UHGV virus genome: UHGV-1430452
Reading direction: 5' to 3' (one strand)
Source: a virus
DNA: 64,000 nucleotides
Shown here: positions 1 to 64,000 of the stretch, one piece after another
Layout of the letters: each line of letters begins with the position of its first letter
Position numbering within the stretch: the first letter of the stretch is position 1
Made by a program: the position numbers and the translations under genes
Notes under the pieces: generated by a model
What the model was told of the DNA's origin: nothing
Database searches by the model: none
The model's input: only the letters and a program-made list of their open reading frames with translations

Positions 1-35
1 ATAATGATTATCACTGCTATTAAAATATCAATCAT
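1..35 (-). CDS. 5' end of a CDS running off the left edge (MIDILIAVIII..., hydrophobic)
   Basis: ATG at 35 with AAGGAG 5 nt upstream on the minus strand. The reading frame continues past position 1. Confidence 0.4.
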   Translation of the reverse strand, partial: MIDILIAVIII

Positions 36-46
36 ACTTACTCCTT

Positions 47-499
47 TCATCTATGCTGATCGCAGCACCCATTATCGTAATCGAATTCTTCTCGATCTAA
101 TGCGCAGTAATAGCCAGATATGTTATCGCAAGTCTCTTCATCATAATAGTCTTCAAAATCACAATGAACACACTCCCCGCAGCAATGTTTTTCTCTAATA
201 TCTTCAACATTCGCATACTCATCATCTCCGGTTAAACGTAATAATTCTTTAATCTCATCGTCTGTTAAATCGAGTTCACCAGAGTTAAGTCTACTTCTCA
301 AATATTCTGAAAATACAACATCCGAATTACTTGTATAATCAGAAATGATATCACCTAACTTGTCATAAGCATCCGGTCCTTCTCCATATTCCTCAGCACA
401 TTTCTTACTATTCGGAATATAGTACATACACTGATCTCCGGAAACATCACAATAGTATCTTCCTTCATCCGGATCAAATTTTGCAGCTTTACAAGACAT
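47..499 (-). CDS. Hypothetical Cys-rich acidic protein (150 aa from the SD-supported start)
   Basis: ORF track 47..550. The internal ATG at 499 has GAAAGGAG 6 nt upstream. There are Cys clusters at both ends (CKAA..C..C..C and HCCGECVHC..C..C..CC). Confidence 0.6.
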   Translation of the reverse strand: MSCKAAKFDPDEGRYYCDVSGDQCMYYIPNSKKCAEEYGEGPDAYDKLGDIISDYTSNSDVVFSEYLRSRLNSGELDLTDDEIKELLRLTGDDEYANVEDIREKHCCGECVHCDFEDYYDEETCDNISGYYCALDREEFDYDNGCCDQHR

Positions 500-518
500 A
501 GTTTTCTCCTTTCTACAA

Positions 519-803
519 TTAACAAAATTCAAGTCCATACCAAGTATCATTGATTTTAGTTACTTTTAATTTGTCTTCATAATACTCGTTTTTATAATTA
601 TCAATCAGCTTCTTTTTAGCTTTTGATAAATTTGTAAACCATTCCTTATCATACATATCGTAATCCCATTCCCAACTGTCTGGTTCAGTCGCTGTACCGA
701 AGCTATCAATAATAAAGCTATCCTTGCCTAAGAACCCGACAGTATCGACTAAGATACCATCGTCGTAAATACAATATACTTTTCTACCAAGCTTTGGTTT
801 CAT
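519..803 (-). CDS. Hypothetical protein (94 aa)
   Basis: ORF track; SD-like GGAAAGGGGAAA upstream of the start. Confidence 0.6.
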   Translation of the reverse strand: MKPKLGRKVYCIYDDGILVDTVGFLGKDSFIIDSFGTATEPDSWEWDYDMYDKEWFTNLSKAKKKLIDNYKNEYYEDKLKVTKINDTWYGLEFC

Positions 804-816
804 AGTTTCCCCTTTC

Positions 817-960
817 CTATTTATTGCTCTTTAATTCGTTAGATAACGATAACACGATAAGTCCAGCAAATATCAACCAAGCATCCGGTGAAATATTTGA
901 AGTCTGTGCGTTAGTTCCAAAGACAAAACATAAAATTAATAGTATTAATATAGTAATCAT
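817..960 (-). CDS. Small predicted membrane protein (47 aa, MITILILLILCFVFG...), below the ORF-track cutoff
   Basis: Hand translation of the minus strand. It has two hydrophobic stretches, its stop lies 13 nt before the next gene's start, and its SD is weak. Confidence 0.35.
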   Translation of the reverse strand: MITILILLILCFVFGTNAQTSNISPDAWLIFAGLIVLSLSNELKSNK

Positions 961-983
961 ATATTTATTCGAATCCTTTCCGT

Positions 984-1032
984 AAAAATAAAACAAAAGA
1001 GTCTCAACTAAATATCAATCTAGTTAAGACTC
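984..1032 (-). terminator. Intrinsic terminator after 1047..1262
   Basis: Plus strand GAGTCTCAACTA...TAGTTAAGACTC hairpin with a U-run on the minus strand (plus-strand A-run 984..998). Confidence 0.6.
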
Positions 1033-1046
1033 CTTTGTGTGATAAA

Positions 1047-1262
1047 TCATCTTTTTTTAGTAATCGGAATATTCAAATTCATACCACTCTCTTTCAAATC
1101 CTTACGGACATTATCGAATTCCTCTTTCCACTTATCAGTCCAGTCTCCGGCCTTTGTCTTTTCAGGTCTTGTGAACCTGATTTTAGACAGATCGCATCCC
1201 TTTTCTTTAAGTCCGTTTGCTACTTCGATAATTTCCTTAATAATTTTTCCATCAGTATTCAT
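1047..1262 (-). CDS. Hypothetical protein (71 aa)
   Basis: ORF track; AAAGGAGGAAT SD; preceded by box copy 1 and followed by a terminator. Confidence 0.65.
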   Translation of the reverse strand: MNTDGKIIKEIIEVANGLKEKGCDLSKIRFTRPEKTKAGDWTDKWKEEFDNVRKDLKESGMNLNIPITKKR

Positions 1263-1297
1263 TTCAATTCCTCCTTTAATAAAAAAATGTTTTATTT

Positions 1298-1322
1298 CAT
1301 TAAAGTAGATGTTTTTTACGCG
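1298..1322 (-). promoter_or_regulatory. Early-box copy 1
   Basis: Plus strand CATTAAAGTAGATGTTTTTTACGCG; 36 nt upstream of the start at 1262. Confidence 0.5.
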
Positions 1323-1580
1323 TTATTTCCTAATAAACTGTCCACATGATCCGCAATAATGATCATACTCAGCTGTAGGTATTGGTGCCTCGCATGTCGG
1401 ACATAATTTAAGAGATCCCTGGTCTGGATCGTCCGCCACTCGATATTTTAATTCACTAACTACTTCTGTAAAAAGATCGGCGTTAGGTCCACCGTTTTTA
1501 ATTTCCAAATCTCTAAGTTCTCTCATTCTATTTACAATATTGATTACTCTCTGATTTCTTTCTTCTAAATATTTTTTCAT
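1323..1580 (-). CDS. Hypothetical protein with C-terminal 4-Cys zinc-ribbon-like motif (85 aa)
   Basis: ORF track; CPTC...(12 aa)...CGSC near the C-terminus; charged helical N-terminus. Confidence 0.6.
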   Translation of the reverse strand: MKKYLEERNQRVINIVNRMRELRDLEIKNGGPNADLFTEVVSELKYRVADDPDQGSLKLCPTCEAPIPTAEYDHYCGSCGQFIRK

Positions 1581-1581
1581 C

Positions 1582-2196
1582 TTATTTCTCCTTTCTTACT
1601 ACCCTAGCTCTCTCAAAAATATAATTGTTAATATTATCAGGACCGTTACCATAGCGTTGTACATATGGCACTCCTAAAACATTTCTACCATTTACAAATC
1701 TATGTTCTCCGATCCCGATAACTTCGTGTTTCTCATATCGTCCACTACTATTCATAATGAACACAATATCACCGACTTTAATCTCATTTACTGGAGTTTC
1801 TACAGCATCTAGGAATTCTCCGAGCTGTTCTTTTAATGGTTGACGAATATCAATCTCTTTAAGGAATTCGTCTAGATCATAACCTTCATGATAGTCTTCA
1901 CCACCAACATGTCTAACAATATCCCAGTCTTTTACGACATAAATACCATTATCCAACCAGTAATCCTCGACTTCACTTTCCCTTACATCAGTCTCAATTC
2001 CGATAGATAAGTTTCCACCAAAGAAATTACCTACGACCTGACAGAATCTAGCCATACCGTAGGAATCATCAAATCCTCTATGCTCTTTTAACTCACAGTA
2101 TTTAAGAAATGCAGTAACGCTATCAATACCTCCATTCCAATGCAAATATACTCCGATGTCTTTTCCTTCTGGTTTTACGATAGCTCTGTTACCCAT
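1582..2196 (-). CDS. Hypothetical protein (204 aa)
   Basis: ORF track; TAGGAGCTGAC SD context; no family recognised. Confidence 0.65.
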   Translation of the reverse strand: MGNRAIVKPEGKDIGVYLHWNGGIDSVTAFLKYCELKEHRGFDDSYGMARFCQVVGNFFGGNLSIGIETDVRESEVEDYWLDNGIYVVKDWDIVRHVGGEDYHEGYDLDEFLKEIDIRQPLKEQLGEFLDAVETPVNEIKVGDIVFIMNSSGRYEKHEVIGIGEHRFVNGRNVLGVPYVQRYGNGPDNINNYIFERARVVRKEK

Positions 2197-2219
2197 GTTA
2201 AGTCAGCTCCTAAGTTGAT

Positions 2220-2420
2220 TTATTTTAAAATGCCTTTATGTCTACATAACTCTAGCAACATTTCATTCTCTTCTTGTAAAGCCTCTAATTTATCGGCAGC
2301 ATTCTTACAGTAAATATGAATCGCATTAGACATTTTATCCGTTTCATCCAACGGAACTTTCGTTAATGGAAACATATTTACAAGCCAACGTAGAGACTTA
2401 GCTTCTGGTACTTCTTTCAT
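2220..2420 (-). CDS. Hypothetical protein (66 aa)
   Basis: ORF track; GAAAGGAGAAACGA SD. Confidence 0.55.
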   Translation of the reverse strand: MKEVPEAKSLRWLVNMFPLTKVPLDETDKMSNAIHIYCKNAADKLEALQEENEMLLELCRHKGILK

Positions 2421-2451
2421 TCGTTTCTCCTTTCAAATATCAGCTCCTAAT

Positions 2452-2601
2452 TTAGTCTATCTTTACTATTTGTTCTATGCCGCCATCCCTAAGCTCACGA
2501 TTTACAACTTGTGCTCCGTAAATTTCAAAATAGTCTGATTCTACAATTTGCAAATCCTTTGGCAATTGTTCTAAAATATCGATAAGTTCACCTACTGTCA
2601 T
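2452..2601 (-). CDS. Small hypothetical protein (49 aa, MTVGELIDILEQLPKDLQIV...), below the ORF-track cutoff
   Basis: Hand translation; GAAAGGAGAAAC SD 4 nt upstream of the ATG at 2601. It fills an otherwise empty gap in a tightly packed operon. Confidence 0.5.
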   Translation of the reverse strand: MTVGELIDILEQLPKDLQIVESDYFEIYGAQVVNRELRDGGIEQIVKID

Positions 2602-2626
2602 TTAGTTTCTCCTTTCAAATATCAAC

Positions 2627-2977
2627 TCACAAATCCTCATAGCTATGAGCAATCAATGCGTAAATACTTTTATCTAAAACAAACGCATTATCGCCATCAT
2701 TTCCGAAACCGATTACTCTATGATTCTTCAAGTTGTCACCGTGGAATTTCGCATCAATACAACTTTCATCTTTGCTAGTCTGCATAACACAAAAAGTGAC
2801 ATAATTATCGTTAGGAAGTTTTATAGATATAGTGTTCATCCAGTCTTTAGATTTATGGTCCAAATGAGACATATCAACTGTATAGTGATTACATTTGTTG
2901 AATGTCGGATAACCTAATTTCTCAGCTTCCTCGATTGAACATTTAGTAAATATCAATTCTTTTTGTGTTGCTTCCAT
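2627..2977 (-). CDS. Hypothetical protein (116 aa)
   Basis: ORF track; TAGGGAGCTGAC SD context. Confidence 0.6.
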   Translation of the reverse strand: MEATQKELIFTKCSIEEAEKLGYPTFNKCNHYTVDMSHLDHKSKDWMNTISIKLPNDNYVTFCVMQTSKDESCIDAKFHGDNLKNHRVIGFGNDGDNAFVLDKSIYALIAHSYEDL

Positions 2978-3019
2978 TGTTGGTCAGCTCCCTAAGTTAG
3001 TTTTAATGCTTAACATTAA

Positions 3020-3061
3020 ATATAAAAAGAAGAAGCCCCAGCTAAATATAGCCAGAGCTTC
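3020..3061 (-). terminator. Intrinsic terminator after 3067..3321
   Basis: Minus strand GAAGCTCTGGCT-atattt-AGCTGGGGCTTC then TTCTTTTTAT. Confidence 0.6.
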
Positions 3062-3066
3062 ATACT

Positions 3067-3321
3067 TTACTTGCAATGAAATCCCATTACTACTTTTTCT
3101 TCAGATTCATTTTCCTTATTTTCTTCCGGTTCAACTTTGATTTTCGCTTTCTCGCATACCTCCTGTGCGATTTCGTTACCTTCTTTAGCAGCAAACTTCA
3201 ATGTACCAAGGCCGATACCTGTAATAACTGCCTGAGCCATTTCCGCTGCAAACTTACCCATAGCAACTCCAAATGACACTGCAAATGCTGCTTTGCGTAA
3301 ATCTTTAAATTGTCCATTCAT
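3067..3321 (-). CDS. Small Gly/Ala-rich hydrophobic-helix protein with charged tail (84 aa)
   Basis: ORF track; AAAGGAGGAAC SD; box copy 2 upstream and a terminator downstream. Confidence 0.6.
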   Translation of the reverse strand: MNGQFKDLRKAAFAVSFGVAMGKFAAEMAQAVITGIGLGTLKFAAKEGNEIAQEVCEKAKIKVEPEENKENESEEKVVMGFHCK

Positions 3322-3357
3322 TTTAAGTTCCTCCTTTAAGAAATATAGACTTCATTC

Positions 3358-3382
3358 CATTAAAGGCGATGTTTATGTCGCG
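3358..3382 (-). promoter_or_regulatory. Early-box copy 2
   Basis: Plus strand CATTAAAGGCGATGTTTATGTCGCG; upstream of 3067..3321. Confidence 0.55.
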
Positions 3383-3384
3383 TA

Positions 3385-3714
3385 TTATCTATTTTTCTTA
3401 CCGTAAGCGGAATAATCCCTACGCTTTGGAGTTACTGGTGCTTCTGGTTTTTCCGGACTTTCTTCCACCACCTCAACAGCATCGACGGGAGTGTCTGGCT
3501 TCTCTTCTTTTTTGACTTCTCCGTATGCGCTGCTAGTCTCGACTTTCTTACCGTTAACTCTTTTCTTCCATTCACAATCAAACTCTTCATCGATGCCAGA
3601 CTTGTAAGAAAACGTGCAAATATACTCCTGTCCTGTTTTTGAATCTGTGTAAATATCACCGATAGCTCCTTCTGTTCTTCTTGTTGGTGCTCCTACTCCT
3701 GTTAATTTAGCCAT
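3385..3714 (-). CDS. Hypothetical protein with Pro/Glu-rich C-terminal half (109 aa)
   Basis: ORF track; SD ATGGAGGATAA. Confidence 0.6.
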   Translation of the reverse strand: MAKLTGVGAPTRRTEGAIGDIYTDSKTGQEYICTFSYKSGIDEEFDCEWKKRVNGKKVETSSAYGEVKKEEKPDTPVDAVEVVEESPEKPEAPVTPKRRDYSAYGKKNR

Positions 3715-3733
3715 TGATATTATCCTCCATAAT

Positions 3734-3952
3734 TTAAACTTTTTCTATTTTGCATTCATCACTGAGTAACCAGTTAAGACTTACTCCAGATAAACAAGGG
3801 TGTGGTGCAAAACCAGGTAATTTGATTAATGAACCCTGCTTACTATCGAAATAATAAATATCGTTACTCTTCTGATTTGTAAATCTGAAGTATTCAGACG
3901 GCCCAATACCGAGCCGCCTTCTGATTAAAAATATAATTAATCTATTTAACAT
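3734..3952 (-). CDS. Hypothetical protein (72 aa)
   Basis: ORF track; SD GAAAGGAGCGA. Confidence 0.5.
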   Translation of the reverse strand: MLNRLIIFLIRRRLGIGPSEYFRFTNQKSNDIYYFDSKQGSLIKLPGFAPHPCLSGVSLNWLLSDECKIEKV

Positions 3953-3967
3953 ATCGCTCCTTTCTGA

Positions 3968-4465
3968 TTACTCTTCCGGATGTTCCTCCGCTGCAAATCT
4001 GGATGAGAATCTGTCAATATCCTGAGTTACACACATTGACTGCAAATATGCTGCACGGAATGGTTTACCGTTAATCTCAGAATCATACGGTCTGATATCA
4101 AGATCGACACTTGCAATATCAATTTCGTCGAGCATGGATACTGTTTCTTCATCAAGTTTGACTCTATTTCTACCAGACTGAAGATATACAATAGGGCCTC
4201 TGTCGTTAAATTTGACTTTAACTGGAAGATAGATAAATGGTTCATCTCCATCTTCTCTTGGCGGTTTGATCTTTACATTCCATCCTGCTCCAAACTTATT
4301 TACATCATTCTGCAAAGCTTCTGCCATTTCTTCGTTAGGGATAATCAAAGCGAAGTTACGGTCTCCTTCTTTGTTGAATTTACCGCCTTCTCCTCTGAAG
4401 TTTCTGAAAATGATTCTTGCGTCATCGATCTGTAATACTCCTCTTGGTGCGAATGTTAATTCCAT
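3968..4465 (-). CDS. Putative ssDNA-binding protein (T7 gp2.5/DUF2815-style OB-fold; tentative)
   Basis: It has an acidic C-terminal tail (AAEEHPEE) and a beta-rich body, and sits next to the replicase. The family assignment is from memory only. Confidence 0.4.
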   Translation of the reverse strand: MELTFAPRGVLQIDDARIIFRNFRGEGGKFNKEGDRNFALIIPNEEMAEALQNDVNKFGAGWNVKIKPPREDGDEPFIYLPVKVKFNDRGPIVYLQSGRNRVKLDEETVSMLDEIDIASVDLDIRPYDSEINGKPFRAAYLQSMCVTQDIDRFSSRFAAEEHPEE

Positions 4466-4573
4466 AATGTTAATCTCCTTTTAAATAAATATAGTTTTTA
4501 ATGGATTTGATTTAATTGCTGCGTTGGACTTTTGTTTAACTTCCTCGCATATGATTGCTCCTTTCTTGTGATA

Positions 4574-4613
4574 GAAAAACAAAAAGAGTCTCAACCATAA
4601 TCGGTCAAGACTC
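4574..4613 (-). terminator. Terminator-like hairpin + U-run located downstream of box copy 3, in the leader of the SSB-like gene
   Basis: Plus strand GAGTCTCAACC-ataatc-GGTCAAGACTC. The minus strand continues TTTTTGTTTTTC. Confidence 0.5.
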
Positions 4614-4623
4614 CTTATCTCTT

Positions 4624-4649
4624 CATTAAAGCCGTTGTATTTTTCGCGA
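4624..4649 (-). promoter_or_regulatory. Early-box copy 3 (followed by a terminator-like hairpin)
   Basis: Plus strand CATTAAAGCCGTTGTATTTTTCGCGA; upstream of the SSB-like gene. Confidence 0.55.
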
Positions 4650-4655
4650 TTCGTA

Positions 4656-4946
4656 CTATCGTAAAGATTTTGGGACAAGGCTTTTGATAATCTTTTTCTG
4701 ATGCTCGTCCAGATCGTGATATAGAGTGAAACCCGTTGCCCCATTATACTCATCGCCAAACTGTTTGTAGTACATAGATTGTTTCCATAACTCCGGATAC
4801 TCTTTTTTGTACTTTGCGAGTTCTTTTGCTTTCTTGTCATACTGTTTATCCGAAATTATATTATTATCTAACTCGTAATAAATATATGAATGAAGTATGA
4901 TATATCTTTGCAAGTAATCTATGTATTCGAGGGTTGTTAGTTCCAT
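4656..4946 (-). CDS. Stand-alone NAD-dependent DNA ligase domain-Ia-like protein (96 aa)
   Basis: LHSYIYYELDNNIISDKQYDKKAKELAKYKKEYPEL...FG follows the LigA N-terminal pattern H-x-Y-x-Y..D.P.IsD.eYD.L..EL..LE..yPEL....G. It overlaps the replicase stop by 10 nt. Confidence 0.5.
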   Translation of the reverse strand: MELTTLEYIDYLQRYIILHSYIYYELDNNIISDKQYDKKAKELAKYKKEYPELWKQSMYYKQFGDEYNGATGFTLYHDLDEHQKKIIKSLVPKSLR

Positions 4947-7900
4947 GGCAGCTCTACATCTTCATCATCGAATGGAATTTCCTCAGGAGATCCTTCCGGT
5001 ATGTTCATGAAGTCTGGTAAATGAGAATCTCTAAAAGGAGGTTCATGCCGATCTGAAGCATCCCAAGGCGGAGTACCAACATATGGATCGTCTGATATGA
5101 ACCACTCAGCGTCTCCGTATTGACCAATAGTTTCAAGAGCATCATCCACAAGCTTTCGATAATATGAACGATCAATATTTTCTTCATTTCCCGGAGACAT
5201 CATTAACTCGGATTCAAGCCAACGGAAACCAGTTGTTCCTGTAGCTGCATAATATTTACCGTTCTGTTCTCGCATCAATAGTCCTCCACCCTTTCCAGGC
5301 TTAACCGGACAAAATTGCCCAACTTTACCTACGAAATGATAGTCATGACCTTCAGCTATTAAATCGTTTAATCTTCGACACTCACTTTCGAAAGTTGTGT
5401 CCGATAACTTACCTTTCCTGTACTTATCTTCAAGTTTGGATAGTTCTTTTTCATACTCGGATACATCTGGAAGTTTTTCGTTCATATCCAAATATAAAGC
5501 AGATTTTACTGAGAATGCTTCGCACATATCTTTCAACTCAATTGGTTCTTTACTGAACAGTGTTTTAAATACATACGGAACTGCAAACTGTTTTCCAGTA
5601 GCTGTCCATTCTCCGGCATTCTTTCCATCTTTAAACCTAGCCACGTACACAGCATCATTTACTAAACAGAATTTTTCAAAGTTAGCCTCTGTTTCAAATG
5701 TATATCCGTATTCTTTACCGAATTTGGTTACGAAATCAATAATATCAGGAGTAGCATCGGGTATCTTTATGGAATCTGTCTTGATATGACAAACAGTAAA
5801 TCCTCGTTTCTGAACTTCTCTTTTCAATAATGTCATGAAGAGAGCTCCTCTTTTGGCAACAATGTTATCCTTATTTCTAGGATCTCTAAATTCATTTACG
5901 AAGCCAGCTGATGTCAAACCATAAATGGAATTGATAACAATCTTAAGTGCCTGCGCTAAATCAGCAGCCTGTTCTTCATTTAAGTATGGTTTCAACGCTC
6001 CACCTAATAATTGTCCAGCTGTTTCAAAGTCTTTATGCTTAATTGCAACACGAGCTTTTACAATATCCTCAAACCGTTTTGTATATTCTGGTCCAAATAG
6101 ACATTCGAATATAATACTGTGAGGATGCTGAGAAGCAATGTCTCCATCCCATACATTACCGTAATGCCCAGGTTCAGAGTAAACCCGACCGCCTTCTCCA
6201 ATGGCTTCGCCTAAATATGTTGATTTACCAAACTCAAAAGTATAGCCTTTAAAGAATGGAAGAATGCTATAACCTTCTGGAAGCTTTTCGCCAGGAACGT
6301 AAGATCGATATAATGGAAGACCCTCAGAATCAAATACTCTGAAATCATAATCATCTCCGAATTTAATTCTATATTCATCATAACGATCTGAGCTAACCGG
6401 TTCCGCCAAGTATCTATAGTTGAATACATTCTGCGGTTTTTTATTATTTCCAAATATAATTCTTTTAGAAAGAGTATTTGTCGTATCATTAACTGTAACG
6501 TTTGTAATATCATGTAAGAGTTTTACAAGATCAACCTGAATCTGTCTAGCAACAAAGTCTGCTTTTCTTGCATTGAATACAGCTTCCGTCGCAATGACAT
6601 CATTATCGCAATACTCAGCAACCTTTGCCCATAATTCTTCTGGAACTGGTTGATCCCAAGGAAGACCAAGCTCTTGATGATGAATACCCAGTTCAATCTC
6701 CCATTTCTTTAAACTCTGTTTCACAGTTGACATATCATATACATCAATGTAACCAAGATTATATGCCTCACCAAACATGCCATTATCACGGCTTCCCTTT
6801 GGAGCATTAATAATTCTTTGAGATAACTTATATATTTCCTCATTTGTGTATCCCATAAGTCTAGCATAAATGATATGTCTGTCGTATTTACGTCCATTAA
6901 AATCAACAAGTTTAAACTTTAGAAGATTTTCTATTTCTGCTGGTGTAGGATTAATTAATCTAACTACTGTTTTTCCTTCTCCAGCAAACTTATAGTTTAC
7001 CAAAAATAAATTTGGGAATACCTCACAATCATAGAATACAAGATCGTCAGTATCACCCTCATTACTTGTCTCTGAAGCCTCTTCACTCTTAAACGCCATC
7101 TGATTAACTAACTTCAAACACTCATCAGCCTGGTTACTACTACTCGCCGCCAAAGCAAATACAGCATTTTTCATATCAGACACATCATATCCAATACCAC
7201 TCTCATAAGCCTCATCCAAAAGTTTCTTAATCATTTGAATACTTGGAGCTGTGTTACCCATAATTTCTTTATTCAGATGTTTCTTAAGAACGGATCTCAA
7301 ATATTTCTCATTCTTAATACCATCAAAGTTAATCACATTTTTCACCTCTTTCAACGGAAGACCTGAGCTAATTGTACGAATAACAAGATTGACACACTTA
7401 GTAAGTTTTCTTCTAAGAGATGTTTTACCGGTAAATACCTTAATCTCGATATCCTCATCAAATATACGACTTAATTCACTCACATCACCGTTATAAATAT
7501 AATGAAGATGAATACCTCCACCACTTTTGCTTAACTCAGCATATGTTGGAGGCCATTTACTAGCTGCTTCAAGATTCTTCTCGAAACATTTATTACCATT
7601 CTCGTCCTTAATATCAAAGTCAATAACTACATGATTTTCAGGGACCTTGACGTAATGAAGTTTTGATGTGTCAAGTTCTGATAGGGTAGTTGAAACTTCA
7701 TCCCATGGCTTCGTCGGAGTTTCTTTTGAAGTAGCATATTGAGCTGGACAATCAGAACATTCTTTATCAAAAATAGACTCCTGTTCTTCAAATATAAGCC
7801 AGCTCTCAGTTTTCTCATCTCCAATAGGTTTCTCTGCTTTAACCTTTTTCTTCCCACCAATAGAGTCTTCGAAAATATCAGTCTTAAAACCGTCGTAATA

Positions 7901-9163
7901 ACTCAGCAGCTTACTTCCATCTTCTTTCTCCACCTTCTCATCAAATTCCAAAAAATAGTTTCTCAACTCGTCTTTGAATTTTGTCTTAGAAAATGGATAC
8001 GGCACTTTTGCTTCCTCACAGTAGTTTTTATACATCTCCCATGCTGCTTTTAGCGTAGTACCATCTTCTTTCTTGAAGACACTGAATGAATCACATACGA
8101 AGTTATAAAAGTCATTAGAAGCCATAAGCATGTCCTTCGGAGCGTAAGTATCGTAATACTCTGGATCTTCTTTAAAGACTTGTAAACAATGATATGCGAT
8201 TGCTCCCAACTCAAAATCAACCTGTTTGGTCAATCTACGATATTCTCGAATCGGTATCTTGTTTCCAGTAGGACGAACGTCAATCAAACGCCTTAGTAAA
8301 CCAGACTTAGCATCAGTGATCTTAACAGGTGTGTTTGTACCCATAAATAAAAAACATTTGAATCTTGTTTCATATTGTCCTTTAAATTTTTCATTCATGG
8401 TCATTATCTCGTGTGAAATCACCGAGTTTAAGCGCGTATTATCTTCGATTTTTGATAAATCACCATCATGTTGTATCGCTACAAGAGGGTTATTCTTAAA
8501 CGGTTCCAGAGCGAAAACATTATTCGGATTACCCAAAGCTTTTGCGTCAAAAGAACAACAATATCCTTCAAATAATTTCTCGATAATATTTATGATAGTT
8601 GATTTACCAGTACCACCAGCTCCGTAAAGCACCAGGAACTTTTGAAGTATTTTTGATTCCCCAGATACAACGGAGCCGATAGCCCATTCTATTTTACGTC
8701 GTTCTTCTTCGGAATATAGAGTACCGATGAGTTTATCCCATGCAGAAATATCGCCAGGTTCGAGAGGATACGGGAGTCTCTTGCTTGCGAAATTCTCTCT
8801 GCTTAATTCTGTGTTTGAAAATATAAGTTCATCATCGAGTACAGCAAAGTTATCACGCATCTGTTTCTGACAATATTTATGGAACTTATCGATTGAGCCA
8901 CTGTCAGCATCCCACATATACTTAATTACAGGAGTACCTTCAAGACGTCCTTCATTTTCAGCGACATATCTATCAAGTTCTCTATCTACAAGACGGGTTA
9001 CATCGTCTTCATCTGTACTCCACATCTTTCGATCTTCATCCCAGATAGCGTAAAAGTCCCTACCTCGAATCATGAGATCTTTAGATTTCAACATTTTGAA
9101 CTTAGGAGAAACATCAACACTGCTTTTATTCGTCTTCGTTGATACTGTCATGAAGTCCAACAT
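4937..9163 (-). CDS. Replicase polyprotein: SF3 (D5/P4-type) helicase + prim-pol primase + 3'-5' exonuclease/family-B DNA polymerase (1408 aa)
   Basis: Walker A GAGGTGKS (nt 8600..8623). Prim-pol motifs VVIDFD (7613..7630) and GGGIHLHY (7499..7522). Exo motifs FYDCEVF, FNGRKYD, YCDNDV. PolB motifs DIASQHPHS, KIVINSIYG (5918..5944) and IKTDS (5771..5782). Confidence 0.85.
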   Translation of the reverse strand: MLDFMTVSTKTNKSSVDVSPKFKMLKSKDLMIRGRDFYAIWDEDRKMWSTDEDDVTRLVDRELDRYVAENEGRLEGTPVIKYMWDADSGSIDKFHKYCQKQMRDNFAVLDDELIFSNTELSRENFASKRLPYPLEPGDISAWDKLIGTLYSEEERRKIEWAIGSVVSGESKILQKFLVLYGAGGTGKSTIINIIEKLFEGYCCSFDAKALGNPNNVFALEPFKNNPLVAIQHDGDLSKIEDNTRLNSVISHEIMTMNEKFKGQYETRFKCFLFMGTNTPVKITDAKSGLLRRLIDVRPTGNKIPIREYRRLTKQVDFELGAIAYHCLQVFKEDPEYYDTYAPKDMLMASNDFYNFVCDSFSVFKKEDGTTLKAAWEMYKNYCEEAKVPYPFSKTKFKDELRNYFLEFDEKVEKEDGSKLLSYYDGFKTDIFEDSIGGKKKVKAEKPIGDEKTESWLIFEEQESIFDKECSDCPAQYATSKETPTKPWDEVSTTLSELDTSKLHYVKVPENHVVIDFDIKDENGNKCFEKNLEAASKWPPTYAELSKSGGGIHLHYIYNGDVSELSRIFDEDIEIKVFTGKTSLRRKLTKCVNLVIRTISSGLPLKEVKNVINFDGIKNEKYLRSVLKKHLNKEIMGNTAPSIQMIKKLLDEAYESGIGYDVSDMKNAVFALAASSSNQADECLKLVNQMAFKSEEASETSNEGDTDDLVFYDCEVFPNLFLVNYKFAGEGKTVVRLINPTPAEIENLLKFKLVDFNGRKYDRHIIYARLMGYTNEEIYKLSQRIINAPKGSRDNGMFGEAYNLGYIDVYDMSTVKQSLKKWEIELGIHHQELGLPWDQPVPEELWAKVAEYCDNDVIATEAVFNARKADFVARQIQVDLVKLLHDITNVTVNDTTNTLSKRIIFGNNKKPQNVFNYRYLAEPVSSDRYDEYRIKFGDDYDFRVFDSEGLPLYRSYVPGEKLPEGYSILPFFKGYTFEFGKSTYLGEAIGEGGRVYSEPGHYGNVWDGDIASQHPHSIIFECLFGPEYTKRFEDIVKARVAIKHKDFETAGQLLGGALKPYLNEEQAADLAQALKIVINSIYGLTSAGFVNEFRDPRNKDNIVAKRGALFMTLLKREVQKRGFTVCHIKTDSIKIPDATPDIIDFVTKFGKEYGYTFETEANFEKFCLVNDAVYVARFKDGKNAGEWTATGKQFAVPYVFKTLFSKEPIELKDMCEAFSVKSALYLDMNEKLPDVSEYEKELSKLEDKYRKGKLSDTTFESECRRLNDLIAEGHDYHFVGKVGQFCPVKPGKGGGLLMREQNGKYYAATGTTGFRWLESELMMSPGNEENIDRSYYRKLVDDALETIGQYGDAEWFISDDPYVGTPPWDASDRHEPPFRDSHLPDFMNIPEGSPEEIPFDDEDVELPWN

Positions 9164-9374
9164 TCATCTTATGGCCTCCTTTCATTTTTTTAATATATGA
9201 TTCTAATGTTTCATAGCACCAGTCATAAAAATTATGGTAAGTAAAAACAAAATCCGAGCCGCTTTTTATGCGAACTCGGACACTATCTTTACCGTTGGGG
9301 AACCAGTCTTCTACATGAATTGCAATTTCCGGAAATTGTTTGCTAAATTGTTTATATACATCTTCGTGCTTCAT
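9126..9374 (-). CDS. Hypothetical protein (82 aa)
   Basis: ORF track; overlaps the replicase start region. Confidence 0.55.
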   Translation of the reverse strand: MKHEDVYKQFSKQFPEIAIHVEDWFPNGKDSVRVRIKSGSDFVFTYHNFYDWCYETLESYIKKMKGGHKMNVGLHDSINEDE

Positions 9375-9383
9375 ATCTTACCT

Positions 9384-9938
9384 CTAAACAAAAGTATCTA
9401 AATACCATAACATTTGAATCCAGATTTCAAATTTACGTAAGTCATGATCGCAATTCTTAACTCTGAATAATCCACCGCGGCCGTCGGGTTCATATTCACG
9501 TTTGAGAAATGTGTTGATCACTTCTCTAACATACTTTTTATCAAACCTGGAATCATACATACCGCCCAAACCGAGATTTACGATCATCTTCCAGAACCAT
9601 TGTCCTGTTCTATCGCCGACACTCGGATCGTCCATAATATCTTCGCAACGAATTGCAAGAGCTATTATCATTTCTAGGATACTACATGGACGAGATAACA
9701 TATCGACGATAACTTCTCGGCTTTCAGGGCTGTATATTTCATAAGCAAACCGACTTCTCAGATTTTCTCCGTCAGTTTCTCTGTTCTCATCTTTTGGGAT
9801 GCTGTATCTGAATTCAATCTCATGTAAATATTCCAAAAGCTTTTTATATGAATTTGCTTTGGCATATCTACCACTGCATACCAGATTATACATCCACTCG
9901 AAATATTCTATCTCAATTTCAGTCCTCGTCACCGCCAA
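9384..9938 (-). CDS. Hypothetical protein (184 aa)
   Basis: ORF track; no family recognised. Confidence 0.6.
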   Translation of the reverse strand: MAVTRTEIEIEYFEWMYNLVCSGRYAKANSYKKLLEYLHEIEFRYSIPKDENRETDGENLRSRFAYEIYSPESREVIVDMLSRPCSILEMIIALAIRCEDIMDDPSVGDRTGQWFWKMIVNLGLGGMYDSRFDKKYVREVINTFLKREYEPDGRGGLFRVKNCDHDLRKFEIWIQMLWYLDTFV

Positions 9939-10512
9939 CTACCTCGCTGTAACTTCCGTAATCTCTAAGGATTTCGTAATATGACTTAAAATTAGGATTT
10001 TTGATATACACAGTATCGTCTTCATACTCTCCGAAATGGGAAGCGAAATCCTCTCCTACCATCTCGTCAATATTACCAATTATTCTGTCACGTTCATCCG
10101 CGAGCACTCCATCACCTTCATAATATGTCAGAGTGATCATCGGATAATCCTGCTCCCATGTCTCTTCTGGAGCAATTACTTCAGGTCCGCCCATGTCATC
10201 TGCTTCCTCCTTTTCTTTCTCTTTCATAGCCTGCTCGTTAATATAACCGAGCTCCTGTACTTTATCTCTGATTTCCTGAACAGTAAGTTTATCCGGATTT
10301 TCAATACCATCTTTTAAACCTTCCGTTAAAGCCTCTCCAACTTTTTTACAAGCTTTGCTCTCAGAATAGCGATCCCTAAGGAATTCATTCTCTTCGGTTT
10401 TGTCAGCAATGATCTGCTCGTACTTGGTTTTAACTAACTTCCATGTTACTACCGAACCGATTGCACCTCCAGCTAAGAATATCATTCCTTTAATTAATAA
10501 ATTCTTGTTCAT
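9919..10512 (-). CDS. N-terminally membrane-anchored acidic protein (197 aa)
   Basis: ORF track; hydrophobic segment IFLAGGAIGSVVTW followed by a Glu/Asp-rich body. Confidence 0.6.
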   Translation of the reverse strand: MNKNLLIKGMIFLAGGAIGSVVTWKLVKTKYEQIIADKTEENEFLRDRYSESKACKKVGEALTEGLKDGIENPDKLTVQEIRDKVQELGYINEQAMKEKEKEEADDMGGPEVIAPEETWEQDYPMITLTYYEGDGVLADERDRIIGNIDEMVGEDFASHFGEYEDDTVYIKNPNFKSYYEILRDYGSYSEVVGGDED

Positions 10513-10524
10513 TTGTTTCTCCTT

Positions 10525-10722
10525 TCACTCAGAGTATATAAGTTCGTACTCACCGCTATCATTTTGTTCCTCGTTTGGATCAGTCTTTACCGATAACACC
10601 GTCACTGCTAGTCCACCGAATAACAGTGAAATACTCATAAGAATCCCTCCTGCGATATGACGTCTTTTCTTTGTATTTAACGAATGGTCTATCATTGATA
10701 GAATTCTTCCGAGCTTCTCCAC
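10525..10722 (-). CDS. Small membrane protein (65 aa, GTG start)
   Basis: ORF track; TM segment IAGGILMSISLLFGGLAVTVL; GGGAGAG SD. Confidence 0.5.
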   Translation of the reverse strand: MEKLGRILSMIDHSLNTKKRRHIAGGILMSISLLFGGLAVTVLSVKTDPNEEQNDSGEYELIYSE

Positions 10723-10741
10723 TTATATCTCTCCCTTTGTT

Positions 10742-10870
10742 TTATTTAGTTGCTGTTGTAGTTTTTAAAATATGCGAATTCCCCTCAATAGGATGAGTAA
10801 GAATCATAAGTCCACTGACAAAACAAATCCCAGCAATAGTGGCAAACGTAATTGATAACTTTTCTTTCAC
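10742..10870 (-). CDS. Small membrane protein (42 aa, GTG start overlapping the upstream stop as GTGA)
   Basis: Hand translation gives (M)KEKLSITFATIAGICFVSGLMILTHP...; the start/stop overlap suggests translational coupling. Confidence 0.4.
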   Translation of the reverse strand: MKEKLSITFATIAGICFVSGLMILTHPIEGNSHILKTTTATK

Positions 10871-11118
10871 GTTAAGTCAGTCCTTTCATTCTTTTCGAAC
10901 GGATTTGGTTGCAACGCTAAAACAAAGTAGTCATCGACGATTTTAGCACCTTTTACTTTGCCGATTTCAATCATTGCTTTAACTGTTGCAGTTCCACAAT
11001 TCCATCTCACAGCTGCTTTTTCTGCTGAGATAAATAACGGCGTAAGATTCTGACTGAATAACTCTTTGTCTTCCAAACCGTTCTCCAAAATATAAATGAT
11101 TAACTCTCTACCGGTCAT
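10867..11118 (-). CDS. Hypothetical protein, possible excisionase/MerR-type HTH (83 aa)
   Basis: ORF track; the segment ISAEKAAVRWNCGTATVKAMIEIGKVKGAKI looks like a winged HTH. This is weak. Confidence 0.35.
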   Translation of the reverse strand: MTGRELIIYILENGLEDKELFSQNLTPLFISAEKAAVRWNCGTATVKAMIEIGKVKGAKIVDDYFVLALQPNPFEKNERTDLT

Positions 11119-11270
11119 AAATCTCTCTCCATTTTTGATATATACTCTTCAGGAAATATGGAATCGATAGACTTCAAGATGTCATTTAGATCATCTTCAT
11201 CCATCGGTTCACTTAGAGTACAGGCTACTGCAATTTTTAAGTTATTGAGTCTTTCTCGTAAATCGGTCAT
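11115..11270 (-). CDS. Small acidic protein (51 aa, MTDLRERLNNLKIAV...), below the ORF-track cutoff
   Basis: Hand translation; AAGGAGAATTGA SD; its stop overlaps the next ATG (ATGA). Confidence 0.5.
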   Translation of the reverse strand: MTDLRERLNNLKIAVACTLSEPMDEDDLNDILKSIDSIFPEEYISKMERDL

Positions 11271-11373
11271 TCAATTCTCCTTATACTTACCCTCAGCCTC
11301 ATGCACGAAGCCAAGGGTAGTCAAACATATCTCTGTAGGGATTCCCAGACCCGAGATTATCGAGTCCTGACAT

Positions 11374-12312
11374 TCAAATCATGTTGAGAATATCCCCATC
11401 CACATTGAAATCAAGAAGAATAGTTCTCTCATAACCGTTCACGAAGTTACGATTTGCCTCGTTGTAAGTGTTATAGATTCCGAAATCTACGAAATTATCA
11501 CCTACTGGATGTTTCTCGTCATAAATCCATCCAACAATCTGACCTGCCTGTGTACGCGGGATTCCGAGCATATCATATACTTCATTCAGGAACAGATGAC
11601 CTTTCGTTTTCAACATGTCATTTGCATAACGCTGCTGATCTTTAAGGAACATTAGATTGAATTCAGGATCTTTAGTCCATCCTGTACATCCATCATCGAA
11701 GAATTTAGCATAATCGCTGTAACTGTCGAGAGTTGCTACATTTGCTGTTTTCTTAACAGTAGTTTCTGTACCATCTTCATTTACAACAGTCTCTTCGATT
11801 TCTTTTGCTTTGATGTTGTACTTCAGTTCTTTATCAAGCTCTTCACCAAATCTCTCAATAACACGACCACGATATTCCTTGAAGCCTTTGTCAATAGTTG
11901 CATAAGCGGCTGCAAGTGCTAAGTTACGTTTACGAAGAATATGATGACCACTAAGAATAGCAGCGATAGAAACTGTTCCAAGGATTACTGCTGGAGCATA
12001 AAGTTTTGCTACCTTTACGGCTGTTTGAGTATACATGATAGTTAAATCTTTCTTACCATCTTCTTCTGTGTACTCTTTACCTTCTGGAACCATATCTGGA
12101 TTTTCCATAAATTCATGAATTTTCTCGATTTTTTCTTTTGGCTCAGCGAGCACCTCATCGAGTTTAGTAGTTGCTTTACATGCCATTACAGCAGAGCCAA
12201 CTACACCAACAATACCTGCGCCAACCAAGATTTCAGGGCTATGCTTTTTAAATTTAAAACCTACACGATGGAGGCTTCTAGTTACTGTGTTCATAATTTC
12301 TAATTTTGCCAT
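11374..12312 (-). CDS. Two-TM membrane protein, paralogue 1 of 3 (DUF6353-like; name from memory)
   Basis: It shares SPEIL.G.GI.G...SAV.A.KAT.K, a second TM, A..Y......Y..kV.e..GE and ..L...Y..LG......G...GW with 14387..15214 and 16675..17442. Confidence 0.6.
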   Translation of the reverse strand: MAKLEIMNTVTRSLHRVGFKFKKHSPEILVGAGIVGVVGSAVMACKATTKLDEVLAEPKEKIEKIHEFMENPDMVPEGKEYTEEDGKKDLTIMYTQTAVKVAKLYAPAVILGTVSIAAILSGHHILRKRNLALAAAYATIDKGFKEYRGRVIERFGEELDKELKYNIKAKEIEETVVNEDGTETTVKKTANVATLDSYSDYAKFFDDGCTGWTKDPEFNLMFLKDQQRYANDMLKTKGHLFLNEVYDMLGIPRTQAGQIVGWIYDEKHPVGDNFVDFGIYNTYNEANRNFVNGYERTILLDFNVDGDILNMI

Positions 12313-12314
12313 GA

Positions 12315-12761
12315 TTATTTACTCTCCTTTTCTAATTCTTTACAAAATTCCATTAAACTTTTACCGCGAATAAGAATATCGTTTGGTGTTAAAACAATAT
12401 CAGGTTCCTTGCTCTTATTCGGATTCTCAACATATTCAATAAGCCTATTGAGATACCACTGAGCTTTCTTTAAGTCCTCAATGCCGTTTTTCTTTTTCCA
12501 GCGACATAAATACTTCATTGCATTACCTGTACAAAATGCTTCTAATCCGTTAAGACCATCACAAAAGGCCTCGATAACGTCGATAGTTTCGAGACCTGAT
12601 TTTGACTGATAATGATCCGGATGATTCACCATATCGTTTTTGGCAACCCATTGTGTCGGAATACAAAAAGGATCATCGCTCGTTATACAGTGTTTACAAG
12701 CTTCCGATCCCATTGTACGACCACAATTGTCACAATCATATTTGCTTTTTGTTATACTCAT
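12315..12761 (-). CDS. DUF3310-family protein with extra N-terminal Cys cluster
   Basis: HPDHYQ..LETIDVIEAF...AMKYLCRWKKKNGIEDLKKAQWYLNRL matches the DUF3310 signature. There is an N-terminal CDNCG...CKHC cluster. Confidence 0.65.
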   Translation of the reverse strand: MSITKSKYDCDNCGRTMGSEACKHCITSDDPFCIPTQWVAKNDMVNHPDHYQSKSGLETIDVIEAFCDGLNGLEAFCTGNAMKYLCRWKKKNGIEDLKKAQWYLNRLIEYVENPNKSKEPDIVLTPNDILIRGKSLMEFCKELEKESK

Positions 12762-12771
12762 AGTTTTCCTT

Positions 12772-13080
12772 TCAAATATAATCTTTTACCTTCTTGCCAG
12801 TGTTATAAATCTCTCGTTCGATTCCTAGACCAAAAGGTAATCTAACACTCTCTAATTCAGACAGCATTACATAACCCCATTCCCATTCAAAAAGATGACA
12901 ATAACCGTATAATAACCAGTCACCGTCATCTTGTTTTTCACCTTCTGTAATTAACCAGGTACCTGTTCCAGTTGGATTAAAATACTTAACTACTACATCA
13001 GCTTCTTCCATCTTTCCTTCCTGAGAACCAATCGGATAATTTTCAAAAGTTTTCTCCAATTCATCGGTCATTAGTAGCAT
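12772..13080 (-). CDS. DUF2958-family protein
   Basis: YPIGSQEG..VVVKYFNPTGTGTWLITEGE...LYGYCHLFEWEWGYVMLSELE matches the DUF2958 signature. Confidence 0.6.
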   Translation of the reverse strand: MLLMTDELEKTFENYPIGSQEGKMEEADVVVKYFNPTGTGTWLITEGEKQDDGDWLLYGYCHLFEWEWGYVMLSELESVRLPFGLGIEREIYNTGKKVKDYI

Positions 13081-13112
13081 CGTAACGACACATCCTTATT
13101 GTGTATTTTTAT

Positions 13113-13721
13113 TTAGTCAATTGGCATAGCTTTTGGCAACTTAAGAACATATCCATCTTTAATTCTCACAGTCTCGGCAGTACGAATGTTTGTCCATCCG
13201 TATTTGTTACTTGTATACGGTGCTGGAAGAGCAGCCATATCATACATATCAGCTACAGTAACAAAGCCATATGTGTCTATAAGATCTACCATCTGTTCTC
13301 TTACAGCCTCACATTCACCGCGAGAATCAAACACAAGATCATCATAATCAAACCGGCCTTTTGCACGTAGACCACCATCACGTCGATCGTCTTTCTTATC
13401 GTCATAATAACTTCGGTAAGATATCTTGTTCCCAGTCTTACGCTTATTACTTCCAGAACCGCCGTAAAGAATCATGTCGGCACCATCAGTAACAATATCC
13501 AAGATTGCTTTCTTAATTGCTGGAATCAAAACATCCAAGACAATATATGATTTAACATTAGCTGCATCTTCGGAAATGAACATGCTTGCTAATTTACGTC
13601 CTTCGTTTTTCTTCGTTTTCACTTTACCATTAACAACTTTCTGCACCCTCTTTTCTTTCGTAGGCGCTTCAGTTGCTTTTTCTTCTTTGCTCTTATGAGA
13701 ATTCGGTTGATATTCTCTCAT
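13113..13721 (-). CDS. Hypothetical basic protein (202 aa)
   Basis: ORF track; Lys-rich N-terminus; no family assigned. Confidence 0.6.
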   Translation of the reverse strand: MREYQPNSHKSKEEKATEAPTKEKRVQKVVNGKVKTKKNEGRKLASMFISEDAANVKSYIVLDVLIPAIKKAILDIVTDGADMILYGGSGSNKRKTGNKISYRSYYDDKKDDRRDGGLRAKGRFDYDDLVFDSRGECEAVREQMVDLIDTYGFVTVADMYDMAALPAPYTSNKYGWTNIRTAETVRIKDGYVLKLPKAMPID

Positions 13722-13735
13722 TTTCTTATCACCTC

Positions 13736-13939
13736 TTAATTAACCATTTTGATTTCACCAGGCAATGTTATCCTCACACCTGGCAATAAATTTAATTGTT
13801 TCTTAGCCTGATAAGTTAAGTTACTCCTGGCTTTTTGTTTTGATGAAGCACTTGTTTCACCCTTCCAACGATCGATCATGCATTTATCAAACGACATTAC
13901 AGGACCTTCGTATGTGTATTTGTCATACTCTTCGTTCAT
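13736..13939 (-). CDS. Hypothetical protein (67 aa)
   Basis: ORF track; TAGGAGGTAAC SD. Confidence 0.55.
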   Translation of the reverse strand: MNEEYDKYTYEGPVMSFDKCMIDRWKGETSASSKQKARSNLTYQAKKQLNLLPGVRITLPGEIKMVN

Positions 13940-13950
13940 TGTTACCTCCT

Positions 13951-13992
13951 AGAAACAAAAAGAGAAGAGTCCCATAATTGAGACCCGTCTCT
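13951..13992 (-). terminator. Intrinsic terminator after 14012..14317
   Basis: Minus strand AGAGACGGGTC...GACTCTTCTCT then TTTTGTTTCT. Confidence 0.55.
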
Positions 13993-14011
13993 TTTTCGAA
14001 TACTTTAAATG

Positions 14012-14317
14012 TTATTTCTCGGCTGCTTCCTCGTCGATTTCTTCCTCGATAACGGATTCATCTTCAGGTTCATCAACCTCTTCAACCTCGACCCATTTCA
14101 GTCTTTTCTTGGCTTTCTTCTTTTTAGGCTGCTCGTCTTTCTTTTTGGATTTGATTTTCTTGTAAGCTGCTGCTCCTAATGCAACTGCTCCAGCAATCAA
14201 TCCTACTGTCAGACCGATAGCCTTTCCAGATCCACCTTCTTCTACTGAATAGTCTTCCGGCTCCAGGTCAATAACCTCAACCTCGTTATCCATTACTTCG
14301 TCTTTGATTTCGCTCAT
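14012..14317 (-). CDS. Single-TM protein with acidic ends and a poly-Lys segment (101 aa from the SD-supported start)
   Basis: ORF track 14012..14359. The ATG at 14317 has AAAGGAGGATC upstream. The ATG at 14359 is the ATG inside box copy 4. Confidence 0.55.
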   Translation of the reverse strand: MSEIKDEVMDNEVEVIDLEPEDYSVEEGGSGKAIGLTVGLIAGAVALGAAAYKKIKSKKKDEQPKKKKAKKRLKWVEVEEVDEPEDESVIEEEIDEEAAEK

Positions 14318-14356
14318 AGCAAGATCCTCCTTTAAAATAATTTTAAGTATTTTCTT

Positions 14357-14381
14357 CATAAAGCACTGTGTATTTTTCGCG
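14357..14381 (-). promoter_or_regulatory. Early-box copy 4
   Basis: Plus strand CATAAAGCACTGTGTATTTTTCGCG; upstream of 14012..14317. Confidence 0.5.
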
Positions 14382-14386
14382 TATGA

Positions 14387-15214
14387 TTAATAGTAGCTAT
14401 CGAAACCATATTCCGGAGGCATCAGATGATCAATAACAATACACGGTTCATTATCTTCCGTAATTTGAGCACTATATCTCACATCGATTTTGCCTTTATC
14501 GATTCTCCAACCGATGCTATTACCAACTTCGGTATGCTTAAGACCAATTTCGTCATAGAAATCATTCAGAGAAATATACATCTCGTTACCGTTGATCATT
14601 CTCTCATTAAGAGTAAGAACAGCATTTTTAATCTTGTCGATATCCGATCTGAAATATCTGTCGGAATGACTGTCATAACACAACGTGTTACCTTTACCTG
14701 TCATGATAATCTGAGTGTCTGCAACCGGATGTTCTTCAACTTGCTTCTTAGCGACTTTATCTCTGATGTTATTTTCCTTCTTCTCTCCGATAGTCTCTAC
14801 CACTTTCTCTCTGTAGTCAGACAGTGCTGTTGTAGATAACTGATATGCTGTTGCCAATGCTGCGTTACGTCTTACATGTACGGAATTAGCACCGATAAGA
14901 CAAGCGACTGACGCAATGCCAGTGATAGCTGCTGGAATATAAGGTTTCCAAGCTGCTTTTACTGTTTCGACAGGTGTGAGATTTAAAGCGTTTCTTTCGT
15001 CTTCTTCTGTGAAAATACCGCCTTCATGAGCTTCTTTCTCTTTAAACTTCTTCTCTTCCTCGATTAACTCCATAGCTTTTGGTGTTGCTTTTACTGCAAG
15101 CACAACAGTAGATATCATACCTGCGATACCAATGCCAGTAAGAATTTCCGGACTGCGTTTTTTCATTACATATTTTGCAGTGTTTAAAAATTTTGTTACA
15201 TTTGGTTTGTTCAT
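14387..15214 (-). CDS. Two-TM membrane protein, paralogue 2 of 3 (DUF6353-like)
   Basis: Alignable by eye along its length with 11374..12312 and 16675..17442. Confidence 0.6.
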   Translation of the reverse strand: MNKPNVTKFLNTAKYVMKKRSPEILTGIGIAGMISTVVLAVKATPKAMELIEEEKKFKEKEAHEGGIFTEEDERNALNLTPVETVKAAWKPYIPAAITGIASVACLIGANSVHVRRNAALATAYQLSTTALSDYREKVVETIGEKKENNIRDKVAKKQVEEHPVADTQIIMTGKGNTLCYDSHSDRYFRSDIDKIKNAVLTLNERMINGNEMYISLNDFYDEIGLKHTEVGNSIGWRIDKGKIDVRYSAQITEDNEPCIVIDHLMPPEYGFDSYY

Positions 15215-15242
15215 TTTTTATCTCCTTTCATGAACAGTTAAA

Positions 15243-15262
15243 TTGTTTTTACCAAAAATCCC
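15243..15262. repeat. 20-mer TTGTTTTTACCAAAAATCCC, copy A (just 3' of the tRNA on the minus strand)
   Basis: Identical to 63964..63983. Both continue into a short hairpin (TCCC-gagt-GGGA here). Confidence 0.7.
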
Positions 15263-15303
15263 ACTCGGGAAAATTTTGATCTTGAAAAAATAGAAATCGA
15301 AAA

Positions 15304-15375
15304 GAAACAGTGTAGGACTCGAACCCACAACCTACAGATATAAGTCTGTTGCTCTACCAATTGAGCTAACTGTTT
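15304..15375 (-). tRNA. tRNA, probably Ile(UAU), with a 6-nt anticodon loop (72 nt)
   Basis: Hand fold: acceptor AAACAGT/ACTGTTT, D arm GCTC-AATTGGTA-GAGC, anticodon stem ACAGA/TCTGT with loop CTTATA, variable loop AGGTT, T arm GTGGG-TTCGAGT-CCTAC, discriminator C. Confidence 0.7.
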
Positions 15376-15380
15376 CTTCT

Positions 15381-15407
15381 CATAATAGCGCTTGTAAATT
15401 TCGCGAA
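15381..15407 (-). promoter_or_regulatory. Early-box copy 5 (drives the tRNA)
   Basis: Plus strand CATAATAGCGCTTGTAAATTTCGCGAA. The TATTAT ends 6 nt before the mature tRNA 5' end at 15375. Confidence 0.6.
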
Positions 15408-15420
15408 TATAGATCTTCAG

Positions 15421-15452
15421 AAACAAAAAAGAAGAACCCCGAAGGATTCTCC
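15421..15452 (-). terminator. Intrinsic terminator (UUCG tetraloop) after 15452..15622
   Basis: Minus strand GGAGAATCC-TTCG-GGGTTCTTC then TTTTTTGTTT. Confidence 0.65.
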
Positions 15453-15622
15453 TAGACTTTCTTCTGAAGCTCAGAAACTGCTTTCTTCAACTCTTCAAAC
15501 TCCTTTTCTTTTTTCTGATCTGATAATGCACCTGCTATAGCCATAATACCTGTTACTACAACACCTGCATATTTTCCGACAGACTTCAGAAGCGGATTAT
15601 TGATAATACCTTTGAATTTCAT
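15452..15622 (-). CDS. Mini-protein (56 aa, MKFKGIINNPLLKSVGKYAGVVVTGIMAIAGAL + Lys/Glu tail), below the ORF-track cutoff
   Basis: Hand translation; GGAGACGAGAAAA SD; box copy 6 upstream and a UUCG-loop terminator downstream. Confidence 0.55.
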   Translation of the reverse strand: MKFKGIINNPLLKSVGKYAGVVVTGIMAIAGALSDQKKEKEFEELKKAVSELQKKV

Positions 15623-15646
15623 TTTTCTCGTCTCCTTTCTTCATTC

Positions 15647-15672
15647 CATTAAAGGAAATGTTTTTGTCGCGA
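15647..15672 (-). promoter_or_regulatory. Early-box copy 6
   Basis: Plus strand CATTAAAGGAAATGTTTTTGTCGCGA; upstream of 15452..15622. Confidence 0.55.
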
Positions 15673-15709
15673 TACCGGTTTCGCTATATCAAAATATCAT
15701 CGTTTATCG

Positions 15710-16165
15710 TCACCCGTGTATGGGTAAATCCATTTTGATTTTGTCAGGATTCATAATGAGGATACTATCGCAGTCCCAGCCATACAGATCCCAATATAAC
15801 TGATGATCAGCTGATAAATTTAACTCGATGGCATCATAGCCAAGTTCAATGCATTTCTCGAAATCTATCAGTGTACTTATTGATTTCCATACCGGGTCAG
15901 CAATTGTTGGAAGTTCCTTTAATTTTTCTACGGAATCTATAACGAATATATTGGCTTCCGGAAGAGTGAATATGAAACTATTTTCTTCAATACATTCACG
16001 AAAATTTTCTCTTTCACACCAGTCTTTCCAACCTAATTTGGCATCTATCGGACTAGCCCAAAGACCTCCTCTAGGTTTAACCCAGCATTGCTCATTTTGA
16101 ATAGGTTTAAATAAGTTTGGATTAAAAGTTGCATGTCCGTAATGAATATAAATCTTGTCTTGCAT
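15710..16165 (-). CDS. Hypothetical protein (151 aa; a GTG at 16198 is an alternative start)
   Basis: ORF track 15710..16198. The ATG at 16165 has GAAAGGA 7 nt upstream. Confidence 0.6.
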   Translation of the reverse strand: MQDKIYIHYGHATFNPNLFKPIQNEQCWVKPRGGLWASPIDAKLGWKDWCERENFRECIEENSFIFTLPEANIFVIDSVEKLKELPTIADPVWKSISTLIDFEKCIELGYDAIELNLSADHQLYWDLYGWDCDSILIMNPDKIKMDLPIHG

Positions 16166-16203
16166 ATTACTATCCTTTCGTTCAAAAACATATGTCACTT
16201 AGT

Positions 16204-16238
16204 AACAAAAAGAAAAGAGGCCCCTATTTCAGGACCTC
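16204..16238 (-). terminator. Intrinsic terminator overlapping the stop of 16224..16427
   Basis: Minus strand GAGGTCC-tgaaata-GGGGCCTC then TTTTCTTTTTGTT. Confidence 0.6.
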
Positions 16239-16427
16239 AAATTTCTCTTTTTTATTTTTCTTGATTTTATTCTCAACGGATTCTTTCCATTGATTCGCTT
16301 TAGTTGCCACTGCCTGTCTGACTTCTGGAATAGCAAGTGCCGAACCGACAACCGTTACTGCCGGCACAACAATCTGTCCAATCCAAAGTCTTACTTCTCT
16401 CATAGCATCAATATTTTTGCGTTTCAT
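16224..16427 (-). CDS. Mini-protein with hydrophobic helix + Lys-rich tail (67 aa)
   Basis: ORF track; AAAGGAGGATAAAAC SD; box copy 7 upstream and a terminator downstream. Confidence 0.6.
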   Translation of the reverse strand: MKRKNIDAMREVRLWIGQIVVPAVTVVGSALAIPEVRQAVATKANQWKESVENKIKKNKKEKFEVLK

Positions 16428-16459
16428 AGTTTTATCCTCCTTTAAAAATATAATCTTTT

Positions 16460-16485
16460 CATTAAAGGCGTTGTTTATTTAGCGA
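16460..16485 (-). promoter_or_regulatory. Early-box copy 7 (AGCGA variant)
   Basis: Plus strand CATTAAAGGCGTTGTTTATTTAGCGA. It overlaps the stop of 16479..16661. Confidence 0.5.
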
Positions 16486-16661
16486 GTGTAATGGATATGC
16501 TCATTGTTTAATTCGTCGAGATGTTTAATAAAATCTAAATATCTTTTATTTCGTCTATTCTCCACAAAGTTTATAACTAACCAAGCAATCCCTACGATAG
16601 GCAAGCCAACGAATACTAATAGAAATAGTAAGCATGTAATCATAGAAACAAGCGTATTCAT
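16479..16661 (-). CDS. Small membrane protein (60 aa from the SD-supported start)
   Basis: ORF track 16479..16694. The ATG at 16661 has GAAAGGAG upstream. TM segment LLFLLVFVGLPIVGIAWLVI. Confidence 0.55.
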   Translation of the reverse strand: MNTLVSMITCLLFLLVFVGLPIVGIAWLVINFVENRRNKRYLDFIKHLDELNNEHIHYTR

Positions 16662-16674
16662 AAATCTTCTCCTT

Positions 16675-17442
16675 TCAATACTCTTCGTAATCAATGAACG
16701 GCTCTGTGAAATCTACAATATAACATTCAATACCGTCGTCCATTTCTACTTTTGTATGGTGGAAATATAGCCAACCATCCCAGTACATTTCATACATCTG
16801 AGCTGCGGACCAACCCATAAATTCACCGTAATCCTGTCGATCAATCTCTAGTAAATCGTAATAATCGTTTAAAGATGCACCACCGGATTGAGATAGCATT
16901 TTATTAATCTCATACTCTGCTCTCAATTGAGTTTCTTTCGTCACACGGTAATAACGTTTGGAATATTCATCGTAGAATAGTGTTTTGCCATCCTCGTATT
17001 CGTCGTCATATTCTTCTTTGTCTTCTTCCTCGTAATGGTCTTTTGCTACAGCAGCACGAATGAGTTTGTCTCCGTCTTCACCATATAACTTTTTAACTTT
17101 GTTTTTGTACTCTTTGTGAGTTTGGTCTAGTAAGGCATAAGCAGATGCGATGGCTGCTTGGGAATGTTTGTTTAATAGATTCGCGCCAAATATGCAAGCT
17201 AGGGTTCCTGTTCCAATCAATAAGGAAGGAATATATGTTGGTCCTGCTACTCGAATAGTCTCCCATTTTGTTAATTCATCTCCTTTCTCTTCTTCAGCTA
17301 GTTCAATAAGTTCCATTGCTTTCGGAGTAGCTTTAACCGCCATTACAGCTGTACCTACCACTCCGGCAGCTCCTAATACTGTTAATATAGTAGAGCTGTT
17401 TTTCTTTACGAATCTTTTCGAAACTGTTAGTAAGTCATTCAT
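16675..17442 (-). CDS. Two-TM membrane protein, paralogue 3 of 3 (DUF6353-like)
   Basis: ORF track 16675..17451; ATG at 17442 preferred over the GTG. It shares VKATPKAMELIE with paralogue 2. Confidence 0.6.
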   Translation of the reverse strand: MNDLLTVSKRFVKKNSSTILTVLGAAGVVGTAVMAVKATPKAMELIELAEEEKGDELTKWETIRVAGPTYIPSLLIGTGTLACIFGANLLNKHSQAAIASAYALLDQTHKEYKNKVKKLYGEDGDKLIRAAVAKDHYEEEDKEEYDDEYEDGKTLFYDEYSKRYYRVTKETQLRAEYEINKMLSQSGGASLNDYYDLLEIDRQDYGEFMGWSAAQMYEMYWDGWLYFHHTKVEMDDGIECYIVDFTEPFIDYEEY

Positions 17443-17472
17443 TTCCAGCACGCTCCTTGGCGATAAATTTGG

Positions 17473-17528
17473 TAAAAATAAAAAGAGAAAGAAAAGAGTC
17501 AGCTTGTTGTGTAAACCAAGTCTAACTC
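17473..17528 (-). terminator. Terminator-like hairpin + long U-rich run located downstream of box copy 8, in the leader of paralogue 3
   Basis: Minus strand GAGTTAGACTTG-gtttacacaa-CAAGCTGACTC then TTTTCTTTCTCTTTTTATTTTT. Confidence 0.45.
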
Positions 17529-17563
17529 AATTCTTTTTGTCATTATCCGAAATAACAATATCC

Positions 17564-17590
17564 CATAACAGGTGATGTAATTTTCGCGAA
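17564..17590 (-). promoter_or_regulatory. Early-box copy 8 (followed by a terminator-like hairpin)
   Basis: Plus strand CATAACAGGTGATGTAATTTTCGCGAA. Confidence 0.55.
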
Positions 17591-17593
17591 TCC

Positions 17594-17815
17594 CTACTGC
17601 TCAAAAAATAAAACTACATCTACCGGATCTTTGAAGTGCTGCTCCTCCACTACTTCTTTAAATTCTTCAAATGATTCCGGTTCGTATTCTTGTAAATATA
17701 AAATCTGTTCAAGCAATCTTCCGTAAAATCCTTGAGAATTAGATAGCATTTTTACCACACCAATGACTTGTTCAACATCATAACCGTCTGCTTTCTTTTC
17801 CATAGCGTTTGCCAT
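17594..17815 (-). CDS. Hypothetical acidic protein (73 aa from the SD-supported start)
   Basis: ORF track 17594..17824. The ATG at 17815 sits in the recurrent GGAG..TTCAAAATG context. It is preceded by a ~170-nt GC-rich leader. Confidence 0.6.
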   Translation of the reverse strand: MANAMEKKADGYDVEQVIGVVKMLSNSQGFYGRLLEQILYLQEYEPESFEEFKEVVEEQHFKDPVDVVLFFEQ

Positions 17816-17993
17816 TTTGAACACTCCTTTAATTGGTTTTTGATAAAAATAAAAAGAGAATACAATGACTTCAGGGTCGGCCCAACGAAAACCGTTGCCC
17901 GGTGGGTAGCATGTTTTATTACGTTATTACGTGCCGCTACGCCTTCGTGTCTCACCACTGGATTTCCACCAGTATCTATCCATTGCTTTCTCT
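17816..17993 (-). ncRNA. Candidate structured 5' leader / cis-regulatory RNA (class unknown)
   Basis: This ~170-nt gap between box copy 9 and the start at 17815 is visibly GC-richer than its surroundings. Several helices can be drawn: CUGG/CCAG, GUAGC/GCUAC with GUGG/CCAC, ACGU/ACGU and CAACG/CGUUG. Confidence 0.35.
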
Positions 17994-18020
17994 CATAATA
18001 GGTGATGTAATTTTCGCGAA
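17994..18020 (-). promoter_or_regulatory. Early-box copy 9 (consensus copy; followed by the GC-rich leader)
   Basis: Plus strand CATAATAGGTGATGTAATTTTCGCGAA. Confidence 0.6.
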
Positions 18021-18047
18021 TAGAAAAAGAAAATGCCTAGTTTTTAA

Positions 18048-18311
18048 CTAGACAAATTCTTTAATAATTATTGTTCCACCAACTACATCGATTTTTATTT
18101 TATTCATCGCTTTCAACATACTAGCCACTTTTTGCACTGGTAACTTACTTGTGAAACCATAGAACACCAAGTCGCCCATGGTATATACATGCCCTACTGA
18201 ATACTTAACTTCAATATCGGCTGTATATTTGCCAAGGCAATCCATTGCTCCTAAATTTTTCACAACTTCGTTTTTATTCGCGCATAAAGTAATTTCATAT
18301 TTAGTAAACAT
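18048..18311 (-). CDS. Hypothetical protein (87 aa)
   Basis: ORF track; TAAGGAGGAAT SD; box copy 10 upstream. Confidence 0.6.
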   Translation of the reverse strand: MFTKYEITLCANKNEVVKNLGAMDCLGKYTADIEVKYSVGHVYTMGDLVFYGFTSKLPVQKVASMLKAMNKIKIDVVGGTIIIKEFV

Positions 18312-18346
18312 ATAAATTCCTCCTTATTCGATTTCATTGTTTTTCT

Positions 18347-18373
18347 CATAATAGGTGATGTAATTTTCGCGAA
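18347..18373 (-). promoter_or_regulatory. Early-box copy 10 (identical to copy 9)
   Basis: Plus strand CATAATAGGTGATGTAATTTTCGCGAA. Confidence 0.6.
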
Positions 18374-18410
18374 AACAAAAGAGAAAGGGCCCATGTTACT
18401 GAGCCACTTT
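18371..18410 (-). terminator. Intrinsic terminator after 18396..18536
   Basis: Minus strand GAAAGTGGC...GCCCTTTC then TCTTTTGTTTTC. Confidence 0.5.
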
Positions 18411-18536
18411 CGCTTTCTTATGATTTTTAACTGCTTTCTTAGAAACCTCTACTGCTTTATTCACTGCATCACTTGCCAAACTACCGACTACCAATCCGCC
18501 AGCAATCTCAATAATGTGTCTAACTAAAACATTCAT
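18396..18536 (-). CDS. Mini-protein (46 aa, MNVLVRHIIEIAGGLVVGSLASDAVNKAVEVSKKAVKNHKKAKVAQ), below the ORF-track cutoff
   Basis: Hand translation; AGGAGGAATC SD; box copy 11 upstream and a terminator overlapping the stop. Confidence 0.55.
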   Translation of the reverse strand: MNVLVRHIIEIAGGLVVGSLASDAVNKAVEVSKKAVKNHKKAKVAQ

Positions 18537-18572
18537 TTTAGATTCCTCCTGTTAAGCAATTTATTATCTTTC

Positions 18573-18599
18573 CATAATAGGACTTGTAATTTTCGCGAA
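18573..18599 (-). promoter_or_regulatory. Early-box copy 11
   Basis: Plus strand CATAATAGGACTTGTAATTTTCGCGAA. Confidence 0.6.
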
Positions 18600-18630
18600 T
18601 TAAAAGAAAAGACACCGTGTTTCAGGTGCC
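18600..18630 (-). terminator. Intrinsic terminator after 18630..18857
   Basis: Minus strand GGCACC-tgaaacac-GGTGTC then TTTTCTTTTAATT. Confidence 0.55.
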
Positions 18631-18857
18631 TAATCCTCTGAATCAACCATTTGTTCAATTTTCAGTAATACTTTCTGATCAATTTCTCCATCCGCATTGA
18701 TATGAAATCGTATTTTACCATCCTTCATCTCAGCTTCTATCTCACTAATACGGATGTCTGGTTTGACTCCAATATTTTTGTATATAGCTCTAGATATAAG
18801 TTTGGCTACCATACCTCTCATAAATCTAGTAGATAATTTAATTTTCATTTCGTCCAT
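18630..18857 (-). CDS. Hypothetical protein (75 aa)
   Basis: ORF track; GGAGGAGGTAATT SD; box copy 12 upstream and a terminator downstream. Confidence 0.6.
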   Translation of the reverse strand: MDEMKIKLSTRFMRGMVAKLISRAIYKNIGVKPDIRISEIEAEMKDGKIRFHINADGEIDQKVLLKIEQMVDSED

Positions 18858-18884
18858 AATTACCTCCTCCTTCTAGGTTGTTTC

Positions 18885-18912
18885 CTATAATAGGGGAAGT
18901 TTAAGTCGCGAA
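18885..18912 (-). promoter_or_regulatory. Early-box copy 12
   Basis: Plus strand CTATAATAGGGGAAGTTTAAGTCGCGAA. Confidence 0.55.
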
Positions 18913-18944
18913 AACAAAAGAAAGAGCAGTGGGTGACACCGCTC
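18911..18944 (-). terminator. Intrinsic terminator after 18944..19051
   Basis: Minus strand GAGCGGTG-tcacc-CACTGCTC then TTTCTTTTGTTTT. Confidence 0.6.
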
Positions 18945-19051
18945 TAACTGTTTCTCAAAAATCGAATGAGAATCCATACAAGCCATAATCCTCCGGTTGC
19001 AAATACTAATACAAAGTCGATAAGCAATCCGAATAATCCACGCTTTTTCAT
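18944..19051 (-). CDS. Mini membrane protein (35 aa, MKKRGLFGLLIDFVLVFATGGLWLVWILIRFLRNS)
   Basis: Hand translation; AAAGGAGAAGATAATC SD. I prefer it over the overlapping 61-aa ORF-track frame (18885..19070), whose ATG lies inside the SD. Confidence 0.5.
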   Translation of the reverse strand: MKKRGLFGLLIDFVLVFATGGLWLVWILIRFLRNS

Positions 19052-19078
19052 GATTATCTTCTCCTTTCATTTTCTTTT

Positions 19079-19103
19079 CACAATAGGAGAAGTTTTTATC
19101 GCG
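19079..19103 (-). promoter_or_regulatory. Early-box copy 13
   Basis: Plus strand CACAATAGGAGAAGTTTTTATCGCG. Confidence 0.5.
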
Positions 19104-19123
19104 TGCATTATCAGTTCCTTCAA

Positions 19124-19156
19124 ATACAAAATAAAAGAGACCAATCGGCCTCTCTT
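19124..19156 (-). terminator. Intrinsic terminator after 19155..19304
   Basis: Minus strand AGAGAGGCC-gatt-GGTCTCT then TTTATTTTGTATTT. Confidence 0.55.
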
Positions 19157-19304
19157 ACATGTTTCGTTTAGAAAGTTCTTCTGCTACCTTCTTTGCAATC
19201 TTTTCATCCAATAACTTATCTGTACTTTGTTTCCCTGCGAATGTTAATCCCGCACTAACAATAGCTGTTATAAGCTTTGCAATTCTAATTACTTTTGGTG
19301 ACAT
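19155..19304 (-). CDS. Mini-protein (49 aa, MSPKVIRIAKLITAIVSAGLTFAGK + Lys/Glu tail), below the ORF-track cutoff
   Basis: Hand translation; GAAAGGAGGTATATTT SD; box copy 14 upstream and a terminator downstream. Confidence 0.55.
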   Translation of the reverse strand: MSPKVIRIAKLITAIVSAGLTFAGKQSTDKLLDEKIAKKVAEELSKRNM

Positions 19305-19319
19305 AAATATACCTCCTTT

Positions 19320-19347
19320 CTATAATAGAAGAGGTTTAAATCGCGCG
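19320..19347 (-). promoter_or_regulatory. Early-box copy 14
   Basis: Plus strand CTATAATAGAAGAGGTTTAAATCGCGCG. It overlaps the stop of 19336..19695. Confidence 0.5.
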
Positions 19348-19695
19348 TCTATCGAAGCAAGTTTCCCATCGTTCTCGCTTAACTGGCTTCATTTTCATAG
19401 TCCACATCATTTGTCGGACCGTTACGGTGGGATATAAACCGTTCTCAGGTTCTCCCGATCTATCCTCGAAGAACTCCAGGAATCTTTCATGTAAATATAA
19501 AGTGTCTGTCAGCCACGGATCAATCTCGCCCCACCAGGTATTTTTCGTCGCTGGATCATATCGCTGCTGAATAACAGCTAGTCCTTTTCGTCCCATTTTG
19601 AATAAAGTACATTTACTGTAAACTGGATGATCACATTCATAAGTTTCTCCGTACATCGATACATAAACTTTTGGCTTTTCGTAGTGATAACGCAT
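19336..19695 (-). CDS. Hypothetical protein (119 aa)
   Basis: ORF track; AAAGGATAATAGTAAT SD-like region; box copy 15 upstream. Confidence 0.6.
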   Translation of the reverse strand: MRYHYEKPKVYVSMYGETYECDHPVYSKCTLFKMGRKGLAVIQQRYDPATKNTWWGEIDPWLTDTLYLHERFLEFFEDRSGEPENGLYPTVTVRQMMWTMKMKPVKRERWETCFDRRAI

Positions 19696-19723
19696 ATTAC
19701 TATTATCCTTTCTTTAACTTTAG

Positions 19724-19751
19724 TTATATAACTTTTGTTTAAACTCTCGCG
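19724..19751 (-). promoter_or_regulatory. Early-box copy 15 (divergent)
   Basis: Plus strand TTATATAACTTTTGTTTAAACTCTCGCG; between the tRNA-like element and 19336..19695. Confidence 0.4.
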
Positions 19752-19791
19752 TTAGGAAATATAAAAGAAGAAAAAAAAAGAAAAGACTATG

Positions 19792-19868
19792 GGAATAGCG
19801 CGGGATTCGAACCCACGACGTTGAGTTTCCTCTTATTCTTCCATTAGAACTAACCGTCTTAACTATTC
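19792..19868 (-). tRNA. tRNA-like element with canonical acceptor + T arm but a non-canonical body (77 nt; isotype undetermined, possibly a pseudo-tRNA)
   Basis: Acceptor GAATAGT/GCTATTC; T arm GTGGG-TTCGAAT-CCCGC. The 45-nt interior cannot be folded into D + anticodon arms. It pairs instead as GACGGTTAGTT/AACTCAACGTC around a purine-rich 20-nt loop. Confidence 0.5.
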
Positions 19869-19917
19869 CAGAGACTTCTTCCGATATATTGCTATACGGG
19901 AATTGTTCTCTTCTTTT

Positions 19918-19945
19918 CTATAATAGGAAATGTTTATTTAGCGAA
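19918..19945 (-). promoter_or_regulatory. Early-box copy 16 (upstream of the tRNA-like element, ~45-nt leader)
   Basis: Plus strand CTATAATAGGAAATGTTTATTTAGCGAA. Confidence 0.5.
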
Positions 19946-19977
19946 AGAAAATAGCCCAGGCGTTTAACCCGAGCTAA
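19944..19977 (-). terminator. Intrinsic terminator after 19989..20357
   Basis: Minus strand TAGCTCGGG-ttaaacg-CCTGGGCTA then TTTTCTTTC. Confidence 0.6.
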
Positions 19978-19988
19978 TTCTCTTAAAC

Positions 19989-20357
19989 TTATTCGTTACC
20001 ATTGAGTTTCTCAATAGCTTCAACCTTCCTGCTGTCAAACATCGTAGAATTTACAATACTCATCACAGCTTTGTAATATGTTTTCGGCTGATCCTTCTTG
20101 AGCAACTCTATCGCCTGAACTTTACGACTATCAAACATGCTGCTGTTCATTATCGAAGCTACCGCACTGTCATAATCTGCTGTGCTAAATATATCCGCTA
20201 ATAAATCAACTTCATATGTGTCCTGTTTTCGTTTCTTTTCACGCAATACAACTGCCACAATTGGAATCGCAATACCAATCCCATTTGCTACATATTCTGT
20301 GATTTTCCATAAACTCTCTTTTGTTTTCTCGCTAGTTAAAACTTCTTTGATTTTCAT
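19989..20357 (-). CDS. N-terminally anchored protein with an internal duplication (122 aa)
   Basis: ORF track; repeat SIMNSSMFDSRKVQAIELL / SIVNSTMFDSRKVEAIEKL; box copy 17 upstream. Confidence 0.6.
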   Translation of the reverse strand: MKIKEVLTSEKTKESLWKITEYVANGIGIAIPIVAVVLREKKRKQDTYEVDLLADIFSTADYDSAVASIMNSSMFDSRKVQAIELLKKDQPKTYYKAVMSIVNSTMFDSRKVEAIEKLNGNE

Positions 20358-20384
20358 ATCAATAACCTCCTATAAGTTTATTCT

Positions 20385-20411
20385 CATAACAGGCGTTGTA
20401 ATAATAGCGAA
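20385..20411 (-). promoter_or_regulatory. Early-box copy 17
   Basis: Plus strand CATAACAGGCGTTGTAATAATAGCGAA. Confidence 0.5.
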
Positions 20412-20447
20412 AAAGAAGAGCCTAAGTCATTTCGACTCAAGCCCTTC
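20409..20447 (-). terminator. Intrinsic terminator after 20458..20841
   Basis: Minus strand GAAGGGCTTGAGTC-gaaat-GACTTAGGCTCTTC then TTTTTCGC. Confidence 0.65.
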
Positions 20448-20457
20448 CATTTTGAAA

Positions 20458-20841
20458 TTACTTTTTTGGGAGTAACTTCTGAATGAATCCTCGACCCATT
20501 ATTGTTGTGATGGTTCCAGTCTCTTCGAATTTGATAGACTTGATTGTGCCCCAGATAGTAACCGCTGTCGGTATAACAATACCCGCTCCTGTTAAGCAAT
20601 TCTTAACAACTCGATCTTTTCGTTCATCTTTAAGCTGCTCTGCTCTTAATTCAGCATCAACATTTTGCTGATCCTTTTTAAGTTCTTGTTCAGCCTTAAT
20701 TTTCTCAAGTTCGATTGCTCGATCACATAACTTTGTCAGGCCGTCTACCGTATTTTTGTACTTATCTGTACCTACTTCAAGTTTTCCTAACTCTTCGAAT
20801 TCGTCCTGAATCTCATCTTTTAATAATGTTTCAATACTCAT
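20458..20841 (-). CDS. Coiled-coil protein with C-terminal TM segment (127 aa from the SD-supported start)
   Basis: ORF track 20458..20871. The ATG at 20841 follows AAGGAGGAGTTCAAA. The ATG at 20871 is the ATG of box copy 18. Confidence 0.6.
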   Translation of the reverse strand: MSIETLLKDEIQDEFEELGKLEVGTDKYKNTVDGLTKLCDRAIELEKIKAEQELKKDQQNVDAELRAEQLKDERKDRVVKNCLTGAGIVIPTAVTIWGTIKSIKFEETGTITTIMGRGFIQKLLPKK

Positions 20842-20868
20842 TTTGAACTCCTCCTTATATTCGTATTT

Positions 20869-20894
20869 CATAATAGGGAATGTTATTTTTGCGA
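20869..20894 (-). promoter_or_regulatory. Early-box copy 18
   Basis: Plus strand CATAATAGGGAATGTTATTTTTGCGA. It overlaps the stop of 20883..21092. Confidence 0.5.
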
Positions 20895-21092
20895 CAGATC
20901 TACTCTAAGCATTACGTGTTTATCTTTTCGTAGCTTATATGCCTTACCACTATCTATTTCTAAAAATAAATACGGTGCTGAGTCTGGATCTGAGCTGTCT
21001 ACTTTCAGTGTGCCGATTGGCTTTTTTACTAAGAGTGTCGTTGCCACAACTGCACCTATCAGCATACCTACTAATAAAAATAAAAGTTCCAC
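20883..21092 (-). CDS. Small N-terminally anchored protein (69 aa, GTG start)
   Basis: ORF track 20883..21158. The GTG at 21092 has AGGAGGA 6 nt upstream. The GTG at 21158 has no SD. Confidence 0.5.
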   Translation of the reverse strand: MELLFLLVGMLIGAVVATTLLVKKPIGTLKVDSSDPDSAPYLFLEIDSGKAYKLRKDKHVMLRVDLSQK

Positions 21093-21113
21093 TACGCTAC
21101 TTCCTCCTTTCTT

Positions 21114-21136
21114 CAATAGAATTGTTTTATCGAAAA
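21114..21136 (-). promoter_or_regulatory. Early-box copy 19 (degenerate, TCGA instead of TCGCGA)
   Basis: Plus strand CAATAGAATTGTTTTATCGAAAA. Confidence 0.3.
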
Positions 21137-21235
21137 CTCCCTCCCGGGAAATTTTCACTTTAGAATTTTAATATTGTTTCCTGTCACCTATGTACGGAAT
21201 ATCTATTCTAGATTAGAGTTTGTTTTAATCTAGGT

Positions 21236-21262
21236 TAAAGAAAAAAGAGAGCCTAAGCCCTC
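21236..21262 (-). terminator. Intrinsic terminator overlapping the stop of 21253..21489
   Basis: Minus strand GAGGGC-ttag-GCTCTC then TTTTTTCTTT. Confidence 0.5.
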
Positions 21263-21489
21263 TTATCTGTCATAAAACTTGGTAACTGAAGTTCTGGTTT
21301 ATAAGTCATTAACTCTGCTTCATATAGCCTCATGATAATAGCTATCTCATCTTCATGAATACTTTTTATCAACTTAAAGACTTTATCATAATCAACATCT
21401 GATTTATTCTTCATTTGACAAATATAATCCACGAGTCTGGTATACTTATCATCCGCAGTTCCTATCATTGCCGCAAATTTAACTTCCAT
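21253..21489 (-). CDS. Hypothetical protein (78 aa)
   Basis: ORF track; TAAGGAGGATAAATT SD; box copy 20 upstream and a terminator downstream. Confidence 0.6.
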   Translation of the reverse strand: MEVKFAAMIGTADDKYTRLVDYICQMKNKSDVDYDKVFKLIKSIHEDEIAIIMRLYEAELMTYKPELQLPSFMTDKRA

Positions 21490-21523
21490 AATTTATCCTC
21501 CTTAAATTTAAAGTTTTATGTTT

Positions 21524-21551
21524 CTATAAAGTAGTATGTATTTTTGGCGAA
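21524..21551 (-). promoter_or_regulatory. Early-box copy 20 (GGCGAA variant)
   Basis: Plus strand CTATAAAGTAGTATGTATTTTTGGCGAA. Confidence 0.45.
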
Positions 21552-21585
21552 AAAGAAAAGAAGAGACCGATTAGGCCTCCTCTTT
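21549..21585 (-). terminator. Intrinsic terminator after 21571..21771
   Basis: Minus strand AGAGGAGGCC-taatc-GGTCTCTTCT then TTTCTTTTTC. Confidence 0.6.
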
Positions 21586-21771
21586 AAATAACTCAGGGTA
21601 TTTCTCCATCAGTTCTTTTCTGTCTCGTTCAATGTCTTTTTCTATATGCTCGATTTCTGCTTCCAATTTACCTGTGCTTTTACCTAAACGGTAACCCAGA
21701 TAAGATCCTACAGCATAAACCAATCCGGCATATAAACCAAAACCTAAACCAGCTTTTAAATTAGCTTTCAT
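21571..21771 (-). CDS. Mini-protein, Gly-rich hydrophobic helix + charged coiled tail (66 aa; YtxH-like appearance)
   Basis: ORF track; TAGGAGTGATC SD; box copy 21 upstream and a terminator downstream. Confidence 0.6.
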   Translation of the reverse strand: MKANLKAGLGFGLYAGLVYAVGSYLGYRLGKSTGKLEAEIEHIEKDIERDRKELMEKYPELFKEEA

Positions 21772-21797
21772 GATAGATCACTCCTATAATTTATTCT

Positions 21798-21823
21798 CAT
21801 AATAGGCGTTGTTTTAGTCGCGA
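21798..21823 (-). promoter_or_regulatory. Early-box copy 21
   Basis: Plus strand CATAATAGGCGTTGTTTTAGTCGCGA. The TCGCGA lies in the last codons of 21814..22002. Confidence 0.55.
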
Positions 21824-22002
21824 TCATCAAACGGTACTTCTATGTTTTCAATCTCGTCAGAAATAATCTCCCCGTCACCGATAAGTAGTTCTCTTTTGTT
21901 TATTTGATTAACGCTAGTTCGATATATACCCTCAGCTACTGCTAGTCCGATAAATGTACTTACTCCCCAAAGAATTCCTTTGATTAATTTATTAGTATCC
22001 AT
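21814..22002 (-). CDS. Small membrane-anchored acidic protein (62 aa from the SD-supported start)
   Basis: ORF track 21814..22062. The ATG at 22002 follows GAGAGGAAAATTCAAA. The longer frame would run through the upstream terminator hairpin. Confidence 0.55.
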   Translation of the reverse strand: MDTNKLIKGILWGVSTFIGLAVAEGIYRTSVNQINKRELLIGDGEIISDEIENIEVPFDDRD

Positions 22003-22037
22003 TTTGAATTTTCCTCTCATGATATATTCTCTATTGG

Positions 22038-22070
22038 AAATCAAAAGGAAGAGTATCTGCATAGATACCC
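22038..22070 (-). terminator. Intrinsic terminator after 22083..22298
   Basis: Minus strand GGGTATCT-atgc-AGATACTC then TTCCTTTTGATTT. Confidence 0.55.
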
Positions 22071-22082
22071 GCCTTTTTGTTT

Positions 22083-22298
22083 TTAATTATTGCTTGTGGT
22101 CCAACCCATGTTGTTCTGTGTGAATGAGTTGTTAATGCCGTTGATAGTTCTTACTCTATCCTCGTACAATGAATTGTCGCTAATGATGCTAACTCCGAAT
22201 TTCCATTTGAAGTCTGGAATTTCGTTAGCTGCTTTCATAGCTTCATCCCATTTCTCAAGGAAGACTTCTATCGCATATCCTCTCTCTACACTATCCAT
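22083..22298 (-). CDS. Hypothetical protein (71 aa)
   Basis: ORF track; AAAGGAGGGTAACGAC SD; box copy 22 upstream. Confidence 0.6.
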   Translation of the reverse strand: MDSVERGYAIEVFLEKWDEAMKAANEIPDFKWKFGVSIISDNSLYEDRVRTINGINNSFTQNNMGWTTSNN

Positions 22299-22325
22299 GT
22301 CGTTACCCTCCTTTATAATAATTTT

Positions 22326-22353
22326 CTATAAAGGAGCGTGTAATTTTCGCGAA
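22326..22353 (-). promoter_or_regulatory. Early-box copy 22
   Basis: Plus strand CTATAAAGGAGCGTGTAATTTTCGCGAA; the first copy downstream of the regulator gene. Confidence 0.55.
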
Positions 22354-22401
22354 TATCTAATCCCGTGCATTAATCAACTTCAGATTCTCACTTCGTTCTA
22401 A

Positions 22402-22821
22402 TCAATCCCTAGCATTCGATAGCAGCCAAAAGAACCTTCTGTACCTGTCGTAATACATGTCTCTACCGCACGGAATATCTAACTTTGACCGCAGGTAAGT
22501 ATACGATAAACCCTCTGTAACCGCTTTTAAAATGTAATCGTACAAATAACGGTCTGCATCCAAAGCTATCCTCTCGATTAGATCGATTTTCTCTTTATAA
22601 TAAGCTCTCAAGATTGCTCTCTTACCTGTTGGATCACCAGGCATATTGCTCGTTGGGATTTTCTCGATCATGGATAACGGTACAGAATGATCGTTAAAAG
22701 CAGCATAAGCACTCTTCCATATCGGATACTGTAAACAAAAATGTTTTAGTTCGTAATATCGATGTTTGCTAATCCAGTATTTGTTGTTCTCAGACAGCTC
22801 TGGACGTATTCTTGTTGCCAT
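22402..22821 (-). CDS. Putative phage transcription regulator (sigma region-4 / RinA-ArpU-like; tentative)
   Basis: 139 aa. It is the second gene (after the hand-called 56-aa ORF 22790..22960) downstream of cro in the early leftward operon. The C-terminal LSYTYLRSKLDIPCGRDMYYDRYRRFFWLL resembles HTH tails of small phage activators. No search was run. Confidence 0.35.
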   Translation of the reverse strand: MATRIRPELSENNKYWISKHRYYELKHFCLQYPIWKSAYAAFNDHSVPLSMIEKIPTSNMPGDPTGKRAILRAYYKEKIDLIERIALDADRYLYDYILKAVTEGLSYTYLRSKLDIPCGRDMYYDRYRRFFWLLSNARD

Positions 22822-22960
22822 TTTGATTTTTCTCCTTCAATTTATTCTTCCTGCATTTATCTGCTTTCTTCATAAATTTAACAGTGGCTTTTTCCAACTT
22901 CTCTCTATCAACTTCTCCATAAACATTAACGATAGCATTCTTATAACGGTATGTTTCCAT
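22790..22960 (-). CDS. Small basic protein (56 aa, METYRYKNAIVNVYGEVDREKLEKA...), below the ORF-track cutoff
   Basis: Hand translation. It starts 3 nt after the cro stop and overlaps the next gene by 32 nt. The SD is weak (GGAG 11 nt upstream). Confidence 0.35.
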   Translation of the reverse strand: METYRYKNAIVNVYGEVDREKLEKATVKFMKKADKCRKNKLKEKNQNGNKNTSRAV

Positions 22961-22962
22961 CA

Positions 22963-23172
22963 CTATTTACTCCGTGATAAGAATATGTCCAATGCTTCTA
23001 GGTTAGTTAATCCAAGAACCTCTTTTAACTTAGCCGCTTCATTTACCGTAAATGCATCAAATCCATTTAGCTTACGATAAAAAGAAGATCTGTTGATGTC
23101 GATCAGATCAGCGGTCTTAGCCACGTTCAATCCCTTTTCGACTATCTTGCCTTTTAATTTATTCGCATTCAT
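22963..23172 (-). CDS. Cro-like HTH regulator (69 aa from the SD-supported start)
   Basis: ORF track 22963..23181; GAGGTGA SD 8 nt before the ATG at 23172. LKGKIVEKGLNVAKTADLIDINRSSFYRKLNG is an HTH. It is divergent from the repressor. Confidence 0.7.
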   Translation of the reverse strand: MNANKLKGKIVEKGLNVAKTADLIDINRSSFYRKLNGFDAFTVNEAAKLKEVLGLTNLEALDIFLSRSK

Positions 23173-23214
23173 GCACATCACCTCTCGCTGTATTTGTCGC
23201 TTATCTGCAACAAC

Positions 23215-23247
23215 ACGAGAATATCACCAGCTTACTTTTTCTGTCAA
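23215..23247 (-). promoter_or_regulatory. Candidate leftward (cro/early) sigma-A-type promoter
   Basis: On the minus strand, TTGACA (plus 23242..23247) is followed after 16-18 nt by TGATATTCT. The exact -10 register is ambiguous. Confidence 0.45.
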
Positions 23248-23276
23248 TAACTTTTTCGCATAAAACGAAAACGATT

Positions 23277-23288
23277 TATTCTAGAATA
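23277..23288. promoter_or_regulatory. Perfect 12-bp palindrome TATTCTAGAATA between the divergent promoters (candidate operator)
   Basis: Read directly. AGAATA half-sites also occur at about 23218 and 23342. Confidence 0.4.
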
Positions 23289-23296
23289 CAATTTAT

Positions 23297-23325
23297 TTGC
23301 ATATATGCGATTTTGTGTGTATCAT
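23297..23325 (+). promoter_or_regulatory. Candidate rightward (repressor) promoter; the -35 overlaps the palindrome GCATATATGC (23299..23308)
   Basis: TTGCAT (23297..23302), a 17-nt spacer ending TGTG, then TATCAT (23320..23325). Confidence 0.5.
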
Positions 23326-23397
23326 ATGGATTGATAAGAGAAGAATAAGAAAGAGTCCTAAGACTCATCTTCGCGATAGTATAAAGGAGTTAACCGA

Positions 23398-23994
23398 ATG
23401 ACAATAGGACAAAAAATAAAAGAATTACGCAATCAACTTAATATGTCGGTGGATGATCTTGCTGTGAAACTGGGTAAGAACCGTGCGACTATCTACCGCT
23501 ATGAACGAGGAGATATCGAGAACCTCCCTCTCGATGTACTAGAACCATTAGCAAATGCTCTTGAGACCACACCTGGTTATTTAATGGGATGGGAAGAAAC
23601 TACGAAAAAGAAAGAGCCTTCAATTATCGATGAAGTTACCATGGGTGACGTTTTTAAAGCGTTACGTCTAGGAAGTAATTTATCGATAGAGGAATTTTCG
23701 CATGAGATTGGATTATCTGCCCAAGACATAAGCAATTATGAAGCAGGAAAGACTCCTATACCTGTAAATATAATTAATCTTGTTGCTGATTTCTTTGGCA
23801 TATCAATAGCGGAAATAGTTAAGGCACACAAAAACAGCGAAAATAGAACGCCTTCTGGTTTCGAAATGAAAAAGGAACGATTTGAACGTTTTAAAGTTTG
23901 GAATAAAGAGTTTGGACGAATACATTTTACTGATGAAGAAATCAATAAAATAATGGAATATACAAGGTTCTTACTTAGCCAAAGAAGACAGTAA
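23398..23994 (+). CDS. CI-like repressor with two XRE-type HTH domains and no S24 peptidase domain
   Basis: IGQKIKELRNQLNMSVDDLAVKLGKNRATIYRYERG and FKALRLGSNLSIEEFSHEIGLSAQDISNYEAG are both HTH_XRE-like. The C-terminus is short and lacks Ser/Lys protease motifs. Confidence 0.75.
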   Translation: MTIGQKIKELRNQLNMSVDDLAVKLGKNRATIYRYERGDIENLPLDVLEPLANALETTPGYLMGWEETTKKKEPSIIDEVTMGDVFKALRLGSNLSIEEFSHEIGLSAQDISNYEAGKTPIPVNIINLVADFFGISIAEIVKAHKNSENRTPSGFEMKKERFERFKVWNKEFGRIHFTDEEINKIMEYTRFLLSQRRQ

Positions 23995-24079
23995 GTCTAC
24001 ATAGGTTTACTCTATTTAAAGGAGGTGATGCCTGAATTCAGTTCATCGTAGAATTTACATCAAAGGAAAGGTGGAACCA

Positions 24080-25657
24080 ATGACAACGTTTGATATGAAC
24101 AACGCTGTAGACAATGCGTTCGGTATGGACGTATATGCTATCTATCTTCGGAAAAGTCGAGCCGATGTAGAAGCAGAAAAACTTGGAGAAGGAGAAACAC
24201 TAGCAAGGCATAGAAAGATACTAACAGAACTTGCTGCTAGAAAAGGATTGTATATCGGTAAGATTTACGAGGAAATTGTATCTGGTGAAACAATCGAAGC
24301 TAGACCTGAAATACAAAAACTGATAGAAGATTGTTATAAAGGGAAATATAGAGGAATCCTAATAGTAGAAGTTACTCGTCTATCTCGTGGTAATCAAGGA
24401 GACGCTCAAAAAATACTCGACTGTCTCAAATATTCGAATAGAAACAATGGTGTATTAGTTATCACTCCTACTAAGACTTATGACGTTGCACACAGCCAAG
24501 AAGACGAAGAATATATGGAGTTTGAATTGTTTATGTCTCGTCGAGAATATAAGATGATTCAAAAGCGTATGGATCGTGGCCGTAAACAAGCAGTCGTAGA
24601 AGGAAACTTCATGGGTAGTTACCGTCCCTATGGATATGACATCTTAAAAACCAAGACCGGACGAACACTTATACCGAATGAAGATGAAGCTCCTATCGTG
24701 AAAATGATTTACGAATGGACAGTTAACGATAATTTATCTCCTTTCAAGATAGCTGAGCGTTTAACTAATATGGGTGTTCCTACTTATTATGGTGAGAAGG
24801 ATTGGTCTAAAGAAACAGTTAAAACCATTTTGACGAATCAGACATACATGGGTAAAGTTCGTTGGAATGATCGAATGACTGTTAAGACTATGGTCGACGG
24901 AGAACTTAAAGCTACACGACCTCGTTCAAATCATTCCGATCACTTCATGCTATATGATGGAAAACATATGAAACACGCACTCGTCGACGAAGAAACATTC
25001 AAAGCAGCCTCCTCTCGCTTTCATAACGATAGGACAAGATCAAATCTAAAACTTGTTAATCCTCTTGCAGGACTTCTATTTTGTAAGAAATGTGGTAAAT
25101 CTATGGGTTATCAATCATATAGACATAAGAAAAACGGACCAATGGATCGATACAATCATAGACAGTCTGCTAATGGATGCAAGGTTAAGTCAGCAGTTGC
25201 TGAGGATGTTATAAAAGCTGTTATACATGCTTTGAAACTTTATATAGAAGATTTCGAATTTAAGTTAGACAACACTCCAGATGTTGACGAAAATTCAATC
25301 AATACGCAGCTCGAAGCTTTACAAAAAGAAATACGAAAATCCGAACGAAAACTTGCTAAGCTATTCGATTCTTGGGAAGATGAGAAGATAACAGATAATG
25401 AATTTGTTCAAAGGAAAGCCGTCCATAATCAGAAGATAGAAAATATAAAGAGGCAAATGGAAGAACTCGAATATTCGATACCAGAAAGAGAAGAATATGA
25501 GGATAAAATAATATTGCTGTCTGAAGCACTTGTCGCTATCACAGACGAATCGCTTGACGCAGATATTAAGAACGAGTATCTTAAAAGAATCATTGATAGA
25601 ATAGAGTTTAGTAGAGAGAATAACTCAGAGTTTATACTAGATATAGACTTATGCTAA
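24080..25657 (+). CDS. int: Large serine recombinase (integrase)
   Basis: YAIYLRKSRAD (catalytic Ser), VTRLSRG, a recombinase domain, the zinc ribbon CKKCGK...C and a C-terminal coiled coil. ATG at 24080 after AAAGGAAAGGTGG (the ORF-track GTG is at 24071). Confidence 0.85.
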   Translation: MTTFDMNNAVDNAFGMDVYAIYLRKSRADVEAEKLGEGETLARHRKILTELAARKGLYIGKIYEEIVSGETIEARPEIQKLIEDCYKGKYRGILIVEVTRLSRGNQGDAQKILDCLKYSNRNNGVLVITPTKTYDVAHSQEDEEYMEFELFMSRREYKMIQKRMDRGRKQAVVEGNFMGSYRPYGYDILKTKTGRTLIPNEDEAPIVKMIYEWTVNDNLSPFKIAERLTNMGVPTYYGEKDWSKETVKTILTNQTYMGKVRWNDRMTVKTMVDGELKATRPRSNHSDHFMLYDGKHMKHALVDEETFKAASSRFHNDRTRSNLKLVNPLAGLLFCKKCGKSMGYQSYRHKKNGPMDRYNHRQSANGCKVKSAVAEDVIKAVIHALKLYIEDFEFKLDNTPDVDENSINTQLEALQKEIRKSERKLAKLFDSWEDEKITDNEFVQRKAVHNQKIENIKRQMEELEYSIPEREEYEDKIILLSEALVAITDESLDADIKNEYLKRIIDRIEFSRENNSEFILDIDLC

Positions 25658-25680
25658 ATGGTGGCTTTGCTGCCTGTAAG

Positions 25681-25711
25681 ACCTGCACTAAAATGGTGTA
25701 GGTAACTTTTT
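25681..25711 (+). terminator. Intrinsic terminator after the integrase
   Basis: ACCTGCAC-taaaatg-GTGTAGGT followed by AACTTTTT. Confidence 0.55.
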
Positions 25712-25718
25712 CCCCGAC

Positions 25719-25766
25719 ATATATATCATGGTTGTGTTTCTTTTATATCGCCACCATGATATATAT
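25719..25766. repeat. 14-bp perfect inverted repeat ATATATATCATGGT / ACCATGATATATAT with a 20-bp spacer (attP or operator candidate)
   Basis: Read directly. ATATATC-like words recur five times between 25719 and 25812. The palindrome TTGATATATCAA lies at 25789..25800. Confidence 0.5.
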
Positions 25767-25813
25767 CACAGGGAAACTATTCTAAACGTTGATATATCAA
25801 GGAGGAGATATAC

Positions 25814-26065
25814 ATGAGAATAGTATGGAAAGACAGTGCGCCTAAAACAAAACCTTGGTTGACGTTCAAATATAGAGAACATATCGTTAGCCAATATGGA
25901 GATGGATGGATTACCGATATACCTGGTGATAACAATATCTATTTTCCGAGAGAGTGTGCTTATAATGCAATCGATAAGTCTCTAGGTGGAAAGACACGAA
26001 AAGCTAATCCTCAAAGACATAAATTAGGAATAAAAGTTATTGGTAGAAAGGACGATGTATCATGA
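25814..26065 (+). CDS. Hypothetical protein, tandem paralogue A (83 aa, MRIVWKDS...)
   Basis: ORF track; GGAGGAGATATAC SD. It shares MRIVWKDS, GW...I.GDNN.Y, A.NAID and G(I/K)..IG.K.D with the next gene. Confidence 0.65.
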   Translation: MRIVWKDSAPKTKPWLTFKYREHIVSQYGDGWITDIPGDNNIYFPRECAYNAIDKSLGGKTRKANPQRHKLGIKVIGRKDDVS

Positions 26066-26313
26066 GAATCGTATGGAAAGATAGTCATAAGCCAAAAGAA
26101 TATGAACCTATGAAATATCGAAATATTTACATCTTCGGTACTCCTGAAGGATGGGAAGTAAATATAAAAGGAGATAATAATCTATACAAGACTCATTACT
26201 GTGCTATGAATGCGATTGATGATTACTTTGGAGATTTTGGAGAACGTGGTACAGAAAAACGTAAACGATATGGAATACAAATAATAGGTAAGAAAAATGA
26301 TGAGACTGCATGA
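26062..26313 (+). CDS. Hypothetical protein, tandem paralogue B (83 aa, MRIVWKDS...)
   Basis: ORF track; its start overlaps the previous stop (ATGA). Confidence 0.65.
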   Translation: MRIVWKDSHKPKEYEPMKYRNIYIFGTPEGWEVNIKGDNNLYKTHYCAMNAIDDYFGDFGERGTEKRKRYGIQIIGKKNDETA

Positions 26314-26322
26314 ATCTCAAAA

Positions 26323-26356
26323 GCCACTTCCTTTTCTGGAGGTGGCATATTTTTAT
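26323..26356. terminator. Bidirectional intrinsic terminator between convergent genes
   Basis: GCCACTTCC-ttttct-GGAGGTGGC with a T-run on the plus side (ATATTTTTAT) and TTTTGAG on the minus side. Confidence 0.6.
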
Positions 26357-26361
26357 CTAGG

Positions 26362-26904
26362 TTAGACATTTCTATTTTCGTATGACGTAAATTTTACATT
26401 TGTGTACTCGTTAACCAAAAAGCTACATGCTTCATTAACTGTTTTAACGACGGATTCCCCTTCTATATAACTCTGATAATTCCTTCTTTGATTTTCAAAT
26501 TTAAGATCAGGTTCAACCATGGTATCTACACTTAACCATATTAGTTCCGTAGTATAGTCTTCGGTAAAATATCCTTTTATAAAAACCTCTTTCTTTCCAA
26601 CCGTTCCGATTAGTTTTATAAACGACATATCATGCTTCGTCAGATTAAACGCATATCTTATTCCTTTTACATATTGCCCGCCAAGTTTCCTCGACTTAAT
26701 TGTTTCATAGTAATTATCTTTATTGTTGTTCTTTTTATGCCACTCATCCGATATACAAATCCACATTAAAAGTTCGCTTAAAGTTGCAACCATGGATATG
26801 CTATTTTGTTTGTCGCTTGTGCTTAAATATTCATGAAATCTTTTATGAGATTCTCTTAATCCATGGTTTATATACATTAGCCTAAATTCTTCGACACTAT
26901 TCAT
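26362..26904 (-). CDS. Hypothetical stand-alone protein in the int-proximal moron position (180-183 aa)
   Basis: ORF track 26362..26913. The ATG at 26904 is better spaced from AAAGGAGGA. It is bracketed by terminators. No family recognised. Confidence 0.6.
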   Translation of the reverse strand: MNSVEEFRLMYINHGLRESHKRFHEYLSTSDKQNSISMVATLSELLMWICISDEWHKKNNNKDNYYETIKSRKLGGQYVKGIRYAFNLTKHDMSFIKLIGTVGKKEVFIKGYFTEDYTTELIWLSVDTMVEPDLKFENQRRNYQSYIEGESVVKTVNEACSFLVNEYTNVKFTSYENRNV

Positions 26905-26969
26905 TATCTGCATTCCTCCTTTTATCGTAATATTCGACCATATAGGAGAAATTTCCTTTTAACCATATG

Positions 26970-27002
26970 AAGAAAAATAAAAGGGGCTGTTTTATTCGCC
27001 CC
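26970..27002 (-). terminator. Intrinsic terminator ending the late (lysis) operon
   Basis: Minus strand: GGGGC-gaataaaaca-GCCCC followed by TTTTATTTTT. Confidence 0.7.
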
Positions 27003-27009
27003 AATTATT

Positions 27010-27318
27010 TTACATCTTGTGTGAAATCTCCTCGCAATGCTTTTCCAATGATTTGATTCGTTCTTCGTGACCCTGATTTTGAATTTTCAGCTCGTCTATT
27101 TCAGATCCATGATTCGTAACCCGAGTCTTCAAGTTATTAATCATCTCGGTCAAGAAGTTTATAGTCGCGTTGAGTTTGATTATGTTTTCGTTTAGCTTTT
27201 CGATAGGCTCATTTTTAGAATGTTCTTCCTGAGTAATATCCTTCCTCAGTTTCATATAGAAAGCGAACACTGAGCCTATGACTGTTAAGACAATGATTAT
27301 AACTTGATTCTCTGCCAT
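27010..27318 (-). CDS. XhlA-like membrane/coiled-coil lysis accessory protein
   Basis: It has an N-terminal TM (VIIIVLTVIGSVFAFYM) and a heptad coiled coil, and sits directly downstream of the holin. Confidence 0.5.
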   Translation of the reverse strand: MAENQVIIIVLTVIGSVFAFYMKLRKDITQEEHSKNEPIEKLNENIIKLNATINFLTEMINNLKTRVTNHGSEIDELKIQNQGHEERIKSLEKHCEEISHKM

Positions 27319-27320
27319 AG

Positions 27321-27614
27321 TTATTTTTCCTTCGCTGTATTATTATCGTCTTTCTTACCTTCTACAAATCTACTAAATCCCTGATGTAGACCTGTAGATG
27401 CCAGACCCATAACTGCACCATATACGATGGAATCGACAGAGATGCCGCTTACTGCCGTATTCAATGCTGCGCCGACAACAGCCAGGATGACTGGAATATC
27501 GTCGTTAGGGATACGTTTTAAAAAAGTCGCATGTTTGATGATATATCCAACCACCAGACAAGCGACCATTACTACAAGTACGAAATGTTCAGTTAAAATT
27601 TTTGCGAAATCCAT
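27321..27614 (-). CDS. Holin (97 aa; hydrophobic segments plus a charged C-terminus)
   Basis: Hydrophobic segments HFVLVVMVACLVVGYII, IPVILAVVGAALNTAV and IVYGAVMGLASTGL, then KKDDNNTAKEK. It lies at the end of the tail-fibre cluster. Confidence 0.7.
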   Translation of the reverse strand: MDFAKILTEHFVLVVMVACLVVGYIIKHATFLKRIPNDDIPVILAVVGAALNTAVSGISVDSIVYGAVMGLASTGLHQGFSRFVEGKKDDNNTAKEK

Positions 27615-27638
27615 TTTGAATTACCTTCCTTTCTTTTA

Positions 27639-28274
27639 CTAATTAACTTTTTCCCATCCAGCAGGATATGCCTCAGGGGAGTACACGTTGTTATCGATAA
27701 GTGAAACGTACTTCTCGTTATTGAATGTTATCTTATCTCCCTTTTTATATGCCGTCTCAGCGTTGATCGGCTGTTTAAATTCTGGATACTCAACGTTAGG
27801 ATCTGAGATTTCAACATACAAGGACGGAGAAACATCCGGCTTCCATTCTTCAGTAGATGTGAACGGATCTGACGCGACAACCTTATAGAATTTATCCTGA
27901 TAGATAAAGCGATCTCCTTTGCTATATGTAACTCCCACAACATATTCCGGATACATATATCTCATAATATAAGCATCTTTGTCAGAAGCTTGTTTAAGTG
28001 TAAGATCGAACTGCAACTCTTCAAGTTTCTTAGTTCCTTCTTCGATAGCTGCTTCTTTTTCTTTTTCTTTCAGGATATTATTGTAATGCTCTTCGTCATA
28101 AACTAGATGGTATTTCTTATCCTCTTCGTTAAGTTTCAAAGCATAACAATGTAATTTGGAAAGATCCACAACAGTATCATCGAGAATCGCACAAATATAA
28201 TTATTGCGTAATTGACGAAGAGAAATGTTAGTTATCTCTCCATTGACGTTTTCCGCTTCAACATAAACATTCAT
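27639..28274 (-). CDS. Hypothetical protein with two CBM5/12-like carbohydrate-binding motifs
   Basis: YSKGDRFIYQDKFYKV....W.P and YKKGDKITFNNEKYVS...P..YPAGWEKV resemble Y..GD.V.Y.G..Y......P....W. Confidence 0.4.
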   Translation of the reverse strand: MNVYVEAENVNGEITNISLRQLRNNYICAILDDTVVDLSKLHCYALKLNEEDKKYHLVYDEEHYNNILKEKEKEAAIEEGTKKLEELQFDLTLKQASDKDAYIMRYMYPEYVVGVTYSKGDRFIYQDKFYKVVASDPFTSTEEWKPDVSPSLYVEISDPNVEYPEFKQPINAETAYKKGDKITFNNEKYVSLIDNNVYSPEAYPAGWEKVN

Positions 28275-28290
28275 TGCTCATCACCTCCCC

Positions 28291-28626
28291 TTAAACATCA
28301 ACAGCCCCCGTATAGGAAGGCTGAGTTTTTAACCAATCGTATGCATTTTGAATTAGATCGCCTATAAGTAGTTTCTGAGCCTCATCCCATTCAATGCTAA
28401 GATAATCCATGTTGGTGTATGGAAAAGATGGCTCTCCTATGATTCTACCAGCCATATAATCCTTATCGTATTGACGACCTTCTTTATCAATGTACGATTC
28501 TACAATAATAGTAGCTCGCTGATTAATTTCTACGTTAATGGCGGCAATATGATGATAGCTTACTACTACACCATTAGCGGTTTTAATGTTTACTTCTATA
28601 GCCAAAATATCACTCCTAAACTCCAA
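28291..28626 (-). CDS. Putative tail-fibre assembly/chaperone-like protein, paralogue of 31069..31350
   Basis: Both small genes sit directly after a fibre gene. They share ..YH.I..I......I.V.SYID......AY.(W/Y)LKT.P.(Y/F).GA.D(V/I) at the C-terminus. Confidence 0.45.
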   Translation of the reverse strand: MEFRSDILAIEVNIKTANGVVVSYHHIAAINVEINQRATIIVESYIDKEGRQYDKDYMAGRIIGEPSFPYTNMDYLSIEWDEAQKLLIGDLIQNAYDWLKTQPSYTGAVDV

Positions 28627-31048
28627 TTACTTGTCTAAGAACAAACCTGTTATTGGTATAAGCAACTCCATTGTTTCCCTGTCCGGTATAGTTATTTTCA
28701 ACCCCACCGGTGAGTTTGCCATCAGATATGTTCAATACTTTAACACTCGCATATCCGCAAACTTCAGACATAAGCGTGAAACACCACGGTTTTCCTGAGT
28801 ATGTAGAAACAGCGCTTTTAGGCACGAAGAAGCTATGTAATCTTGTATTAGTAGCAGACCCATTATAATAGTCAGAGAATATCAATACGATTCCATGAGG
28901 TTGATTTGATACAGGGCTACTAAAAGTTATGGTATGAGTATTACTCGGCCATAAACTTCCGGTCCATAGTGTATTATTTGTAAACCTTTCGGTAACTGAA
29001 CCTCTTACAAAGCCATTATCAGCAGTAAACGTCATAGCAGTTCTGATACTGTGAGGGGAATATGAATCTGTTGGGGTCATGAGAAAATAATTTTCGCTAC
29101 TCCCATCAACTTTTCTAGCAAACATTTTTACTGTAGGACTGACTCCTCCTCTATCCCCTTTAACGCTAACATAAGAAGCCACACCATCGTGTGACTCAAA
29201 ATTTGCTAACATATCAGCAATATCTGCTCTTAATACCACGCGATACTCTCCATCATAGCGGCTAGTGTAAATTGTTTCAGTAGTTGAGGCAGCATTAGCT
29301 TCGTATGTAATGATTGGATCATCATCATCTTCGAAATAAACGAGAACATCGTCTGTAAATGCTTCATCGTTTTCGATGACTAAAGTACCTTTTACAGTAG
29401 ATATCTTACCTCTACCGTTATTCATGGATATTACTGTATTATCTGAATTTTTCCCGAGATCTATTAACGATTCACCAAAAGTAGCCAACTCAGTAATTCC
29501 GTTTCTCATTTCGATGTCTGTACTACTAATAAGAATATTTCTGCCAAGAGTTGATGTTCTCTTATCAGCAACCATAAGTCCATTAGCATCGAAACCGAGG
29601 AAGTTTGTAGCGGTTTTAGCAGCTTCTACAGCCTGACCATAAGGATCAATCCAGCTACTCCATGTTGAAGTTGAAGTTCCAACACGCCAATATTCTTTTC
29701 CAGTACCTTCGACTTTGGCTGTCTGTCTCGGATATCCTCCGCTAGTATCTTTGTACGGCATATCAGTTCGTAAATGACAGTAAGTCCCTACTCCAGACAA
29801 TCCTATAGTAGAACAATACTTGAATTCGGCAACTGATGTACTAGGATAATTATTTATGTAATATAGCGGCGGGTAATTCGAATTTTTGGTATCTTTTACG
29901 TCAAGTCCGTCGCCTTTTGGTCCTTGTGGTCCAGTAGGTCCTTGTGGTCCTGTTGCGCCTGTACTACCAGTTTCTCCTCGTGGTCCAGTAGGTCCTTGTG
30001 GTCCAGTGGCTCCTGTGGCTCCGGTGTTACCAGTAATACATACACCATTAGATGATGGAGTATATGATGTAGTGTTGTCTGTGTACGTTACCAGTGTTCT
30101 TCTCCAAATATACTTTCCATCAGCCCACGTAGGTTGACTCGTACTCCATGATCCACCTGTTAATGTTGTCGGGGAATTGGATGAATAGAACTGTTCTTGT
30201 GTACTTTTTATGGTAGAACCCAGTGTTACGCTCAATCCATTAGCAGTCTGTTCTAGAGTAGAGACCTCGCCTTCCAAATCTGTTACTTTCGAACTTAAAC
30301 CACTGGCAGTCTGTTCTACCGTACTAACCCTGTTTCCAAGAGAAGTAGTTTCCTGTACATTTGCTTCTATTCTGTCAGCATTTTGATCGATACTGGATTT
30401 AGCGTTTGTTAGATCTGTAGTGAGCTTCGATACATCCGAAGTTAAGCCATCAGCAGTCTGTTCAAGCGTGCTTGTCCTGACACCTAATTCATTTGTGGCG
30501 TTCACATTTGCTGTAATACGTTCTCTTTCTATGTTCAGATCAGCTTCGTACTCCGTTCTGAGGTCATTCACGGCTTCCCATGAACTATCACAAACTGGGC
30601 TTGTGTATGCATTTGACGTTGGGTTCTTATACGTAATGAGATATCTCGTCCATAAATACATACCAGTAGACCAGGTAGGCATGGAAGTTACCCATGACCC
30701 GCCTGTCTGTGTTGTTTTGGAAGTGCTTAAATAATATTGCTGAGTGATGCTATCAATGCCAGTACCAGTAGGACCCTGAGATCCTGTTGCCCCGTCGGTT
30801 CCATTCTTAGGTATGTAAGATACTGAATATGTTGTAGATGTATCACCCTCTGTATATGTAATGACGGTTCTGCTCCACAAATACTGTCCAGGTGATACAG
30901 AGGGGATTGTCGTACTCCATGTACCGTTTGGAGGATTTGTGCCTGACGTACCAGCCTGATAAGTTATGACTGTGGATGTAATTCCCTTGCCGTCTATTCC
31001 GTCTATAATGTCCGAGATAGTAACCTCGGCTTTAGCTATCACAGCCAA
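28616..31048 (-). CDS. Tail fibre protein with three W..(S/T)..P...YLW.R modules, coiled-coil segments and a collagen-like G-X-Y tract
   Basis: GTWSTTIPSVSPGQYLWSR, GSWVTSMPTWSTGMYLWTR and GSWSTSQPTWADGKYIWRR; G-X-Y run GNTGATGATGPQGPTGPRGETGSTGATGPQGPTGPQGPKGDG. Confidence 0.75.
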   Translation of the reverse strand: MAVIAKAEVTISDIIDGIDGKGITSTVITYQAGTSGTNPPNGTWSTTIPSVSPGQYLWSRTVITYTEGDTSTTYSVSYIPKNGTDGATGSQGPTGTGIDSITQQYYLSTSKTTQTGGSWVTSMPTWSTGMYLWTRYLITYKNPTSNAYTSPVCDSSWEAVNDLRTEYEADLNIERERITANVNATNELGVRTSTLEQTADGLTSDVSKLTTDLTNAKSSIDQNADRIEANVQETTSLGNRVSTVEQTASGLSSKVTDLEGEVSTLEQTANGLSVTLGSTIKSTQEQFYSSNSPTTLTGGSWSTSQPTWADGKYIWRRTLVTYTDNTTSYTPSSNGVCITGNTGATGATGPQGPTGPRGETGSTGATGPQGPTGPQGPKGDGLDVKDTKNSNYPPLYYINNYPSTSVAEFKYCSTIGLSGVGTYCHLRTDMPYKDTSGGYPRQTAKVEGTGKEYWRVGTSTSTWSSWIDPYGQAVEAAKTATNFLGFDANGLMVADKRTSTLGRNILISSTDIEMRNGITELATFGESLIDLGKNSDNTVISMNNGRGKISTVKGTLVIENDEAFTDDVLVYFEDDDDPIITYEANAASTTETIYTSRYDGEYRVVLRADIADMLANFESHDGVASYVSVKGDRGGVSPTVKMFARKVDGSSENYFLMTPTDSYSPHSIRTAMTFTADNGFVRGSVTERFTNNTLWTGSLWPSNTHTITFSSPVSNQPHGIVLIFSDYYNGSATNTRLHSFFVPKSAVSTYSGKPWCFTLMSEVCGYASVKVLNISDGKLTGGVENNYTGQGNNGVAYTNNRFVLRQVIGV
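29903..30036 (-). repeat. Collagen-like G-X-Y coding tract inside the 810-aa fibre
   Basis: The plus strand shows repeated ggtcc/tggtcc periodicity. Translation gives about 14 G-X-Y triplets. Confidence 0.8.
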
Positions 31049-31068
31049 ATAACATCACTGTCCTTTCT

Positions 31069-31350
31069 CTAAATATCTGTAGCTCCCTCGAATTCAGGAA
31101 GTGTTTTAAGATACTCATATGCAAGTTCAATTGTCATATTAGGACTATAATCTGTCTCATAAGTCTTGCTCTTTTTATAAGCAACAGAATCGAATGTGTC
31201 TTTTTCGTCATTCCTTGCATGTTCATCAATGTATGAGAGAACCGCTATGGAATTCTGCCGATTGATTGTCGACTGAATAAATAAGATTCTATGATAGTTT
31301 GTAGTAACGCCGTCCAGTTGTTTAATAGCTTTACATAATGCCATAATCAT
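31069..31350 (-). CDS. Putative tail-fibre assembly/chaperone-like protein, paralogue of 28291..28626
   Basis: See 28291..28626. It sits directly after fibre gene 31359..33143. Confidence 0.45.
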   Translation of the reverse strand: MIMALCKAIKQLDGVTTNYHRILFIQSTINRQNSIAVLSYIDEHARNDEKDTFDSVAYKKSKTYETDYSPNMTIELAYEYLKTLPEFEGATDI

Positions 31351-31358
31351 CAGTCTCC

Positions 31359-33143
31359 TTAACTAAAAGTAATCTTTCCGTCCCAATATATACCAATAGC
31401 ATCATTGTTTGTTACATTTGTTGTGTTAGTAAAAACTACTTTAATATAAACACCAACTCCATATGTAGCGTACGTATCATATGAATCGGGTTTCACATAA
31501 ACAGAAGCAGCCGATCCGTGTGTATACTTAGTGTTCTGCCTTAATACAAAACCGTCCAAACTGGTAGCCGTTGCAGTTGGTGATCCTATTATTGGTTTTG
31601 ACATAGGAACCCAGAATGAAATATCTCTGCCGGAATTAGTCACATAACCAGCAGTTCGTAATGTTATCGAAATGGTATCTCCACGCGAATAATATGGTTT
31701 GTATGTACCTGGACTAGCCAAGTCACTAATACCAAATGTTATGTTATGACCATAAATATTCGTGTTGCCCGTTCTAGCATCCCAGTTTCCATACCCGACA
31801 ATAGTATTACCATATTGGTTCTGAGCCTGGAATGCTTCGTGATAAGTCCCATCGGTAGCATTTTTAGCTATAATGGAATTCGGAGAATCCAGAACCACAT
31901 CTTGCCTAAAATAAGCTTTATAATTAACATCAAAAGCGTCATTTAACTCAGCTGGTTTACCAATTGATACACCTTTTCCTCCAGCTTTAAAGTCGATAGG
32001 AAATCTAGCACCACCAAGAGTTTTCTTAACCGATGTAGTACCATTCTTACTATCAGTTACTTTAATTGTGAATTCATAAGATTTATCAACGTTTAACGCA
32101 TTATCTCCTACTACTACAGAAGCGCTTCCACTATTACCAGATGCAGAGATGGTTTTCGTGTTGGTCAACCATGACACAGTTACTGATGTTACCGGGTTTG
32201 ATCCGGTTAACTGACTACAAGACCAATTAAATGTAATCTTACAATAAGTTCCGGTTTCCTGTGTCGTACCGCTTGAATTACAACGAGTAACTTTCACGCT
32301 TGATATAGTTGGAGGCTTATACGCAAGTTCCCATACAGCGTAAAGAGTAATAGCAGCATTTGAAGTATAGTTAGCTCCTGCCGCATAAGCTACAGCACCT
32401 GTCGCAGACTTAGCCCAACCTTTAAAGTTATAGTTCGTCCTGGTAGGTTTAGTAGTTGATAATTTAAGAGTTACACCGTACGTTTTCGTTTGCTGTGCAG
32501 GTGCTCCACTTCCTCCGTTAGCATTATAAGTAACTTTGTAAGTGATAGCCTGCCATACCGCATAAAGAGTAACACTCGCATTTGCTGTATAACTTGCCCC
32601 AGCAGCATAAGCCACACCCCCAGTAGAAGATGTGGCCCAACCTTTAAATGTATATCCTGTTCTCGTAGGTTTTGTAGACGATAATGTAATGTTTGTTCCA
32701 TGCCATTTTGTCTGTTGAGATGGAGCACCTGAACCTCCGTTTGCGTTATAACTAATCTTATAGGAAGTTTTAGCCGCAACCGAGATCGATCCACTGGCAG
32801 TCTTAGTTCCAGCGTAGGTTCCGCTCCATGTGAAATTCATTTCAAAGGAGAACCACAAAGCGATAGATCTTGCTGATGTTCCCTTTGTAATAGTTACGGT
32901 TCCACTTGTAATTGTCTGAGAACTTTTACCACCTATGGAGAATGTTCCAGATTTAACAACTTTACCATCTATTTTGACACTGTAATTTTTCGCAACGCTA
33001 GAGTTAACAGTATATCCATGAGTTACCCATTTGAGTGTCCAAGAAAGTGTGGCAGTGGTTGCAGTACTACTTGACTGAGTTACTACAAGTTGAACCTGCG
33101 GACAGGATGAACTACCAAATTGTGCCGTTGTTAAAGTTGCCAT
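31359..33143 (-). CDS. Tail fibre / receptor-binding protein with two Listeria-Bacteroides (Flg_new/InlB-B-type) repeats
   Basis: Y(K)ISYNANGGSGAP.QQTK..G....LS.TKPTR.GY.FKGWA.S.TG.VAYAAGA.YT.NA..TLYAVW occurs twice. Confidence 0.7.
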   Translation of the reverse strand: MATLTTAQFGSSSCPQVQLVVTQSSSTATTATLSWTLKWVTHGYTVNSSVAKNYSVKIDGKVVKSGTFSIGGKSSQTITSGTVTITKGTSARSIALWFSFEMNFTWSGTYAGTKTASGSISVAAKTSYKISYNANGGSGAPSQQTKWHGTNITLSSTKPTRTGYTFKGWATSSTGGVAYAAGASYTANASVTLYAVWQAITYKVTYNANGGSGAPAQQTKTYGVTLKLSTTKPTRTNYNFKGWAKSATGAVAYAAGANYTSNAAITLYAVWELAYKPPTISSVKVTRCNSSGTTQETGTYCKITFNWSCSQLTGSNPVTSVTVSWLTNTKTISASGNSGSASVVVGDNALNVDKSYEFTIKVTDSKNGTTSVKKTLGGARFPIDFKAGGKGVSIGKPAELNDAFDVNYKAYFRQDVVLDSPNSIIAKNATDGTYHEAFQAQNQYGNTIVGYGNWDARTGNTNIYGHNITFGISDLASPGTYKPYYSRGDTISITLRTAGYVTNSGRDISFWVPMSKPIIGSPTATATSLDGFVLRQNTKYTHGSAASVYVKPDSYDTYATYGVGVYIKVVFTNTTNVTNNDAIGIYWDGKITFS

Positions 33144-34516
33144 TATGAATCACTTCCTTTCCAAATGAGACCCATGTTACCGTTACTGCGCTCTGCAAAT
33201 GCAAATCCGCCAAATGCTAATTCATCCTCAACTTCTGCTTTTCCGATTTTTAACGATTGGTTAGTTACATATGCCGGGACGGTTGTACCATCCATGAATT
33301 TTATAGCTGTATTGGTGATTAGAACTTTAAACGAACTCTCATTTCCAAGCTCAATGCACGGTTCGTCTCCATCAGTTGTGATTCGAATATAATTCGTTAA
33401 CTCTTCCAAACCTGTCACAGCATTTTCCAATGCAGTGATATCTCCACCTTGAGCGTCAATATCATTCTCCAAAGACTTTATTCCATCAATAGCATTCTGT
33501 AATTGAGTTAAAGTCTCACCCATAGAAAATATCCATCCACTTGATGTTTGCTCCATTAACGAAGCTCCGCTACCGTCAACAACCATGGTAGATATTGAAT
33601 CAGCTATCTGTGAAATCCTAGATTCTGCTTGTTCGATACGTTCAGTCAATCTATCGGCTGCATCTTGAGCAGCATTTTCCGCTGCTTCTAAGCCATTAGA
33701 TGACGCTAAATCTTCCGGAGCCGGTGTCCAGTCGGTTGCTTTGTTTCCGAGTTCGAATTTAACATTTCGAATTTTGCAACCTACCTGTGTTGGACAATAT
33801 ATCTCTATTTTGTTACTACTAATCAAGTCAGTTCCTTCTTCTCCTTTATCAGCAACGGTAATGTCCAATTCTTGATGTACCCAAGTAGTTCCAACAGCCT
33901 GGATTGAATTGTTTATAGTCATTACATATCTGGGTGTTCCGTTCGTATTATATACATTGCAAGTTGTACTTCCGTTTGGACTAACGATATCAAAACTCAT
34001 TTTGACTTTTTCCCCAACGAAGTTACTCATAGGAACTGTCAGATTATAAAATTGTGAAAAAGAACCTGTATCTTGATATGTTGCTAAGACATATTCATTA
34101 TTTTCATCAAATGGTAAACCACTACGACCATCACCATCATAATCAACGTCTCTTGTTCCGAAATAGTTTCTTCCTCCTATTTCAAGTCCGTCAATCTTAT
34201 TATTAGTGCTATTCGCAGTGTTCTGTGCATTAACCGCTTTGTTGTATGCCTGCTTCGCCGCTTCATACGAGCTCGATTTCGAAACTGACGAATATCTAAA
34301 ATTCCCATTTGTAAATACAGTACAATCCACGAAATATAAAGTATTAGTAGATCCAGCACTGTATGAAGGTTCCGTCAATGACCAATTACCGCCTGGCGGA
34401 TTACTTGTGGGTTTGGCCGGGATGTTGGTAGTAGACGATTGTAACAGATAATATCGAGTTACAGATTCTATATCAACGATATGGGATATTGTTATCTCGG
34501 CCTTCCCCCTAATCAT
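33143..34516 (-). CDS. Tail fibre/baseplate-associated protein with central coiled coil
   Basis: The N-terminal KAEITISHIVD motif is shared with the two neighbouring fibre genes. It has one PPGGNWSLTEP module and a heptad-rich C-terminal third. Confidence 0.55.
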   Translation of the reverse strand: MIRGKAEITISHIVDIESVTRYYLLQSSTTNIPAKPTSNPPGGNWSLTEPSYSAGSTNTLYFVDCTVFTNGNFRYSSVSKSSSYEAAKQAYNKAVNAQNTANSTNNKIDGLEIGGRNYFGTRDVDYDGDGRSGLPFDENNEYVLATYQDTGSFSQFYNLTVPMSNFVGEKVKMSFDIVSPNGSTTCNVYNTNGTPRYVMTINNSIQAVGTTWVHQELDITVADKGEEGTDLISSNKIEIYCPTQVGCKIRNVKFELGNKATDWTPAPEDLASSNGLEAAENAAQDAADRLTERIEQAESRISQIADSISTMVVDGSGASLMEQTSSGWIFSMGETLTQLQNAIDGIKSLENDIDAQGGDITALENAVTGLEELTNYIRITTDGDEPCIELGNESSFKVLITNTAIKFMDGTTVPAYVTNQSLKIGKAEVEDELAFGGFAFAERSNGNMGLIWKGSDS

Positions 34517-34526
34517 ATTAAGCTCC

Positions 34527-35651
34527 TTACTGCTCTAACTGAGCGGTATAAACTACAGAATTAGTAACCTCAGCCGCTGATACGCTCAATGTCTTACTGG
34601 TTTTAATTGCTGTAGTTGATCCCTGTTTATACCATTTAATACTTCCAAGAGATCCGCATACTCCGGCGTCCGTGATTGACTGTTCAATAGCGCCTTTAAA
34701 TACATGAGCTGTTAATACAGTAGAGCCGGAATTGTTCTTAAATATAGTTCCGTTTGAGGAAGTAATGGTAATTGTAATAGCATCAGCTCCAGCATTACCC
34801 TGAGCACCTGTTGCTCCATGAGTTCCGATGATTGCTGGAGTAGAAGAAGCTGTCTGACCATTTGTATATGTAGTCTTCTGATATGACCAAATATATTTGT
34901 TTGTTGTTGTAGTTGCTGTCGGTGTAGTTGACCATCCACTTGTAGATGTAGTCACTCCACTTGATGCGGATGTTGTAAGGTAGAAAGTTTCAACCTTCGA
35001 TATGCCATTACCTGTAGCACCTGTCTGACCTGTAGCTCCTGTTGCCCCATGAGTACCAATAATGACAGGTGTGGTTGTGGTCGGAGAACCTGTAGTATAC
35101 GAAATTTTCTGATAACTCCACAAATATTTGTTAGTTGTTGTAGTGGACTGCATTGATGTTGTCCATCCGGTAGTAGAAGTAGTAACACCAGAAGGAGATG
35201 ATGAAGCCAGGTAGTAGGTTTCAACTCCCGTAATACCTTTTCCCGGAGATCCAGTAGCTCCTGTCTGTCCAGTTGCTCCTGTCTGCCCCTTCATCGCTAC
35301 CGCAAACGAGAACTTCTTATTTACGGTGATTCCATCCACTACTACAGGTATTGTAGCCTCACAAGCTTCTGTAATTGCAGCTGTTGTTGTGAATGTTATT
35401 TTCACGGCTGATGTTCCACTGTTTGCCACAGATGCACTAATTCCTTCTGGACAAGTTATATTAGCTGCTGTAACACTAACCGATGAACACTGATTTGTTC
35501 CGCAGAATGCAACAGCTTCTGTAGTACAAGTCAGACCAGTAGCTGTACCGCTAGTACCTCCAACAAAAGTGTAAGCTTCACTAGTTAACATGACTGAATA
35601 CGCGTCTGTAACGTCTATAATCGTAATCTGATCAGCTGATCTAATTGCCAT
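34527..35651 (-). CDS. Tail fibre-like protein with short G-X-Y runs and two W..S...T..KY(L/I)WSYQK modules
   Basis: GQTGATGQTGATGSPG and GATGATGQTGATG; a duplicated ~70-aa module; N-terminal SADQITIIDV motif. Confidence 0.6.
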   Translation of the reverse strand: MAIRSADQITIIDVTDAYSVMLTSEAYTFVGGTSGTATGLTCTTEAVAFCGTNQCSSVSVTAANITCPEGISASVANSGTSAVKITFTTTAAITEACEATIPVVVDGITVNKKFSFAVAMKGQTGATGQTGATGSPGKGITGVETYYLASSSPSGVTTSTTGWTTSMQSTTTTNKYLWSYQKISYTTGSPTTTTPVIIGTHGATGATGQTGATGNGISKVETFYLTTSASSGVTTSTSGWSTTPTATTTTNKYIWSYQKTTYTNGQTASSTPAIIGTHGATGAQGNAGADAITITITSSNGTIFKNNSGSTVLTAHVFKGAIEQSITDAGVCGSLGSIKWYKQGSTTAIKTSKTLSVSAAEVTNSVVYTAQLEQ

Positions 35652-35669
35652 TTTGATTTTCCTCCCTTA

Positions 35670-37244
35670 TTAAACAATTAATTGACATAGAAATGTGATT
35701 TTTGTATCGACGTCTTCAGGACTTAGTGTGAAGGTAAAACCATCGTTGCCAAGTCGCTCATCGTCGGCTGATATAACTCCAAATGAATCGTCATTAAGTC
35801 GTTGCCAGCTCCATTCAAGGTATGCACCAGGACCAACTGCCTCTTTAAGGGTTTTCATATCTGTAATTCTTCTGCTTCCACGATAAATAACCGCCGATAA
35901 TACGGTGGCTACTTGATCGTTCTTAAATACAGTTCCTCTCGATGATTCAATCCTCAAAAGAGTTGTTACTTCATCCTCAATCTGGGTCATATGATTTTTG
36001 ATGCTATCAATCTCTTCTTGAAGACTTGGACCGCTGCTACCACCAGCAGACATTGATATGCTGTTTGCTGATATTTCGAGCTTATAAGTACCGTCTTCTG
36101 TTTTATAATATTTCAAGAAATTGCTAGAGTCTCCGAAAGCTATTTGCCCCTCATTATCGAGATAAATACCACGAGTATTGTTATCTACAGTCTCTTTAAC
36201 TCCAGAATATATGGAATTGTTTGTTATATTAAGTCCACCAATAGTTGCGCCAAAAGCAACCAAATCGCTAACTGATATCTTCTCTGCTGTTACTGATTTC
36301 GCTCTAATGACTTGTCCATTAAGGCTGTTATAATCAGTTTGTTCGGCTTCTGTGGTAACTCCATCTGTATTAAGTTTGTAATATAGACCGTCTTCACCTT
36401 TCACCACTAACTTATCAGCAACAATAGTATTGGCTTCAATCATGTCACCACGGATAGTAACACCGACCAACTCTCCTGTGAGCGTTTGATCTCCTACAAC
36501 CAAATCTTTAATAAGACCACTTTCAGTAAATAAGTTTGTAATAGCAGCTTTTCCGATATTGGAAAAATCGATATTGGCATATTTACCGTCAAGGTTGGCA
36601 ATTGTAGCGTTGATGGCAGTTAAATCCTCTGTGGTAAGATTCTTGAAGTTACCAAAGTCAGATTCTAAATTATGAATATTAGCGTCGACAGCTTCCAGAC
36701 TTCCTATTGTCGCGTATTTAATATCAGCTATATCGGCATCGAGTTTCTTAGCGTTTAAGTTTTCTATTTCCGCAGAATTAGCGGTTAGTTTCCCTTCAAT
36801 TGTTGCATCATTGGCTTTTAATGTTTCAATATCGGCTTTGCTAGCAGTCAATGTATCTTTAATAGTCACATTATCACTGACTAAGTCATCGATACGACCC
36901 ATCTGAGCATCGAATTCTTTAGTACTTACTTTGTCAGCAATTACTATTTCGAATTCTGATATTTGATCACCAATTTCCGTAACAACTTTATTACTAGCCG
37001 ACGGGGATGACGTGCTACCAGTGACAGTCGCAGAATGGTCTTTAATTGTCACAATAACTCGGTCACCGTTTTCTACTACTGTAGTAGATTTCATAGGTGT
37101 TAATAGATCAGACCCATCAAGCTTTACAAATTTCTCACCATTGTAATCGACTATTGTTCCAAAAGAGGTGCTTTCGGAAGGTTCCTTTTTGGTATCTTTA
37201 GTCGCTTTTACGAATTGTGATATCAAATCGCTAGAGAGTCCCAT
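35670..37244 (-). CDS. Minor structural / tail-tip fibre protein (gp58-like N-terminus; tentative)
   Basis: 524 aa, following Tal-like and Dit-like genes. It has repeated coiled segments (DATIEGKLTANSAEIENL...). Confidence 0.5.
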   Translation of the reverse strand: MGLSSDLISQFVKATKDTKKEPSESTSFGTIVDYNGEKFVKLDGSDLLTPMKSTTVVENGDRVIVTIKDHSATVTGSTSSPSASNKVVTEIGDQISEFEIVIADKVSTKEFDAQMGRIDDLVSDNVTIKDTLTASKADIETLKANDATIEGKLTANSAEIENLNAKKLDADIADIKYATIGSLEAVDANIHNLESDFGNFKNLTTEDLTAINATIANLDGKYANIDFSNIGKAAITNLFTESGLIKDLVVGDQTLTGELVGVTIRGDMIEANTIVADKLVVKGEDGLYYKLNTDGVTTEAEQTDYNSLNGQVIRAKSVTAEKISVSDLVAFGATIGGLNITNNSIYSGVKETVDNNTRGIYLDNEGQIAFGDSSNFLKYYKTEDGTYKLEISANSISMSAGGSSGPSLQEEIDSIKNHMTQIEDEVTTLLRIESSRGTVFKNDQVATVLSAVIYRGSRRITDMKTLKEAVGPGAYLEWSWQRLNDDSFGVISADDERLGNDGFTFTLSPEDVDTKITFLCQLIV

Positions 37245-37250
37245 TAAATA

Positions 37251-38309
37251 TCACCCCCATAATTTAGTTGTAAATACAGCTTTCTCTGTAACTGGACATC
37301 CAGGCTCACATTTGATAGATTGACTAACAACTTTGGCTTTTATGTTACTTATTCCAGCTCGTTTATAGTTAAGACGTACACAATCATTTAACCGTACAGG
37401 ACAATACGCGTGAGTATATGTCACCGTATATTCAAGGCAGGACACTTCACGGAGTAATTGCTCTGCATATTTTTGAATCTGTGATTCGGTCGGTATACCT
37501 GACAAGCTAGGATTAGTCACTCGATGTAAAATCTCTCGACCGCGATTGATAGTAGAAGTTGGACTATTTTCGTCGTCATTAACTGCCCTACCGTAATAAA
37601 TATCGTTAGCGTCAGAGTATACTACCTCAACAACATTCGGTATTCCGTACAGATCATGATTTACTGTTATCTCAGGATACAAGATAGAACTATTATTATC
37701 ATCATAGGTATGAACAGGTTGCAAAGAGGCCGTATCCTGATCGGGAGCGAAAAGAATACGACCTAATTCGTCTAAACTAAGTTTATATTTTGCATTTGAT
37801 ATCAAATCCGAAGTAAATGTTATCCAAGTATCATCCGTGTTTGCTACAAAATCGTTATATAATTCAGTCTCATTGTCTGCTTTTATAACTGGTGCTCTTA
37901 CGTTGTCACGACATATCTGATAGGCCATTTTCATGATGTTCTCGCCTTTTAATATGGAATATCCAAGAGGTGGTGGATTCTCCTTTAACTCAATCAGTGG
38001 TGTGTAAGCGTCAAGAGTGTTGTCTTGTTTCTTACCGTCGAATGATGAGGATGGGGTTTGAACTAAGTAAGTGCCTAGAGGATGTTTCTCAGTTAATCCA
38101 TTTTGAATCGTAATGAGATAAACCCTCACATAGCACTCACCGATAGTTTCCGTAATATCTAATGTAGCTGATCCAAGTGTTTCAGCCCCTGAGTCTCTGG
38201 AAATAGAACACGATTTCACGGTATCTATTCGTTTCATATCTTTCCATGTGCCTGGATCGACTATATAGTATTCAAATGTCTGTTCCATCGACTTAGTCCA
38301 ATCTGGCAT
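37251..38309 (-). CDS. Tail-associated (Tal/baseplate-hub-like) protein
   Basis: ORF track 37251..38327; ATG at 38309 after GAAGGAGGTATCTGAT. The call rests on its position after the Dit-like gene. Confidence 0.5.
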   Translation of the reverse strand: MPDWTKSMEQTFEYYIVDPGTWKDMKRIDTVKSCSISRDSGAETLGSATLDITETIGECYVRVYLITIQNGLTEKHPLGTYLVQTPSSSFDGKKQDNTLDAYTPLIELKENPPPLGYSILKGENIMKMAYQICRDNVRAPVIKADNETELYNDFVANTDDTWITFTSDLISNAKYKLSLDELGRILFAPDQDTASLQPVHTYDDNNSSILYPEITVNHDLYGIPNVVEVVYSDANDIYYGRAVNDDENSPTSTINRGREILHRVTNPSLSGIPTESQIQKYAEQLLREVSCLEYTVTYTHAYCPVRLNDCVRLNYKRAGISNIKAKVVSQSIKCEPGCPVTEKAVFTTKLWG

Positions 38310-38310
38310 A

Positions 38311-40890
38311 TCAGATACCTCCTTCAACTCTTGTTATGTCTAGAGTAACCGGAATAGTGACATCGGAATGTTTCTGATTAAAAGATACAGTGATGTTTGC
38401 CCAATAGCCGCTTCCGGACGGTTCCCTAACATACACATCACCCATCCATACGGATAAACGCCGTAATGCATAAAGAGTCTCTTTGTCTTCCTTAGGAATA
38501 ACCATATTCCAAGTTGCAGAAGCGCCAACATGAGTGCCATAATAACTAACCGGATACTTTCTTCCGATATAATTTACGAGTGTACTATCCGGTTTGTTAT
38601 TGTCTGATACATCAATGTTGTAAGGGATTTTCAGCATCGAACCTACCCATGGAGGAGTTTCGAGTTCTTCGTCTTCAGTTGTGTTAAAATTGGTCCATTC
38701 ATCGTCCCACTGAATTATTACGGAATTGCCTCCTACTGGATACCCAGGTGGATCATAGTAACTAACAGAACCTGTACTTTTCGATGTGGCGACAATTCTA
38801 TATCGCGCGTAATCTAAAGCTGGGTGTGGATCAGTTACGTATGATTCATCTAAAGGAGATAGACCGGTAGCTAGCTCGGTAAATGTTCCATCAAACTCTT
38901 TCCTATAAACCGATAGCTCAACATCGGCCACAGCTTCCGACATTTCGTTCAAACAATATGGACTTATGTATGCTGTGTATGTTTCTTCGTCAATTCCTAT
39001 TTCTGCATCCGGTTCATATGTGAATTCAGTCCATGATACATCGAATTCTAATTCCGCTTCTGACGTAAGACCGGAATCCATAGAAGCAGTGCATTTAACT
39101 GTATAGCTGATGGCATTTTCGAGATCTATACTATGTGCAGAGATCTCCAATAACAACTGCTCTTTAGTGTCAAAGTACTGAGAATATAATGCTTCTCCTG
39201 CGTTTATTATTTTCTCATTGCCTATTTCATCAACTGTTGTGTAAACTTCATTCGATGTTATTTCAACATGATATCCAATTGGCATCTGAGTGTTAGGACC
39301 AGTTTCACACTTAAGATAAATAGGAAACGAATTTACTGTAGTGATAATATTATTTTGATTATCAGTCAAATTCATGGACAATGTGGCCGGAGCATAAACG
39401 TTAACTGTTCTCTGTATCGACCAATCGCCATACTGTTTAGTTACACCAGCAGTTCTAACTCGCCACTTTATAACAGTGCCTTCTTTGTATTGGGTAGTAT
39501 CCACAGAATAGAAACTGGTTCTATCTTTATCTTCTTCGACATTGGTATTTTCTATAGTGTGGGTTATTTTTTCTTCATCATAATATATCTCTAATTCAGC
39601 AAACGTCTGACTAGAGCCGTCTTCCGCATTATGAACCCAATATAGAAGTAACTCTTCCCCAGTAATCGCGGTAGTTGTTGAAGACCATGTTGTAGGAGCT
39701 GATGGACTTTTACCAATAACTATGGATTTAATCGATGTCCATGACGATTCTCCATTATCGTTTACAGCTCGTACTCTAAAGAAATATTCCTGTCCTGATT
39801 CCATCCCGGTTATCTGAGCATATTGGTAAGCAGTAGATGTCACGCTTTTAACCTCTCCAGGATTTTGATCGAAATACGATTGTTTTGTTGTATATTCGAT
39901 AGTAAAGCTTGTAGCATTCTCTACTTTTTCCCATTTAAGCTGCACAGACGTGTCCGACGTAGCCTTGATGAAAATTATTTCTTTAGGAGCTGCTGGTACT
40001 GTTCCTGCTGAATTCGAGTAATCAGACCATTCGCCATAGATTTTATCGCTTCCGTATAGGTTCACTGCTCTACAACGAACTCTGTAGTCTGAACCTGGAT
40101 TAATAGTAAAAGACGCCACAGCTCTACAGGTCTGAACCTTTACTGTCGACGTCTTAAACCGAGTTGCCCCACTATAAACTTCAAAAGCGATCTGGTCAGT
40201 TCTAGGATCATCAATGTTATCGATAGTTGCTGTTAATGTGTACTTATCGATTTTTACACTTGGTGCATTAGGCTTAGCAGGAGGATTACCTGCAAAATTC
40301 AAGTATGCACTAGCTTTAGTGGCAGTCCAATAAGCAACGTCTTTACCATTCACCTTATGCTTTTTAGCGACAGGTTTAACATATACCATGACACTTATCG
40401 CATTTGACGGGACGGTGTATGTAGATTGGTGTACTTTTTCTTGTGAATTACTTCCTACAAAAAATATTCCATCACCAGTGCTATAACGCCATTCAACTTG
40501 ATAATAATCTACATAAGAGGTAGCTCTTGGTGCTGCGAAAAAAGATACTGACCTGGTTCCATCACCGAAGTCAGTACCACTTCCATCTTTTATCAGATAT
40601 CCGACATTTATAGCGGACTGAATATTATGAGTACCACTTTTATTCCTGCCTAGAACAGCTCTTGCTCCTTTAATCTGAGTAATTTTCCATGTCTCATTAA
40701 AAACCCAGGAGGAAATGCTAACACCGTTATACCATGTAGCACCACTTTGAATTGTTACCCATTCGCCTACTCGATAGTTTCCAATTTGTTCTGCATATAT
40801 TTTTGCCGGTTCTTTAAAGTCCCATGTAGCGTAATATGTACTATCTGTACCAGACTGAAGCGCTAATTTAAGATTGGTAACTGACGCCAT
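38311..40890 (-). CDS. Distal-tail (Dit-like) protein extended by fibronectin type III domains
   Basis: It sits immediately after the tape measure. FN3 signature PAAPKEIIFIKATSDTSVQLKWEKVENATSFTIEY...YFFRVRAVNDNGESSW. The C-terminal region resembles siphovirus tail-component proteins. Confidence 0.6.
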   Translation of the reverse strand: MASVTNLKLALQSGTDSTYYATWDFKEPAKIYAEQIGNYRVGEWVTIQSGATWYNGVSISSWVFNETWKITQIKGARAVLGRNKSGTHNIQSAINVGYLIKDGSGTDFGDGTRSVSFFAAPRATSYVDYYQVEWRYSTGDGIFFVGSNSQEKVHQSTYTVPSNAISVMVYVKPVAKKHKVNGKDVAYWTATKASAYLNFAGNPPAKPNAPSVKIDKYTLTATIDNIDDPRTDQIAFEVYSGATRFKTSTVKVQTCRAVASFTINPGSDYRVRCRAVNLYGSDKIYGEWSDYSNSAGTVPAAPKEIIFIKATSDTSVQLKWEKVENATSFTIEYTTKQSYFDQNPGEVKSVTSTAYQYAQITGMESGQEYFFRVRAVNDNGESSWTSIKSIVIGKSPSAPTTWSSTTTAITGEELLLYWVHNAEDGSSQTFAELEIYYDEEKITHTIENTNVEEDKDRTSFYSVDTTQYKEGTVIKWRVRTAGVTKQYGDWSIQRTVNVYAPATLSMNLTDNQNNIITTVNSFPIYLKCETGPNTQMPIGYHVEITSNEVYTTVDEIGNEKIINAGEALYSQYFDTKEQLLLEISAHSIDLENAISYTVKCTASMDSGLTSEAELEFDVSWTEFTYEPDAEIGIDEETYTAYISPYCLNEMSEAVADVELSVYRKEFDGTFTELATGLSPLDESYVTDPHPALDYARYRIVATSKSTGSVSYYDPPGYPVGGNSVIIQWDDEWTNFNTTEDEELETPPWVGSMLKIPYNIDVSDNNKPDSTLVNYIGRKYPVSYYGTHVGASATWNMVIPKEDKETLYALRRLSVWMGDVYVREPSGSGYWANITVSFNQKHSDVTIPVTLDITRVEGGI

Positions 40891-40894
40891 TAGC

Positions 40895-43800
40895 TTATAT
40901 CCTCCTTTCTATCACGGCTGCTCTTACAATTTCTTTAACAGCTTCTGTAATATTGCTTCCATCATCATAAGTAAGACCGTTAATGTTATATGAAACACCA
41001 CCAACATTACCTAAGTCTTTACGAAGTCTGTTTATTGCTGAAACAACATCATCCATAGATCCATTTTGAATTCTTTCACCCATCATAGAATTTATGGTGT
41101 TTAGTCTTGACATTACTCCCAATGTAGGAGTTCCATTCAACATGCCGTTAATTGCACTAGCTCCAGATTTAATATCAGACAAATCAAGGACTGGTCTTAT
41201 TGTCGGCTGAGTGTTGATATCTCCGTCAAGAAGACTCGAAATTCTCGACATTGCTGTTTGAGTACTGTTAACAGCGTTATCGGACATTCTAGAAATAGAT
41301 TGTTTCACTAATCCTCCGAACATACCGATACCCTTAGCAAATCCAATAGGAACATATGAACCTATTTTCATGAACACCCTTGAAGGTGAATGAATAGCAA
41401 GATTAGCCCTAGCTGCTGCCGATGCTGCCGCTGCCATTGAAGCTGCTGCATTTGCCGCCGACCAAATGTTCGCTTGAATACCTGCTACAAATCCGCTAGC
41501 TACATAAGATCCAGAACTATAAAAGCTTGAATAATATCCTCTAGTAGAAGATACTGCTGAAGACAATATCGACGTTGTTGTGTTCACAACACTTGAAGCT
41601 CTACTTCGCATACCGTTTACGAATTGTGTCATTAAAGCAACGCCATTAGTTCCAAATACGGATCTTTTACTGCTAATAGCTTTAAGCATCGAGTTGATAA
41701 TATTGGTAGCTGTTGATGTTACCAATGCTTGTTTTGATTTCAAACCATTAGAGAAAGATGTAATTAAGTTCGATCCAATGTTCGACATCTTAGACGTTGA
41801 ACCACTAAATGATTTAGTAATACTATTCATAGAAGTTTGACCCAAAGTAGATACAGCAGTTTTAAACGATGCTACGCCGCTTGTGTTAAGTCCGGCCAAA
41901 CTACTAATAAAATTCTTAATCTTAGTAGCCGCTGTTATAGAGCTAGATATTGATCCGACATTTATACCTGCAACAGAATCAGAGTAACTTTTTAAAGTAC
42001 TTCCGATAGTTCCTATCTTAAAGTTTGAAACTCCACTAGAATCCAAACTTGATAGTCCCTGAATAAAAGTCTTTAATCTATTTGCCGCAGTAACAGAAGA
42101 TGTAACTTTACCAGAGTCCACATTTTCAACCGACTTAGAGTAGCTCTTCAAAGTAGTTCCAATAGATCCTATTTTGAAGTTACTAACACCACTACTATCC
42201 AATCCCGTAAGACTTGATACAAAATTTCTAAGTCTATTTGCTGATGATATGGATGATGAGACTATACCCGGGTCCATATCTTTAACGGAGTTTCCGTAGT
42301 CCTGCATAGCCTTACCTATGGAATTAATCTTGAAGTTTTCAATACCGCTTGTATCAAGACCCACCAGACTAGCTATTAAACTCTTAAGTCTTAAAGCTAC
42401 TGAGACTGCTGTGTTTACTTTAGCGATATCGATATCGGCTACAGATTCTCCGAACTTACCTATAGCCTGTCCAATATTAACCAAATGACCGTCTCCGGCT
42501 CCAACACCTGCAAAGCTACTAACACCACTTGCATCGAGATCGGCTAAAGCGGTAATCAGGTTTTTAATCCTATAAGCGGCTGTTATGGCGGTGTTTATAC
42601 CATCAGAGTTTATGTTTGCAGCGTCTGTTGAGAATGTAGTCATGGCCGAGCTGAATTTTTCGACGTATTTTGAGAATTCCTCAAGATTCATCTTACCGTC
42701 AAACCAGCCTTCTTCTGGAAGGGCTTCTTGAAGAGCTATAATAGCGCTACCTGCATTCGTTACGGATGTTACGACTGCTTCCGATATACCGTCCTCTCCC
42801 ATTCCGGTTTTAAGTTTGCCCATAGCTGTAGCAAATTGACCTATGTTTTCGCCAAAAGTTCCTAAGTCATCTTTTCCGGTAAACCAGTCGATTACTCCTC
42901 CCATATTCTCAAGAGAAGATTGTAATCCAGCAAGTTTAGTAGCCGCATTTATAATAGAAGTAATTGAATCATCATCTATTTTTGTATCTCCTAAATCGGC
43001 AAAAGCAGTTTTCATCGATCCCATAAAGCTAGCGACACTAGACCCAAAAGTCCCTAAGTCGTCCCTTCCAGTGAACCAGTCAACCACTCCTCCTATATTT
43101 TCAAGCGATGACTGCAAGCCTGATAATTTAGTAGCTGCGTCGATGATTATGCCGATTGCTTCGGTATTTATTTTGACTCCGTCTAAGCTTGAAAATGCTT
43201 TTGTCATAGATCCTATAAATAGACCTATATTTACACCAAATGTGCCGAGGTCGTCTCTACCTTTAAACCAGCTTATTACTCCACCTATTGGTTCGAGTGC
43301 TGACTGCAATCCTGCTAATTTAGTTGATCCATCGATAATGGTAGTCAAAGCTTCAGAATTAAATTCAACACCATCAAGACTCTGAAAAGCAGTTTTCATA
43401 GAGAATATAAATTGAGCTACGTTTGTTCCAAAAGTTCCAAGATCATCTCTACCTTTAAACCAACTTATTACTCCGCCTATAGGTTCCAATGACGATTGTA
43501 AATTAGCTAGAATAGTAGTAGCACTTATTATTGCGGTTAATCCTTCTGTGTTTAAAGTAATTCCTTCTAGATCAGAGAACGCAACTTTCATGGAAGATAT
43601 GAATTCTCCTACACTTTCTCCAAATGTGCCGAGGTCGTCTCTACCTTTAAACCAGCTTATTACTCCGCCTATTGGTTCAAGGCTAGATTGAAGTTTACTC
43701 AGTTCAGCAGCTCCAGTAATGATCGATGTTAAAGCTTCCGTATTGAAGGATACTCCGTCAAGACCTAGAAAAGCATTCTTCATTGAGAATATAAATTGAC

Positions 43801-46800
43801 CGACGTTAGTTCCGAAAGTCGCGAGGTCATCCCTGCCAGAGAACCAATCCATAACACCGCCTATAGGCTCCAATGACGATTGTAATTCGCTAAGTTTCGT
43901 TGCTACATTTATCACAGCGCCCATTGCCGCCTCGTCTATTGTGATTCCAGCAGAAGCTTGCGATATCGCTTTCATAGCATTGAAGAACGCAACACCATCG
44001 GTCTCAAACTTCTCCATAGAAGTACCACCGAGAGTGAATATGTCAGCGATAGAAGTACCAACTGTTGTAAATCCTATCTCTGCCATAGCACTCATTAAAT
44101 CGGACACGCCATCGAAAGATCCTGATTTAATACCACTAGCATTTTCGCTTGCTATAGCTAGTTTGTCCATGAAATCAGCAATATTTTGACCTATTTCCGG
44201 TAAACTTCCGGTAATACCTTCTCCGATTCCTCCTATGAATGCTCCGATTCCTTTGCCGATTGCGTTTCCTATTTTTCCTAATAATCCACCGCCAGCTTCA
44301 ACAAGGGACGAAAAACCTGGAATTTTAGATAACCCACCGATTGCTGCCAGAAGTACTGCTATCTCAGCTATTACAGCACCAACGGCTAATACTCCGGTCA
44401 TTGCTGGGCCGGCTAAAGCTCCAGCTCCGGCGAATACTTTCATCAATATTCCGATTACTCCGAATGCACCTATGCCTTTTAGCATAGTATCCATATCTAA
44501 ATTGCCTATCGAATCGACGATACCTTTGACAACTTGTCCGACAAAATTCATTATTGCCGATATTAATTCTGGAGTATGCTCGGCAAGACTATTAATAACT
44601 CCGATTATAAAACCGAGAAGTGAATCGACAATCTGTGGTGCATACTGTTCTAATGCGTCTAAAACGCCTAAGAGCAGTTTCAGAAAACTTTCAGCCAATT
44701 GAGGTGCATATTCTCCTATAACTTTTGCGATTTCGACGATACCTCGACCTATTACTTCAGCAATTTGTGGAATCAATCCTAAAATACCGGTGATTATAAC
44801 TGTTATTGATGCGACAAGCGCTGTGGCACCAGCAGTTCCAGCAGTAGCAAGAGCTGTGAATCCAGCTGATAGAGCAAGTATACCAACGCCAATTCCAGCT
44901 ATAGCTACAGCAAATATAGCCATCGCAGCGGATAAACCAAGTATTGCCGGAGTGAGTGGACTCAGAAGAGCTCCAGCTACTCCTATTACTACAAAGGCTC
45001 CAGCAAGAGTTACGAGACCTTTTACTATGCTCTCCCAACTCATAGATCCTAATGATTTCAATACAGGTGTTAAAATTGCTAATCCAGCAGCTGCAACAAC
45101 TAATGCGGCAGACCCCTTAAGAGATCCACTCATGGCTTTTAATCCAATAGATAGCTCGACCAAAGCTATTCCAAGTACAACGAGTCCTTTTCCTATACTC
45201 TCCCAGCTCATCGATCCTAATGATTTTAAGACTGGAGTTAATATAGCAAGTGCTGACGCCATCAAAAGCATTTGACCGCCGAACTTAGCGATAGATCCAC
45301 TACCCTTGCTCATAATTTTAGAAGCTAACACCAGCATTGTAACAATACCTAATATTCCAGCTCCACCTTTAGCTAATTCGTTCCAACTCATAGAACCCAA
45401 ACTCTTACCAACAGCAGCCAAAATGCCAACCGCAGCTGACATGATAAGCATCTGTCCAGCAAATTTGGTTATAGACTTACTTTCAGTATTCATGAGTTTG
45501 GCAGCACCAACTAATATAGCGACTATTCCTAATATTCCGGCCCCACCTTTGGCTAATTCTTCCCAACTCATTGAACTGAGAATTTTAGCGACTCCAGATA
45601 ACGCTGCTATTGCTGCTGATAATATAAGCATCTGTCCAGCAAATTTGGTTATAGACTTACTTTCGGTATTCATAAGTTTAGCAGCCGCGACGAGTATAGC
45701 TACCATTCCACCAATACCAACGAGGCCTTTTGCTACACCGTTCCAATCAAGTCCAGCTATAATTTTCATAGCGCCTGCTAATATAAGAATAGCTGCTCCG
45801 AGTCCAATCATCTGAACAGTTCTAGCTATACCTGACAAACTTGATACTATACCAGATAAAGGTTTGACACTTTTGCTGTTTATTTTTTCAAGCACTGCTA
45901 ATGCAGATATCAACTCTACAAACAAACCGCCTATTGCGCCTAAAGAACTTCCGAGTTTATCCTCGTCTATTCCAGATATGACAAAAAGAGCCGCTGCCAG
46001 TATTCCAATAGCACCCGCTATTTTTAGCAATGTTCCGGCTTTAAGATTCTGTTGCCATGATTCCAAACTTCCCTTAACGCCATCAAGTATTTTTTTAACG
46101 TTATCTAAGAAACTTATTTTTTCGAATGGATCAGATAATCCTTTAATAAAGTTTCTTATGGCTAGTAATATTCCAGCAAACAATCCGCTGTTTAATACTT
46201 CGAAAATATCGCCTTTACCAAAGGCATCGGCTATCATATTACCTATATCGGAAAAAGCTTCTCCGATGGCCGCGCCAACCGACTTTATAGTGTTCCATAG
46301 ACCGGAAAAGAAGCCAAGAAAACCTTGAAGTGTAGGAGAAATCTTAAAACTCTCAATAAGTGAGCGTCCAAACTCTGCTATTTTTGAAATCCCGTTGCTA
46401 AGAAATCCAACAATTTTATCAACTGCGTCGCCAAACAGATTTCCTTCTACTATGGAGTCTCTCACATTCGAGATAAAATCTCCAAAAGAACTCGTTGCAT
46501 CCAGTATTCCTCCACCAAGTCCGGTGAAGTTTCCAATAATATCTAGAGCGCCTTTTCCAACAGCTTTAAAAGCCTCTATAACAATATCGATAGCGGAAAA
46601 GATTCCTTTAAATGTAGATTTTATTTTAGATGCAGCGCCTTCACTTACTTTTAAAGTATCAGTGAAAGCTTTGAATCTATCAATCATACTTACTACTTGG
46701 TCGACTGTAGTAGGTGGAAATATCTCTCTAAAAGCTTCTTTTATCGGTTTTATTATATCTCCAAGGAATTTGAATATATTTTTCAAACCCTCTATAATTT

Positions 46801-48442
46801 TTTCTCTACCGCCAAGCTCGGTTATTCCATCGATAAGACCATCTATGTTGTCTTTTAATTTATTCGTAGATTCGTTTGCTTCATTTAGCGCTTTTAATGT
46901 AGCGTCATCAACGATACCTGTTATTTCTAAATCGTTAGCTTCCTGAAAAGCTTTAATAGCTGACTCTGTGGCACTTCCGAAAATTCCATCAGCACCAGAA
47001 TCGCCAATATCATAGTTAAGGCTTTGTAATGCTTTTTGTACTTTTGTTACGTCGTCTCCTGTATTACCTTTCGATAAACCGGCTTCGACTCCACTTAAAT
47101 CTACAAGTTCGCCTTTTAATCCGCTAACAGCTTCTTTTAAAATATCAGAAGATATGGCACCAGATTGAAAAGCTTTTTCTAGAGAACCATATTTTTTTAT
47201 GATCTCGTCCATATTAACGCCATGGTCCTCAGCAATCGATCTAACTTTTTCCTCAAAAGTATCGGTTTCTACACCAGCTTCATTTATTTTTTTTACAAGC
47301 TTATCCCAGTTAGAAGACATCGCGCCTTCCAATAATTCGTTACGAGATTTCGCTGATGATTCAACCATCTTTCCAATGGTATCTGAAATTCCAGTGAACA
47401 ATTCTTTGGAGTCTTCAAAATCACCGACAAGTATTCTCCAAGTTTGACCCCATCCAGATTGGAGAGATTCTTTTACCGTATCTATCAGCTGTGTGAATGT
47501 TTTTACTTTTGTAGCAGCGTCTTCAGCGTCCTTCGCTAAAGCCATAATATCGTTTGCTTGAGATTCGCTATAACCTTGGGCAATAAGATCGGCCTTACTA
47601 TATGCGCCAGACAATTGGTTAAGAGTTTCAGTTAATACCTCGGTCGTTAACCATTCACCTTTTGTTAGGCTTTCTCTAAAGCTGCCATATGTATCAATAG
47701 CTTGTTTAGCGCCTGTTCCCAAAAGTTCAGACGTTCTAACAAGTGCGTCCTGAAATACCTTACCACCCATACCGGCATTAACAACTGAGTTCCAGTCCAT
47801 AAGACTAACTTTACCTGCCGCCAATGCCTGAGAAAGCTGATACATCGCAGTAGATGCCTGTTGAGAAGTTGATCCAGAAACTGCGGCCAAGTTCGCAATA
47901 CCTTTAATAGCATTAACTGAGGTATCAAGTTTTACACCAGCTGCTGTAAACGTACCGATATTACGAGTCATTTCCGTAAAATTGTAAATCGTCTTATCGG
48001 CATATGTATTTAGCTCATCTAAAGCCTTATTTACAATATCAACATTAGTGCCTTCCTGCCTTGTATTGGATAGAATTGTCTGAATAGCACCAATCTGAGT
48101 TTCGTATTCTTGGAAACCGCTTTTAACCGGATCTATAGTTAATGCTGATATCATACGTTTACCAGTGTTAACAGCCTGGTTAGTGATGTTTGCTAAAGCA
48201 GTTACACCAGCGACCTGTAGTGCTGAAAATTTAGCCTGAACTGTCTCTATACCACTGCTCATTCCTGCAAAGCTAACACCTTTAGCAGCCTTACCGACAT
48301 TCTCCAACCCTTTGGAGGCACCAGATAGATTTAACTTTTGTTTGAGCTTATCGAGAGTTGACATACTGGTTGCGACTCCGCTCTCAAACTGCTTATTGTC
48401 GAACCGCATCTCCAAGACTCTGTTGTCAATAGTCGTACTCAT
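40895..48442 (-). CDS. Tape measure protein (2515 aa) with multi-TM core and three internal repeat families
   Basis: The call rests on size, position, the N-terminal TMP-like region, long Ala/Gly/Ile-rich hydrophobic stretches and the repeats annotated separately below. Confidence 0.85.
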   Translation of the reverse strand: MSTTIDNRVLEMRFDNKQFESGVATSMSTLDKLKQKLNLSGASKGLENVGKAAKGVSFAGMSSGIETVQAKFSALQVAGVTALANITNQAVNTGKRMISALTIDPVKSGFQEYETQIGAIQTILSNTRQEGTNVDIVNKALDELNTYADKTIYNFTEMTRNIGTFTAAGVKLDTSVNAIKGIANLAAVSGSTSQQASTAMYQLSQALAAGKVSLMDWNSVVNAGMGGKVFQDALVRTSELLGTGAKQAIDTYGSFRESLTKGEWLTTEVLTETLNQLSGAYSKADLIAQGYSESQANDIMALAKDAEDAATKVKTFTQLIDTVKESLQSGWGQTWRILVGDFEDSKELFTGISDTIGKMVESSAKSRNELLEGAMSSNWDKLVKKINEAGVETDTFEEKVRSIAEDHGVNMDEIIKKYGSLEKAFQSGAISSDILKEAVSGLKGELVDLSGVEAGLSKGNTGDDVTKVQKALQSLNYDIGDSGADGIFGSATESAIKAFQEANDLEITGIVDDATLKALNEANESTNKLKDNIDGLIDGITELGGREKIIEGLKNIFKFLGDIIKPIKEAFREIFPPTTVDQVVSMIDRFKAFTDTLKVSEGAASKIKSTFKGIFSAIDIVIEAFKAVGKGALDIIGNFTGLGGGILDATSSFGDFISNVRDSIVEGNLFGDAVDKIVGFLSNGISKIAEFGRSLIESFKISPTLQGFLGFFSGLWNTIKSVGAAIGEAFSDIGNMIADAFGKGDIFEVLNSGLFAGILLAIRNFIKGLSDPFEKISFLDNVKKILDGVKGSLESWQQNLKAGTLLKIAGAIGILAAALFVISGIDEDKLGSSLGAIGGLFVELISALAVLEKINSKSVKPLSGIVSSLSGIARTVQMIGLGAAILILAGAMKIIAGLDWNGVAKGLVGIGGMVAILVAAAKLMNTESKSITKFAGQMLILSAAIAALSGVAKILSSMSWEELAKGGAGILGIVAILVGAAKLMNTESKSITKFAGQMLIMSAAVGILAAVGKSLGSMSWNELAKGGAGILGIVTMLVLASKIMSKGSGSIAKFGGQMLLMASALAILTPVLKSLGSMSWESIGKGLVVLGIALVELSIGLKAMSGSLKGSAALVVAAAGLAILTPVLKSLGSMSWESIVKGLVTLAGAFVVIGVAGALLSPLTPAILGLSAAMAIFAVAIAGIGVGILALSAGFTALATAGTAGATALVASITVIITGILGLIPQIAEVIGRGIVEIAKVIGEYAPQLAESFLKLLLGVLDALEQYAPQIVDSLLGFIIGVINSLAEHTPELISAIMNFVGQVVKGIVDSIGNLDMDTMLKGIGAFGVIGILMKVFAGAGALAGPAMTGVLAVGAVIAEIAVLLAAIGGLSKIPGFSSLVEAGGGLLGKIGNAIGKGIGAFIGGIGEGITGSLPEIGQNIADFMDKLAIASENASGIKSGSFDGVSDLMSAMAEIGFTTVGTSIADIFTLGGTSMEKFETDGVAFFNAMKAISQASAGITIDEAAMGAVINVATKLSELQSSLEPIGGVMDWFSGRDDLATFGTNVGQFIFSMKNAFLGLDGVSFNTEALTSIITGAAELSKLQSSLEPIGGVISWFKGRDDLGTFGESVGEFISSMKVAFSDLEGITLNTEGLTAIISATTILANLQSSLEPIGGVISWFKGRDDLGTFGTNVAQFIFSMKTAFQSLDGVEFNSEALTTIIDGSTKLAGLQSALEPIGGVISWFKGRDDLGTFGVNIGLFIGSMTKAFSSLDGVKINTEAIGIIIDAATKLSGLQSSLENIGGVVDWFTGRDDLGTFGSSVASFMGSMKTAFADLGDTKIDDDSITSIINAATKLAGLQSSLENMGGVIDWFTGKDDLGTFGENIGQFATAMGKLKTGMGEDGISEAVVTSVTNAGSAIIALQEALPEEGWFDGKMNLEEFSKYVEKFSSAMTTFSTDAANINSDGINTAITAAYRIKNLITALADLDASGVSSFAGVGAGDGHLVNIGQAIGKFGESVADIDIAKVNTAVSVALRLKSLIASLVGLDTSGIENFKINSIGKAMQDYGNSVKDMDPGIVSSSISSANRLRNFVSSLTGLDSSGVSNFKIGSIGTTLKSYSKSVENVDSGKVTSSVTAANRLKTFIQGLSSLDSSGVSNFKIGTIGSTLKSYSDSVAGINVGSISSSITAATKIKNFISSLAGLNTSGVASFKTAVSTLGQTSMNSITKSFSGSTSKMSNIGSNLITSFSNGLKSKQALVTSTATNIINSMLKAISSKRSVFGTNGVALMTQFVNGMRSRASSVVNTTTSILSSAVSSTRGYYSSFYSSGSYVASGFVAGIQANIWSAANAAASMAAAASAAARANLAIHSPSRVFMKIGSYVPIGFAKGIGMFGGLVKQSISRMSDNAVNSTQTAMSRISSLLDGDINTQPTIRPVLDLSDIKSGASAINGMLNGTPTLGVMSRLNTINSMMGERIQNGSMDDVVSAINRLRKDLGNVGGVSYNINGLTYDDGSNITEAVKEIVRAAVIERRI
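41850..42560 (-). repeat. TMP repeat family 2: ~49-aa units (...L.GLD(S/T)SGVSNFKIG(S/T)IG..LKSYS.SV...), 4-5 copies
   Basis: Seen in the translation and as recurring DNA blocks. Boundaries are approximate. Confidence 0.7.
42650..43900 (-). repeat. TMP repeat family 1: ~63-aa units centred on LQSSLEPIGGVISWFKGRDDLGTFG, 6 copies + 1 degenerate
   Basis: Near-identical DNA blocks, e.g. gtgccgaggtcgtctctacctttaaaccagcttattactcc at about 43241 and 43621. Boundaries are approximate. Confidence 0.8.
44990..45800 (-). repeat. TMP repeat family 3: hydrophobic ~55-60-aa units each containing SMSWE(E/S)(L/I).KG, about 5 copies
   Basis: The translation shows SMSWEELAKG, SMSWNELAKG, SMSWESIGKG and SMSWESIVKG plus LDWNGVAKG. 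Boundaries are approximate. Confidence 0.7.
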
Positions 48443-48816
48443 ATCTTAGTAACCTCCCTCCAGGCCTCTTCTGCCATTTTGTCAAAAATAGGCTGAATCG
48501 CAGGATTGATATAATCTCTCCCTTGAACCCAGCCTCCAGTACCAGTCCCATGACCATATTGCAAAATAATAGCGATTGGTACACCTTTATTAATGTTAGA
48601 GTTTGTAAAAGTAATCTTTGCTGATCCGGATGTATTCTCAATTTCGTATCCCCACGATTTAGCAGTCAATCCAGATTCTACAGGAGTAGCAGACATAAGA
48701 GCAGCCACCCCTTCCCGACCATATTTGTCGAGTACGCTGAGCTTTGCATTCCCTTTAAGTTTCTCAAAATATCGAGTAACTTTAGAGAAGTCTCCCTTAT
48801 GTCTGAAACTAATCAT
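48439..48816 (-). CDS. HK97 gp10-family tail-component protein
   Basis: MISFRHKGDFSKV...LDKYGREGVAAL...TPV.SG.TA.SW.YE......A.I...N....G.PIAI.LQYGHGT matches the gp10 pattern. Its stop overlaps the TMP start. Confidence 0.6.
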   Translation of the reverse strand: MISFRHKGDFSKVTRYFEKLKGNAKLSVLDKYGREGVAALMSATPVESGLTAKSWGYEIENTSGSAKITFTNSNINKGVPIAIILQYGHGTGTGGWVQGRDYINPAIQPIFDKMAEEAWREVTKI

Positions 48817-48831
48817 TTTGATCTTTCTCCT

Positions 48832-50550
48832 TTACAGTAGCTCGTTAACTCGATCCTGAATTTTCTGAATCATGTTGTGATCGTATCCAGCTTTTGCGAG
48901 GGCATTAATTCGTGCATCTCCATTACCGTATTTTCCGGCAATGACATCACGGGCTACATTATCAATCACTATCTGATTTACTTTCTTCTGCACAGTGTCT
49001 GGATTATAACCAGCTTTCTTGAGAGCAGACACACGAGCATCACCATTACCCCATTTTCCAGCTAAAACCTCTTTAGCTACTTCATCGATAGATTTAGTAG
49101 GTTTTGCAGGAGCTTTAAGTAGTTCATTCACTTTCTTCTGTACAGTGTCTGGATTATAACCAGCTTTCTTGAGAGCAGACACACGAGCATCACCATTACC
49201 CCATTTTCCAGCTAAAACCTCTTTAGCTACTTCATCGATAGATTTAGTAGGTTTTGCAGGAGCTTTAAGTAGTTCATTCACTTTCTTCTGTACAGTGTCT
49301 GGATTATAACCAGCTTTCTTGAGAGCAGACACACGAGCATCACCATTACCCCATTTACCGGCGATTACTTCTTTAGCAATTTCATCGATAGATTTGGTCG
49401 GTTTTGGCGTAGATGTAGGTTTAGATGTTGGTGCTGGTGTGGAAGAACTTTTCGCATATTTTGGTCTAGCAAAACCACGAATCATACCCCAGCCAACCGG
49501 AATGGTACGTCTTGCTACTGCTTCTCCTCTGTTACCTTCAATCGCTGTGATTTGTCCGTTTGAAACAGATTCCACATACCCGATATGATCAGAATATCCG
49601 TCGTTTGGCTGAGTCTTATCATCCCAGTTATAAACAATTACATCACCAGGTTTCGGAGTAATGGTGCCGTCCTCGACCCAAATGCCTTTCTGCTTAAAAA
49701 TCTTAATATGTTCCTCACAACCAACTTCTGTACCGATGAGATCGACTGCTCCGGATTTGATAGCTGCTGCTGATACTGTACAATCACACCATTCATCATT
49801 AGGTTTAATAGCGTATCCGCGAGCCAAAGGTTTGTGAGAATTATAGATGTTAAGAATCTCAATATATTTACCGTTAGCTTCAGAATAACCGAGCCAACTT
49901 CTCATAACATTAAGAACGTCCTGTGCTGTTACACCCAATTCCGTATCCTCCTGTTTTCCGTAAAAATAGTTCATGTCGACTTTACCTTTAATACCGCCTA
50001 CAGTTCCGGAACTCGTATACTGATGAACCAAACAACCGTAATCTGCTTTTCCGTTATAATCAGCGAGCCAGAATTTGTACTGTTTAATCAGATCATGATT
50101 ATACCAATTTCGATAGTAGTCGATATTTGCGTAGATTCCAGCTTTGTATCCCTGAGATTCTACGTACTCACAAAAGATTCTTGTAAAGTTATTACATTCA
50201 TTTTTACCAAGTCTCACACCTTTTGCAGCTGCTTTCTTGACTGTGTCATATTCGAAATCTGCGAAGATGATTGTGTTTTTATCAAGACCAGCTTTTCTAA
50301 CAACATCAACACAGAATTTTGCTTCGTCAAGTGCGCCCTGTTCGTTTAAGGCATAAATAAAATGGTAAGTTCCTATAATCGGAATCTTGTTGTTTTTACA
50401 CCCATTGACATACTCATAGAATTTTGAATCTACTGTCTTCCTGTAAGAAGATCTAAGAATCGCGAACTCTATTCCGGAGGACTTGACTTTAGAAAAATCT
50501 ACATCTCCCTGCCAATAGCTGATATCAATTCCTTTCTTCACAATCATCAT
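48832..50550 (-). CDS. Peptidoglycan hydrolase: GH25 muramidase + NlpC/P60-or-CHAP-like cysteine peptidase + 4 CW_7 (Cpl-7) cell-wall-binding repeats
   Basis: The N-terminal GIDISYWQGDVDFSKVKSSGIEFAILRSSY is GH25-like. The centre has WCDCTVSAAAIKSG...DHIGYVESV...IEGN. The C-terminus has 4x SIDE(I/V)AKEV(I/L)AGKWGNGDARVSALKKAGYNPDTVQKKVN. Confidence 0.85.
   Translation of the reverse strand: MMIVKKGIDISYWQGDVDFSKVKSSGIEFAILRSSYRKTVDSKFYEYVNGCKNNKIPIIGTYHFIYALNEQGALDEAKFCVDVVRKAGLDKNTIIFADFEYDTVKKAAAKGVRLGKNECNNFTRIFCEYVESQGYKAGIYANIDYYRNWYNHDLIKQYKFWLADYNGKADYGCLVHQYTSSGTVGGIKGKVDMNYFYGKQEDTELGVTAQDVLNVMRSWLGYSEANGKYIEILNIYNSHKPLARGYAIKPNDEWCDCTVSAAAIKSGAVDLIGTEVGCEEHIKIFKQKGIWVEDGTITPKPGDVIVYNWDDKTQPNDGYSDHIGYVESVSNGQITAIEGNRGEAVARRTIPVGWGMIRGFARPKYAKSSSTPAPTSKPTSTPKPTKSIDEIAKEVIAGKWGNGDARVSALKKAGYNPDTVQKKVNELLKAPAKPTKSIDEVAKEVLAGKWGNGDARVSALKKAGYNPDTVQKKVNELLKAPAKPTKSIDEVAKEVLAGKWGNGDARVSALKKAGYNPDTVQKKVNQIVIDNVARDVIAGKYGNGDARINALAKAGYDHNMIQKIQDRVNELL
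48975..49410 (-). repeat. Tandem 150-bp near-identical coding repeats (CW_7 units plus linkers)
   Basis: The blocks at 49111..49260 and 49261..~49350 are identical by eye. The unit beginning at about 48975 is nearly identical. A fourth, divergent unit lies at 48835..48970. Confidence 0.85.
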
Positions 50551-51107
50551 CCTTTCGAATTGAATTTCTTTCTTCGAGCTGCATTCATTTCAGCATAACG
50601 ACTCATTAATTCTCGCTTACTTGTCTGTTTAGGTGGCTCATTGTGAGCACTACATACCCTTATCAAAGTAATAAGTCTATTAAGATGCCATTTTTCACAC
50701 TCAAATGGAATATTGTTTGCAATCATCCAATAATATATAAGCTCTGACGTTATGATCTCTCGATTTTTCTTTCCAGATCTTCTGTCATTGATAGTAGTTG
50801 CTGTCATTGGAGCATAAATATAGTCAGTTATTTGCTTTAAGTTATCTTCACTTAACCGACCATACACACTTGGATCAACATTCTTATTGAGTGTCATACA
50901 CCTTATGTAATCTATTGTTTCTTCAATGGTTTTCTCTTTATTTGTATAAAAAGGTTTACACCATTTTGATTCCCATTTTGAAAGAGAGATGAGTGAATGT
51001 TCTAATTGTAGTGTCTGCTCTTTCTGAGCTGGCACGGGTATAAACACTTGATTTCCTTCATCCCATAATTCGTCAGCTTCTCTAGCAGGTACTATAATCT
51101 GAATCAT
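50547..51107 (-). CDS. Hypothetical tail-module protein (186 aa; chaperone-position gene)
   Basis: ORF track. It has its own GGAGGG SD. It is in the -1 frame relative to 51137..51550, but a TGA two codons upstream of its ATG blocks a fusion. Confidence 0.55.
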   Translation of the reverse strand: MIQIIVPAREADELWDEGNQVFIPVPAQKEQTLQLEHSLISLSKWESKWCKPFYTNKEKTIEETIDYIRCMTLNKNVDPSVYGRLSEDNLKQITDYIYAPMTATTINDRRSGKKNREIITSELIYYWMIANNIPFECEKWHLNRLITLIRVCSAHNEPPKQTSKRELMSRYAEMNAARRKKFNSKG

Positions 51108-51136
51108 TACTCATCCCTCCATTGTGTTCGAATTTA

Positions 51137-51550
51137 TTAAGCTCCTGGAAGCAGATTCTTTGAATTAGCTTCCTGTGCAACATCAGCCGGAACGATGCCG
51201 TTAATAAATGCCGCTGCTGCTTCTGCGTCTGTAGCAAGTTCCATGAAGAGTGTGGAATAAGCTTCTGTCTGTGAAAACTTTCTTGACAGTGGTCTTCCGT
51301 CCTCATCAAGTTTCATGAAACCTTTACCATCCGGAGCCTTTTCTCCATATGCTTTAAGAATAAGATCTTTAAAGATAGCTACGATTGTCGGAGTATCCTG
51401 TGCTGCCACGACTTTCTCAATCATCTCAGCGAATCCACCAACTGTAGATAATTCCATCTCCATAATTTCTGCTTTAGAAAGGTTGAAGTAATATGTATCT
51501 TCTCTTTCTACTCCGTTGTAATCTGTGTATTTAATAGCTTTTTTTAACAT
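51137..51550 (-). CDS. Putative tail assembly chaperone (gpG-position, acidic 137 aa)
   Basis: It sits directly after the major tail protein gene. Size and charge are typical. No sequence family was assigned. Confidence 0.45.
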   Translation of the reverse strand: MLKKAIKYTDYNGVEREDTYYFNLSKAEIMEMELSTVGGFAEMIEKVVAAQDTPTIVAIFKDLILKAYGEKAPDGKGFMKLDEDGRPLSRKFSQTEAYSTLFMELATDAEAAAAFINGIVPADVAQEANSKNLLPGA

Positions 51551-51586
51551 GTTGTTCTCCTTTCAATTTTTCAACGTTTAATAATT

Positions 51587-51621
51587 AAAAAAAAAGACCC
51601 CACCTATTGCTAAGCGGGGCC
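51587..51621 (-). terminator. Strong intrinsic terminator after the major tail protein gene
   Basis: Minus strand: GGCCCCGC-ttagcaata-GGTGGGGTC followed by T9. Confidence 0.7.
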
Positions 51622-51646
51622 TATCGTTATTCCATTACTTAGTTAC

Positions 51647-52312
51647 TTACGCACCTGTCGTAGTTTTCATCATAGTAGCAACCTCATCCGGGAGTGGAAG
51701 TCTTGCTTCTGTATCCTCGTCACCGTAAAGAACTGCCTCCAGTGCTGCCAGTTTAGTTGGATCAGCTGTGGTAGAGTCGATTATGAGATGAGATGTAGGT
51801 TTGAAATTAGCTACAGATACCGGAGTAGTACTACACTCCCAGGACATAGTAGCCGCTTCCGGACTATCATTTACAGTCGCACGAGATACTTCGGAAGGAG
51901 CTGCAAGAGCACCGTATACCAGATGCAGTTTGTAACCATGTGATTCGCCCTCTGTATCATTACCAATAAGGCTTCGATAAGATAAACCGAAATTTTTACG
52001 TTTCTGCTGTCCAATCTTAACGCCGGTTGCAATTTCTCCTTCACCGTTACATTCTGCGAATTCATCGGGATACATATAAGCTTCGATTGTGAAACCAAAT
52101 TCCTCAGCGGACATAAGTGTCACATACTTAATGTTATCTGCATAGAGCGGTGTCGGTTCTGCTCCAGATGGTGATTCTGTTACAGCTGTAAGACCATTCC
52201 ATGCTGCTCCTTTCGGATAGTTTCCATCAGTTCCCATTGGATAAATTACGCCATGATCGACGCCAGTTTCAAACAAACGTTCGCCTGTTGCGTCCCATAC
52301 AAGTTTAGCCAT
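51647..52312 (-). CDS. Major tail (tube) protein
   Basis: 221 aa, lying between the connector genes and the chaperone/TMP region. It is followed by a strong terminator, consistent with a highly expressed structural gene. Confidence 0.65.
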   Translation of the reverse strand: MAKLVWDATGERLFETGVDHGVIYPMGTDGNYPKGAAWNGLTAVTESPSGAEPTPLYADNIKYVTLMSAEEFGFTIEAYMYPDEFAECNGEGEIATGVKIGQQKRKNFGLSYRSLIGNDTEGESHGYKLHLVYGALAAPSEVSRATVNDSPEAATMSWECSTTPVSVANFKPTSHLIIDSTTADPTKLAALEAVLYGDEDTEARLPLPDEVATMMKTTTGA

Positions 52313-52326
52313 ATTTGATTTCCTCC

Positions 52327-52647
52327 TTAATAATATAGCGTTAATACATCGTGATTGAGATTATCGGCTTTATACAGCCTATCGTAAGAGCAGTATGGAA
52401 GTTCCATAAGCTTCTGTATAACAGGATTATCCGGTAATTTACTAATCACGGTAATGTCATATTTCCTACGTGTTAAATATGTTGAGTTGTTAGCTTTCAT
52501 GGTTTCGATATCACTTAATGAATACACAATAGCTGGATAACTCATTTGAAGTGACGCTGGGGGTTGATAGAAAACCTGGTTACTACCAAGAAGTTCTTCA
52601 AGTTTCGCTTGTAGTTCTAATCTACTAGCCACGCCACACACCCCCAA
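52327..52647 (-). CDS. Head-tail joining / tail-terminator-position protein (start uncertain: TTG 52647 or GTG 52632)
   Basis: ORF track; position between the adaptor and the major tail protein. Confidence 0.45.
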   Translation of the reverse strand: MGVCGVASRLELQAKLEELLGSNQVFYQPPASLQMSYPAIVYSLSDIETMKANNSTYLTRRKYDITVISKLPDNPVIQKLMELPYCSYDRLYKADNLNHDVLTLYY

Positions 52648-52942
52648 TCGATAATATCAGTCTAGGATACTGAACTTCGACGTCTGTCACTTTCCATTTC
52701 TCATTTGAGAATTCAATCCAAGTCATGGCAGATACATGATCTCTGGCGTAGGGATCGGCCACTATACTAATCTGGTTTGAGATATTAATATCATCGTTAA
52801 CGTTTCCAGAATTCTGCCGTTTCCACCGATTGCTCATGATATCACCAAAATACTGACGTTCGACGATTTCATCTTCTATCCAGACACCAGGCTCAACCTC
52901 GCCAGTATAAGTAAATCCGATCTTCCCACACCATTTATTCAT
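52625..52942 (-). CDS. Head-tail adaptor / head-closure-like protein
   Basis: 105 aa immediately after the capsid gene. The pattern ...ISIVADPY......YIEF....W.V..VE...PR..LSIGG is typical of small head-closure proteins (from memory). Confidence 0.45.
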   Translation of the reverse strand: MNKWCGKIGFTYTGEVEPGVWIEDEIVERQYFGDIMSNRWKRQNSGNVNDDINISNQISIVADPYARDHVSAMTWIEFSNEKWKVTDVEVQYPRLILSIGGVWRG

Positions 52943-52966
52943 GTTCTATCACTCCATTTTGAATTG

Positions 52967-54904
52967 TTAGGCAGTTTCTTTCACGAATTCAAGAGCTACT
53001 GCGGAATACGGTTTAACAAGTGTACCGGAGCAACGTGTCTCCATAAGATACTTCTGCTTGTTGTAATCGATATCGAAATCATCGAAGAAGTTGATTTCTC
53101 CACCCTTATCTGTACCTACGTTGTAATCTTTAAGATTTACATAGATACCAGCAAGCTCATATGTCTTATTTTCATCGTCTGTTCTTGTAAGACCTTCCAT
53201 TACCGGAACCGGAACGATTTCTCTTACGCGAAGAGATGCTGCAAGTTTCTGTACGCTATCATAGATAACACGTCCGTTTGTATCTTCAATGAGCAAGCAA
53301 TCTGTAAGCATATCCTCAGACATGAACATATCAGGGTTGCCAGATCCTTTATAATTCTTTCTGGATTTGATGCAAGCTTTGATGAATGCCTTAGCTTTCT
53401 CTTCAGCAGTAGCGGAATCGCTTACATTGATAGCTGCTTTAACTGTGAAAAGATCTTCCATCTTCCAGATAGGTCTGATGCAGTCCTCATTGATTTTATC
53501 GTTAGCCTCTTCAACCGGATCTCTTCCATCACCGATAAGGAATGCGCGAGCAAGTTCCTCATCAAGCATCATACGAACTTCTCTCTTCAGCCATGGAAGA
53601 ATATCGAAATCTGTAATATCAAGCATGTCATCGCGATCTAATGCCTGTTTCTTGTATACAGTTGTTGGATTTGTTACACGTTTGAGAAGCTTAAATACTT
53701 CTTCAATTTTAAGTTTGCCTTTCTGGTATCCCTTTGCTCTAGCCTGTGCTGCTGTGATGTCAGCAAAGATAGTTTTGATACGGGAGAACGGTGTGTGATG
53801 TACTCCGCCAAGTACTTTTGATACCCAATCGTCATTACGTTTGATAAATTCCGGTTCATTGTTAAGATTCTTTGCATCCGGGAATAAGATGTCAATGTCT
53901 GTGATACCATGAGCAAGCACTGCCTCTTTAAGAGAACCTGAGCGTTTCGCATCTTCGAAAATCGCAGTCATCTCGGAGTGTGTAAGCACATCATCTGCCA
54001 TAGGGGTTTCATTGTCGAATACGTTGTGTTTCATATTTTTGTTTCCTCCTTCATTTTCATCATCTTCTTCGGTTTCAACACCAGCATCTTCTAATGCCTG
54101 TCCGATCATAGCGTACACAACAGTTTTCTGTTTCTCAGAAAGAGTGTTGAATACATCAGCTACAGTTTCTTCTTTGTTTTCTCCCTTTGTTTCTTCCTCG
54201 GCATGTTTTACTTCTTCCTCAGAATGGGTTACTTCTTCTTTGTCTGGTTTATCATCGTTTTCTTCTTTGATACCAGCATCTTCTAATGCCTGTCCGATCA
54301 TAGCGTACACAACAGTTTTCTGTTTTTCAGAAAGAGTGTTGAATACATCAGCTACAGTTTCGTCCTTATTTTCTTCGGCATTATGTTTTTTGGTTTCTTC
54401 TGCCATTTTTTCTTCTCCTTTCTCAGAAGTATCTGCGTGGAACAATGACTCCACATTTTCGATATATTCGCCTGAGCTGATATATCCCTCTTCATAAGAA
54501 TCTTCGCCATGCATCATGACAGACTCTATTACTGCGCCTGGATTAGCACCAGCTAAAACCAAACTAAGCTCACGAATGACTCCGTGAACTACATTACTTC
54601 CCTGCTGTTTAAGTCTGTTGGCATATATGGAAAATCTATTCACATCACCATGCTGAACCAGCAATTTAGCATTCTGCCCTGATTCCGTATCGTTAAATGT
54701 GCAATATGCATACACACCTTCGTCCCTGTTTTCCAGCAAGGCATGACCGAGCACTTCATCTACGCTATTATGCTGATGATTCCAAACTAACGGTACAGTT
54801 TCACCATCGCACTCTTTGAATGCATCTTTCATGATGACTCTACCGTCCGCACACAGCATGTCAGCTTTAGTAGCCCAGCCAGAACAATCATATGACTTAG
54901 CCAT
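52967..54904 (-). CDS. Prohead serine protease (HK97/S78-type) - linker - major capsid protein fusion (645 aa)
   Basis: The N-terminus has VPLVWNHQHNSVDEVLGH...VIRELSLVLAGANPGA (S78-like). The middle is an acidic duplicated linker. The C-terminal ~330 aa is HK97-fold MCP-like, ending ...GTLVKPYSAVALEF. Confidence 0.75.
   Translation of the reverse strand: MAKSYDCSGWATKADMLCADGRVIMKDAFKECDGETVPLVWNHQHNSVDEVLGHALLENRDEGVYAYCTFNDTESGQNAKLLVQHGDVNRFSIYANRLKQQGSNVVHGVIRELSLVLAGANPGAVIESVMMHGEDSYEEGYISSGEYIENVESLFHADTSEKGEEKMAEETKKHNAEENKDETVADVFNTLSEKQKTVVYAMIGQALEDAGIKEENDDKPDKEEVTHSEEEVKHAEEETKGENKEETVADVFNTLSEKQKTVVYAMIGQALEDAGVETEEDDENEGGNKNMKHNVFDNETPMADDVLTHSEMTAIFEDAKRSGSLKEAVLAHGITDIDILFPDAKNLNNEPEFIKRNDDWVSKVLGGVHHTPFSRIKTIFADITAAQARAKGYQKGKLKIEEVFKLLKRVTNPTTVYKKQALDRDDMLDITDFDILPWLKREVRMMLDEELARAFLIGDGRDPVEEANDKINEDCIRPIWKMEDLFTVKAAINVSDSATAEEKAKAFIKACIKSRKNYKGSGNPDMFMSEDMLTDCLLIEDTNGRVIYDSVQKLAASLRVREIVPVPVMEGLTRTDDENKTYELAGIYVNLKDYNVGTDKGGEINFFDDFDIDYNKQKYLMETRCSGTLVKPYSAVALEFVKETA
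54080..54169 (-). repeat. Direct repeat copy 1 (90 bp) inside the protease-capsid linker
   Basis: One mismatch by eye against 54272..54361, offset 192 bp. It encodes ETVADVFNTLSEKQKTVVYAMIGQALEDAG. Confidence 0.85.
54272..54361 (-). repeat. Direct repeat copy 2 (90 bp) inside the protease-capsid linker
   Basis: See copy 1. Confidence 0.85.
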
Positions 54905-54943
54905 TTTGATTTTCTGCCTCCTTTTTAATTAACTTAAACTGCA

Positions 54944-55210
54944 TTAAACCGAAGCAGTGAAAGTAACAGCTGTTGAACTTCCATCACTAGCGATAAGACC
55001 AGTAGACTTAAGGCATACCGGTTTGTAATATGTATCTGTCATGTAAACAGTTACTCCTTTAAGGAATAACTCCTGGAGATCTTCCTTCATGACTTTCTCC
55101 GCTTTTGCTTCCTTATCGTAGAACAGAACTTTTGAAGAATTTGCATATAAAACAACTGTTTTTACAAACTTTTCATCATATGCTGCATTAACTGTTTCTC
55201 TTTTAGCCAT
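54944..55210 (-). CDS. Hypothetical head-module protein (88 aa from the SD-supported start)
   Basis: ORF track 54944..55279. The ATG at 55210 follows AATGGAGGAAAATAATT. Confidence 0.55.
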   Translation of the reverse strand: MAKRETVNAAYDEKFVKTVVLYANSSKVLFYDKEAKAEKVMKEDLQELFLKGVTVYMTDTYYKPVCLKSTGLIASDGSSTAVTFTASV

Positions 55211-55253
55211 AATTATTTTCCTCCATTTGTTAATAATGTGTATTGTTTCACAA

Positions 55254-56525
55254 TCATAGGTCCGAAATTGGTGTGTCACCTAATGAGGGTTCTTCCTCTG
55301 GTGGAATATCTTCTTCACTTATATCCGGAGTTGGATTCAATCCAGTTCCTGTTTGATTGATGTTGCTATTTACTAACTGGTCAGCTTTTGGATCATCTGA
55401 TGGTTTCATACCAATAATCTGTCGAACCTCATTAGCTGTAAGTATTTCATTCTGCGTAAACACTCCAGCGATTTCAGCCAGTTTACTAAGAGGAACGAGT
55501 CTAAACGAATCTCTGAAGAATTTGATAGTCTGATTCTGAGATCGTGCTGTCTTTGTTAAAAACTTGCGTTTCATCTCATCGACGATTGCTGCGACAATTG
55601 GCTCAATAGTCCTTGAATAGTAGTTCAGCATTTCTTCTTCGCTCGCTGATCCATCGAGTATCGCCTGTGTGATTCCAAGCTGGCTGTATAGTTGAGCAGT
55701 TAGATATTCCACTTGTTTCATCAGGTTATTGTCGAGAGGTCTGTTTAACTGCACTATCTTTTCAGTTCCATCAACATAGCCAATACCGTAAGTGGAACCG
55801 CTTAGCTGTTGCTCCAGGTCCGCACGTCTTTCATTAGCTAGTTTTCGCCGAGCTTCAGATTTAATAGAATATGGTAGCTGAATAATCATGTCCAATTTTC
55901 CACTACTGATACGTTCGTCCATTCTATCGAGAAGGGCAAGTTTTCGCGTAAGACGCTGCATGGTAGAATTATGCTCATTGATAACCGCATATAAAGGATT
56001 CTCAACTATAGCTACCATTTTCTTTTCAAGCTTAATGTCTTCTCGTTCTCCTGTTCGTTCATTGTAAACTCTAACTTTCACATGGTTTGGATACCATTCA
56101 AGAATTTTACCAGTTCGCATGGAAAGTATTTTATATGATTCAGTTTGAGATGGATCTATATCTGTATCAACAGGAACTATTGCTACACAGCCCTCGTCAA
56201 GCATAGACATAACGATATCTTGTGTGAATGCTCTACCAGTCTGATCGATATTCGCTTCAAGATTCAGACATTTATTAAGAGTCGAATCAATCTTTTCTAT
56301 AAATCTACCGTTACTGTCTATACGACAGTGATTAATATTTATAGAAGAGACATCCAAAGCTATTCGATTAAAAATAGCAGTAACAACAGATCGCTCATTA
56401 CCCCTAGTGAATCTCGGCCTATCCGGTCTATTTGAATATCCTGGACCAATGTTACGAGAGTCATATGTCGGATCTCGGTTCATGAAAGCATTCCACGAAT
56501 GCCGAAGTCTATCTATAAAATCCAT
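55254..56525 (-). CDS. Portal protein (putative)
   Basis: 423 aa, lying between the terminase and the protease-capsid gene. The call rests on position and size. No family was confirmed. Confidence 0.6.
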   Translation of the reverse strand: MDFIDRLRHSWNAFMNRDPTYDSRNIGPGYSNRPDRPRFTRGNERSVVTAIFNRIALDVSSININHCRIDSNGRFIEKIDSTLNKCLNLEANIDQTGRAFTQDIVMSMLDEGCVAIVPVDTDIDPSQTESYKILSMRTGKILEWYPNHVKVRVYNERTGEREDIKLEKKMVAIVENPLYAVINEHNSTMQRLTRKLALLDRMDERISSGKLDMIIQLPYSIKSEARRKLANERRADLEQQLSGSTYGIGYVDGTEKIVQLNRPLDNNLMKQVEYLTAQLYSQLGITQAILDGSASEEEMLNYYSRTIEPIVAAIVDEMKRKFLTKTARSQNQTIKFFRDSFRLVPLSKLAEIAGVFTQNEILTANEVRQIIGMKPSDDPKADQLVNSNINQTGTGLNPTPDISEEDIPPEEEPSLGDTPISDL

Positions 56526-56539
56526 TTTGATTTTACCTC

Positions 56540-57136
56540 CTATGGTGTTGATGGATTAAGACTTTCAGCGATTTTAGCGTCTATGTATGAATGTATTTCA
56601 GCTATATCCGCTTCCGTCCAATAATCAGTACCTCTGACAGGTGTCTTCCCATCAGTACCAGGATCTCCTTTTGGTCCAGCATCACCAGTATCACCTTTTG
56701 GTCCCTGAACACCCTGTTCACCTTGAGGTCCGGTTAATCCTGTATCTCCCTTTGGACCCTGAATACCTTGTTCACCTTGAGGTCCAGTAGCTCCGGTATC
56801 ACCTTTTGGTCCCTGGATACCCTGTTCACCTTTCGGGCCTGTAGCTCCGGTATCACCTTTCGGACCTTTAAGACTAGCTAACCATTCAGTCTCGCTTCCT
56901 TCGAAACCAGTAGAAAGCGCTACTTGATAAGCAGAATCACCTGGATCTCCTTTTTCACCAGGAGGGCCAGGAGTGGTTGAACCAGTTCCTCCGTTAGTAA
57001 TGAGCTCGCATAATTCCCAAAGCAATTCTTCAGCTCTAGACTGAGGTCTCGGCAATCCTTCAGTACCTTTCTGTAAGATAGTATTTTTCATATATTCTTC
57101 AAATCTACTATCCGGTATGTATGTTTCATCGATCAT
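56540..57136 (-). CDS. Collagen-like repeat protein (198 aa)
   Basis: About 110 aa of G-X-Y (GPKGDTGATGPQGEQGIQ repeated with 54-bp DNA periodicity), flanked by short non-collagen ends. Confidence 0.8.
   Translation of the reverse strand: MIDETYIPDSRFEEYMKNTILQKGTEGLPRPQSRAEELLWELCELITNGGTGSTTPGPPGEKGDPGDSAYQVALSTGFEGSETEWLASLKGPKGDTGATGPKGEQGIQGPKGDTGATGPQGEQGIQGPKGDTGLTGPQGEQGVQGPKGDTGDAGPKGDPGTDGKTPVRGTDYWTEADIAEIHSYIDAKIAESLNPSTP
56641..56971 (-). repeat. G-X-Y collagen-like coding repeat, 54-bp periodicity
   Basis: Repeated ggtccctg(a/g)ataccctgttcacc... blocks on the plus strand. Confidence 0.8.
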
Positions 57137-57154
57137 TTTGTCACCTCTAAGTGC

Positions 57155-57400
57155 TTAGAGTTCAATTCCTTCAATGGCTGCTCTTACCTCAAGACATCTG
57201 AGATACTCGCCCATGTAACGTTTCTGCTCCTGAAGTTTTGCTATCGGGCAAGTTGGTTTGAAGTCGAGAACTCCTGCTTCATGTTTTACAAGCATCTGAT
57301 GTAATTTGTCATATCGAATCTTTGTCTGATAATACTCAGCTTTAAAACGATCTTTATAATCGGAACTATTCATAAGTTCAATCGTGTCTTTTAACTCCAT
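57155..57400 (-). CDS. Hypothetical protein (81 aa)
   Basis: ORF track; GGAGGTAAATTCAAA SD context. Confidence 0.6.
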   Translation of the reverse strand: MELKDTIELMNSSDYKDRFKAEYYQTKIRYDKLHQMLVKHEAGVLDFKPTCPIAKLQEQKRYMGEYLRCLEVRAAIEGIEL

Positions 57401-57420
57401 TTTGAATTTACCTCCTTATC

Positions 57421-57477
57421 TTATTTACGGCCGCCTTTCTTACCGCCTTTTCCTTTACGTCCACCTTTACATGCCAT
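57421..57477 (-). CDS. Micro-ORF, 18 aa, MACKGGRKGKGGKKGGRK (Gly/Lys/Arg only after MAC)
   Basis: Hand translation; AGAGGTGA SD 6 nt upstream. It exactly fills the gap between terL and the next gene. Confidence 0.4.
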   Translation of the reverse strand: MACKGGRKGKGGKKGGRK

Positions 57478-57489
57478 AGTTTTTCACCT

Positions 57490-59223
57490 CTATTCAAAAG
57501 CATCCTTGTTCAGTTTATAAGCAACGAACGCATCCATAAGTGCTGCAACGCAGTCAATCTTATGCTCTCGTTTGCGTTTATAAAGTTTTCTGTTACCGTT
57601 GGTGTCTTCAAGGGTGATACAGTTTCCCATAGCAAACGACATGATCTCTTCATCGAATCGAAGCATTCTCTCTTCAGAAAGGTTCTTTAATTCTCCAAGA
57701 GGAATAGATTCTGTCTTTGCTCCCTGAATTACTTTCTCAATACCAAACGGACCATTCTCGGTTTCCCATCTATTAACAAATTCCTTTGCTCCATACGGGT
57801 CAAAGCCGAAACACCGAACATCGTAATCACTATCGATAATATGTTTATCCAGATCGTCGTAAACTTGCATCATATCGAGGATCGCACCGTCGAGAACTAT
57901 CAAACTACCTTCATTCATAAACTGATCGTATTTCGTCCGCATAGCTGCTGGTAATTTCATCAGAGTTAATGAAGAAATATAGTTTCTAGTCTTAATACCG
58001 AACGTTCCATCCTGTAAAGGGAACATAAATGAGAATGAGCAAAAGTCGTCTCCCTGCGATAAGTCTGCTCCCATAGCACAAGGTAATCCCCAGTAATCTC
58101 TACGTCTATGAGGTATTGTCTCTTCATAAGTAAAGTAATAGGTATAACCTTCCAACGGGATTCCAAATCTTTTCGCAAGAATATCGTTCTTTGCTGCTGG
58201 GTTCTGTTCGGCTCTTTCCACGTCAAGCTGATATGCTTCAGGGCTAACGGTCTTTCCAATATTCGGATTAGCCTTAAGCCACATTTCTGGATTTCCTACT
58301 TCCTCAATATCATCGAGCTTATACCACCAGATTGATACGTGAGGATTAGTGTACTCGTCTCGAAGAATCTTAGATAATTCCATTTTGATTGTGTCGCCGC
58401 TACCATTTCGTACAGTACCTTCTGAACTGGTTGCCACAATAAGATAATCATCATTTTTTGAGGCACCCTGTTCAACAGCACCAACGACGTCTTCTCGTAC
58501 ATCTCCTGATAGCCATTCATCTATAGTGGAGATCTTATCTCTTCGTGACTGCAATTTATCGATGGACATTGGTAGAACTTCGATTATTGAATTTGTAAGG
58601 AAGTTCTCTACACCCTTTTTCGTACTAGCTAACTTCTGTCGATTCGCCCTTGAGCCTGTAGTATTCTGTAAAGAGCCCTCTGTTAAGAATTTAAACAAAG
58701 GACCTCTAGCTCTTGCTATAGCTGTACGAATAGGAGCTAATGTTGCTTCTGATTGTCTCATTGTCGGCGCGGTTACTAATTGCTGAGTAGTACTCGTGTC
58801 GACATTTAAAAAATAAGCCTGAATACATGCCGCATACATCGATTTAGCAGCACCTCTGGCTACGATCAAATACTGTTTGTTAACCAGTCGTTTCTTAATT
58901 CTCTTGGTAACATATCGTCCTTCGTCGTAGTCATAGACTGATCGTTCAACGAAGTAATACCAACCGAAAATCTGTTCCGCCCAAAGTTTAAACGAATCAA
59001 GTAAATGTAGATCTTCGCCATCAGTTAATGTGAGTTCGTTCTCACAATAATTAATAAAACCCTGGATCGCTTGGTCGTCATACCAAATTCCAGGGTTAGC
59101 TATAAGATCATCTATTCGATTCATCTCCATCGAGATTTCTTTACATATTGGGATTTCTCCTCGCATGACCGCCTCTCTAAAGCGGCCGTAATATTTCGGA
59201 ACAGCCGTGTTTGAAAGACTCAT
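57490..59223 (-). CDS. terL: Terminase large subunit
   Basis: 577 aa. ATPase-like LIVARGAAKSMY (Walker A-like) and YLIVATSSEG. The C-terminal nuclease-like region has GADLSQGDDFCSF and KIDCVAALMDA. Confidence 0.85.
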   Translation of the reverse strand: MSLSNTAVPKYYGRFREAVMRGEIPICKEISMEMNRIDDLIANPGIWYDDQAIQGFINYCENELTLTDGEDLHLLDSFKLWAEQIFGWYYFVERSVYDYDEGRYVTKRIKKRLVNKQYLIVARGAAKSMYAACIQAYFLNVDTSTTQQLVTAPTMRQSEATLAPIRTAIARARGPLFKFLTEGSLQNTTGSRANRQKLASTKKGVENFLTNSIIEVLPMSIDKLQSRRDKISTIDEWLSGDVREDVVGAVEQGASKNDDYLIVATSSEGTVRNGSGDTIKMELSKILRDEYTNPHVSIWWYKLDDIEEVGNPEMWLKANPNIGKTVSPEAYQLDVERAEQNPAAKNDILAKRFGIPLEGYTYYFTYEETIPHRRRDYWGLPCAMGADLSQGDDFCSFSFMFPLQDGTFGIKTRNYISSLTLMKLPAAMRTKYDQFMNEGSLIVLDGAILDMMQVYDDLDKHIIDSDYDVRCFGFDPYGAKEFVNRWETENGPFGIEKVIQGAKTESIPLGELKNLSEERMLRFDEEIMSFAMGNCITLEDTNGNRKLYKRKREHKIDCVAALMDAFVAYKLNKDAFE

Positions 59224-59266
59224 GATGTTTTTCTCCTGTTTTATTTTGTGTTCTATTTAGCACACT

Positions 59267-59839
59267 TTAACGACCATAACGAGCATTGTTCAATATTCTT
59301 GACACATAGGTTCGTCCAGTCTTTTTGTATGCTTCTTGAGATTCGAGCAACATAGCATCTGCCTTATCAGATAATCTTGAAGCATCTTCGAACATTTTAT
59401 TATACTCCTTAGCATCTGCTGTTTTGTTCTGTGCAGAAGCTATAAATCTTGAAACTGCGTTTTTACCAAGTTTCTTGCGCTGCTCTTTAACCTGATTCCA
59501 CTTTGCATCAGCAACATCACTAGCTTTTGATGCTGCATCAACCTTTTTAGAATAATCTTTTACTGCTGATTTTTTGGCATCTACTTTCGCTTTCTTTATG
59601 TCGGCTTTTGCTTCTCTTAAAGAAGCCTTAGCTGCATCTCTTTGGATCTTATTACCTTTTCGAATAGCTCCAATACCGTTCAACTGACCAGAATTCCTAG
59701 CTGCTTTACGAGCTTCTAATCCATCAGCTCTGGCTTTCTTAGAGGCTTGTCTAAAGGTCGGCTGATCGCTTCTCCTTCTAACTCCCCACTTCATGCCTTT
59801 TACACCGTAGTGCATTAATTTGTCATCATAGTATCCCAT
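59267..59839 (-). CDS. Paralogue 4 of the HYGVKGMKWG(V/I)RR N-terminal-motif family (190 aa, Lys/Ala-rich)
   Basis: N-terminus MGYYDDKLMHYGVKGMKWGVRRRSDQ. Confidence 0.65.
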   Translation of the reverse strand: MGYYDDKLMHYGVKGMKWGVRRRSDQPTFRQASKKARADGLEARKAARNSGQLNGIGAIRKGNKIQRDAAKASLREAKADIKKAKVDAKKSAVKDYSKKVDAASKASDVADAKWNQVKEQRKKLGKNAVSRFIASAQNKTADAKEYNKMFEDASRLSDKADAMLLESQEAYKKTGRTYVSRILNNARYGR

Positions 59840-59868
59840 TTTGAATTTTCACCTCTTATCTCAAATAG

Positions 59869-61005
59869 TTATGTGTTCCCGGACAGCATCCCAATGATTT
59901 CTCTATCCGATAGTTTCGTGTTCGGATGTTGTTTACGATAATTATTTATCGCTTTTGTGTTAAAAGCATATGATACTCCTACTGGAACAGTTGCTCCCAA
60001 AGCATACGTAGCTCCCTTTTTTGAGCCAGTTATTATTTTGTTGACGTAGTCTTCAGCTTTCTGTATTTTCTTAGCTTGATCAAGATTCTTTGAAATCTCA
60101 TCAACCGTTAATTCTCTAAAATTAGTTACAGAAATCTTTCCTTTCGCATCAAATACTATGAGAGGATTTTTTGTCTTGTAGTCATTAAACTTCATATCGT
60201 TAATGTCTTGAATAGCATTATATCCTTTTGATTTCATAGCACTATAAAATGTTTTGGATGAATATGAATCATGATTCCCAGCTAATTTAGAATTGAAATT
60301 TTCATACAGTTTTGATAACTCACTATCTGTATACGTTCCGAATTTAGCAAATCTTATAGGCTTTTCATTCGAACTTATAGAGCTTGGTAGATTATGTACA
60401 TACTCTGCGAACTTTTTATCATTCTTATAAAGATCTTTGAATACTTTCTTCGCATTATTCTTAGAAGCAACTTTGACATCATCTTTAACTAATAAAGACA
60501 TCACATATGCTTTTCCAGTCTGTTGATATCGTTCTCTACCAAGTTTACCTGCATATTTTATGTTATCGGTTTTCTTGTATGAAGCGAAGAAATTATCGTA
60601 TAACTTTCCTCCGGTATCTTTCATCTCTACTCGTTGCAACAACTTTCCAGACTTTATAGTTTTATCACAGTAATCTTTAATGTACTTATTTGTTGCATAT
60701 GCAGCTATCGAAGCAACTGTGATACCGGCTGTTATGGCTATGATTTTCTCAGTTTTGATACGTCTATCAGCCGCCATCTTAGCCTGTTTAGGACTCATCC
60801 CTTTGCTAATATACTTAGATTCAATCCTCGATCTGTGACTCGATCTATTTGTGCTCTTATCGGATTCGTTTTGGTATTTATTCTTTCCAGCATTAGTGAG
60901 AGAACCGTCTTTATTTTGGTAACGTCTTATTCCCCATTTCATGCCTTTTACACCGTAATGGTAGAGTTCATCTGTAGAAGTTATTCTTGAAATTGCATAC
61001 TCCAT
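59869..61005 (-). CDS. Paralogue 3 of the same family (378 aa, one TM segment)
   Basis: DELYHYGVKGMKWGIRRYQNKDGSLTNAGKNKYQ. The C-terminal YSAMKSKGYNAIQDINDMKFNDYKTKNPLIVFD aligns with paralogue 2. Confidence 0.65.
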   Translation of the reverse strand: MEYAISRITSTDELYHYGVKGMKWGIRRYQNKDGSLTNAGKNKYQNESDKSTNRSSHRSRIESKYISKGMSPKQAKMAADRRIKTEKIIAITAGITVASIAAYATNKYIKDYCDKTIKSGKLLQRVEMKDTGGKLYDNFFASYKKTDNIKYAGKLGRERYQQTGKAYVMSLLVKDDVKVASKNNAKKVFKDLYKNDKKFAEYVHNLPSSISSNEKPIRFAKFGTYTDSELSKLYENFNSKLAGNHDSYSSKTFYSAMKSKGYNAIQDINDMKFNDYKTKNPLIVFDAKGKISVTNFRELTVDEISKNLDQAKKIQKAEDYVNKIITGSKKGATYALGATVPVGVSYAFNTKAINNYRKQHPNTKLSDREIIGMLSGNT

Positions 61006-61022
61006 TTTGACTCACCTACCTC

Positions 61023-62081
61023 TTAACTCAAATACTTATCAAGTTTACGGTTCACATAAGAATCGCACTCCGACACACTCTTCGTTCCGAGCTTAGATAC
61101 GAAACCAACTGTATTAGCTCCGATTTCCTTAACGATTCTTTCTGAATTGTATTTTCGATACAGCTTGTCTACAATTTTAGGATTCGCTTCGGTTACAGAC
61201 TGAAGTTTCACCGAATCTGTATCAAACACAATCATAGGTCTTTTCGCATGATAACTTGAATACTCCTTATCGTTATAGTCAAGTAAAGCATTATAACCTT
61301 TCTTCTTTAACTCTGAGTAGAAACGATTTTGTGCAGCTATCTCTTGTTGATTATGGTTTACAAGGGATAGATTCAGAGCCTTATAGATAGCCACCTTTTC
61401 AGAATTTCTAAGTTTACTTGGATCTTTCTCCAAAGCATTTTGAGCTTGTTTAAATAGAACCTGTTGAGTAGGTCGCCGCATCTTCTCTTTAGAGTCAGCT
61501 ATCGAAGCCTCTACATTCTTCTTAAACTCTGGCTCTTTCAATAAGTTTGCGGTTATGTAGCCAGCGTTCTCATCTGACGGAACTTTCAACTTCTTCACAG
61601 TTTCCAGTTTCAACTGATAAACCTTCATATTATTGCTTTTATCTCTTAGAGATTTTGCAACGTTGAAATCTTCCTCACTGCCGGTTGCCTCAGCCTGTTT
61701 CTCAGCACGTCTTGCATCCGAAGCAGCTCTACTCGTAAGATTCTTACCAAATAATCCGAGATACTTATCCATGTCTTTCTTTTTATATGTAGCGTAGAAT
61801 GCGAAATTCTCGAATTCTTTTGAAGTCTGGATTCGAGCGAATGTAGTACCTTTTCTTAAATATGTATCAACGTACTGCTTACCTGTGACTTGAGTTTTGA
61901 CAGTGTTTTTTAATTCAGAAACTTTCATACTCATTAACGTAGTCTTTTTCTGTGTGATATGAGTATCTGAAGAATTCTGATATCGTTTCTTACCAGATGG
62001 TGTCAATGTTCCGTCAGCATACTGATATCTCCTAACACCCCACTTTTGACCTTTAACGCCGTGATGATAAAGTTCTTCCAT
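61023..62081 (-). CDS. Paralogue 2 of the same family (352 aa)
   Basis: MEELYHHGVKGQKWGVRRYQYADGTLTPSGKKRYQ. The C-terminus has YSELKKKGYNALLDYNDKEYSSYHAKRPMIVFD. Confidence 0.65.
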   Translation of the reverse strand: MEELYHHGVKGQKWGVRRYQYADGTLTPSGKKRYQNSSDTHITQKKTTLMSMKVSELKNTVKTQVTGKQYVDTYLRKGTTFARIQTSKEFENFAFYATYKKKDMDKYLGLFGKNLTSRAASDARRAEKQAEATGSEEDFNVAKSLRDKSNNMKVYQLKLETVKKLKVPSDENAGYITANLLKEPEFKKNVEASIADSKEKMRRPTQQVLFKQAQNALEKDPSKLRNSEKVAIYKALNLSLVNHNQQEIAAQNRFYSELKKKGYNALLDYNDKEYSSYHAKRPMIVFDTDSVKLQSVTEANPKIVDKLYRKYNSERIVKEIGANTVGFVSKLGTKSVSECDSYVNRKLDKYLS

Positions 62082-62084
62082 AAC

Positions 62085-62630
62085 TTACTTACCACTTAGC
62101 GCTTTGATGGCTAAAGCAATGCTTAATGCCGACCCGGTTACTGCTAAAACATCACCGGTGGTTTCTAGCATTCTACTAGCATACTCGCGTCCTTTCGTGG
62201 TTTTTTGAGGAGCAAACATATCATTATATTGTTTCTCCAAAAGAGCTCTATTAATCTGATCACGCATTTCTTTATCGGTCATGTTGCTTAAGTCCATCTT
62301 TTGTTTCGGATTATTTCTGATAGACTTATCGGTCATGGTCTTTATATTACGGCTCAGTCCAGCAGTAGCATCGGTCAAAGATTTGGTTCTTTCCAAGTCT
62401 TCTTTAACATATCGTCTAGCATCTGCTATGTTGTCAGTTCGACCGTTCTTTTTAGACTGCTTATAATAAGTACCAGTAGACTCATCATACTTATTAAATT
62501 CTTTTTCTCTAGAGTCTCTTTCATATCTCTTCTGACCTTTTTCAGTAAGAGTACCATCCTTGTTCTGGTATCTTCTTACTCCCCATTTCATGCCTTTAAT
62601 TCCATGATGATAGAGTTCATTATTGTCCAT
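62085..62630 (-). CDS. Paralogue 1 of the same family (181 aa, C-terminal hydrophobic segment)
   Basis: MDNNELYHHGIKGMKWGVRRYQNKDGTLTEKGQKRYE. Confidence 0.65.
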   Translation of the reverse strand: MDNNELYHHGIKGMKWGVRRYQNKDGTLTEKGQKRYERDSREKEFNKYDESTGTYYKQSKKNGRTDNIADARRYVKEDLERTKSLTDATAGLSRNIKTMTDKSIRNNPKQKMDLSNMTDKEMRDQINRALLEKQYNDMFAPQKTTKGREYASRMLETTGDVLAVTGSALSIALAIKALSGK

Positions 62631-62985
62631 TTTGAATTACCTCCTTTCCAGTTTGTTCTGCCTCCACATTAAGTCTCCATTCAAGCTCGTTGATCATCTG
62701 TTTCATGGCTTCCATTACAGCAGAGCTAAGAGGAGGATCGAAAATAAGTCTAACCTTTAGATACATATAGGTTTTTACAGCCTCGAAGTTTTTGTTATCG
62801 GTCGGAAGAAATTCATCCCATGTAGTAAACTTATCCGTGATATGAAATCCATTACTAGGACCAACTCCCAACTGACTAAGTATCATGAATACAGAATTGA
62901 TATGCATGATGATATCAGAATCAAAGTGCTCATAATCTTCTGTTATACCGAGCATCTTTTTAACTGATGTAAGTATACTTTCCAA
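62620..62985 (-). CDS. gp6-like head-tail connector / DNA-packaging family protein (tentative)
   Basis: The N-terminal ILTSVKKMLGITEDYEHFDSDIIMHINSVF resembles the l..vK..LgI...d..fD..l motif of Phage_connect_1-type proteins. Confidence 0.4.
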   Translation of the reverse strand: MESILTSVKKMLGITEDYEHFDSDIIMHINSVFMILSQLGVGPSNGFHITDKFTTWDEFLPTDNKNFEAVKTYMYLKVRLIFDPPLSSAVMEAMKQMINELEWRLNVEAEQTGKEVIQNGQ

Positions 62986-63002
62986 TATTCACACCTCCTT
63001 CG

Positions 63003-63416
63003 CTATCGTTTCCAGGGACAAGTGTCATTTGGTTTTCGTTCTATTGGTTCTGTTATAAGTAAGCTCTCGTCTCCGTAGTGAATAGCGTTGTGGGTATTGA
63101 GTGTTGTAGAAATTACATTCTCTGGATCGAATACTTTCGGATCTCGTAGAAGAACGTCTTCTACTGAAATTGGATTTATATGATGCACGAGGATCTTACC
63201 CACTATCTCATAACCTTCACAGGCCAAATCACAGCCATTATCTCGAATAATTATTTCGTTACGAAAGCGCTTCCATTCTGTCGTACGATAAAGCATCTGA
63301 TTTAAATATCGATCATAGCCGAATGTCTCAACACCAACTTGTCCGCCGAGTTGTAAGTATCTAAAACGATCTAGAAAAGTTGGAAGCTTAATCAATTCGG
63401 AATATGTTCTATTCAT
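63003..63416 (-). CDS. HNH endonuclease
   Basis: CDLACEG...HHINPIS....NVISTTLNTHNAIH is an HNH motif. ORF track 63003..63446. The ATG at 63416 overlaps the upstream stop (ATGAATAG). Confidence 0.75.
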   Translation of the reverse strand: MNRTYSELIKLPTFLDRFRYLQLGGQVGVETFGYDRYLNQMLYRTTEWKRFRNEIIIRDNGCDLACEGYEIVGKILVHHINPISVEDVLLRDPKVFDPENVISTTLNTHNAIHYGDESLLITEPIERKPNDTCPWKR

Positions 63417-63753
63417 CTTCATACTCCTCCGGATCTCCCTGACCATTGTAATTTCTGAAAGCCTTCATAGCGTTCTCAACGAGAACCTTGTATTCTTTCT
63501 CATCCTCTATAGCATTGGTTTTAGCTTCTAACAGTTTATTCTCTTTTTTAAGTTTCTCTTTCTCTAACTCTGCTTTTGTAGTACCAAGTTTCAGAAAATG
63601 TGTGATGACCTGAGAAGAAGCAGTGCCTTCTATTAACTGCCTTTCAGCTAGGTCCACTGCCAATGAAATCATCTGGTTTTCTCTAGCTTCTGGAGATAAA
63701 GCAGGTCTCATCTTCTTACTTTCTTTCGATGAGCTTTTGCTTAGTTTAGGCAT
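63409..63753 (-). CDS. Putative terminase small subunit / packaging accessory protein
   Basis: 114 aa, the first gene of the packaging block, next to an HNH. The ...ENQMISLAVDLAERQLIEGTASSQVITHFLKLGT... segment is HTH-like. The assignment is by position and memory only. Confidence 0.35.
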   Translation of the reverse strand: MPKLSKSSSKESKKMRPALSPEARENQMISLAVDLAERQLIEGTASSQVITHFLKLGTTKAELEKEKLKKENKLLEAKTNAIEDEKEYKVLVENAMKAFRNYNGQGDPEEYEDE

Positions 63754-63963
63754 ACTTTCTGCCTCCTCTCGTTTAATTATTAGTTACTTTTGTGTTACTT
63801 TTAATTTGGTTTCATGTGGTATTTAAGAAGACTCATAAGGACAATGAAAAGAAACTATTAATATTGAAAGGAGAAACCTTAAACCTACACTGATCAACCT
63901 AGAACCTTCGGAGGTGTCCATATGAGCCTTGTTAAATACCGCATAAAACTAAACATACCACTT

Positions 63964-63983
63964 TTGTTTTTACCAAAAATCCC
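63964..63983. repeat. 20-mer TTGTTTTTACCAAAAATCCC, copy B (at the right edge of the window)
   Basis: Identical to 15243..15262. The flank is similar (GCCGGAGAACTTCTGA versus ACTCGGGAAAATTTTGA). Confidence 0.7.
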
Positions 63984-64000
63984 GCCGGAGAACTTCTGAA

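Follow-up and report, generated by a model that had tools for sequence, protein, structure and literature searches.

Within the 64,000-nucleotide stretch of the virus genome UHGV-1430452 analysed here (herein referred to as the window), we find on the minus strand a structured RNA whose two ends pair with each other to close a compact junction of several helices. Comparative sequence analysis establishes the RNA family, its fold, the transcribed strand and its organization as a modular cassette, and the RNA occurs widely among temperate phages that infect Oscillospiraceae and other gut Clostridia. As far as our searches tell, the family is undescribed; the general kind to which it belongs, small structured phage RNAs situated among tRNA genes, is known.

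The genes around the structured RNA are all encoded on the minus strand, and the RNA itself sits in an early leftward operon among small take-over-type genes, a few kilobases from the repressor and recombinase genes of what is a temperate phage (a CI-like repressor and a large serine recombinase at 23398-25657, plus strand). A P4-type primase gene occupies 4937-9163 (minus strand), and a tRNA at 15304-15375 is the only match in the window to reach an Rfam gathering threshold. Directly upstream of the RNA lies a promoter-like early box (UUCGCGAAAAUUACAUCACCUAUUAU, 17995..18020, minus strand), which consists of TTCGCGAAAATTACATCACCT (18020-18000) followed by ATTAT and thus ends at 17995; the terminal helix of the RNA starts within a few nucleotides of this 3′ end. 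Further exact copies of TTCGCGAAAATTACATCACCT are present at 17590-17570 and 18373-18353 (both minus strand) and a fourth copy of the box, with three mismatches, at 18599-18579 (minus strand), where zero copies would be expected in the window by chance, and every box in the window has a terminator-like hairpin and U-run upstream of it. The preliminary description of this interval, made from the letters of the window, had drawn attention to an unusually long leader with a GC-rich centre, and both observations hold. The distance from the G that follows TATTAT (17994) to the ATG of a gene for a 73-aa protein (17815) measures 179 nt, which is exceptional because the neighbouring cassette has a leader of ~36 nt (box at 18373, ATG at 18311), and the G+C fraction is 0.48 over 17850-17949 versus 0.27-0.35 on either side, a rise that is conspicuous only among non-coding DNA, since coding DNA in other parts of the window attains comparable fractions. 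The 73-aa gene, included here as context, spans 17594..17830 on the minus strand together with its Shine-Dalgarno sequence (AAAGGAG, 17830-17824; stop codon 17596-17594), its product has no match in Pfam, PHROG, NCBIfam or PADLOC, and no box separates it from the structured RNA in the window.

Homologues were gathered by scanning IMG/VR, bacterial genomes and metagenomes with short invariant words, which yielded 120 copies representing 44 distinct sequences, drawn from phage contigs of IMG/VR, from gut metagenomes and from genomes of Oscillospiraceae/Eubacteriales, always with one copy per locus. Bacterial carriers comprise Oscillospiraceae, Eubacteriales and 'Clostridiales' genomes, two of them from cultured organisms (Muriventricola aceti H5_61 and Clostridiales bacterium CCNA10), and the RNA is present on 69 metagenome contigs, many of which are labelled human gut. 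No homologue of the RNA was recovered from INPHARED (50,697 GenBank phages) by megablast and sensitive blastn of the region or by tblastn of the 73-aa protein, and the nearest GenBank records in a comparison of TerL are uncultured human faecal phages. Used as a query, the 73-aa protein leads to three IMG/VR contigs. The leader of locus L001 differs from that of the window at four positions, and two of these substitutions turn an A-U pair into a G-C pair. Locus L002 carries the box and the GC-rich element at a second site, ahead of another gene and joined to a mini tRNA-like sequence; upstream of its homologue of the 73-aa gene lies a tRNA-like RNA whose anticodon loop measures 17 nt.

A covariance model built from the homologues matches the window once in 64 kb, at 17989-17858 on the minus strand (132 nt, cmsearch 155.4 bits, E 1.5e-45), which bears out the earlier suspicion of a structured element the size of a small RNA or riboswitch; with its outer pairs and U tail, the transcript probably extends from ~17994 to ~17845. 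RNAalifold and manual reading agree on a four-way junction composed of a closing helix (P1), a hairpin (P2), a long arm with a bulge (P3-P4) and a second hairpin (P5), all given here on the minus strand. The 5′ strand of P1 (AAAGCAAUGG, 17980..17989) pairs with its 3′ strand (UCAUUGUAUU, 17859..17868), and nine of the ten P1 pairs show changes on both sides. The junction segment J1/2 (AUAGAU) leads to P2 (ACUGG-UGGAAAU-CCAGU, 17957..17973), a 5-bp stem with a 7-nt loop in which U1 and A5 are invariant; three of its five pairs have double changes, and the A-U pair found here in the window is the one that reads G-C in L001. P3 opens with the strand GGUG and a 10-nt bulge, AGACACGAAG (together 17943..17956), GGUG pairing with CACC (17901..17904) within an invariant CCCACC, and the bulge is identical in all sequences except L066 and L188. 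Between the two P3 strands, P4 (17905..17942) is built from a G-C pair, a C bulge, the helix GUAGCG/UGCUAC and an inner hairpin, ACGU-AAUA-ACGU. This arm varies in both sequence and length among phages and covaries throughout its stem, with double changes in six of eight pairs of the outer helix (e.g., UA/GC/CG and GC/AU/UA) and an exchange of C-G for A-U in the inner hairpin. The P5 arm (GGG-CAA-CGG[UUUUCGUUGGG]CCG-A-CCC, 17874..17900) likewise has a covarying helix (CAG/CUG in L036, GGU-A-CACAG/CUGUG-A-ACC in L023, GGAA-CUCGG/CCGAG-U-UUCC in L188) that presents an 11-nt loop (17891-17881, consensus UUUUCG(U/A)UGGG), unchanged except in three of the 44 distinct sequences (L023/L188, L001 and L046; one base each), and J5/1 (UGAAG) connects it to the 3′ strand of P1. 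A pyrimidine- and U-rich tail, CUCUUUUUAUUUUU (17845..17858), follows directly; P1 and this tail together look like an intrinsic terminator, one that a simple terminator scanner misses because its 'loop' is 110 nt long.

Three minimal variants (L023, and the 97-nt L188, to which L189 is identical) reduce this architecture to a three-way junction: P2 is missing and short hairpins stand in place of P4. They retain GGUGAGACACGAA, CCCACC and the loop UUUUCGAUGGG, and their P1 and P5 differ in sequence from those of the other copies yet still pair. A pseudoknot between the bulge and the P5 loop is possible (CGAAG in the former facing UUUCG in the latter), the candidate pairing showing no compensatory changes but two that are wobble-compatible versus two that are disruptive.

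The case for a folded and selected RNA is carried by covariation. When the 44 distinct sequences are aligned to the model, standard pairs occupy 97.4% of cells and both partners have changed in 21 of 42 pairs, versus 5-9 such pairs and 38-51% pairing in six slid controls; none of 500 column shuffles reached the observed pairing or covariation, and an independent MAFFT alignment gave 18 double-change pairs versus 3-6 in controls. The check by covariation in homologues that the preliminary description had called for is hence passed decisively. Its nested helices stand on this evidence, but not on that of folding energy, which proved no better than dinucleotide shuffles (z = -0.55 for the 178-nt leader and -0.29 for the 132-nt core); although that description would have counted this outcome against the element, the folding energy is insignificant and therefore unusable as evidence in either direction. 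The transcribed strand is fixed as well, because G-U pairs present at three positions in 40-43 of the 44 sequences would be C-A on the opposite strand. The core remains 86-98% identical although the G+C content of its context spans 34-53%, and neighbouring proteins are 35-75% identical or unrecognisable. Together, the comparative data indicate that selection is acting on the RNA; the high identity could come in part from recent horizontal spread of a mobile cassette.

Much the same data bear on whether the element might instead be something other than a functional RNA, namely a small protein gene, a DNA-level site or a GC-rich remnant, which we consider barely credible. An open reading frame does span the element in the window (17752..17958, minus strand); as noted earlier, it overlaps the downstream gene out of frame, and it begins with GTG. 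An ATG situated within the upstream box shares this frame in 59 of 63 distinct contexts, and conservation of the sequence accounts for the frame staying open across the element in most phages. However, the window has no in-frame ATG, variable columns number 17, 10 and 12 at codon positions 1, 2 and 3, such that the third-position excess of a coding sequence is absent, and substitutions in the stems lead to radical amino acid replacements. The frame is furthermore broken by a 1-nt insertion in L045 and shifted between both invariant blocks in L023, whereas the changes compensate in RNA helices and G-U is tolerated on one strand only. A protein-coding gene is rejected on these grounds (codon-position pattern, frame breaks, radical replacements and the missing ATG of the window), in agreement with the earlier view that the segment is non-coding.

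The genomic contexts of the homologues speak to whether the RNA is a gene of its own or a leader. Among the 115 copies with enough upstream sequence, 86 have a box just upstream, 16 have a tRNA or the T arm/acceptor of a tRNA-like gene just upstream, and 13 have another context, several of these with further T-arm-like hairpins recognised by eye. Downstream, 90 of the 119 copies with enough sequence show a U-run and then a new box, which in L019, L020 and L035 drives a tRNA; 18 show a U-run and then a gene or other sequence without recognisable box, the type to which the window belongs; and 11 run directly into a tRNA-like gene that bears the U-run itself. A U-run (T4 or more within 45 nt after P1) is accordingly present in 108 of 119 copies, with these 11 fusions as the exceptions, and fusions to tRNA-like genes amount to at least 27 copies (16 upstream and 11 downstream). 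T-arm-like hairpins occur on the strand of the RNA at 36 of 118 loci versus 2 of 118 on the opposite strand, and the neighbouring tRNA-like genes have anticodon arms that are replaced or shortened. The genes that follow are heterogeneous (the 73-aa protein, p75, p119, DUF6353, a small TM protein and others); clustering of neighbouring open reading frames found no universal neighbour protein, and Pfam searches on the common neighbours returned DUF6431 and zinc ribbons and nothing else.

Conversely, homologues of the 73-aa gene that lack this RNA are preceded by tRNA-like RNAs (L002 and L003), by another small RNA or by a mere box, and the RNA doubles as leader of this gene only in the lineage of the window (the window, L001, L133 and L176). 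The label of a 'leader' of the 73-aa gene, given to the segment in the preliminary description, hence fits its position in this phage but not its relatives, where the RNA has its own box and U-run and stands in other contexts. The own box and U-run, the varied contexts, the 73-aa homologues without the RNA and the conservation of the core beyond that of its neighbours lead us to regard the RNA as a portable small-RNA cassette. Its boundaries can be approximated from the relatives: in the minimal variants, P1 consists of the six nucleotides right after TATAAT (GAGAGA/UCUCUC in L023, GAGAGG/CCUCUU in L188), and in high-GC relatives the Shine-Dalgarno sequence of the next gene, GGAGGUGA, begins at the same G after the box, which suggests that transcription starts at or before this G. 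Such a start would be closer to TAT(T/A)AT than a standard -10 element permits, and we hence describe the box as promoter-like only; the 3′ end presumably lies in the U-run after P1.

Comparison with known RNAs places the element in no established class. Rfam 15, searched at the gathering threshold over the window and at E <= 10 over 17700-18100, returned nothing that overlaps the element, and searches with relatives and a minimal variant added no match beyond a sub-threshold one to C4 antisense RNA (see below), consistent with the failure of the preliminary description to match it to a class by eye, and tRNA detection with Rfam RF00005 and ARAGORN did not recognise it. In the literature searched, no paper gives the sequence of the RNA or refers to DUF6353. 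A catalogue drawn from IMG/VR comprises 10,006 candidate structured RNAs and may list the RNA anonymously (PMC10690425).

One near likeness is to phage tRNAs and tRNA-like RNAs, including those of the phages studied here, which share the cassette of box, terminal helix formed from the 5′ and 3′ ends, and U-run, and which are often adjacent or co-transcribed. As in tRNA, four helices follow one another in cloverleaf order (terminal stem, short hairpin, long arm, hairpin), all of them covarying, and the 7-nt hairpin loops (UGGAAAU and UUCG(U/A)UG) resemble T loops; the P5 loop may be depicted as UUCGUUG (UUCGAUG in L023 and L188) with U-G closing pairs. In contrast to tRNA, the junction lengths are 6/0/0/5 nt rather than 2/1/variable/0, the position of the anticodon arm is taken by a 50-nt arm with an invariant bulge, and there is no closing pair of the G53-C61 type, no CCA and no acceptor-like 3′ end. 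The P2-loop GG gives way to GA or UA without covariation in P5, and the RNA has neither a canonical T arm (5 bp, G53-C61, loop UUCRANN) nor a D loop with a GG for elbow contacts. Bacterial Y RNAs (YrlA) are tRNA mimics that are bound by Ro/Rsr and have canonical D and T arms. They resemble the present RNA in the terminal helix formed from both ends, the tRNA-like module and their occurrence in phages, but the RNA described here has neither canonical arm and no corresponding Rfam match. In an unsystematic look, no Ro/Rsr or RtcB gene was noticed near the copies. The tRNA cluster of phage T4 encodes stable RNAs of ~120-140 nt ('species 1 and 2', RNA C and D) that are co-processed with tRNAs; by description, these are similar in being small and stable, in size and in their place among tRNA genes, and they belong to an unrelated phage group and host. 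Riboswitch aptamers with intrinsic terminators likewise have several helices meeting in a junction that P1 closes, display unpaired nucleotides that do not vary, and sit between a promoter directly upstream and a U-run directly downstream, and riboswitch-derived small RNAs (SreA and SreB in Listeria, EutX/Rli55) illustrate how such an RNA can end as a short stand-alone transcript. Here, however, there is no class match, no single class of gene lies downstream and the next gene usually has its own box.

We propose, with our confidence evenly divided, that the RNA is a stand-alone, early-transcribed and stable small RNA that acts in trans, its invariant bulge and loop surface engaging a partner conserved among its hosts in the Clostridia. 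The early-region box would fire within a few nucleotides of the base of P1 and the transcript would fold into a compact four-way junction (three-way in the minimal variants), whereupon P1 and then the U-run would terminate transcription to leave an RNA of ~125-135 nt with paired 5′ and 3′ ends, presumably stable and abundant. The bulge AGACACGAAG, CCCACC and the loop UUUUCG(U/A)UGGG would form a binding surface or pocket, possibly by way of the bulge-loop pseudoknot, for a small molecule or for a protein of the host or the phage; the RNA would then act as a decoy, mimic or sponge in early infection or prophage induction. We infer the ends, abundance and stability of the transcript, its action in trans and the nature of its partner from sequence. 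Against action in trans, no protein family is consistently adjacent to the RNA, and 18 of 119 copies, including that of the window, stand directly before a gene without a box, as a cis-regulator would. In this phage, as part of the same proposal, P1 and the U-run would also work in cis as an attenuator limiting read-through, because the 73-aa gene behind the RNA has no box of its own. A more specific version, which we rate as rather improbable, casts the RNA as a counter-defence or take-over factor, an aptamer or decoy made early and in bulk that would soak up a host immune nucleotide signal (a cyclic or linear nucleotide messenger) or bind and block a conserved RNA-targeting enzyme of the host (e.g., a tRNA-directed nuclease). 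The 'tRNAs' next to it, in which anticodon arms are swapped or crippled, would then belong to the same decoy toolkit.

The main rival to a trans-acting RNA is a riboswitch-type attenuator acting in cis, which we judge unlikely though deserving of serious consideration. The aptamer, formed by the junction, would recognise a metabolite or signalling nucleotide, with P1 as the terminator stem, such that a stabilised fold closes P1 and terminates transcription whereas an unfolded RNA allows read-through into the downstream gene. The architecture is aptamer-like in that a P1-closed junction of several covarying stems displays invariant unpaired nucleotides, the promoter is immediately upstream, a U-run follows P1 at once in 108 of 119 copies, and in the 18 copies of the window's type a gene with a Shine-Dalgarno sequence and no box comes next. 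The same survey of contexts nevertheless weighs against this reading, since 90 of 119 copies are followed by a gene that bears a box of its own and is sometimes a tRNA, 11 copies enter a tRNA-like gene with no U-run between, and the downstream genes are varied, with none of a metabolic or transport type that would point to a ligand; no riboswitch class in Rfam matches, and no competing antiterminator helix was seen in a non-exhaustive look at the alignments. Another rival casts the element as a site of RNA processing or self-cleavage (a ribozyme, or a substrate of RNase P or RNase Z type) that cuts early polycistronic transcripts and so defines the ends of neighbouring tRNA-like RNAs and mRNAs. 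The 27 or more copies fused to tRNA-like genes, the cloverleaf order of the helices, the T-loop-like loops (UGGAAAU, and UUCGAUG in L023) and a conservation of unpaired nucleotides as high as is typical of catalytic cores are in keeping with such a function, which we nonetheless regard as very unlikely: the element matches no self-cleaving class in Rfam, no tRNA model and nothing in ARAGORN, and most copies form monocistronic units, each with a box and a U-run of its own, for which processing is unnecessary.

An antisense regulator comparable to C4 of phages P1 and P7 seems to us more improbable still. RNase P releases C4 RNA from a precursor, and two loops of C4 base-pair with its target; a regulator of this type would use the bulge and loop to pair with a phage or host mRNA, for example over a ribosome-binding site within the early or immunity region. 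The resemblance lies in a small RNA of a temperate phage closed by a long terminal helix and, in the present case, located in the early operon a few kilobases from the repressor and recombinase genes; by eye, the P5 loop of the window can pair with CCAAU-U-AAA just 5′ of the Shine-Dalgarno sequence of the 73-aa gene. C4 antisense RNA (RF01695) is also the best Rfam match of the minimal variant L188, but at 20.3 bits (E 0.08) this falls to less than half the gathering score (45), and the U-run is drawn into pairing in the alignment, in contradiction of the helices that covariation supports. Junction architecture and conserved sequences differ from those of C4, as do the hosts (Firmicutes here, Proteobacteria for C4). 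Antisense targets were searched within ~3 kb of the RNA, and Watson-Crick complements of at least 7 nt to the loop, bulge and junctions were not enriched relative to shuffled queries in 58 distinct contexts of up to 6 kb; a search permitting G-U pairs was uninformative. One recurrent complement to the P2 loop, TTTCCACC, was rejected as a target, being part of another promoter-like motif and showing no covariation with the P2-loop variants. The probability left over by all of these readings we assign to mechanisms outside those listed.

Candidate phage RNAs number in the thousands. Few RNAs combine a complex, multi-helix fold with many unpaired nucleotides that never vary, and those that were followed up have usually turned out to be riboswitches, ribozymes or protein-binding machines. 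Should its target prove to be a host factor or signal, the RNA would show gut phages manipulating their hosts by RNA rather than by protein, and if it binds a ligand, it would represent a new aptamer class. To our knowledge, anti-defence sponges have so far been proteins and phage tRNAs ordinary replacements; should the counter-defence reading be true, a structured RNA sponge would constitute a new anti-defence class. The RNA is directly testable, as the two cultured carriers, M. aceti H5_61 and Clostridiales bacterium CCNA10, are lysogens that contain it.

A type III toxin-antitoxin system of the ToxI kind was considered and rejected because the RNA is unrepeated and a gene matching the DUF6353 profile lies within 1.4 kb downstream at 22 of 79 loci only. 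Neither the sequence nor the predicted fold of DUF6353 links it to nucleases or defence proteins, the predicted structure being uninformative. In the window, the order of small RNA, terminator and protein is seen three times with DUF6353 genes.

The early boxes, the repeated promoter-like motifs that precede the early cassettes, share a common design, drawn from the box at window 17995-18020, the other boxes of the window and those of L005, L113, L188 and other relatives: a CGC(G/A) block is followed by 14-17 variable nucleotides and then by CCT(A)TTAT or TATAAT, with a G immediately after. This G is the first base of the RNA helices, and in the high-GC relatives the Shine–Dalgarno sequence GGAGGUGA begins at the same position. 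From this arrangement, transcription seems to start directly behind the TATAAT-like block, unlike at a standard sigma-70 promoter; the box bears a superficial likeness to single-subunit RNA polymerase promoters (...CACTATA|GGGAGA).

Other structured elements lie behind such boxes. Between the box at 17590-17570 and the DUF6353 gene at 16675-17451 is a minus-strand leader (17455-17566) that folds far better than shuffled sequence (z = -4.08) into two hairpins, the second followed by UCUCUUUUUAUUUUU, and this leader is another predicted promoter-proximal terminator or attenuator, upstream of a DUF6353 gene. A DUF6353 gene also comes next after a tRNA gene on the minus strand at 15304-15375 (Rfam, 62 bits), which starts ~6 nt after the end of a promoter box and does not encode CCA. 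Its anticodon loop has only 6 nt (CUUAUA), and ARAGORN assigns it a 2-base anticodon, 'ta'. Relatives retain its acceptor (GAAACAG/CUGUUUC) along with both the D arm and the T arm and have exchanged the anticodon arm, which is CACC-AUUAAC-GGUG in L019, carries a ~30-nt insertion in L020 and has a 17-nt loop in a third contig (L002:2839-2922). The tRNA and these relatives look like a tRNA scaffold bearing a hypervariable anticodon arm.

A second, tRNA-like RNA is encoded on the minus strand at 19792-19869, with a box-like promoter on its 5' side and a U-run on its 3' side. It combines an acceptor (GGAAUAG/CUAUUCC) and a T arm (GUGGGUUCGAAUCCCGC) with two intervening hairpins and a possible 3-bp D stem, and neither ARAGORN nor Rfam gave a call for it in the window. 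Copies are kept in relatives (L001:928-1020; L003, about 2830-2920), and the L003 copy, 77% identical to that of the window, fills the slot upstream of the homologue of the 73-aa gene.

The window belongs to a temperate, siphovirus-like phage with a length of about 90 kb, because it contains both a lysogeny module (23398-25657, plus strand), which is divergent from the early operon and encodes a large serine recombinase along with a double-HTH protein of the CI-like kind, and a 1408-aa P4-type primase with DUF5906 (4937-9163, minus strand). The contig of one relative, L001, is 89.5 kb long.

In the high-GC relatives, a conserved sigma-70-like site, TTTCCACCGAGGTTGTTTTTAC-N17/18-TAGAAT, lies upstream of an 83-aa gene (MNEQEFHPGSVPVAVAARVYGKDASW...), at +656 in L005, +655 in L007, +1160 in L043 and at other loci, relative to the RNA core. 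Within it, TTTCCACC is the complement of the loop of P2, a short hairpin of the RNA, and the two do not covary. Two further proteins each recur near the RNA in 37 of the 54 high-GC loci: a DUF6431 zinc-ribbon protein of ~108 aa, encoded ~1 kb upstream (L115, L009, L030, L126, L007, L056), and a 140-aa protein (RPELSQKNPYWIGKHRYYELKHFC...), mostly ~1 kb downstream.

Follow-up and report, generated by a model that had tools for sequence, protein, structure and literature searches.

A small minus-strand element of approximately 77 nt, running from 19868 to 19792 in the 64-kb window (the whole stretch of phage DNA analyzed here), keeps the acceptor stem, T arm and D arm of a tRNA and carries, at the position of the anticodon arm, a mini-hairpin with no room for an anticodon. 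We see an even chance that the locus is a gene of its own for a small RNA, in a temperate phage of Lachnospiraceae or other Clostridia, and that this RNA is expressed and mimics the "top half" of a tRNA without decoding. The acceptor-T minihelix and the elbow of the D and T loops, which are the parts of a tRNA read by tRNA-processing enzymes and by many tRNA-binding proteins, are both kept. Phage tRNA genes are understood mainly as replacements for tRNAs destroyed by host nucleases, and a non-decoding RNA under structural selection, with a promoter of its own, would widen the uses that phages make of the tRNA shape to mimicry alone. Here we describe the structure of the element, its homologues and its transcription unit, weigh the other explanations of its conservation, and place it among a larger group of tRNA-like genes in the same phages.

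tRNA-Like Top Half of the Element

The RNA, read 5' to 3' from 19869 to 19791, is GGAAUAGUUAAGACGGUUAGUUCUAAUGGAAGAAUAAGAGGAAACUCAACGUCGUGGGUUCGAAUCCCGCGCUAUUCCC. Its acceptor stem of seven base pairs is formed by GAAUAGU (19862..19868, minus strand) and GCUAUUC (19799..19793, minus strand), the latter followed by the discriminator position at 19792. The stem directly abuts a T arm, GUGGG-UUCGAAU-CCCGC (19800..19816, minus strand), with a 5-bp stem, a 7-nt loop and the G53-C61 pair. The T arm matches the tRNA, tRNA-Sec and tmRNA models of Rfam; three of its pairs show double compensatory changes among homologues, and its loop is invariant. The first-pass annotation, made from the letters of the window, had described this acceptor stem and canonical T arm and had called the element tRNA-derived. 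The two helices are borne out on the minus strand, and the derivation holds as well.

The end of the acceptor stem is more variable. Among the homologues the discriminator is C, A or U, the 1:72 pair is G-C, A-U or G.A, and no conserved CCA was found at the 3' end of the element. Acceptor mismatches occur as G.A at 1:72 in the homologue L175 and as A.C in L096. The G at 19869 pairs inconsistently: four of the nine copies (the window, L088, L175 and L084) have a G-1:C73-like pair, and the eighth acceptor pair (G 19869/C 19792) becomes G.A in L092 and L096. Pair 3:70 is A-U, so that G3.U70 is absent. Consistent aminoacylation is unlikely, judging from these positions, because the discriminator and the 1:72 pair vary and neither G3.U70 nor a conserved G-1:C73 pair is present. 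We therefore regard it as very improbable that the element works as an aminoacylated RNA, whether it were to decode in an unusual way or to donate its amino acid to a reaction outside the ribosome. Such a role would agree with the intact acceptor-T minihelix, with the G-1:C73-like pair where it occurs, and with the sibling genes of nearly the same acceptor stem that carry the anticodons UUC, UAC and CGU in normal 7-nt loops; the element itself, however, has no anticodon loop and no long variable arm, and its G-1 pairing is lost in L092 and L096.

Interior Fold

RNAfold gives the element a single dominant structure, in which the minimum-free-energy fold equals the centroid (z = -2.9). The acceptor stem is followed by three unpaired nucleotides, then by a stem that encloses two hairpins, and then by the T arm. 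The RNAalifold consensus of the homologues agrees with this minimum-free-energy fold of five helices, namely the acceptor stem, the enclosing stem (stem X, GACG/CGUC, 4 bp), the D arm, the mini-hairpin and the T arm.

The first-pass annotation had held that the 45 nt of the interior could not be folded into D plus anticodon arms. One half of this claim has to be given up, since a D arm, GUUCU-AAUGGA-AGAAU (19835..19850, minus strand), is present and two of its pairs covary, 20:33 as UA, UG or CG and 21:32 as UA or CG. Its loop, A-A-Y-G-G-A, supplies A14, R15, Y16, G18, G19 and A21, and in the seven-sequence alignment the sole variable base of the loop is a U or C at the Y16 position. The other half stands, as the anticodon arm is cut down to the mini-hairpin GAG-GAAA-CUC (19823..19832, minus strand) that occupies its position. 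The mini-hairpin stem is 3-4 bp long, with GAG/CUC invariant and a fourth G-C pair in three sequences. Its loop varies in both length and sequence over 4-6 nt (GAAA, AAAA, GUAAAA, GUAAUA, ACAG and GGAA). Neither a 7-nt anticodon loop nor an anticodon is possible in this hairpin, and the element cannot decode.

The D stem is joined to the acceptor stem by an 11-nt connector, UAAGACGGUUA (19851..19861, minus strand), in which U8-A9 is duplicated around a 9-nt insertion. The insertion, AGACGGUUA, separates U8-A9 from the D stem and is flanked by a UUA repeat. The connector is nearly invariant in the nine sequences, with one A-to-G change in L160. On the other side, a variable-region-like AACGUC (19817..19822, minus strand) is likewise nearly invariant and ends in GUC like the variable loop of a class I tRNA. 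GACG of the connector (19858..19855) and CGUC of the variable region (19820..19817) make up stem X, predicted by both RNAfold and RNAalifold; in these models four bases of the insertion can thus pair with the variable region and form a fifth helix. Stem X, the GAG/CUC stem and the linkers are without variation among the homologues, and the pairing of stem X and of the mini-hairpin is a prediction from folding.

The long imperfect hairpin that had been proposed in place of the D and anticodon arms does not survive this comparison. Only its outer 4 bp, GACG/CGUC, are kept in the minimum-free-energy fold and in the RNAalifold consensus. As an 11-bp helix it is paired at 78.8% among the homologues, and its inner part breaks exactly where the homologues differ in sequence, so the hairpin is not the conserved fold.

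Standard Predictors and Known RNA Classes

Default ARAGORN and Rfam at its gathering threshold give no call at the element, in agreement with the earlier claim that no standard cloverleaf is present; the single tRNA that both tools call in the window is at 15303-15376. Relaxed ARAGORN in its intron, tmRNA and mitochondrial modes found no credible cloverleaf. A cloverleaf that relaxed ARAGORN places in another register has mismatched stems and leaves the covarying pair 20:33 unexplained. In the E-value mode of Rfam the best match of the window copy is tRNA-Sec at 19.2 bits (gathering score 47), with the acceptor and T arm alone aligned, and a competing match of the same clan scored below this. 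The copy that comes closest to the Rfam tRNA model (RF00005) is L096, whose 25.9 bits fall short of the gathering score, 29. In that alignment U8-A9, the D arm, A26, a short anticodon stem, a variable loop ending in GUC and the T arm are all placed, and AGACGGU is taken for the 5' strand of the acceptor stem.

The element thus shares with canonical tRNA a 7-bp acceptor stem abutting the T arm, the UUCGAAU T loop, a D arm with A14, G18, G19 and A21, the GUC-ending variable region and a length of ~77 nt. It differs in having an arm of 3-4 bp and a 4-6 nt loop instead of a 5-bp/7-nt anticodon arm, a connector of 11 nt instead of 2 nt, an unconserved discriminator and scores below the thresholds of the predictors. 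Special tRNA classes fit no better. For tRNA-Sec (RF01852), a class marked by an acceptor/T helix of 13 bp (8/5 or 9/4), a UCA anticodon, a long variable arm and a D stem of 6 bp, the eighth acceptor pair is not conserved, an anticodon and a long variable arm are lacking, and the 19.2 bits stand against the 47 needed. A tRNA-His-like acceptor of 8 bp with G-1:C73 is likewise rejected, that pair not being conserved. The tRNA-like domain of tmRNA resembles the element in having an acceptor stem and a T arm with no anticodon; the element, in contrast, has no G3.U70 (pair 3:70 is A-U), no tag ORF and no pseudoknots, possesses a real D stem, and measures ~77 nt against ~350 nt. The relaxed tmRNA mode of ARAGORN was negative, and the T arm alone matches the tmRNA model.

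YrlA and other bacterial Y RNAs, which occur in phages too, do not decode and show features like those of a T arm, a D arm and an acceptor stem (PMC4201824). In M. smegmatis, RNase P cleaves YrlA and CCA is added to it, and in S. Typhimurium YrlA carries tRNA-type modifications (PMC4201824). Y RNAs have a Ro60-binding end stem and an adjacent Ro60 (TROVE) gene, and the element has neither. Its ends form the acceptor stem, there was no Y-RNA match in the Rfam E-value scan, and no TROVE match was found among the ~47 window ORFs scanned; membership in this class is therefore rejected. The most economical mechanism for the element would be mimicry of the tRNA top half, with maturation and stabilization by tRNA-processing enzymes on the pattern of the YrlA modules.

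The nearest described oddities are the irregular allo-tRNA-like sequences of soil metagenomes, a set of non-canonical tRNA-like genes (Mukai et al. 2017, reviewed in PMC7609411). Some of them have an extra acceptor-D loop, G-1 and possible five-stem junctions; the sequences were thought to be unused in translation and to be linked to mobile elements or toxin-antitoxin systems (PMC7609411). Those with the extra loop share with the element the extra material between acceptor and D arm, a likeness drawn from their description, whereas they have an 8/4 or 9/3 geometry, long variable arms and anticodon arms, and come from another habitat and lineage. Phage tRNAs that evade or replace the targets of nucleases are working decoders with altered anticodon loops (eLife 2023, PMC10264068; Nature 2024, PMC11464382; Nat Commun 2024, PMC11555353). 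The anticodon region is under unusual selection in these tRNAs and in the element alike, but the latter has no anticodon loop and so cannot replace a depleted tRNA.

Homologues, Covariation and Selection

Homologues were gathered by pattern scans of IMG/VR and JGI metagenomes, from the surroundings of homologues of the neighboring gene, and with a covariance model, R1, built from the element. Nine distinct sequences were obtained from contigs of gut phages and prophages: the window copy (identical to L087), L088, L092, L175, L084, L090, L096, L160 and L178. R1 scores the homologues at 93-105 bits and no other tRNA-like gene among ~180 related loci above 43 bits; therefore the element family is a discrete one, well beyond chance. 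A pattern scan of GTDB representative genomes found no copies, a looser stem-X pattern found a chance match alone in IMG/VR, and 8 of the 13 metagenome pattern matches were unrelated. Both near-identity and distant DNA searches of GenBank phages found the element absent; the neighboring 119-aa gene alone was matched, in the phage MT835485, which has this gene without the element.

In the nine-sequence alignment 97.8% of the cells pair, against 37-56% when the partners are slid. Double compensatory changes are seen at seven pairs, a number that none of 500 shuffles reaches: 1:78 and 2:77 in the acceptor stem (G-C to A-U and A-U to G-C), 20:33 and 21:32 in the D arm, and 55:71, 57:69 and 58:68 in the T stem. 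Covariation at homologous loci, to which the first-pass annotation had looked for a decision, is thus found in three helices, the acceptor stem, the D stem and the T stem. Of the 48 paired columns of the seven-sequence alignment 12 vary, nearly all of them still pairing, and approximately 21 of the 24 unpaired columns outside the mini-hairpin loop are invariant. These near-invariant unpaired bases point to contacts that depend on sequence, made within the tertiary fold or with a protein. Selection on the minus-strand RNA is indicated by the G.U and U.G pairs and by the change from UA through UG to CG. The copies are 82-99% identical to one another, and part of the conservation could reflect recent spread, the family being small (n = 9, at least 82% identical).

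Two explanations that need no functional RNA are disfavored because the compensatory pattern is strand-specific and preserves wobble pairs. We hold it improbable that the element is a tRNA pseudogene in decay or a functionless hitch-hiking relic. Decay would account for its being unrecognized by standard predictors, for the missing anticodon, for the acceptor-stem mismatches in some copies, and for the rarity of the family, of which the look-ups in IMG/VR, JGI metagenomes and neighboring genes gave nine variants and the GTDB representatives none. It is hard to reconcile with the seven compensatory pairs and the near-invariant unpaired bases, with a promoter box and a covarying leader hairpin that are conserved alongside, and with retention in at least five contexts whose flanks cannot be aligned. 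The first-pass annotation had listed a decayed tRNA, a tRNA mimic and a structured sRNA as its options; the last two still fit, and it is simple decay that the compensatory changes and the unpaired bases disfavor. That the element is instead a site acting at the DNA level, such as attP or another recombination site near a serine integrase gene, seems to us barely credible. In L084, L160 and L178 the element does lie within ~0.1-1.3 kb of the gene for a large serine recombinase, but in the window 4.2 kb and several genes separate the two, and G.U wobbles preserved on one strand only are a mark of selection at the RNA level.

Transcription Unit and Genomic Context

Upstream of the element lies a promoter-like box, TCGCTAAATAAACATTTCCTATTATAG (19918..19944, minus strand), the element's own copy of a box that is repeated in the early region. 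A regular-expression census of this region found at least 11 minus-strand copies of TCGCGAAAATTACA-N5-CTATTATGRG, of which this is one; most copies are followed by a ribosome-binding site (RBS) and a gene. The box is found upstream of the homologues L088, L092, L175, L084, L096, L160 and L178, and from its sequence and position it probably acts as a promoter. The leader contains a hairpin, UUCC-C-GUAUA-GCAA-UAUAU-C-GGAA (19879..19902, minus strand), with an invariant C.C mismatch. In the RNAalifold consensus of six homologues three of its pairs show compensatory double changes, and the hairpin is kept in eight of the nine homologues, L175 and L178 included. L090, which is without it, has another aberrant tRNA-like RNA of ~120 nt in its place.

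Downstream, a U-rich tract, UCUUUUCUUUUUUUUUCUUCUUUU (19762..19785, minus strand), was read from the sequence as a putative terminator. The window U-run begins 7 nt past the acceptor stem, and the terminator scan called no 3' end there; termination at this site would not be canonical. In L084, L090 and L160 the U-run abuts the acceptor stem directly, and in L178 there are ~100 nt between the two. The upstream 122-aa gene has its own terminator, and the downstream 119-aa gene has its own conserved upstream motif, which is kept in relatives without the element. The element has its own box, leader and U-tract, and its neighbor genes are separately equipped; therefore it is a self-contained cassette, which would be expressed by itself. 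The first-pass annotation was right in its reading of an own box copy with a ~45-nt leader and a U-run. Its suggestion of a purposeful, separate transcription unit gains support as well, since box, leader and element are conserved together in other phages, and expression would follow from this arrangement.

The window comes from a temperate tailed phage with genes for terminase, portal, prohead protease, tail proteins, lysin and an HTH repressor, a large serine recombinase gene at 24071-25657, and an early region on the minus strand. Related prophages are found in Lachnospiraceae, Oscillospiraceae and further Clostridia, with Hungatella hathewayi, Enterocloster lavalensis, [Ruminococcus] torques and Roseburia hominis among the hosts. 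The cassette occurs in at least five genomic contexts, between which the flanks cannot be aligned. It lies between the 122-aa gene and the 119-aa gene in the window, L088 and L175; between the lysin gene and a convergent integrase gene in L084; between the lysin gene and a gene of the p122 family, with the integrase gene further on, in L160 and L178-L180; downstream of a p122-family gene and a 72-aa gene in L096; and downstream of holin genes in L090. The sites in the window, L175 and L096 are in the early region and those in L084, L160 and L178 in the lysin-integrase interval. The p122-family proteins of the window and L096 are only ~42% identical, against the much higher identity between copies of the element given above. 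No gene of tRNA metabolism, no Ro60 gene and no known defense gene was found when the ~47 window ORFs were compared with Pfam and ORFs with PADLOC, nor did any turn up beside the homologues. A search of the neighboring genes for a partner enzyme in Pfam, PHROGs, PADLOC and PDB sequences returned families of unknown function alone.

This arrangement also bears on two further explanations. The first is that the element is a cis-acting module, for example an RNase P/RNase Z cleavage signal, a terminator or an insulator, the product being the leader hairpin or the neighboring mRNA; we consider this possible, on balance unlikely. The early region is built of cassettes in which a box, a structured RNA, a U-run and an RBS with its gene follow one another, and the sibling genes lie ~25-120 nt upstream of DUF6353 genes, in the window with no box between. 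The closing stem of the element directly meets the U-run in L084, L090 and L160, and the leader hairpin is itself conserved and covarying. However, L084 has no same-strand gene downstream, its integrase gene being convergent, and the 119-aa gene keeps its own motif in relatives from which the element is missing. A mere signal would also need no invariant 9-nt insertion, no invariant linkers and no D-loop tertiary bases.

The second explanation is a base-pairing sRNA on a tRNA scaffold, in which UAAGACGGUUA or the D loop would base-pair with an mRNA of the phage or its host. The C4 RNAs of P1/P7 and the CI RNA of P4 are a precedent, in which a tRNA-like shape gives RNase P maturation and stability. 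The invariant stretch of ~11 nt is typical of a seed, the promoter and the terminator-like tail are those expected of an sRNA gene, and genes that lysogens express typically stand between lysis and integrase genes, as the element does in L084, L160 and L178. Even so, four of the candidate seed bases are predicted to be paired in stem X, and a search of the 64-kb phage window for antisense targets gave nothing beyond chance. With one mismatch allowed, the 11-mer gives one non-self match there against 1.0 expected, and all 9-mers together give ~55 non-self matches against 41 +/- 10 in shuffles. A pairing sRNA thus appears to us rather doubtful, a shade more so than the cis-acting module.

Possible Mode of Action

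For the non-decoding mimic that we prefer, the following series of steps would be consistent with the conserved parts. Transcription would start at the element's own box promoter and yield the 45-nt leader with its conserved hairpin. RNase P, a 3' nuclease and the CCA-adding enzyme would then mature the RNA in the manner of a tRNA, resulting in a stable L-shaped molecule. This RNA would act in trans by occupying a protein that recognizes the top half of tRNA, as a decoy, a sponge or a cofactor, and the invariant insertion together with stem X may supply the specificity. Expression, processing and action in trans are proposals; what the comparison shows is the fold with its conservation and covariation, the descent from the sibling lineage, the modular placement in genomes and the inability to decode. 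A compact natural tRNA minus its anticodon arm and plus a fifth helix would also be useful for finding out what the top half recruits.

A bolder reading, which we put forward tentatively and think unlikely, is that phages of gut Clostridia keep a diversified set of promoter-driven tRNA mimics, selected for the tRNA top half alone. Among these the element would be a specialized five-helix decoy or inhibitor directed against a tRNA-directed system of the host or of a rival phage, such as an effector reading the acceptor or the elbow, or would redirect a tRNA-processing enzyme. If true, it would be a non-decoding, RNA-based factor of counter-defense or conflict.

Sibling tRNA-Like Genes and Origin of the Element

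Many further tRNA-like genes are found in the same phages and in prophages of Lachnospiraceae and Oscillospiraceae, for example at 15303-15376 of the window and at the loci L157, L159, L060 and L028. We call them siblings, an informal group defined in the present analysis, and our literature searches found no description of either the element or this group. The siblings begin right after a box and are followed by a U-run. Their acceptor strand is GAAACAG or GAAUAG-N, their D and T arms are normal, and they are hypervariable in the anticodon arm, where 6-nt loops, 3-nt loops, GAAA-capped stems of 8 bp and long hairpins are observed. On 60 loci ARAGORN made 33 calls, of which 22 were without an assignable anticodon. 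The element has the same set of features, namely a box, a GAAUAG-type acceptor, D and T arms, a variable anticodon arm and a U-run, and in both the anticodon arm is the part that changes freely. The siblings differ in having a 2-nt connector and an anticodon arm of full length or longer. They have no leader hairpin and are apparently transcribed from the acceptor stem onward, they are often located a short way upstream of DUF6353 genes, and they reach at most 43 bits with the R1 model.

Some siblings come particularly close. L157 and L162 have the acceptor of the element (GAATAGT/ACTATTC) and a similar D arm, GTTT-AATGGTA-AAGC, and L159, L164 and L167 have a near-identical acceptor, GAATAGA/TCTATTC; in all five UA alone precedes the D stem. 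The element is thus a derived member of the sibling lineage, in which the 9-nt insertion and the leader hairpin were gained and the anticodon arm was minimized. L159, L164 and L167 carry their three different anticodons, in loops of normal size, on one common body. Siblings with one body and hypervariable anticodon arms suggest an unexplored layer of RNA in the prophages of abundant human gut bacteria. As a separate observation on the neighboring genes, the DUF6353 product looks like a membrane protein with two transmembrane segments.

Hypervariable anticodon arms on conserved tRNA bodies

The tRNA-like genes of related prophages (loci L003–L081 and L099–L156) are conserved in the acceptor, the D arm and the T arm but hypervariable in the anticodon arm, which may have a loop of 6 or 3 nt, an 8-bp stem capped by GAAA, or the form of a long hairpin. 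Examples are found at L016 2062–2138 and 3689–3762, L060 3861–3938, L028 3384–3478, and L142 5041–5111. Among 60 loci, the anticodon was unassignable in 22 of the 33 tRNAs called by ARAGORN. A gene of the DUF6353 protein family usually lies approximately 25–120 nt downstream of these prophage genes.

The window carries a sibling of the element, on the minus strand at 15303–15376, which scores 62 bits against the Rfam tRNA model and is reported by ARAGORN as “tRNA-???”; its anticodon loop consists of 6 nt (CUUAUA). A promoter-like box (15406–15382) leads directly into the start of this gene, and a DUF6353 gene (15214–14387) follows 89 nt downstream with no box between them.

Three further phages encode near-identical tRNA bodies with the acceptor GAAUAGA and normal 7-nt anticodon loops (L159 7135–7206, minus strand; L164 2837–2908 and L167 3260–3331, both plus strand), and their anticodons differ, being UUC (Glu), UAC (Val), and CGU (Thr). 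The pattern looks like anticodon switching on one fixed body.

Another tRNA-like RNA of approximately 120 nt is encoded at L090 945–823 (minus strand), closed by the helix GAGAGAAA/UUUCUCUC and bearing a canonical T arm (GGUGG-UUCGAGU-CCACC). It was recognized by neither ARAGORN nor Rfam. This RNA has AAGAGGAAACUC in common with the element, whose copy in the same locus lies 20 nt further downstream.

Promoter-like box and structured leaders

The box, TCGCGAAAATTACA-N5-CTATTATGRG, occurs in at least 11 copies on the minus strand of the window, from 22352 down to 4625, where they precede early genes. It departs from the sigma-70 consensus in that TCGCGA and TATTAT are spaced approximately 13–14 nt apart. 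A phage factor may recognize it, one candidate being the 139-aa protein encoded at 22402–22821 (phrog_11237). Two structured leaders on the minus strand (17993–17846 and ~17565–17475) are each preceded by a box (18019–17995 and ~17590) and separated from the following gene by a UCUUUUUAUUUUU tract. The leader at 17993–17846, approximately 150 nt long, is closed by the stem GAGAGAA/UUCUCU. Neither leader matched Rfam; the two may work in the manner of attenuators or represent additional sRNAs.

Neighboring proteins and phage lifestyle

The window encodes three DUF6353 paralogs on the minus strand (14387–15214, 16675–17451, and 11374–12312), which are probably membrane proteins because each has two N-terminal hydrophobic segments; searches gave no match in PDB or PADLOC and no functional match in PHROG. 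The most frequent neighbor of the element, among the contexts seen, is a family of 100–123 aa proteins (window 19989–20357, minus strand; L096 996–1298; L160 1298–1612; L178 1672–1992) with a TM helix at the N terminus and a motif resembling xxMFDSRKVxAIExL that occurs twice. Homologs are also found without the element (L169–L174).

The window phage is temperate, as its gene content indicates: genes for an HTH (Cro/C1-type) repressor and a 528-aa large serine recombinase lie on the plus strand (23398–25657), with nearly all other genes on the opposite strand. Related prophages are present in named Lachnospiraceae and Oscillospiraceae genomes.

Follow-up and report, generated by a model that had tools for sequence, protein, structure and literature searches.

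A predicted split lysis cassette in a temperate siphophage, with a probable endolysin gene in the tail module and the holin 21 kb downstream

The 64-kb stretch of viral DNA analysed here (64,000 nucleotides; the window) encodes a 572-aa peptidoglycan hydrolase that, judging from sequence comparisons, is probably (at roughly 80%) the endolysin of a temperate siphophage whose lysis cassette is split. The holin and a small membrane/coiled-coil partner are located 21 kb downstream of the lysin, where the late array, encoded entirely on the minus strand, comes to its end. The arrangement is real but ordinary, consisting, as far as can be predicted, of a standard modular endolysin in the usual lysis-gene place of its lineage. 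The first-pass annotation had left two options for this protein, an endolysin separated from its holin yet retained in the late transcript, or a virion-associated lysin accompanied by a lysis enzyme that it could not recognise. The former is supported by what related phages carry at the same position, and the latter is disfavoured. The features of the tail module are as follows.

51647..52312 (-), major tail protein (MTP) gene, the first gene of the conserved block; phrog_2645, 3e-106
51595..51622 (-), terminator-like hairpin directly 3' of the MTP gene; 12-bp stem followed by T9
51137..51550 (-), tail assembly chaperone (TAC) gene, 137 aa; Pfam Phage_TAC_17, 1.6e-37; phrog_4282
50547..51107 (-), conserved 186-aa gene, upstream border of the slot; phrog_4338, 7.8e-75, a PHROG without assigned function
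48832..50550 (-), putative endolysin gene, 572 aa; GH25 (residues 8-187), CHAP (254-340) and four CW_7 repeats (386-572)
48976..49406 (-), tandem array coding for CW_7 units; 150-bp period, 2.9 copies, 95% matches
48439..48816 (-), conserved 125-aa gene, downstream border of the slot; phrog_5, 1e-13, "tail completion or Neck1"
40895..48442 (-), tape measure protein (TMP) gene, 2515 aa; Pfam TMP_3, 2.9e-13

These genes form a conserved five-gene block with the order MTP - TAC - phrog_4338 - (slot) - phrog_5 - TMP, and MTP homologues occupy the equivalent position in all related loci. In the window, the slot between the phrog_4338 and phrog_5 genes, ahead of the TMP gene, holds the lysin gene, as the first-pass annotation had placed it. 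The ATG of the lysin overlaps the stop codon of the 50547-51107 gene (ATGA, read directly), and the phrog_5 gene begins 15 nt past the lysin stop and itself overlaps the TMP start. The hairpin behind the MTP gene probably acts as an attenuator for transcription of the chaperone, lysin and TMP genes, and neither promoter-like nor terminator-like sites were found bracketing the lysin gene. The phrog_4338 homologues of Arthrobacter phages Caterpillar and Qui were set aside as examples of the slot; in these phages the gene lies directly 3' of the MTP gene, which is a different context.

Pfam assigns residues 8-187 of the lysin to Glyco_hydro_25 (3e-29), residues 254-340 to CHAP (2.8e-8; labelled peptidase/amidase) and the C-terminus to four CW_7 repeats (1e-73), which bears out the GH25, cysteine-peptidase and 4xCW_7 architecture proposed earlier. 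All PHROG matches of the protein above 1e-5 are to endolysin or amidase families, and the CW_7 region matches the solved repeats of Cpl-7 (PDB 5i8l) at 6e-33. Candidate catalytic residues, read by eye from the translation, are D9 and D98-x-E100 for the GH25 domain and Cys255/257, His322 and E338-G-N for the CHAP domain. A sequence search of the CHAP region against solved structures gave no match at E <= 1, so that no particular bond can be assigned to it as a target. No signal peptide, SAR, TM or hydrophobic segment was found by sequence scan, and no structural or virion-anchoring domain was detected in the protein, which is filled entirely by the Pfam domains and their linkers. The lysin is a free-standing enzyme with two catalytic domains and a C-terminal wall-binding repeat array, and it resembles endolysins in having these domains, in being soluble and in being accompanied by a phage-encoded holin. 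Linkage to the holin, which is usual but not obligatory for endolysins, is missing in the window, where 21.2 kb separate the two genes. Both GH25-CHAP-CBD and GH25/CW_7 are frequent endolysin architectures in human gut phages (PMC13284279).

A location inside the tail block, together with a TMP that carries a peptidoglycan-binding module (PG_binding_1 at residues 461-519; Pfam, 1.5e-18), is the setting of an entry enzyme and counts against the endolysin reading.

It is accordingly conceivable, although quite unlikely, that the 572-aa protein is a virion-associated tail hydrolase serving DNA injection and that lysis is carried out by another, unrecognised enzyme. Virion-associated lysins of staphylococcal phages include dual-domain CHAP-plus-lysozyme enzymes, and the window gene comes directly before those for phrog_5 and the TMP, has its translation coupled to that of a tail-module gene and stands beside a TMP in which Pfam detects no catalytic domain to complement its binding module. 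However, virion-associated peptidoglycan hydrolases usually lack a dedicated wall-binding domain, whereas this protein has four CW_7 repeats and nothing that would anchor it to a virion. Comparison with related phages argues further against a structural role. The phrog_4338 gene has 502 relatives among viral contigs and 44 among genomes, and 110 related loci having both flanking genes were sampled from viral contigs and gut Clostridia prophages; the sample draws on the best 80 of the 502 hits and includes near-duplicates, so that percentages are approximate. Since the tail-slot and holin regions found no DNA-level counterpart when about 50,000 phage records were searched with megablast, the comparisons were made at the protein level.

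A peptidoglycan hydrolase occupies the slot in 85-86 of the 110 sampled loci, which removes the location from the oddities for which the first-pass annotation took it. The lysin stands alone in 49 loci and is joined by one to three small holin-like proteins in 36, while the slot is empty in 23 (21%) and filled by genes without recognised identity in one. The same tail module is thus built without any slot enzyme in 23 of the 110 relatives and with unrelated enzymes in others, which is not the behaviour of a conserved tail-module component. The 85 slot lysins fall into 21 clusters at >= 50% identity and comprise at least five catalytic families. Among 60 slot proteins searched with Pfam, the catalytic domains were Amidase_2 (32), GH25 (16), CHAP (12), Amidase_3 (5), Phage_lysozyme2 (2) and ELLD (1), and the wall-binding domains were CW_7 (29), SPOR (10), SH3_3 (10), LysM (5) and PG_binding_1 (3). 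Such swapping of unrelated amidases and lysozymes would be unexpected for a structural component; the slot content appears, on sequence grounds, to reflect the non-orthologous replacement typical of endolysin loci. As at a recombination hotspot, non-orthologous lysins, with or without holins of their own, are exchanged at the slot among related phages of gut Clostridia, and the position before the TMP gene is, by these predictions, where the lysin of this lineage most often resides.

The small proteins that adjoin the slot lysin in 36 loci also speak against a virion hydrolase. They have one to three predicted TM helices and charged tails; searches of Pfam, NCBIfam and PHROGs linked them to no curated family of holins and yielded only chance membrane-protein matches, and they are termed holin-like solely for being small, for these helices and tails and for where they lie. 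In another phage, a lysin just downstream of the holin block (L092:7306-8346) shares 65.6% identity along its whole length with a slot lysin (L062:4138-5181), which is again difficult to reconcile with a tail component. Three same-contig pairs (L003/L128, L058/L088 and L062/L099) combine a slot lysin with a homologous holin block that has no adjacent lysin, as in the window. Elsewhere the slot is empty and the lysin lies 9 kb upstream, ahead of the head genes (L069). In three further empty-slot phages (L050/L107, L036/L133 and L012/L143) no lysin was found in the DNA examined with a lysin set representing some families only, and the complementary distribution is accordingly incomplete. The first-pass annotation had named a routine occurrence of its arrangement in related phages, with a demonstrated canonical endolysin role, as grounds against its reading; this holds for synteny, and the endolysin role in these relatives is a predicted one.

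The group concerned, temperate phages of gut Clostridia (Lachnospiraceae, Hungatella, Cuneatibacter and relatives), is widespread. Slot lysins are carried, for instance, by prophages of the cultured lysogens Hungatella hathewayi DSM 13479 (NZ_CP102274.1, about 219-240 kb) and Cuneatibacter caecimuris DSM 29486 (NZ_SGXF01000005.1). For annotation within it, a hydrolase encoded between the tail chaperone genes and the TMP gene would be better described as an endolysin than as a tail lysin, and a holin standing by itself where the operon ends should not be taken to signal an incomplete lysis system. The slot also offers a compact and easily found source for lysin mining, with 21 clusters in 85 examples and uncatalogued holin-like proteins present in a third of cases, and is of use to surveys of gut-phage lysins. 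The understanding of phage lysis itself is left unchanged by the split cassette.

Between the endolysin and the virion-hydrolase role lies a dual one, in which the protein would act as the endolysin while a fraction of it travels in the tail, held for instance by the wall-binding region of the TMP, and aids entry. The positional arguments given above apply here as well, and the lineage keeps its lysins directly upstream of a wall-binding TMP (PG_binding_1 in the window, CW_7 repeats in several relatives). Even so, a dual role is most unlikely: the lysin contains no detected interaction or anchoring domain, a TMP of this kind is also present in empty-slot relatives, and lysis alone fully explains the co-located holin-like genes. 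It is likewise highly unlikely that the placement before a wall-binding TMP has a reason other than expression, with a fraction of the enzyme loaded into the tail together with the TMP and the one gene product serving both as endolysin and as an ejected wall-breaching enzyme. A TMP-borne lysin was also considered as a replacement for the slot lysin and was rejected, as the BLAST similarity between the TMPs of some relatives and the window lysin is confined to the CW_7 repeats and includes no catalytic domain.

At the other end of the late array, the window contains the following genes.

28291..28626 (-), small gene following the last fibre gene; phrog_5084, a PHROG without assigned function
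27639..28274 (-), fibre-like carbohydrate-binding protein gene, 211 aa; two CBM5/12 modules (CBM_5_12)
27321..27614 (-), holin gene, 97 aa, Hol44 family; Pfam Phage_holin_5_2/Hol44 PF16079, 1.2e-11; phrog_1129, 1.3e-21
27010..27318 (-), bitopic membrane protein gene, 102 aa; TM helix at the N-terminus (6-24), then a coiled coil
26362..26913 (-), accessory 183-aa ORF, hypothetical, the last on the late strand

The holin named by the first-pass annotation at the end of the late operon is confirmed: the protein scores 45.1 bits against PF16079, above the cutoff of 29.2, and has two strong hydrophobic TM helices (11-29 and 42-60) and a charged C-terminus, EGKKDDNNTAKEK. The label XhlA-like, by contrast, could not be upheld for its neighbour at 27010-27318, which reaches 20.3 bits against XhlA (PF10779), below Pfam's own threshold of 34.7. 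The match covers profile positions 4-44 of 67, corresponding to the coiled-coil part only, and SlyX and other coiled-coil families score as well as XhlA or better. Nearly all related loci have a gene of roughly 87-144 aa at this post-holin position. The window gene is a conserved partner downstream of the holin and not a demonstrable XhlA, and its 102-aa bitopic product is likely a holin accessory or regulator.

The absence of a peptidoglycan hydrolase next to the holin, also reported earlier, agrees with Pfam and PHROG searches, in which no muralytic domain was detected in 27639-28274 (two CBM_5_12 modules only), 28291-28626, 26362-26913 or the distal tail proteins. The start of the 28291..28626 gene is probably at 28605, which gives a protein of 104 aa; a paralogue at 31069-31350 follows the previous fibre gene. 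The 211-aa protein consists of a small beta N-domain, a long helix (61-95) and the two CBM5/12 modules. Confident structure models of this protein and of the 104-aa protein, the latter obtained with AlphaFold, contained no muralytic fold. The products of 27639..28274 and 28291..28626, where a cryptic hydrolase had been thought worth seeking, are on these models not lysins. The 183-aa ORF had no Pfam, PHROG or PDB match; it is missing from a close relative (L205) that has the same gene order and a 98% identical CBM protein, and is not required for the lysis system. A Pfam scan of the rest of the 64-kb window, covering the remaining ORFs of >= 90 aa and two 83-aa ORFs joined into ten pseudo-proteins, revealed no other peptidoglycan hydrolase domain. 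The 48832..50550 product thus remains, at Pfam sensitivity, the only recognisable lysin of the window, as the first-pass annotation had held, and the window offers no alternative endolysin of the kind that a virion role for this protein would call for.

A second endolysin might nevertheless have escaped recognition beside the holin (at 27010-27318, 26362-26913, 27639-28274 or 28291-28626), which would make the slot enzyme accessory or redundant. This idea draws on several empty-slot relatives in which the holin is followed only by small proteins without a Pfam match and no recognisable lysin appears in the DNA examined. It is very improbable for the window, where the 102-aa protein comprises a TM helix and a coiled coil, the 183-aa ORF is dispensable in a phage of the same gene order, and the CBM and 104-aa proteins were modelled confidently without a muralytic fold; moreover, the known lysins of empty-slot relatives lie elsewhere, near the holin in FP_oengus and upstream of the head genes in L069.

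With the 572-aa protein as the endolysin, lysis may be envisaged as follows. Late transcription would run through the head and tail genes, probably being attenuated at the hairpin after the MTP gene, and translation of the lysin would be coupled to that of the preceding gene through the ATGA overlap. Because it has no signal sequence, the folded lysin would accumulate in the cytoplasm until, at a set time, the membrane is made permeable by the Hol44-type holin, whose action the 102-aa bitopic protein may modulate. The lysin would then gain access to the wall and bind peptidoglycan through its four CW_7 repeats, with the GH25 domain cutting glycan strands and the CHAP domain a stem peptide or amide bond. 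The lytic activity of the protein, its dependence on the holin and its absence from virions are all inferred.

The predicted enzyme has close counterparts among known lysins. Like Cpl-7 (GH25 plus CW_7 repeats), it combines a GH25 muramidase with CW_7 repeats matching 5i8l, and it may also be likened to dual-catalytic streptococcal lysins with CW_7 (lambdaSa2 type). It shares with Gram-positive modular endolysins a second, CHAP-type catalytic domain, the lack of a secretion signal and a holin in the same late array, but differs in its domain order (GH25-CHAP-4xCW_7), in a gene that is not adjacent to the holin and in being a predicted lysin. Virion-associated hydrolases of siphophages (tail-associated lysins and TMP-borne domains) resemble it in their tail-cluster location and two muralytic domains; unlike them, the window lysin is free-standing, carries a wall-binding array and belongs to a slot that is subject to non-orthologous exchange and is empty in 21% of relatives.

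As regards gene order, the Faecalibacterium phage FP_oengus (Oengusvirus) and Lactococcus phage 1706 (Fremauxvirus) possess the same MTP - TAC - phrog_4338 - phrog_5 - TMP block, with 43-51% protein identity between the window and FP_oengus. However, their slots are empty, with gaps of 6 and 3 nt, respectively. FP_oengus encodes a Peptidase_M15 endolysin after the tail genes, two genes upstream of the holin, and the holin of phage 1706 is at the left end. Orf17 of phage 1706, which has the same position as the phrog_5 gene and is likened to it by position rather than alignment, is annotated as a structural protein. In AWGoat, an annotated endolysin is encoded among the virion-structure genes that precede the TMP gene, and the candidate holins (small membrane proteins) are far off at the left end of the genome, a placement of the endolysin described as common in its cluster (PMC11783173, PMC13014141). 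AWGoat differs from the window in that its endolysin gene stands between the MTP and adaptor genes, before the chaperones, in its host phylum and in its lysin, whose role is likewise predicted.

The number of CW_7 repeats appears to vary among close relatives of the window, unless assembly collapse accounts for the differences. In contigs 99.8-99.95% identical to it, the lysin alleles measure 522 and 472 aa and are shorter by exactly one or two units. An exact-protein look-up of the 572-aa lysin returned no match, because the alleles of these close relatives have three or two repeats.

The window holds the genome or prophage of a temperate siphophage, with the layout listed below (MTP, major tail protein; TAC, tail assembly chaperone; TMP, tape measure protein). 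All elements noted in the first-pass annotation lie at the coordinates given there.

Genes of the window
1-23 kb, minus strand: early and replication genes
between the early genes and the late array: repressor-like HTH gene
24071-25657, plus strand, also between the early genes and the late array: serine-recombinase integrase
about 26.4-64 kb, minus strand: whole morphogenesis-to-lysis array
57490-59223, minus strand: terminase, first in late-array order
55254-56525, minus strand: portal
52967-54904, minus strand: protease-capsid fusion (Peptidase_S78, then Phage_capsid)
51647-52312, minus strand: MTP
51137-51550, minus strand: Phage_TAC_17 chaperone
50547-51107, minus strand: conserved phrog_4338 gene
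48832-50550, minus strand: lysin, 572 aa
48439-48816, minus strand: phrog_5 gene
40895-48442, minus strand: TMP, 2515 aa
about 12 kb after the TMP gene, minus strand: distal tail and fibre genes
28291-28626, minus strand: small phrog_5084 gene
27639-28274, minus strand: CBM5/12 protein
27321-27614, minus strand: holin
27010-27318, minus strand: membrane/coiled-coil protein, 102 aa
26362-26913, minus strand, extreme end of the late strand: orphan ORF, 183 aa

The lysin carries the domains attributed to it in the first-pass annotation: Pfam places Glyco_hydro_25 at residues 8-187 (3e-29) and the cysteine-peptidase-type CHAP domain at residues 254-340 (2.8e-8), and identifies four CW_7 repeats (1e-73). 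Among solved structures, the CW_7 repeats of Cpl-7 (5i8l) match this part of the protein at 6e-33, and no hydrophobic segment was found in the lysin sequence. The protein is of the standard modular endolysin type; GH25/CW_7 and GH25-CHAP-CBD both count among the frequent endolysin layouts of human gut phages (PMC13284279). Its start overlaps the preceding stop (ATGA), as previously described and directly visible in the sequence, and 15 nt separate it from the following gene. A tandem array with a 150-bp period (48976-49406, minus strand; 2.9 copies at 95% matches) codes for the CW_7 units. In contigs from other samples that share 99.8-99.95% identity with the window, the lysin measures 522 or 472 aa, lacking exactly one or two CW_7 repeats but otherwise unchanged (L210:3417-4985 and L211:3567-4985); the difference reflects either genuine variation in the copy number of the wall-binding repeats or repeat collapse in short-read assembly.

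The interval bounded by the phrog_4338 and phrog_5 genes, just upstream of the TMP gene, is the slot, and in the window the lysin gene fills it. No close DNA match to the window was found among deposited phages. The phrog_4338 protein is highly conserved, with 502 relatives in IMG/VR, and a search for it in genomes yielded 44 prophage loci, mostly from gut Clostridia (hosts include Lachnospiraceae, Hungatella hathewayi DSM 13479 and Cuneatibacter caecimuris DSM 29486). The MTP-TAC-phrog_4338-phrog_5-TMP block is kept in all fetched viral and prophage loci. The viral loci fetched were the best 80 of the 502 relatives. Measured in the 110 viral and prophage loci having both flanking genes, the slot is empty (6-99 nt) in 23, holds a single lysin gene in 49, a lysin with one to three small ORFs in 36, and unidentified genes in one. 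The location, initially regarded as the oddity, is thus shared with lysins in most of these loci; relatives routinely show the same gene order, the endolysin role being putative.

Slot contents are highly diverse. Among 60 large slot proteins analyzed with Pfam, the catalytic domains are Amidase_2 (32), GH25 (16), CHAP (12), Amidase_3 (5), Phage_lysozyme2 (2) and ELLD (1), and the wall-binding domains are CW_7 (29), SPOR (10), SH3_3 (10), LysM (5) and PG_binding_1 (3). At ≥50% identity, 85 slot lysins form 21 clusters. The small slot ORFs (64-158 aa) match no curated holin family in Pfam, NCBIfam or PHROGs; nearly all have one to three predicted transmembrane helices and charged C-termini, and by these features they look like holins. 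The closest deposited relative, MT835495.1 (L001) from human faeces, encodes an Amidase_2 + SH3 protein there. Empty slots are found in Lactococcus phage 1706, in Faecalibacterium phage FP_oengus, whose Peptidase_M15 endolysin lies two genes upstream of the holin, after the tail genes, and in the related locus L069, where a lysin-like ORF lies upstream, 9 kb from the slot.

The lineage therefore usually keeps its lysis genes in the slot, a hotspot at which cassettes are exchanged, and the 572-aa enzyme is very probably (about 80%) an endolysin moved away from the holin. This assignment is favored because non-orthologous replacement marks endolysin loci, not structural tail components; because slot lysins bear wall-binding domains and share the slot with holin-like genes; because the slot, empty in 21% of loci, is dispensable for the tail module; and because the same lysin family also occurs beside holins. 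Of the two readings originally offered, relocation fits a slot that usually serves lysis, and a virion-associated lysin is disfavored by slot signatures unlike those of structural tail components; a virion-associated or dual role for this gene, despite its place among tail genes, is unlikely.

At the other end of the array, the holin call is borne out, with confident assignment to the Hol44 family (PF16079, 45.1 bits against a cutoff of 29.2; phrog_1129, 1.3e-21). The "XhlA-like" label of the adjacent 27010-27318 gene fails, as its Pfam match falls below the threshold (20.3 versus 34.7 bits), is confined to the coiled coil and is equalled or beaten by other coiled-coil families; the protein comprises an N-terminal transmembrane helix followed by a coiled coil. 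A second endolysin concealed beside the holin is highly improbable. A hidden muralytic fold was sought in the holin-adjoining genes and is not there, and the tape measure and distal tail proteins likewise gave no muralytic domain. A whole-window Pfam scan, in which every remaining ORF of 90 aa or more and two 83-aa ORFs were joined as ten pseudo-proteins, yielded no second muralytic domain, upholding the earlier view of the slot enzyme as the only recognizable lysin. The 183-aa ORF lies beside the holin end, but it has no Pfam, PHROG or PDB match and is missing from the close relative L205 (L205:11275-11437), which has the same gene order and a 98% identical CBM protein; one possibility is a moron at the end of the prophage.

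Homologs of the window holin occur in 75 viral loci, most of which are laid out like the window, with fibre genes, a phrog_5084-like gene, the holin, a protein of ~87-144 aa and the late-gene end. A lysin is absent from the holin block in most of them and follows it in a minority. In all three contigs that join a slot lysin to this holin (L003/L128, L058/L088 and L062/L099), the holin has no adjoining lysin; L003/L128 is the closest relative of the window and also has the CBM gene. In three other shared contigs, with empty slots, comparison with a set of some lysin families found no lysin in the stretches compared, so their lysin is either encoded elsewhere or from a family outside that set. 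In locus L092, a lysin encoded immediately after the holin block shares 65.6% identity, along its entire length, with the L062 slot lysin, indicating that the same enzyme family serves in either location.

A strong hairpin (51595-51622, minus strand; 12-bp stem, then T9) directly follows the MTP gene, and no promoter-like or terminator-like sites were found around the lysin gene. The lysin is therefore probably expressed from an attenuated chaperone-TMP part of the late transcript; the hairpin probably lowers chaperone, lysin and TMP expression relative to the tail tube protein. Lysin translation would be coupled to the preceding gene, and the distal Hol44-type holin would release the enzyme, possibly with the 102-aa bitopic protein as its partner.

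The split arrangement is typical of the lineage and already precedented. In actinobacteriophages, endolysins apart from holins and in varied positions are well documented. Positions listed for endolysins by Klyczek et al. 2017 (PMC5513430) are ahead of the terminase gene, between it and the protease gene, and inside the tail operon. In phage AWGoat, gene 23, annotated as an endolysin, is flanked by the major tail protein gene on one side and by the adaptor, chaperone and TMP genes on the other, and small membrane proteins are encoded at the far left of the genome. A full-text literature search found no description of the phrog_4338/phrog_5 slot in gut Clostridia phages, which does not prove that none exists. 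The practical lesson concerns how such phages are annotated, and the slot offers easy access to varied lysins of gut phages and to candidate holins that are uncatalogued.

Several further features accompany this organization. The protease-capsid fusion is of the same unusual kind as in Arthrobacter clusters AM and AU (Klyczek et al. 2017, PMC5513430); a phrog_4338 homolog also occurs in at least cluster AU (phage Caterpillar). The window TMP has PG_binding_1 at residues 461-519 and ~17 hydrophobic segments between residues 744 and 1368. TMPs of its lineage carry a peptidoglycan-binding module at ~residues 350-570, with no catalytic domain beside it; among the TMP ORFs of L009, L012, L036, L040, L067, L176 and L180, CW_7 repeats form this module in at least five, and two further ones match slot lysins over unspecified regions. 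The post-TMP protein of L001 has a LysM wall-binding module. In two prophages of a Clostridia MAG, the post-TMP gene (Dit position; L170:19281-20543 and L187:13061-14700) is 48-57% similar to the L058 slot lysin, which may reflect a wall-binding module such as LysM or a catalytic domain. In L001, ~5 kb downstream of the fibre gene (32552-37376) has no ORF above 140 aa on either strand, which may reflect faulty assembly, recoding or degradation; the record is marked UNVERIFIED.

Each of two tail-fibre genes is followed by a phrog_5084 paralog (31069-31350 and 28291-28605, minus strand; 36% identity between the two), and homologs precede the holin in many related phages; these small proteins have no clear fold match and may be fibre assembly or accessory proteins. 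Three DUF6353 paralogs in the early region (11374-12312, 14387-15214 and 16675-17451, minus strand; E-values 1e-57 to 1e-89) each have an apparent N-terminal hydrophobic stretch on reading of the sequence. Upstream of the large terminase, four consecutive DUF7211 genes (59267-62630, minus strand) have the same opening motif (…YGVKGMKWGVRR…) but differ thereafter; the relative L104 has a fifth such protein after its holin block. Two 83-aa paralogs, encoded in tandem downstream of the integrase gene (25814-26065 and 26062-26313, plus strand) and both beginning MRIVWKDS…, are followed by a terminator-like hairpin at 26323-26346.
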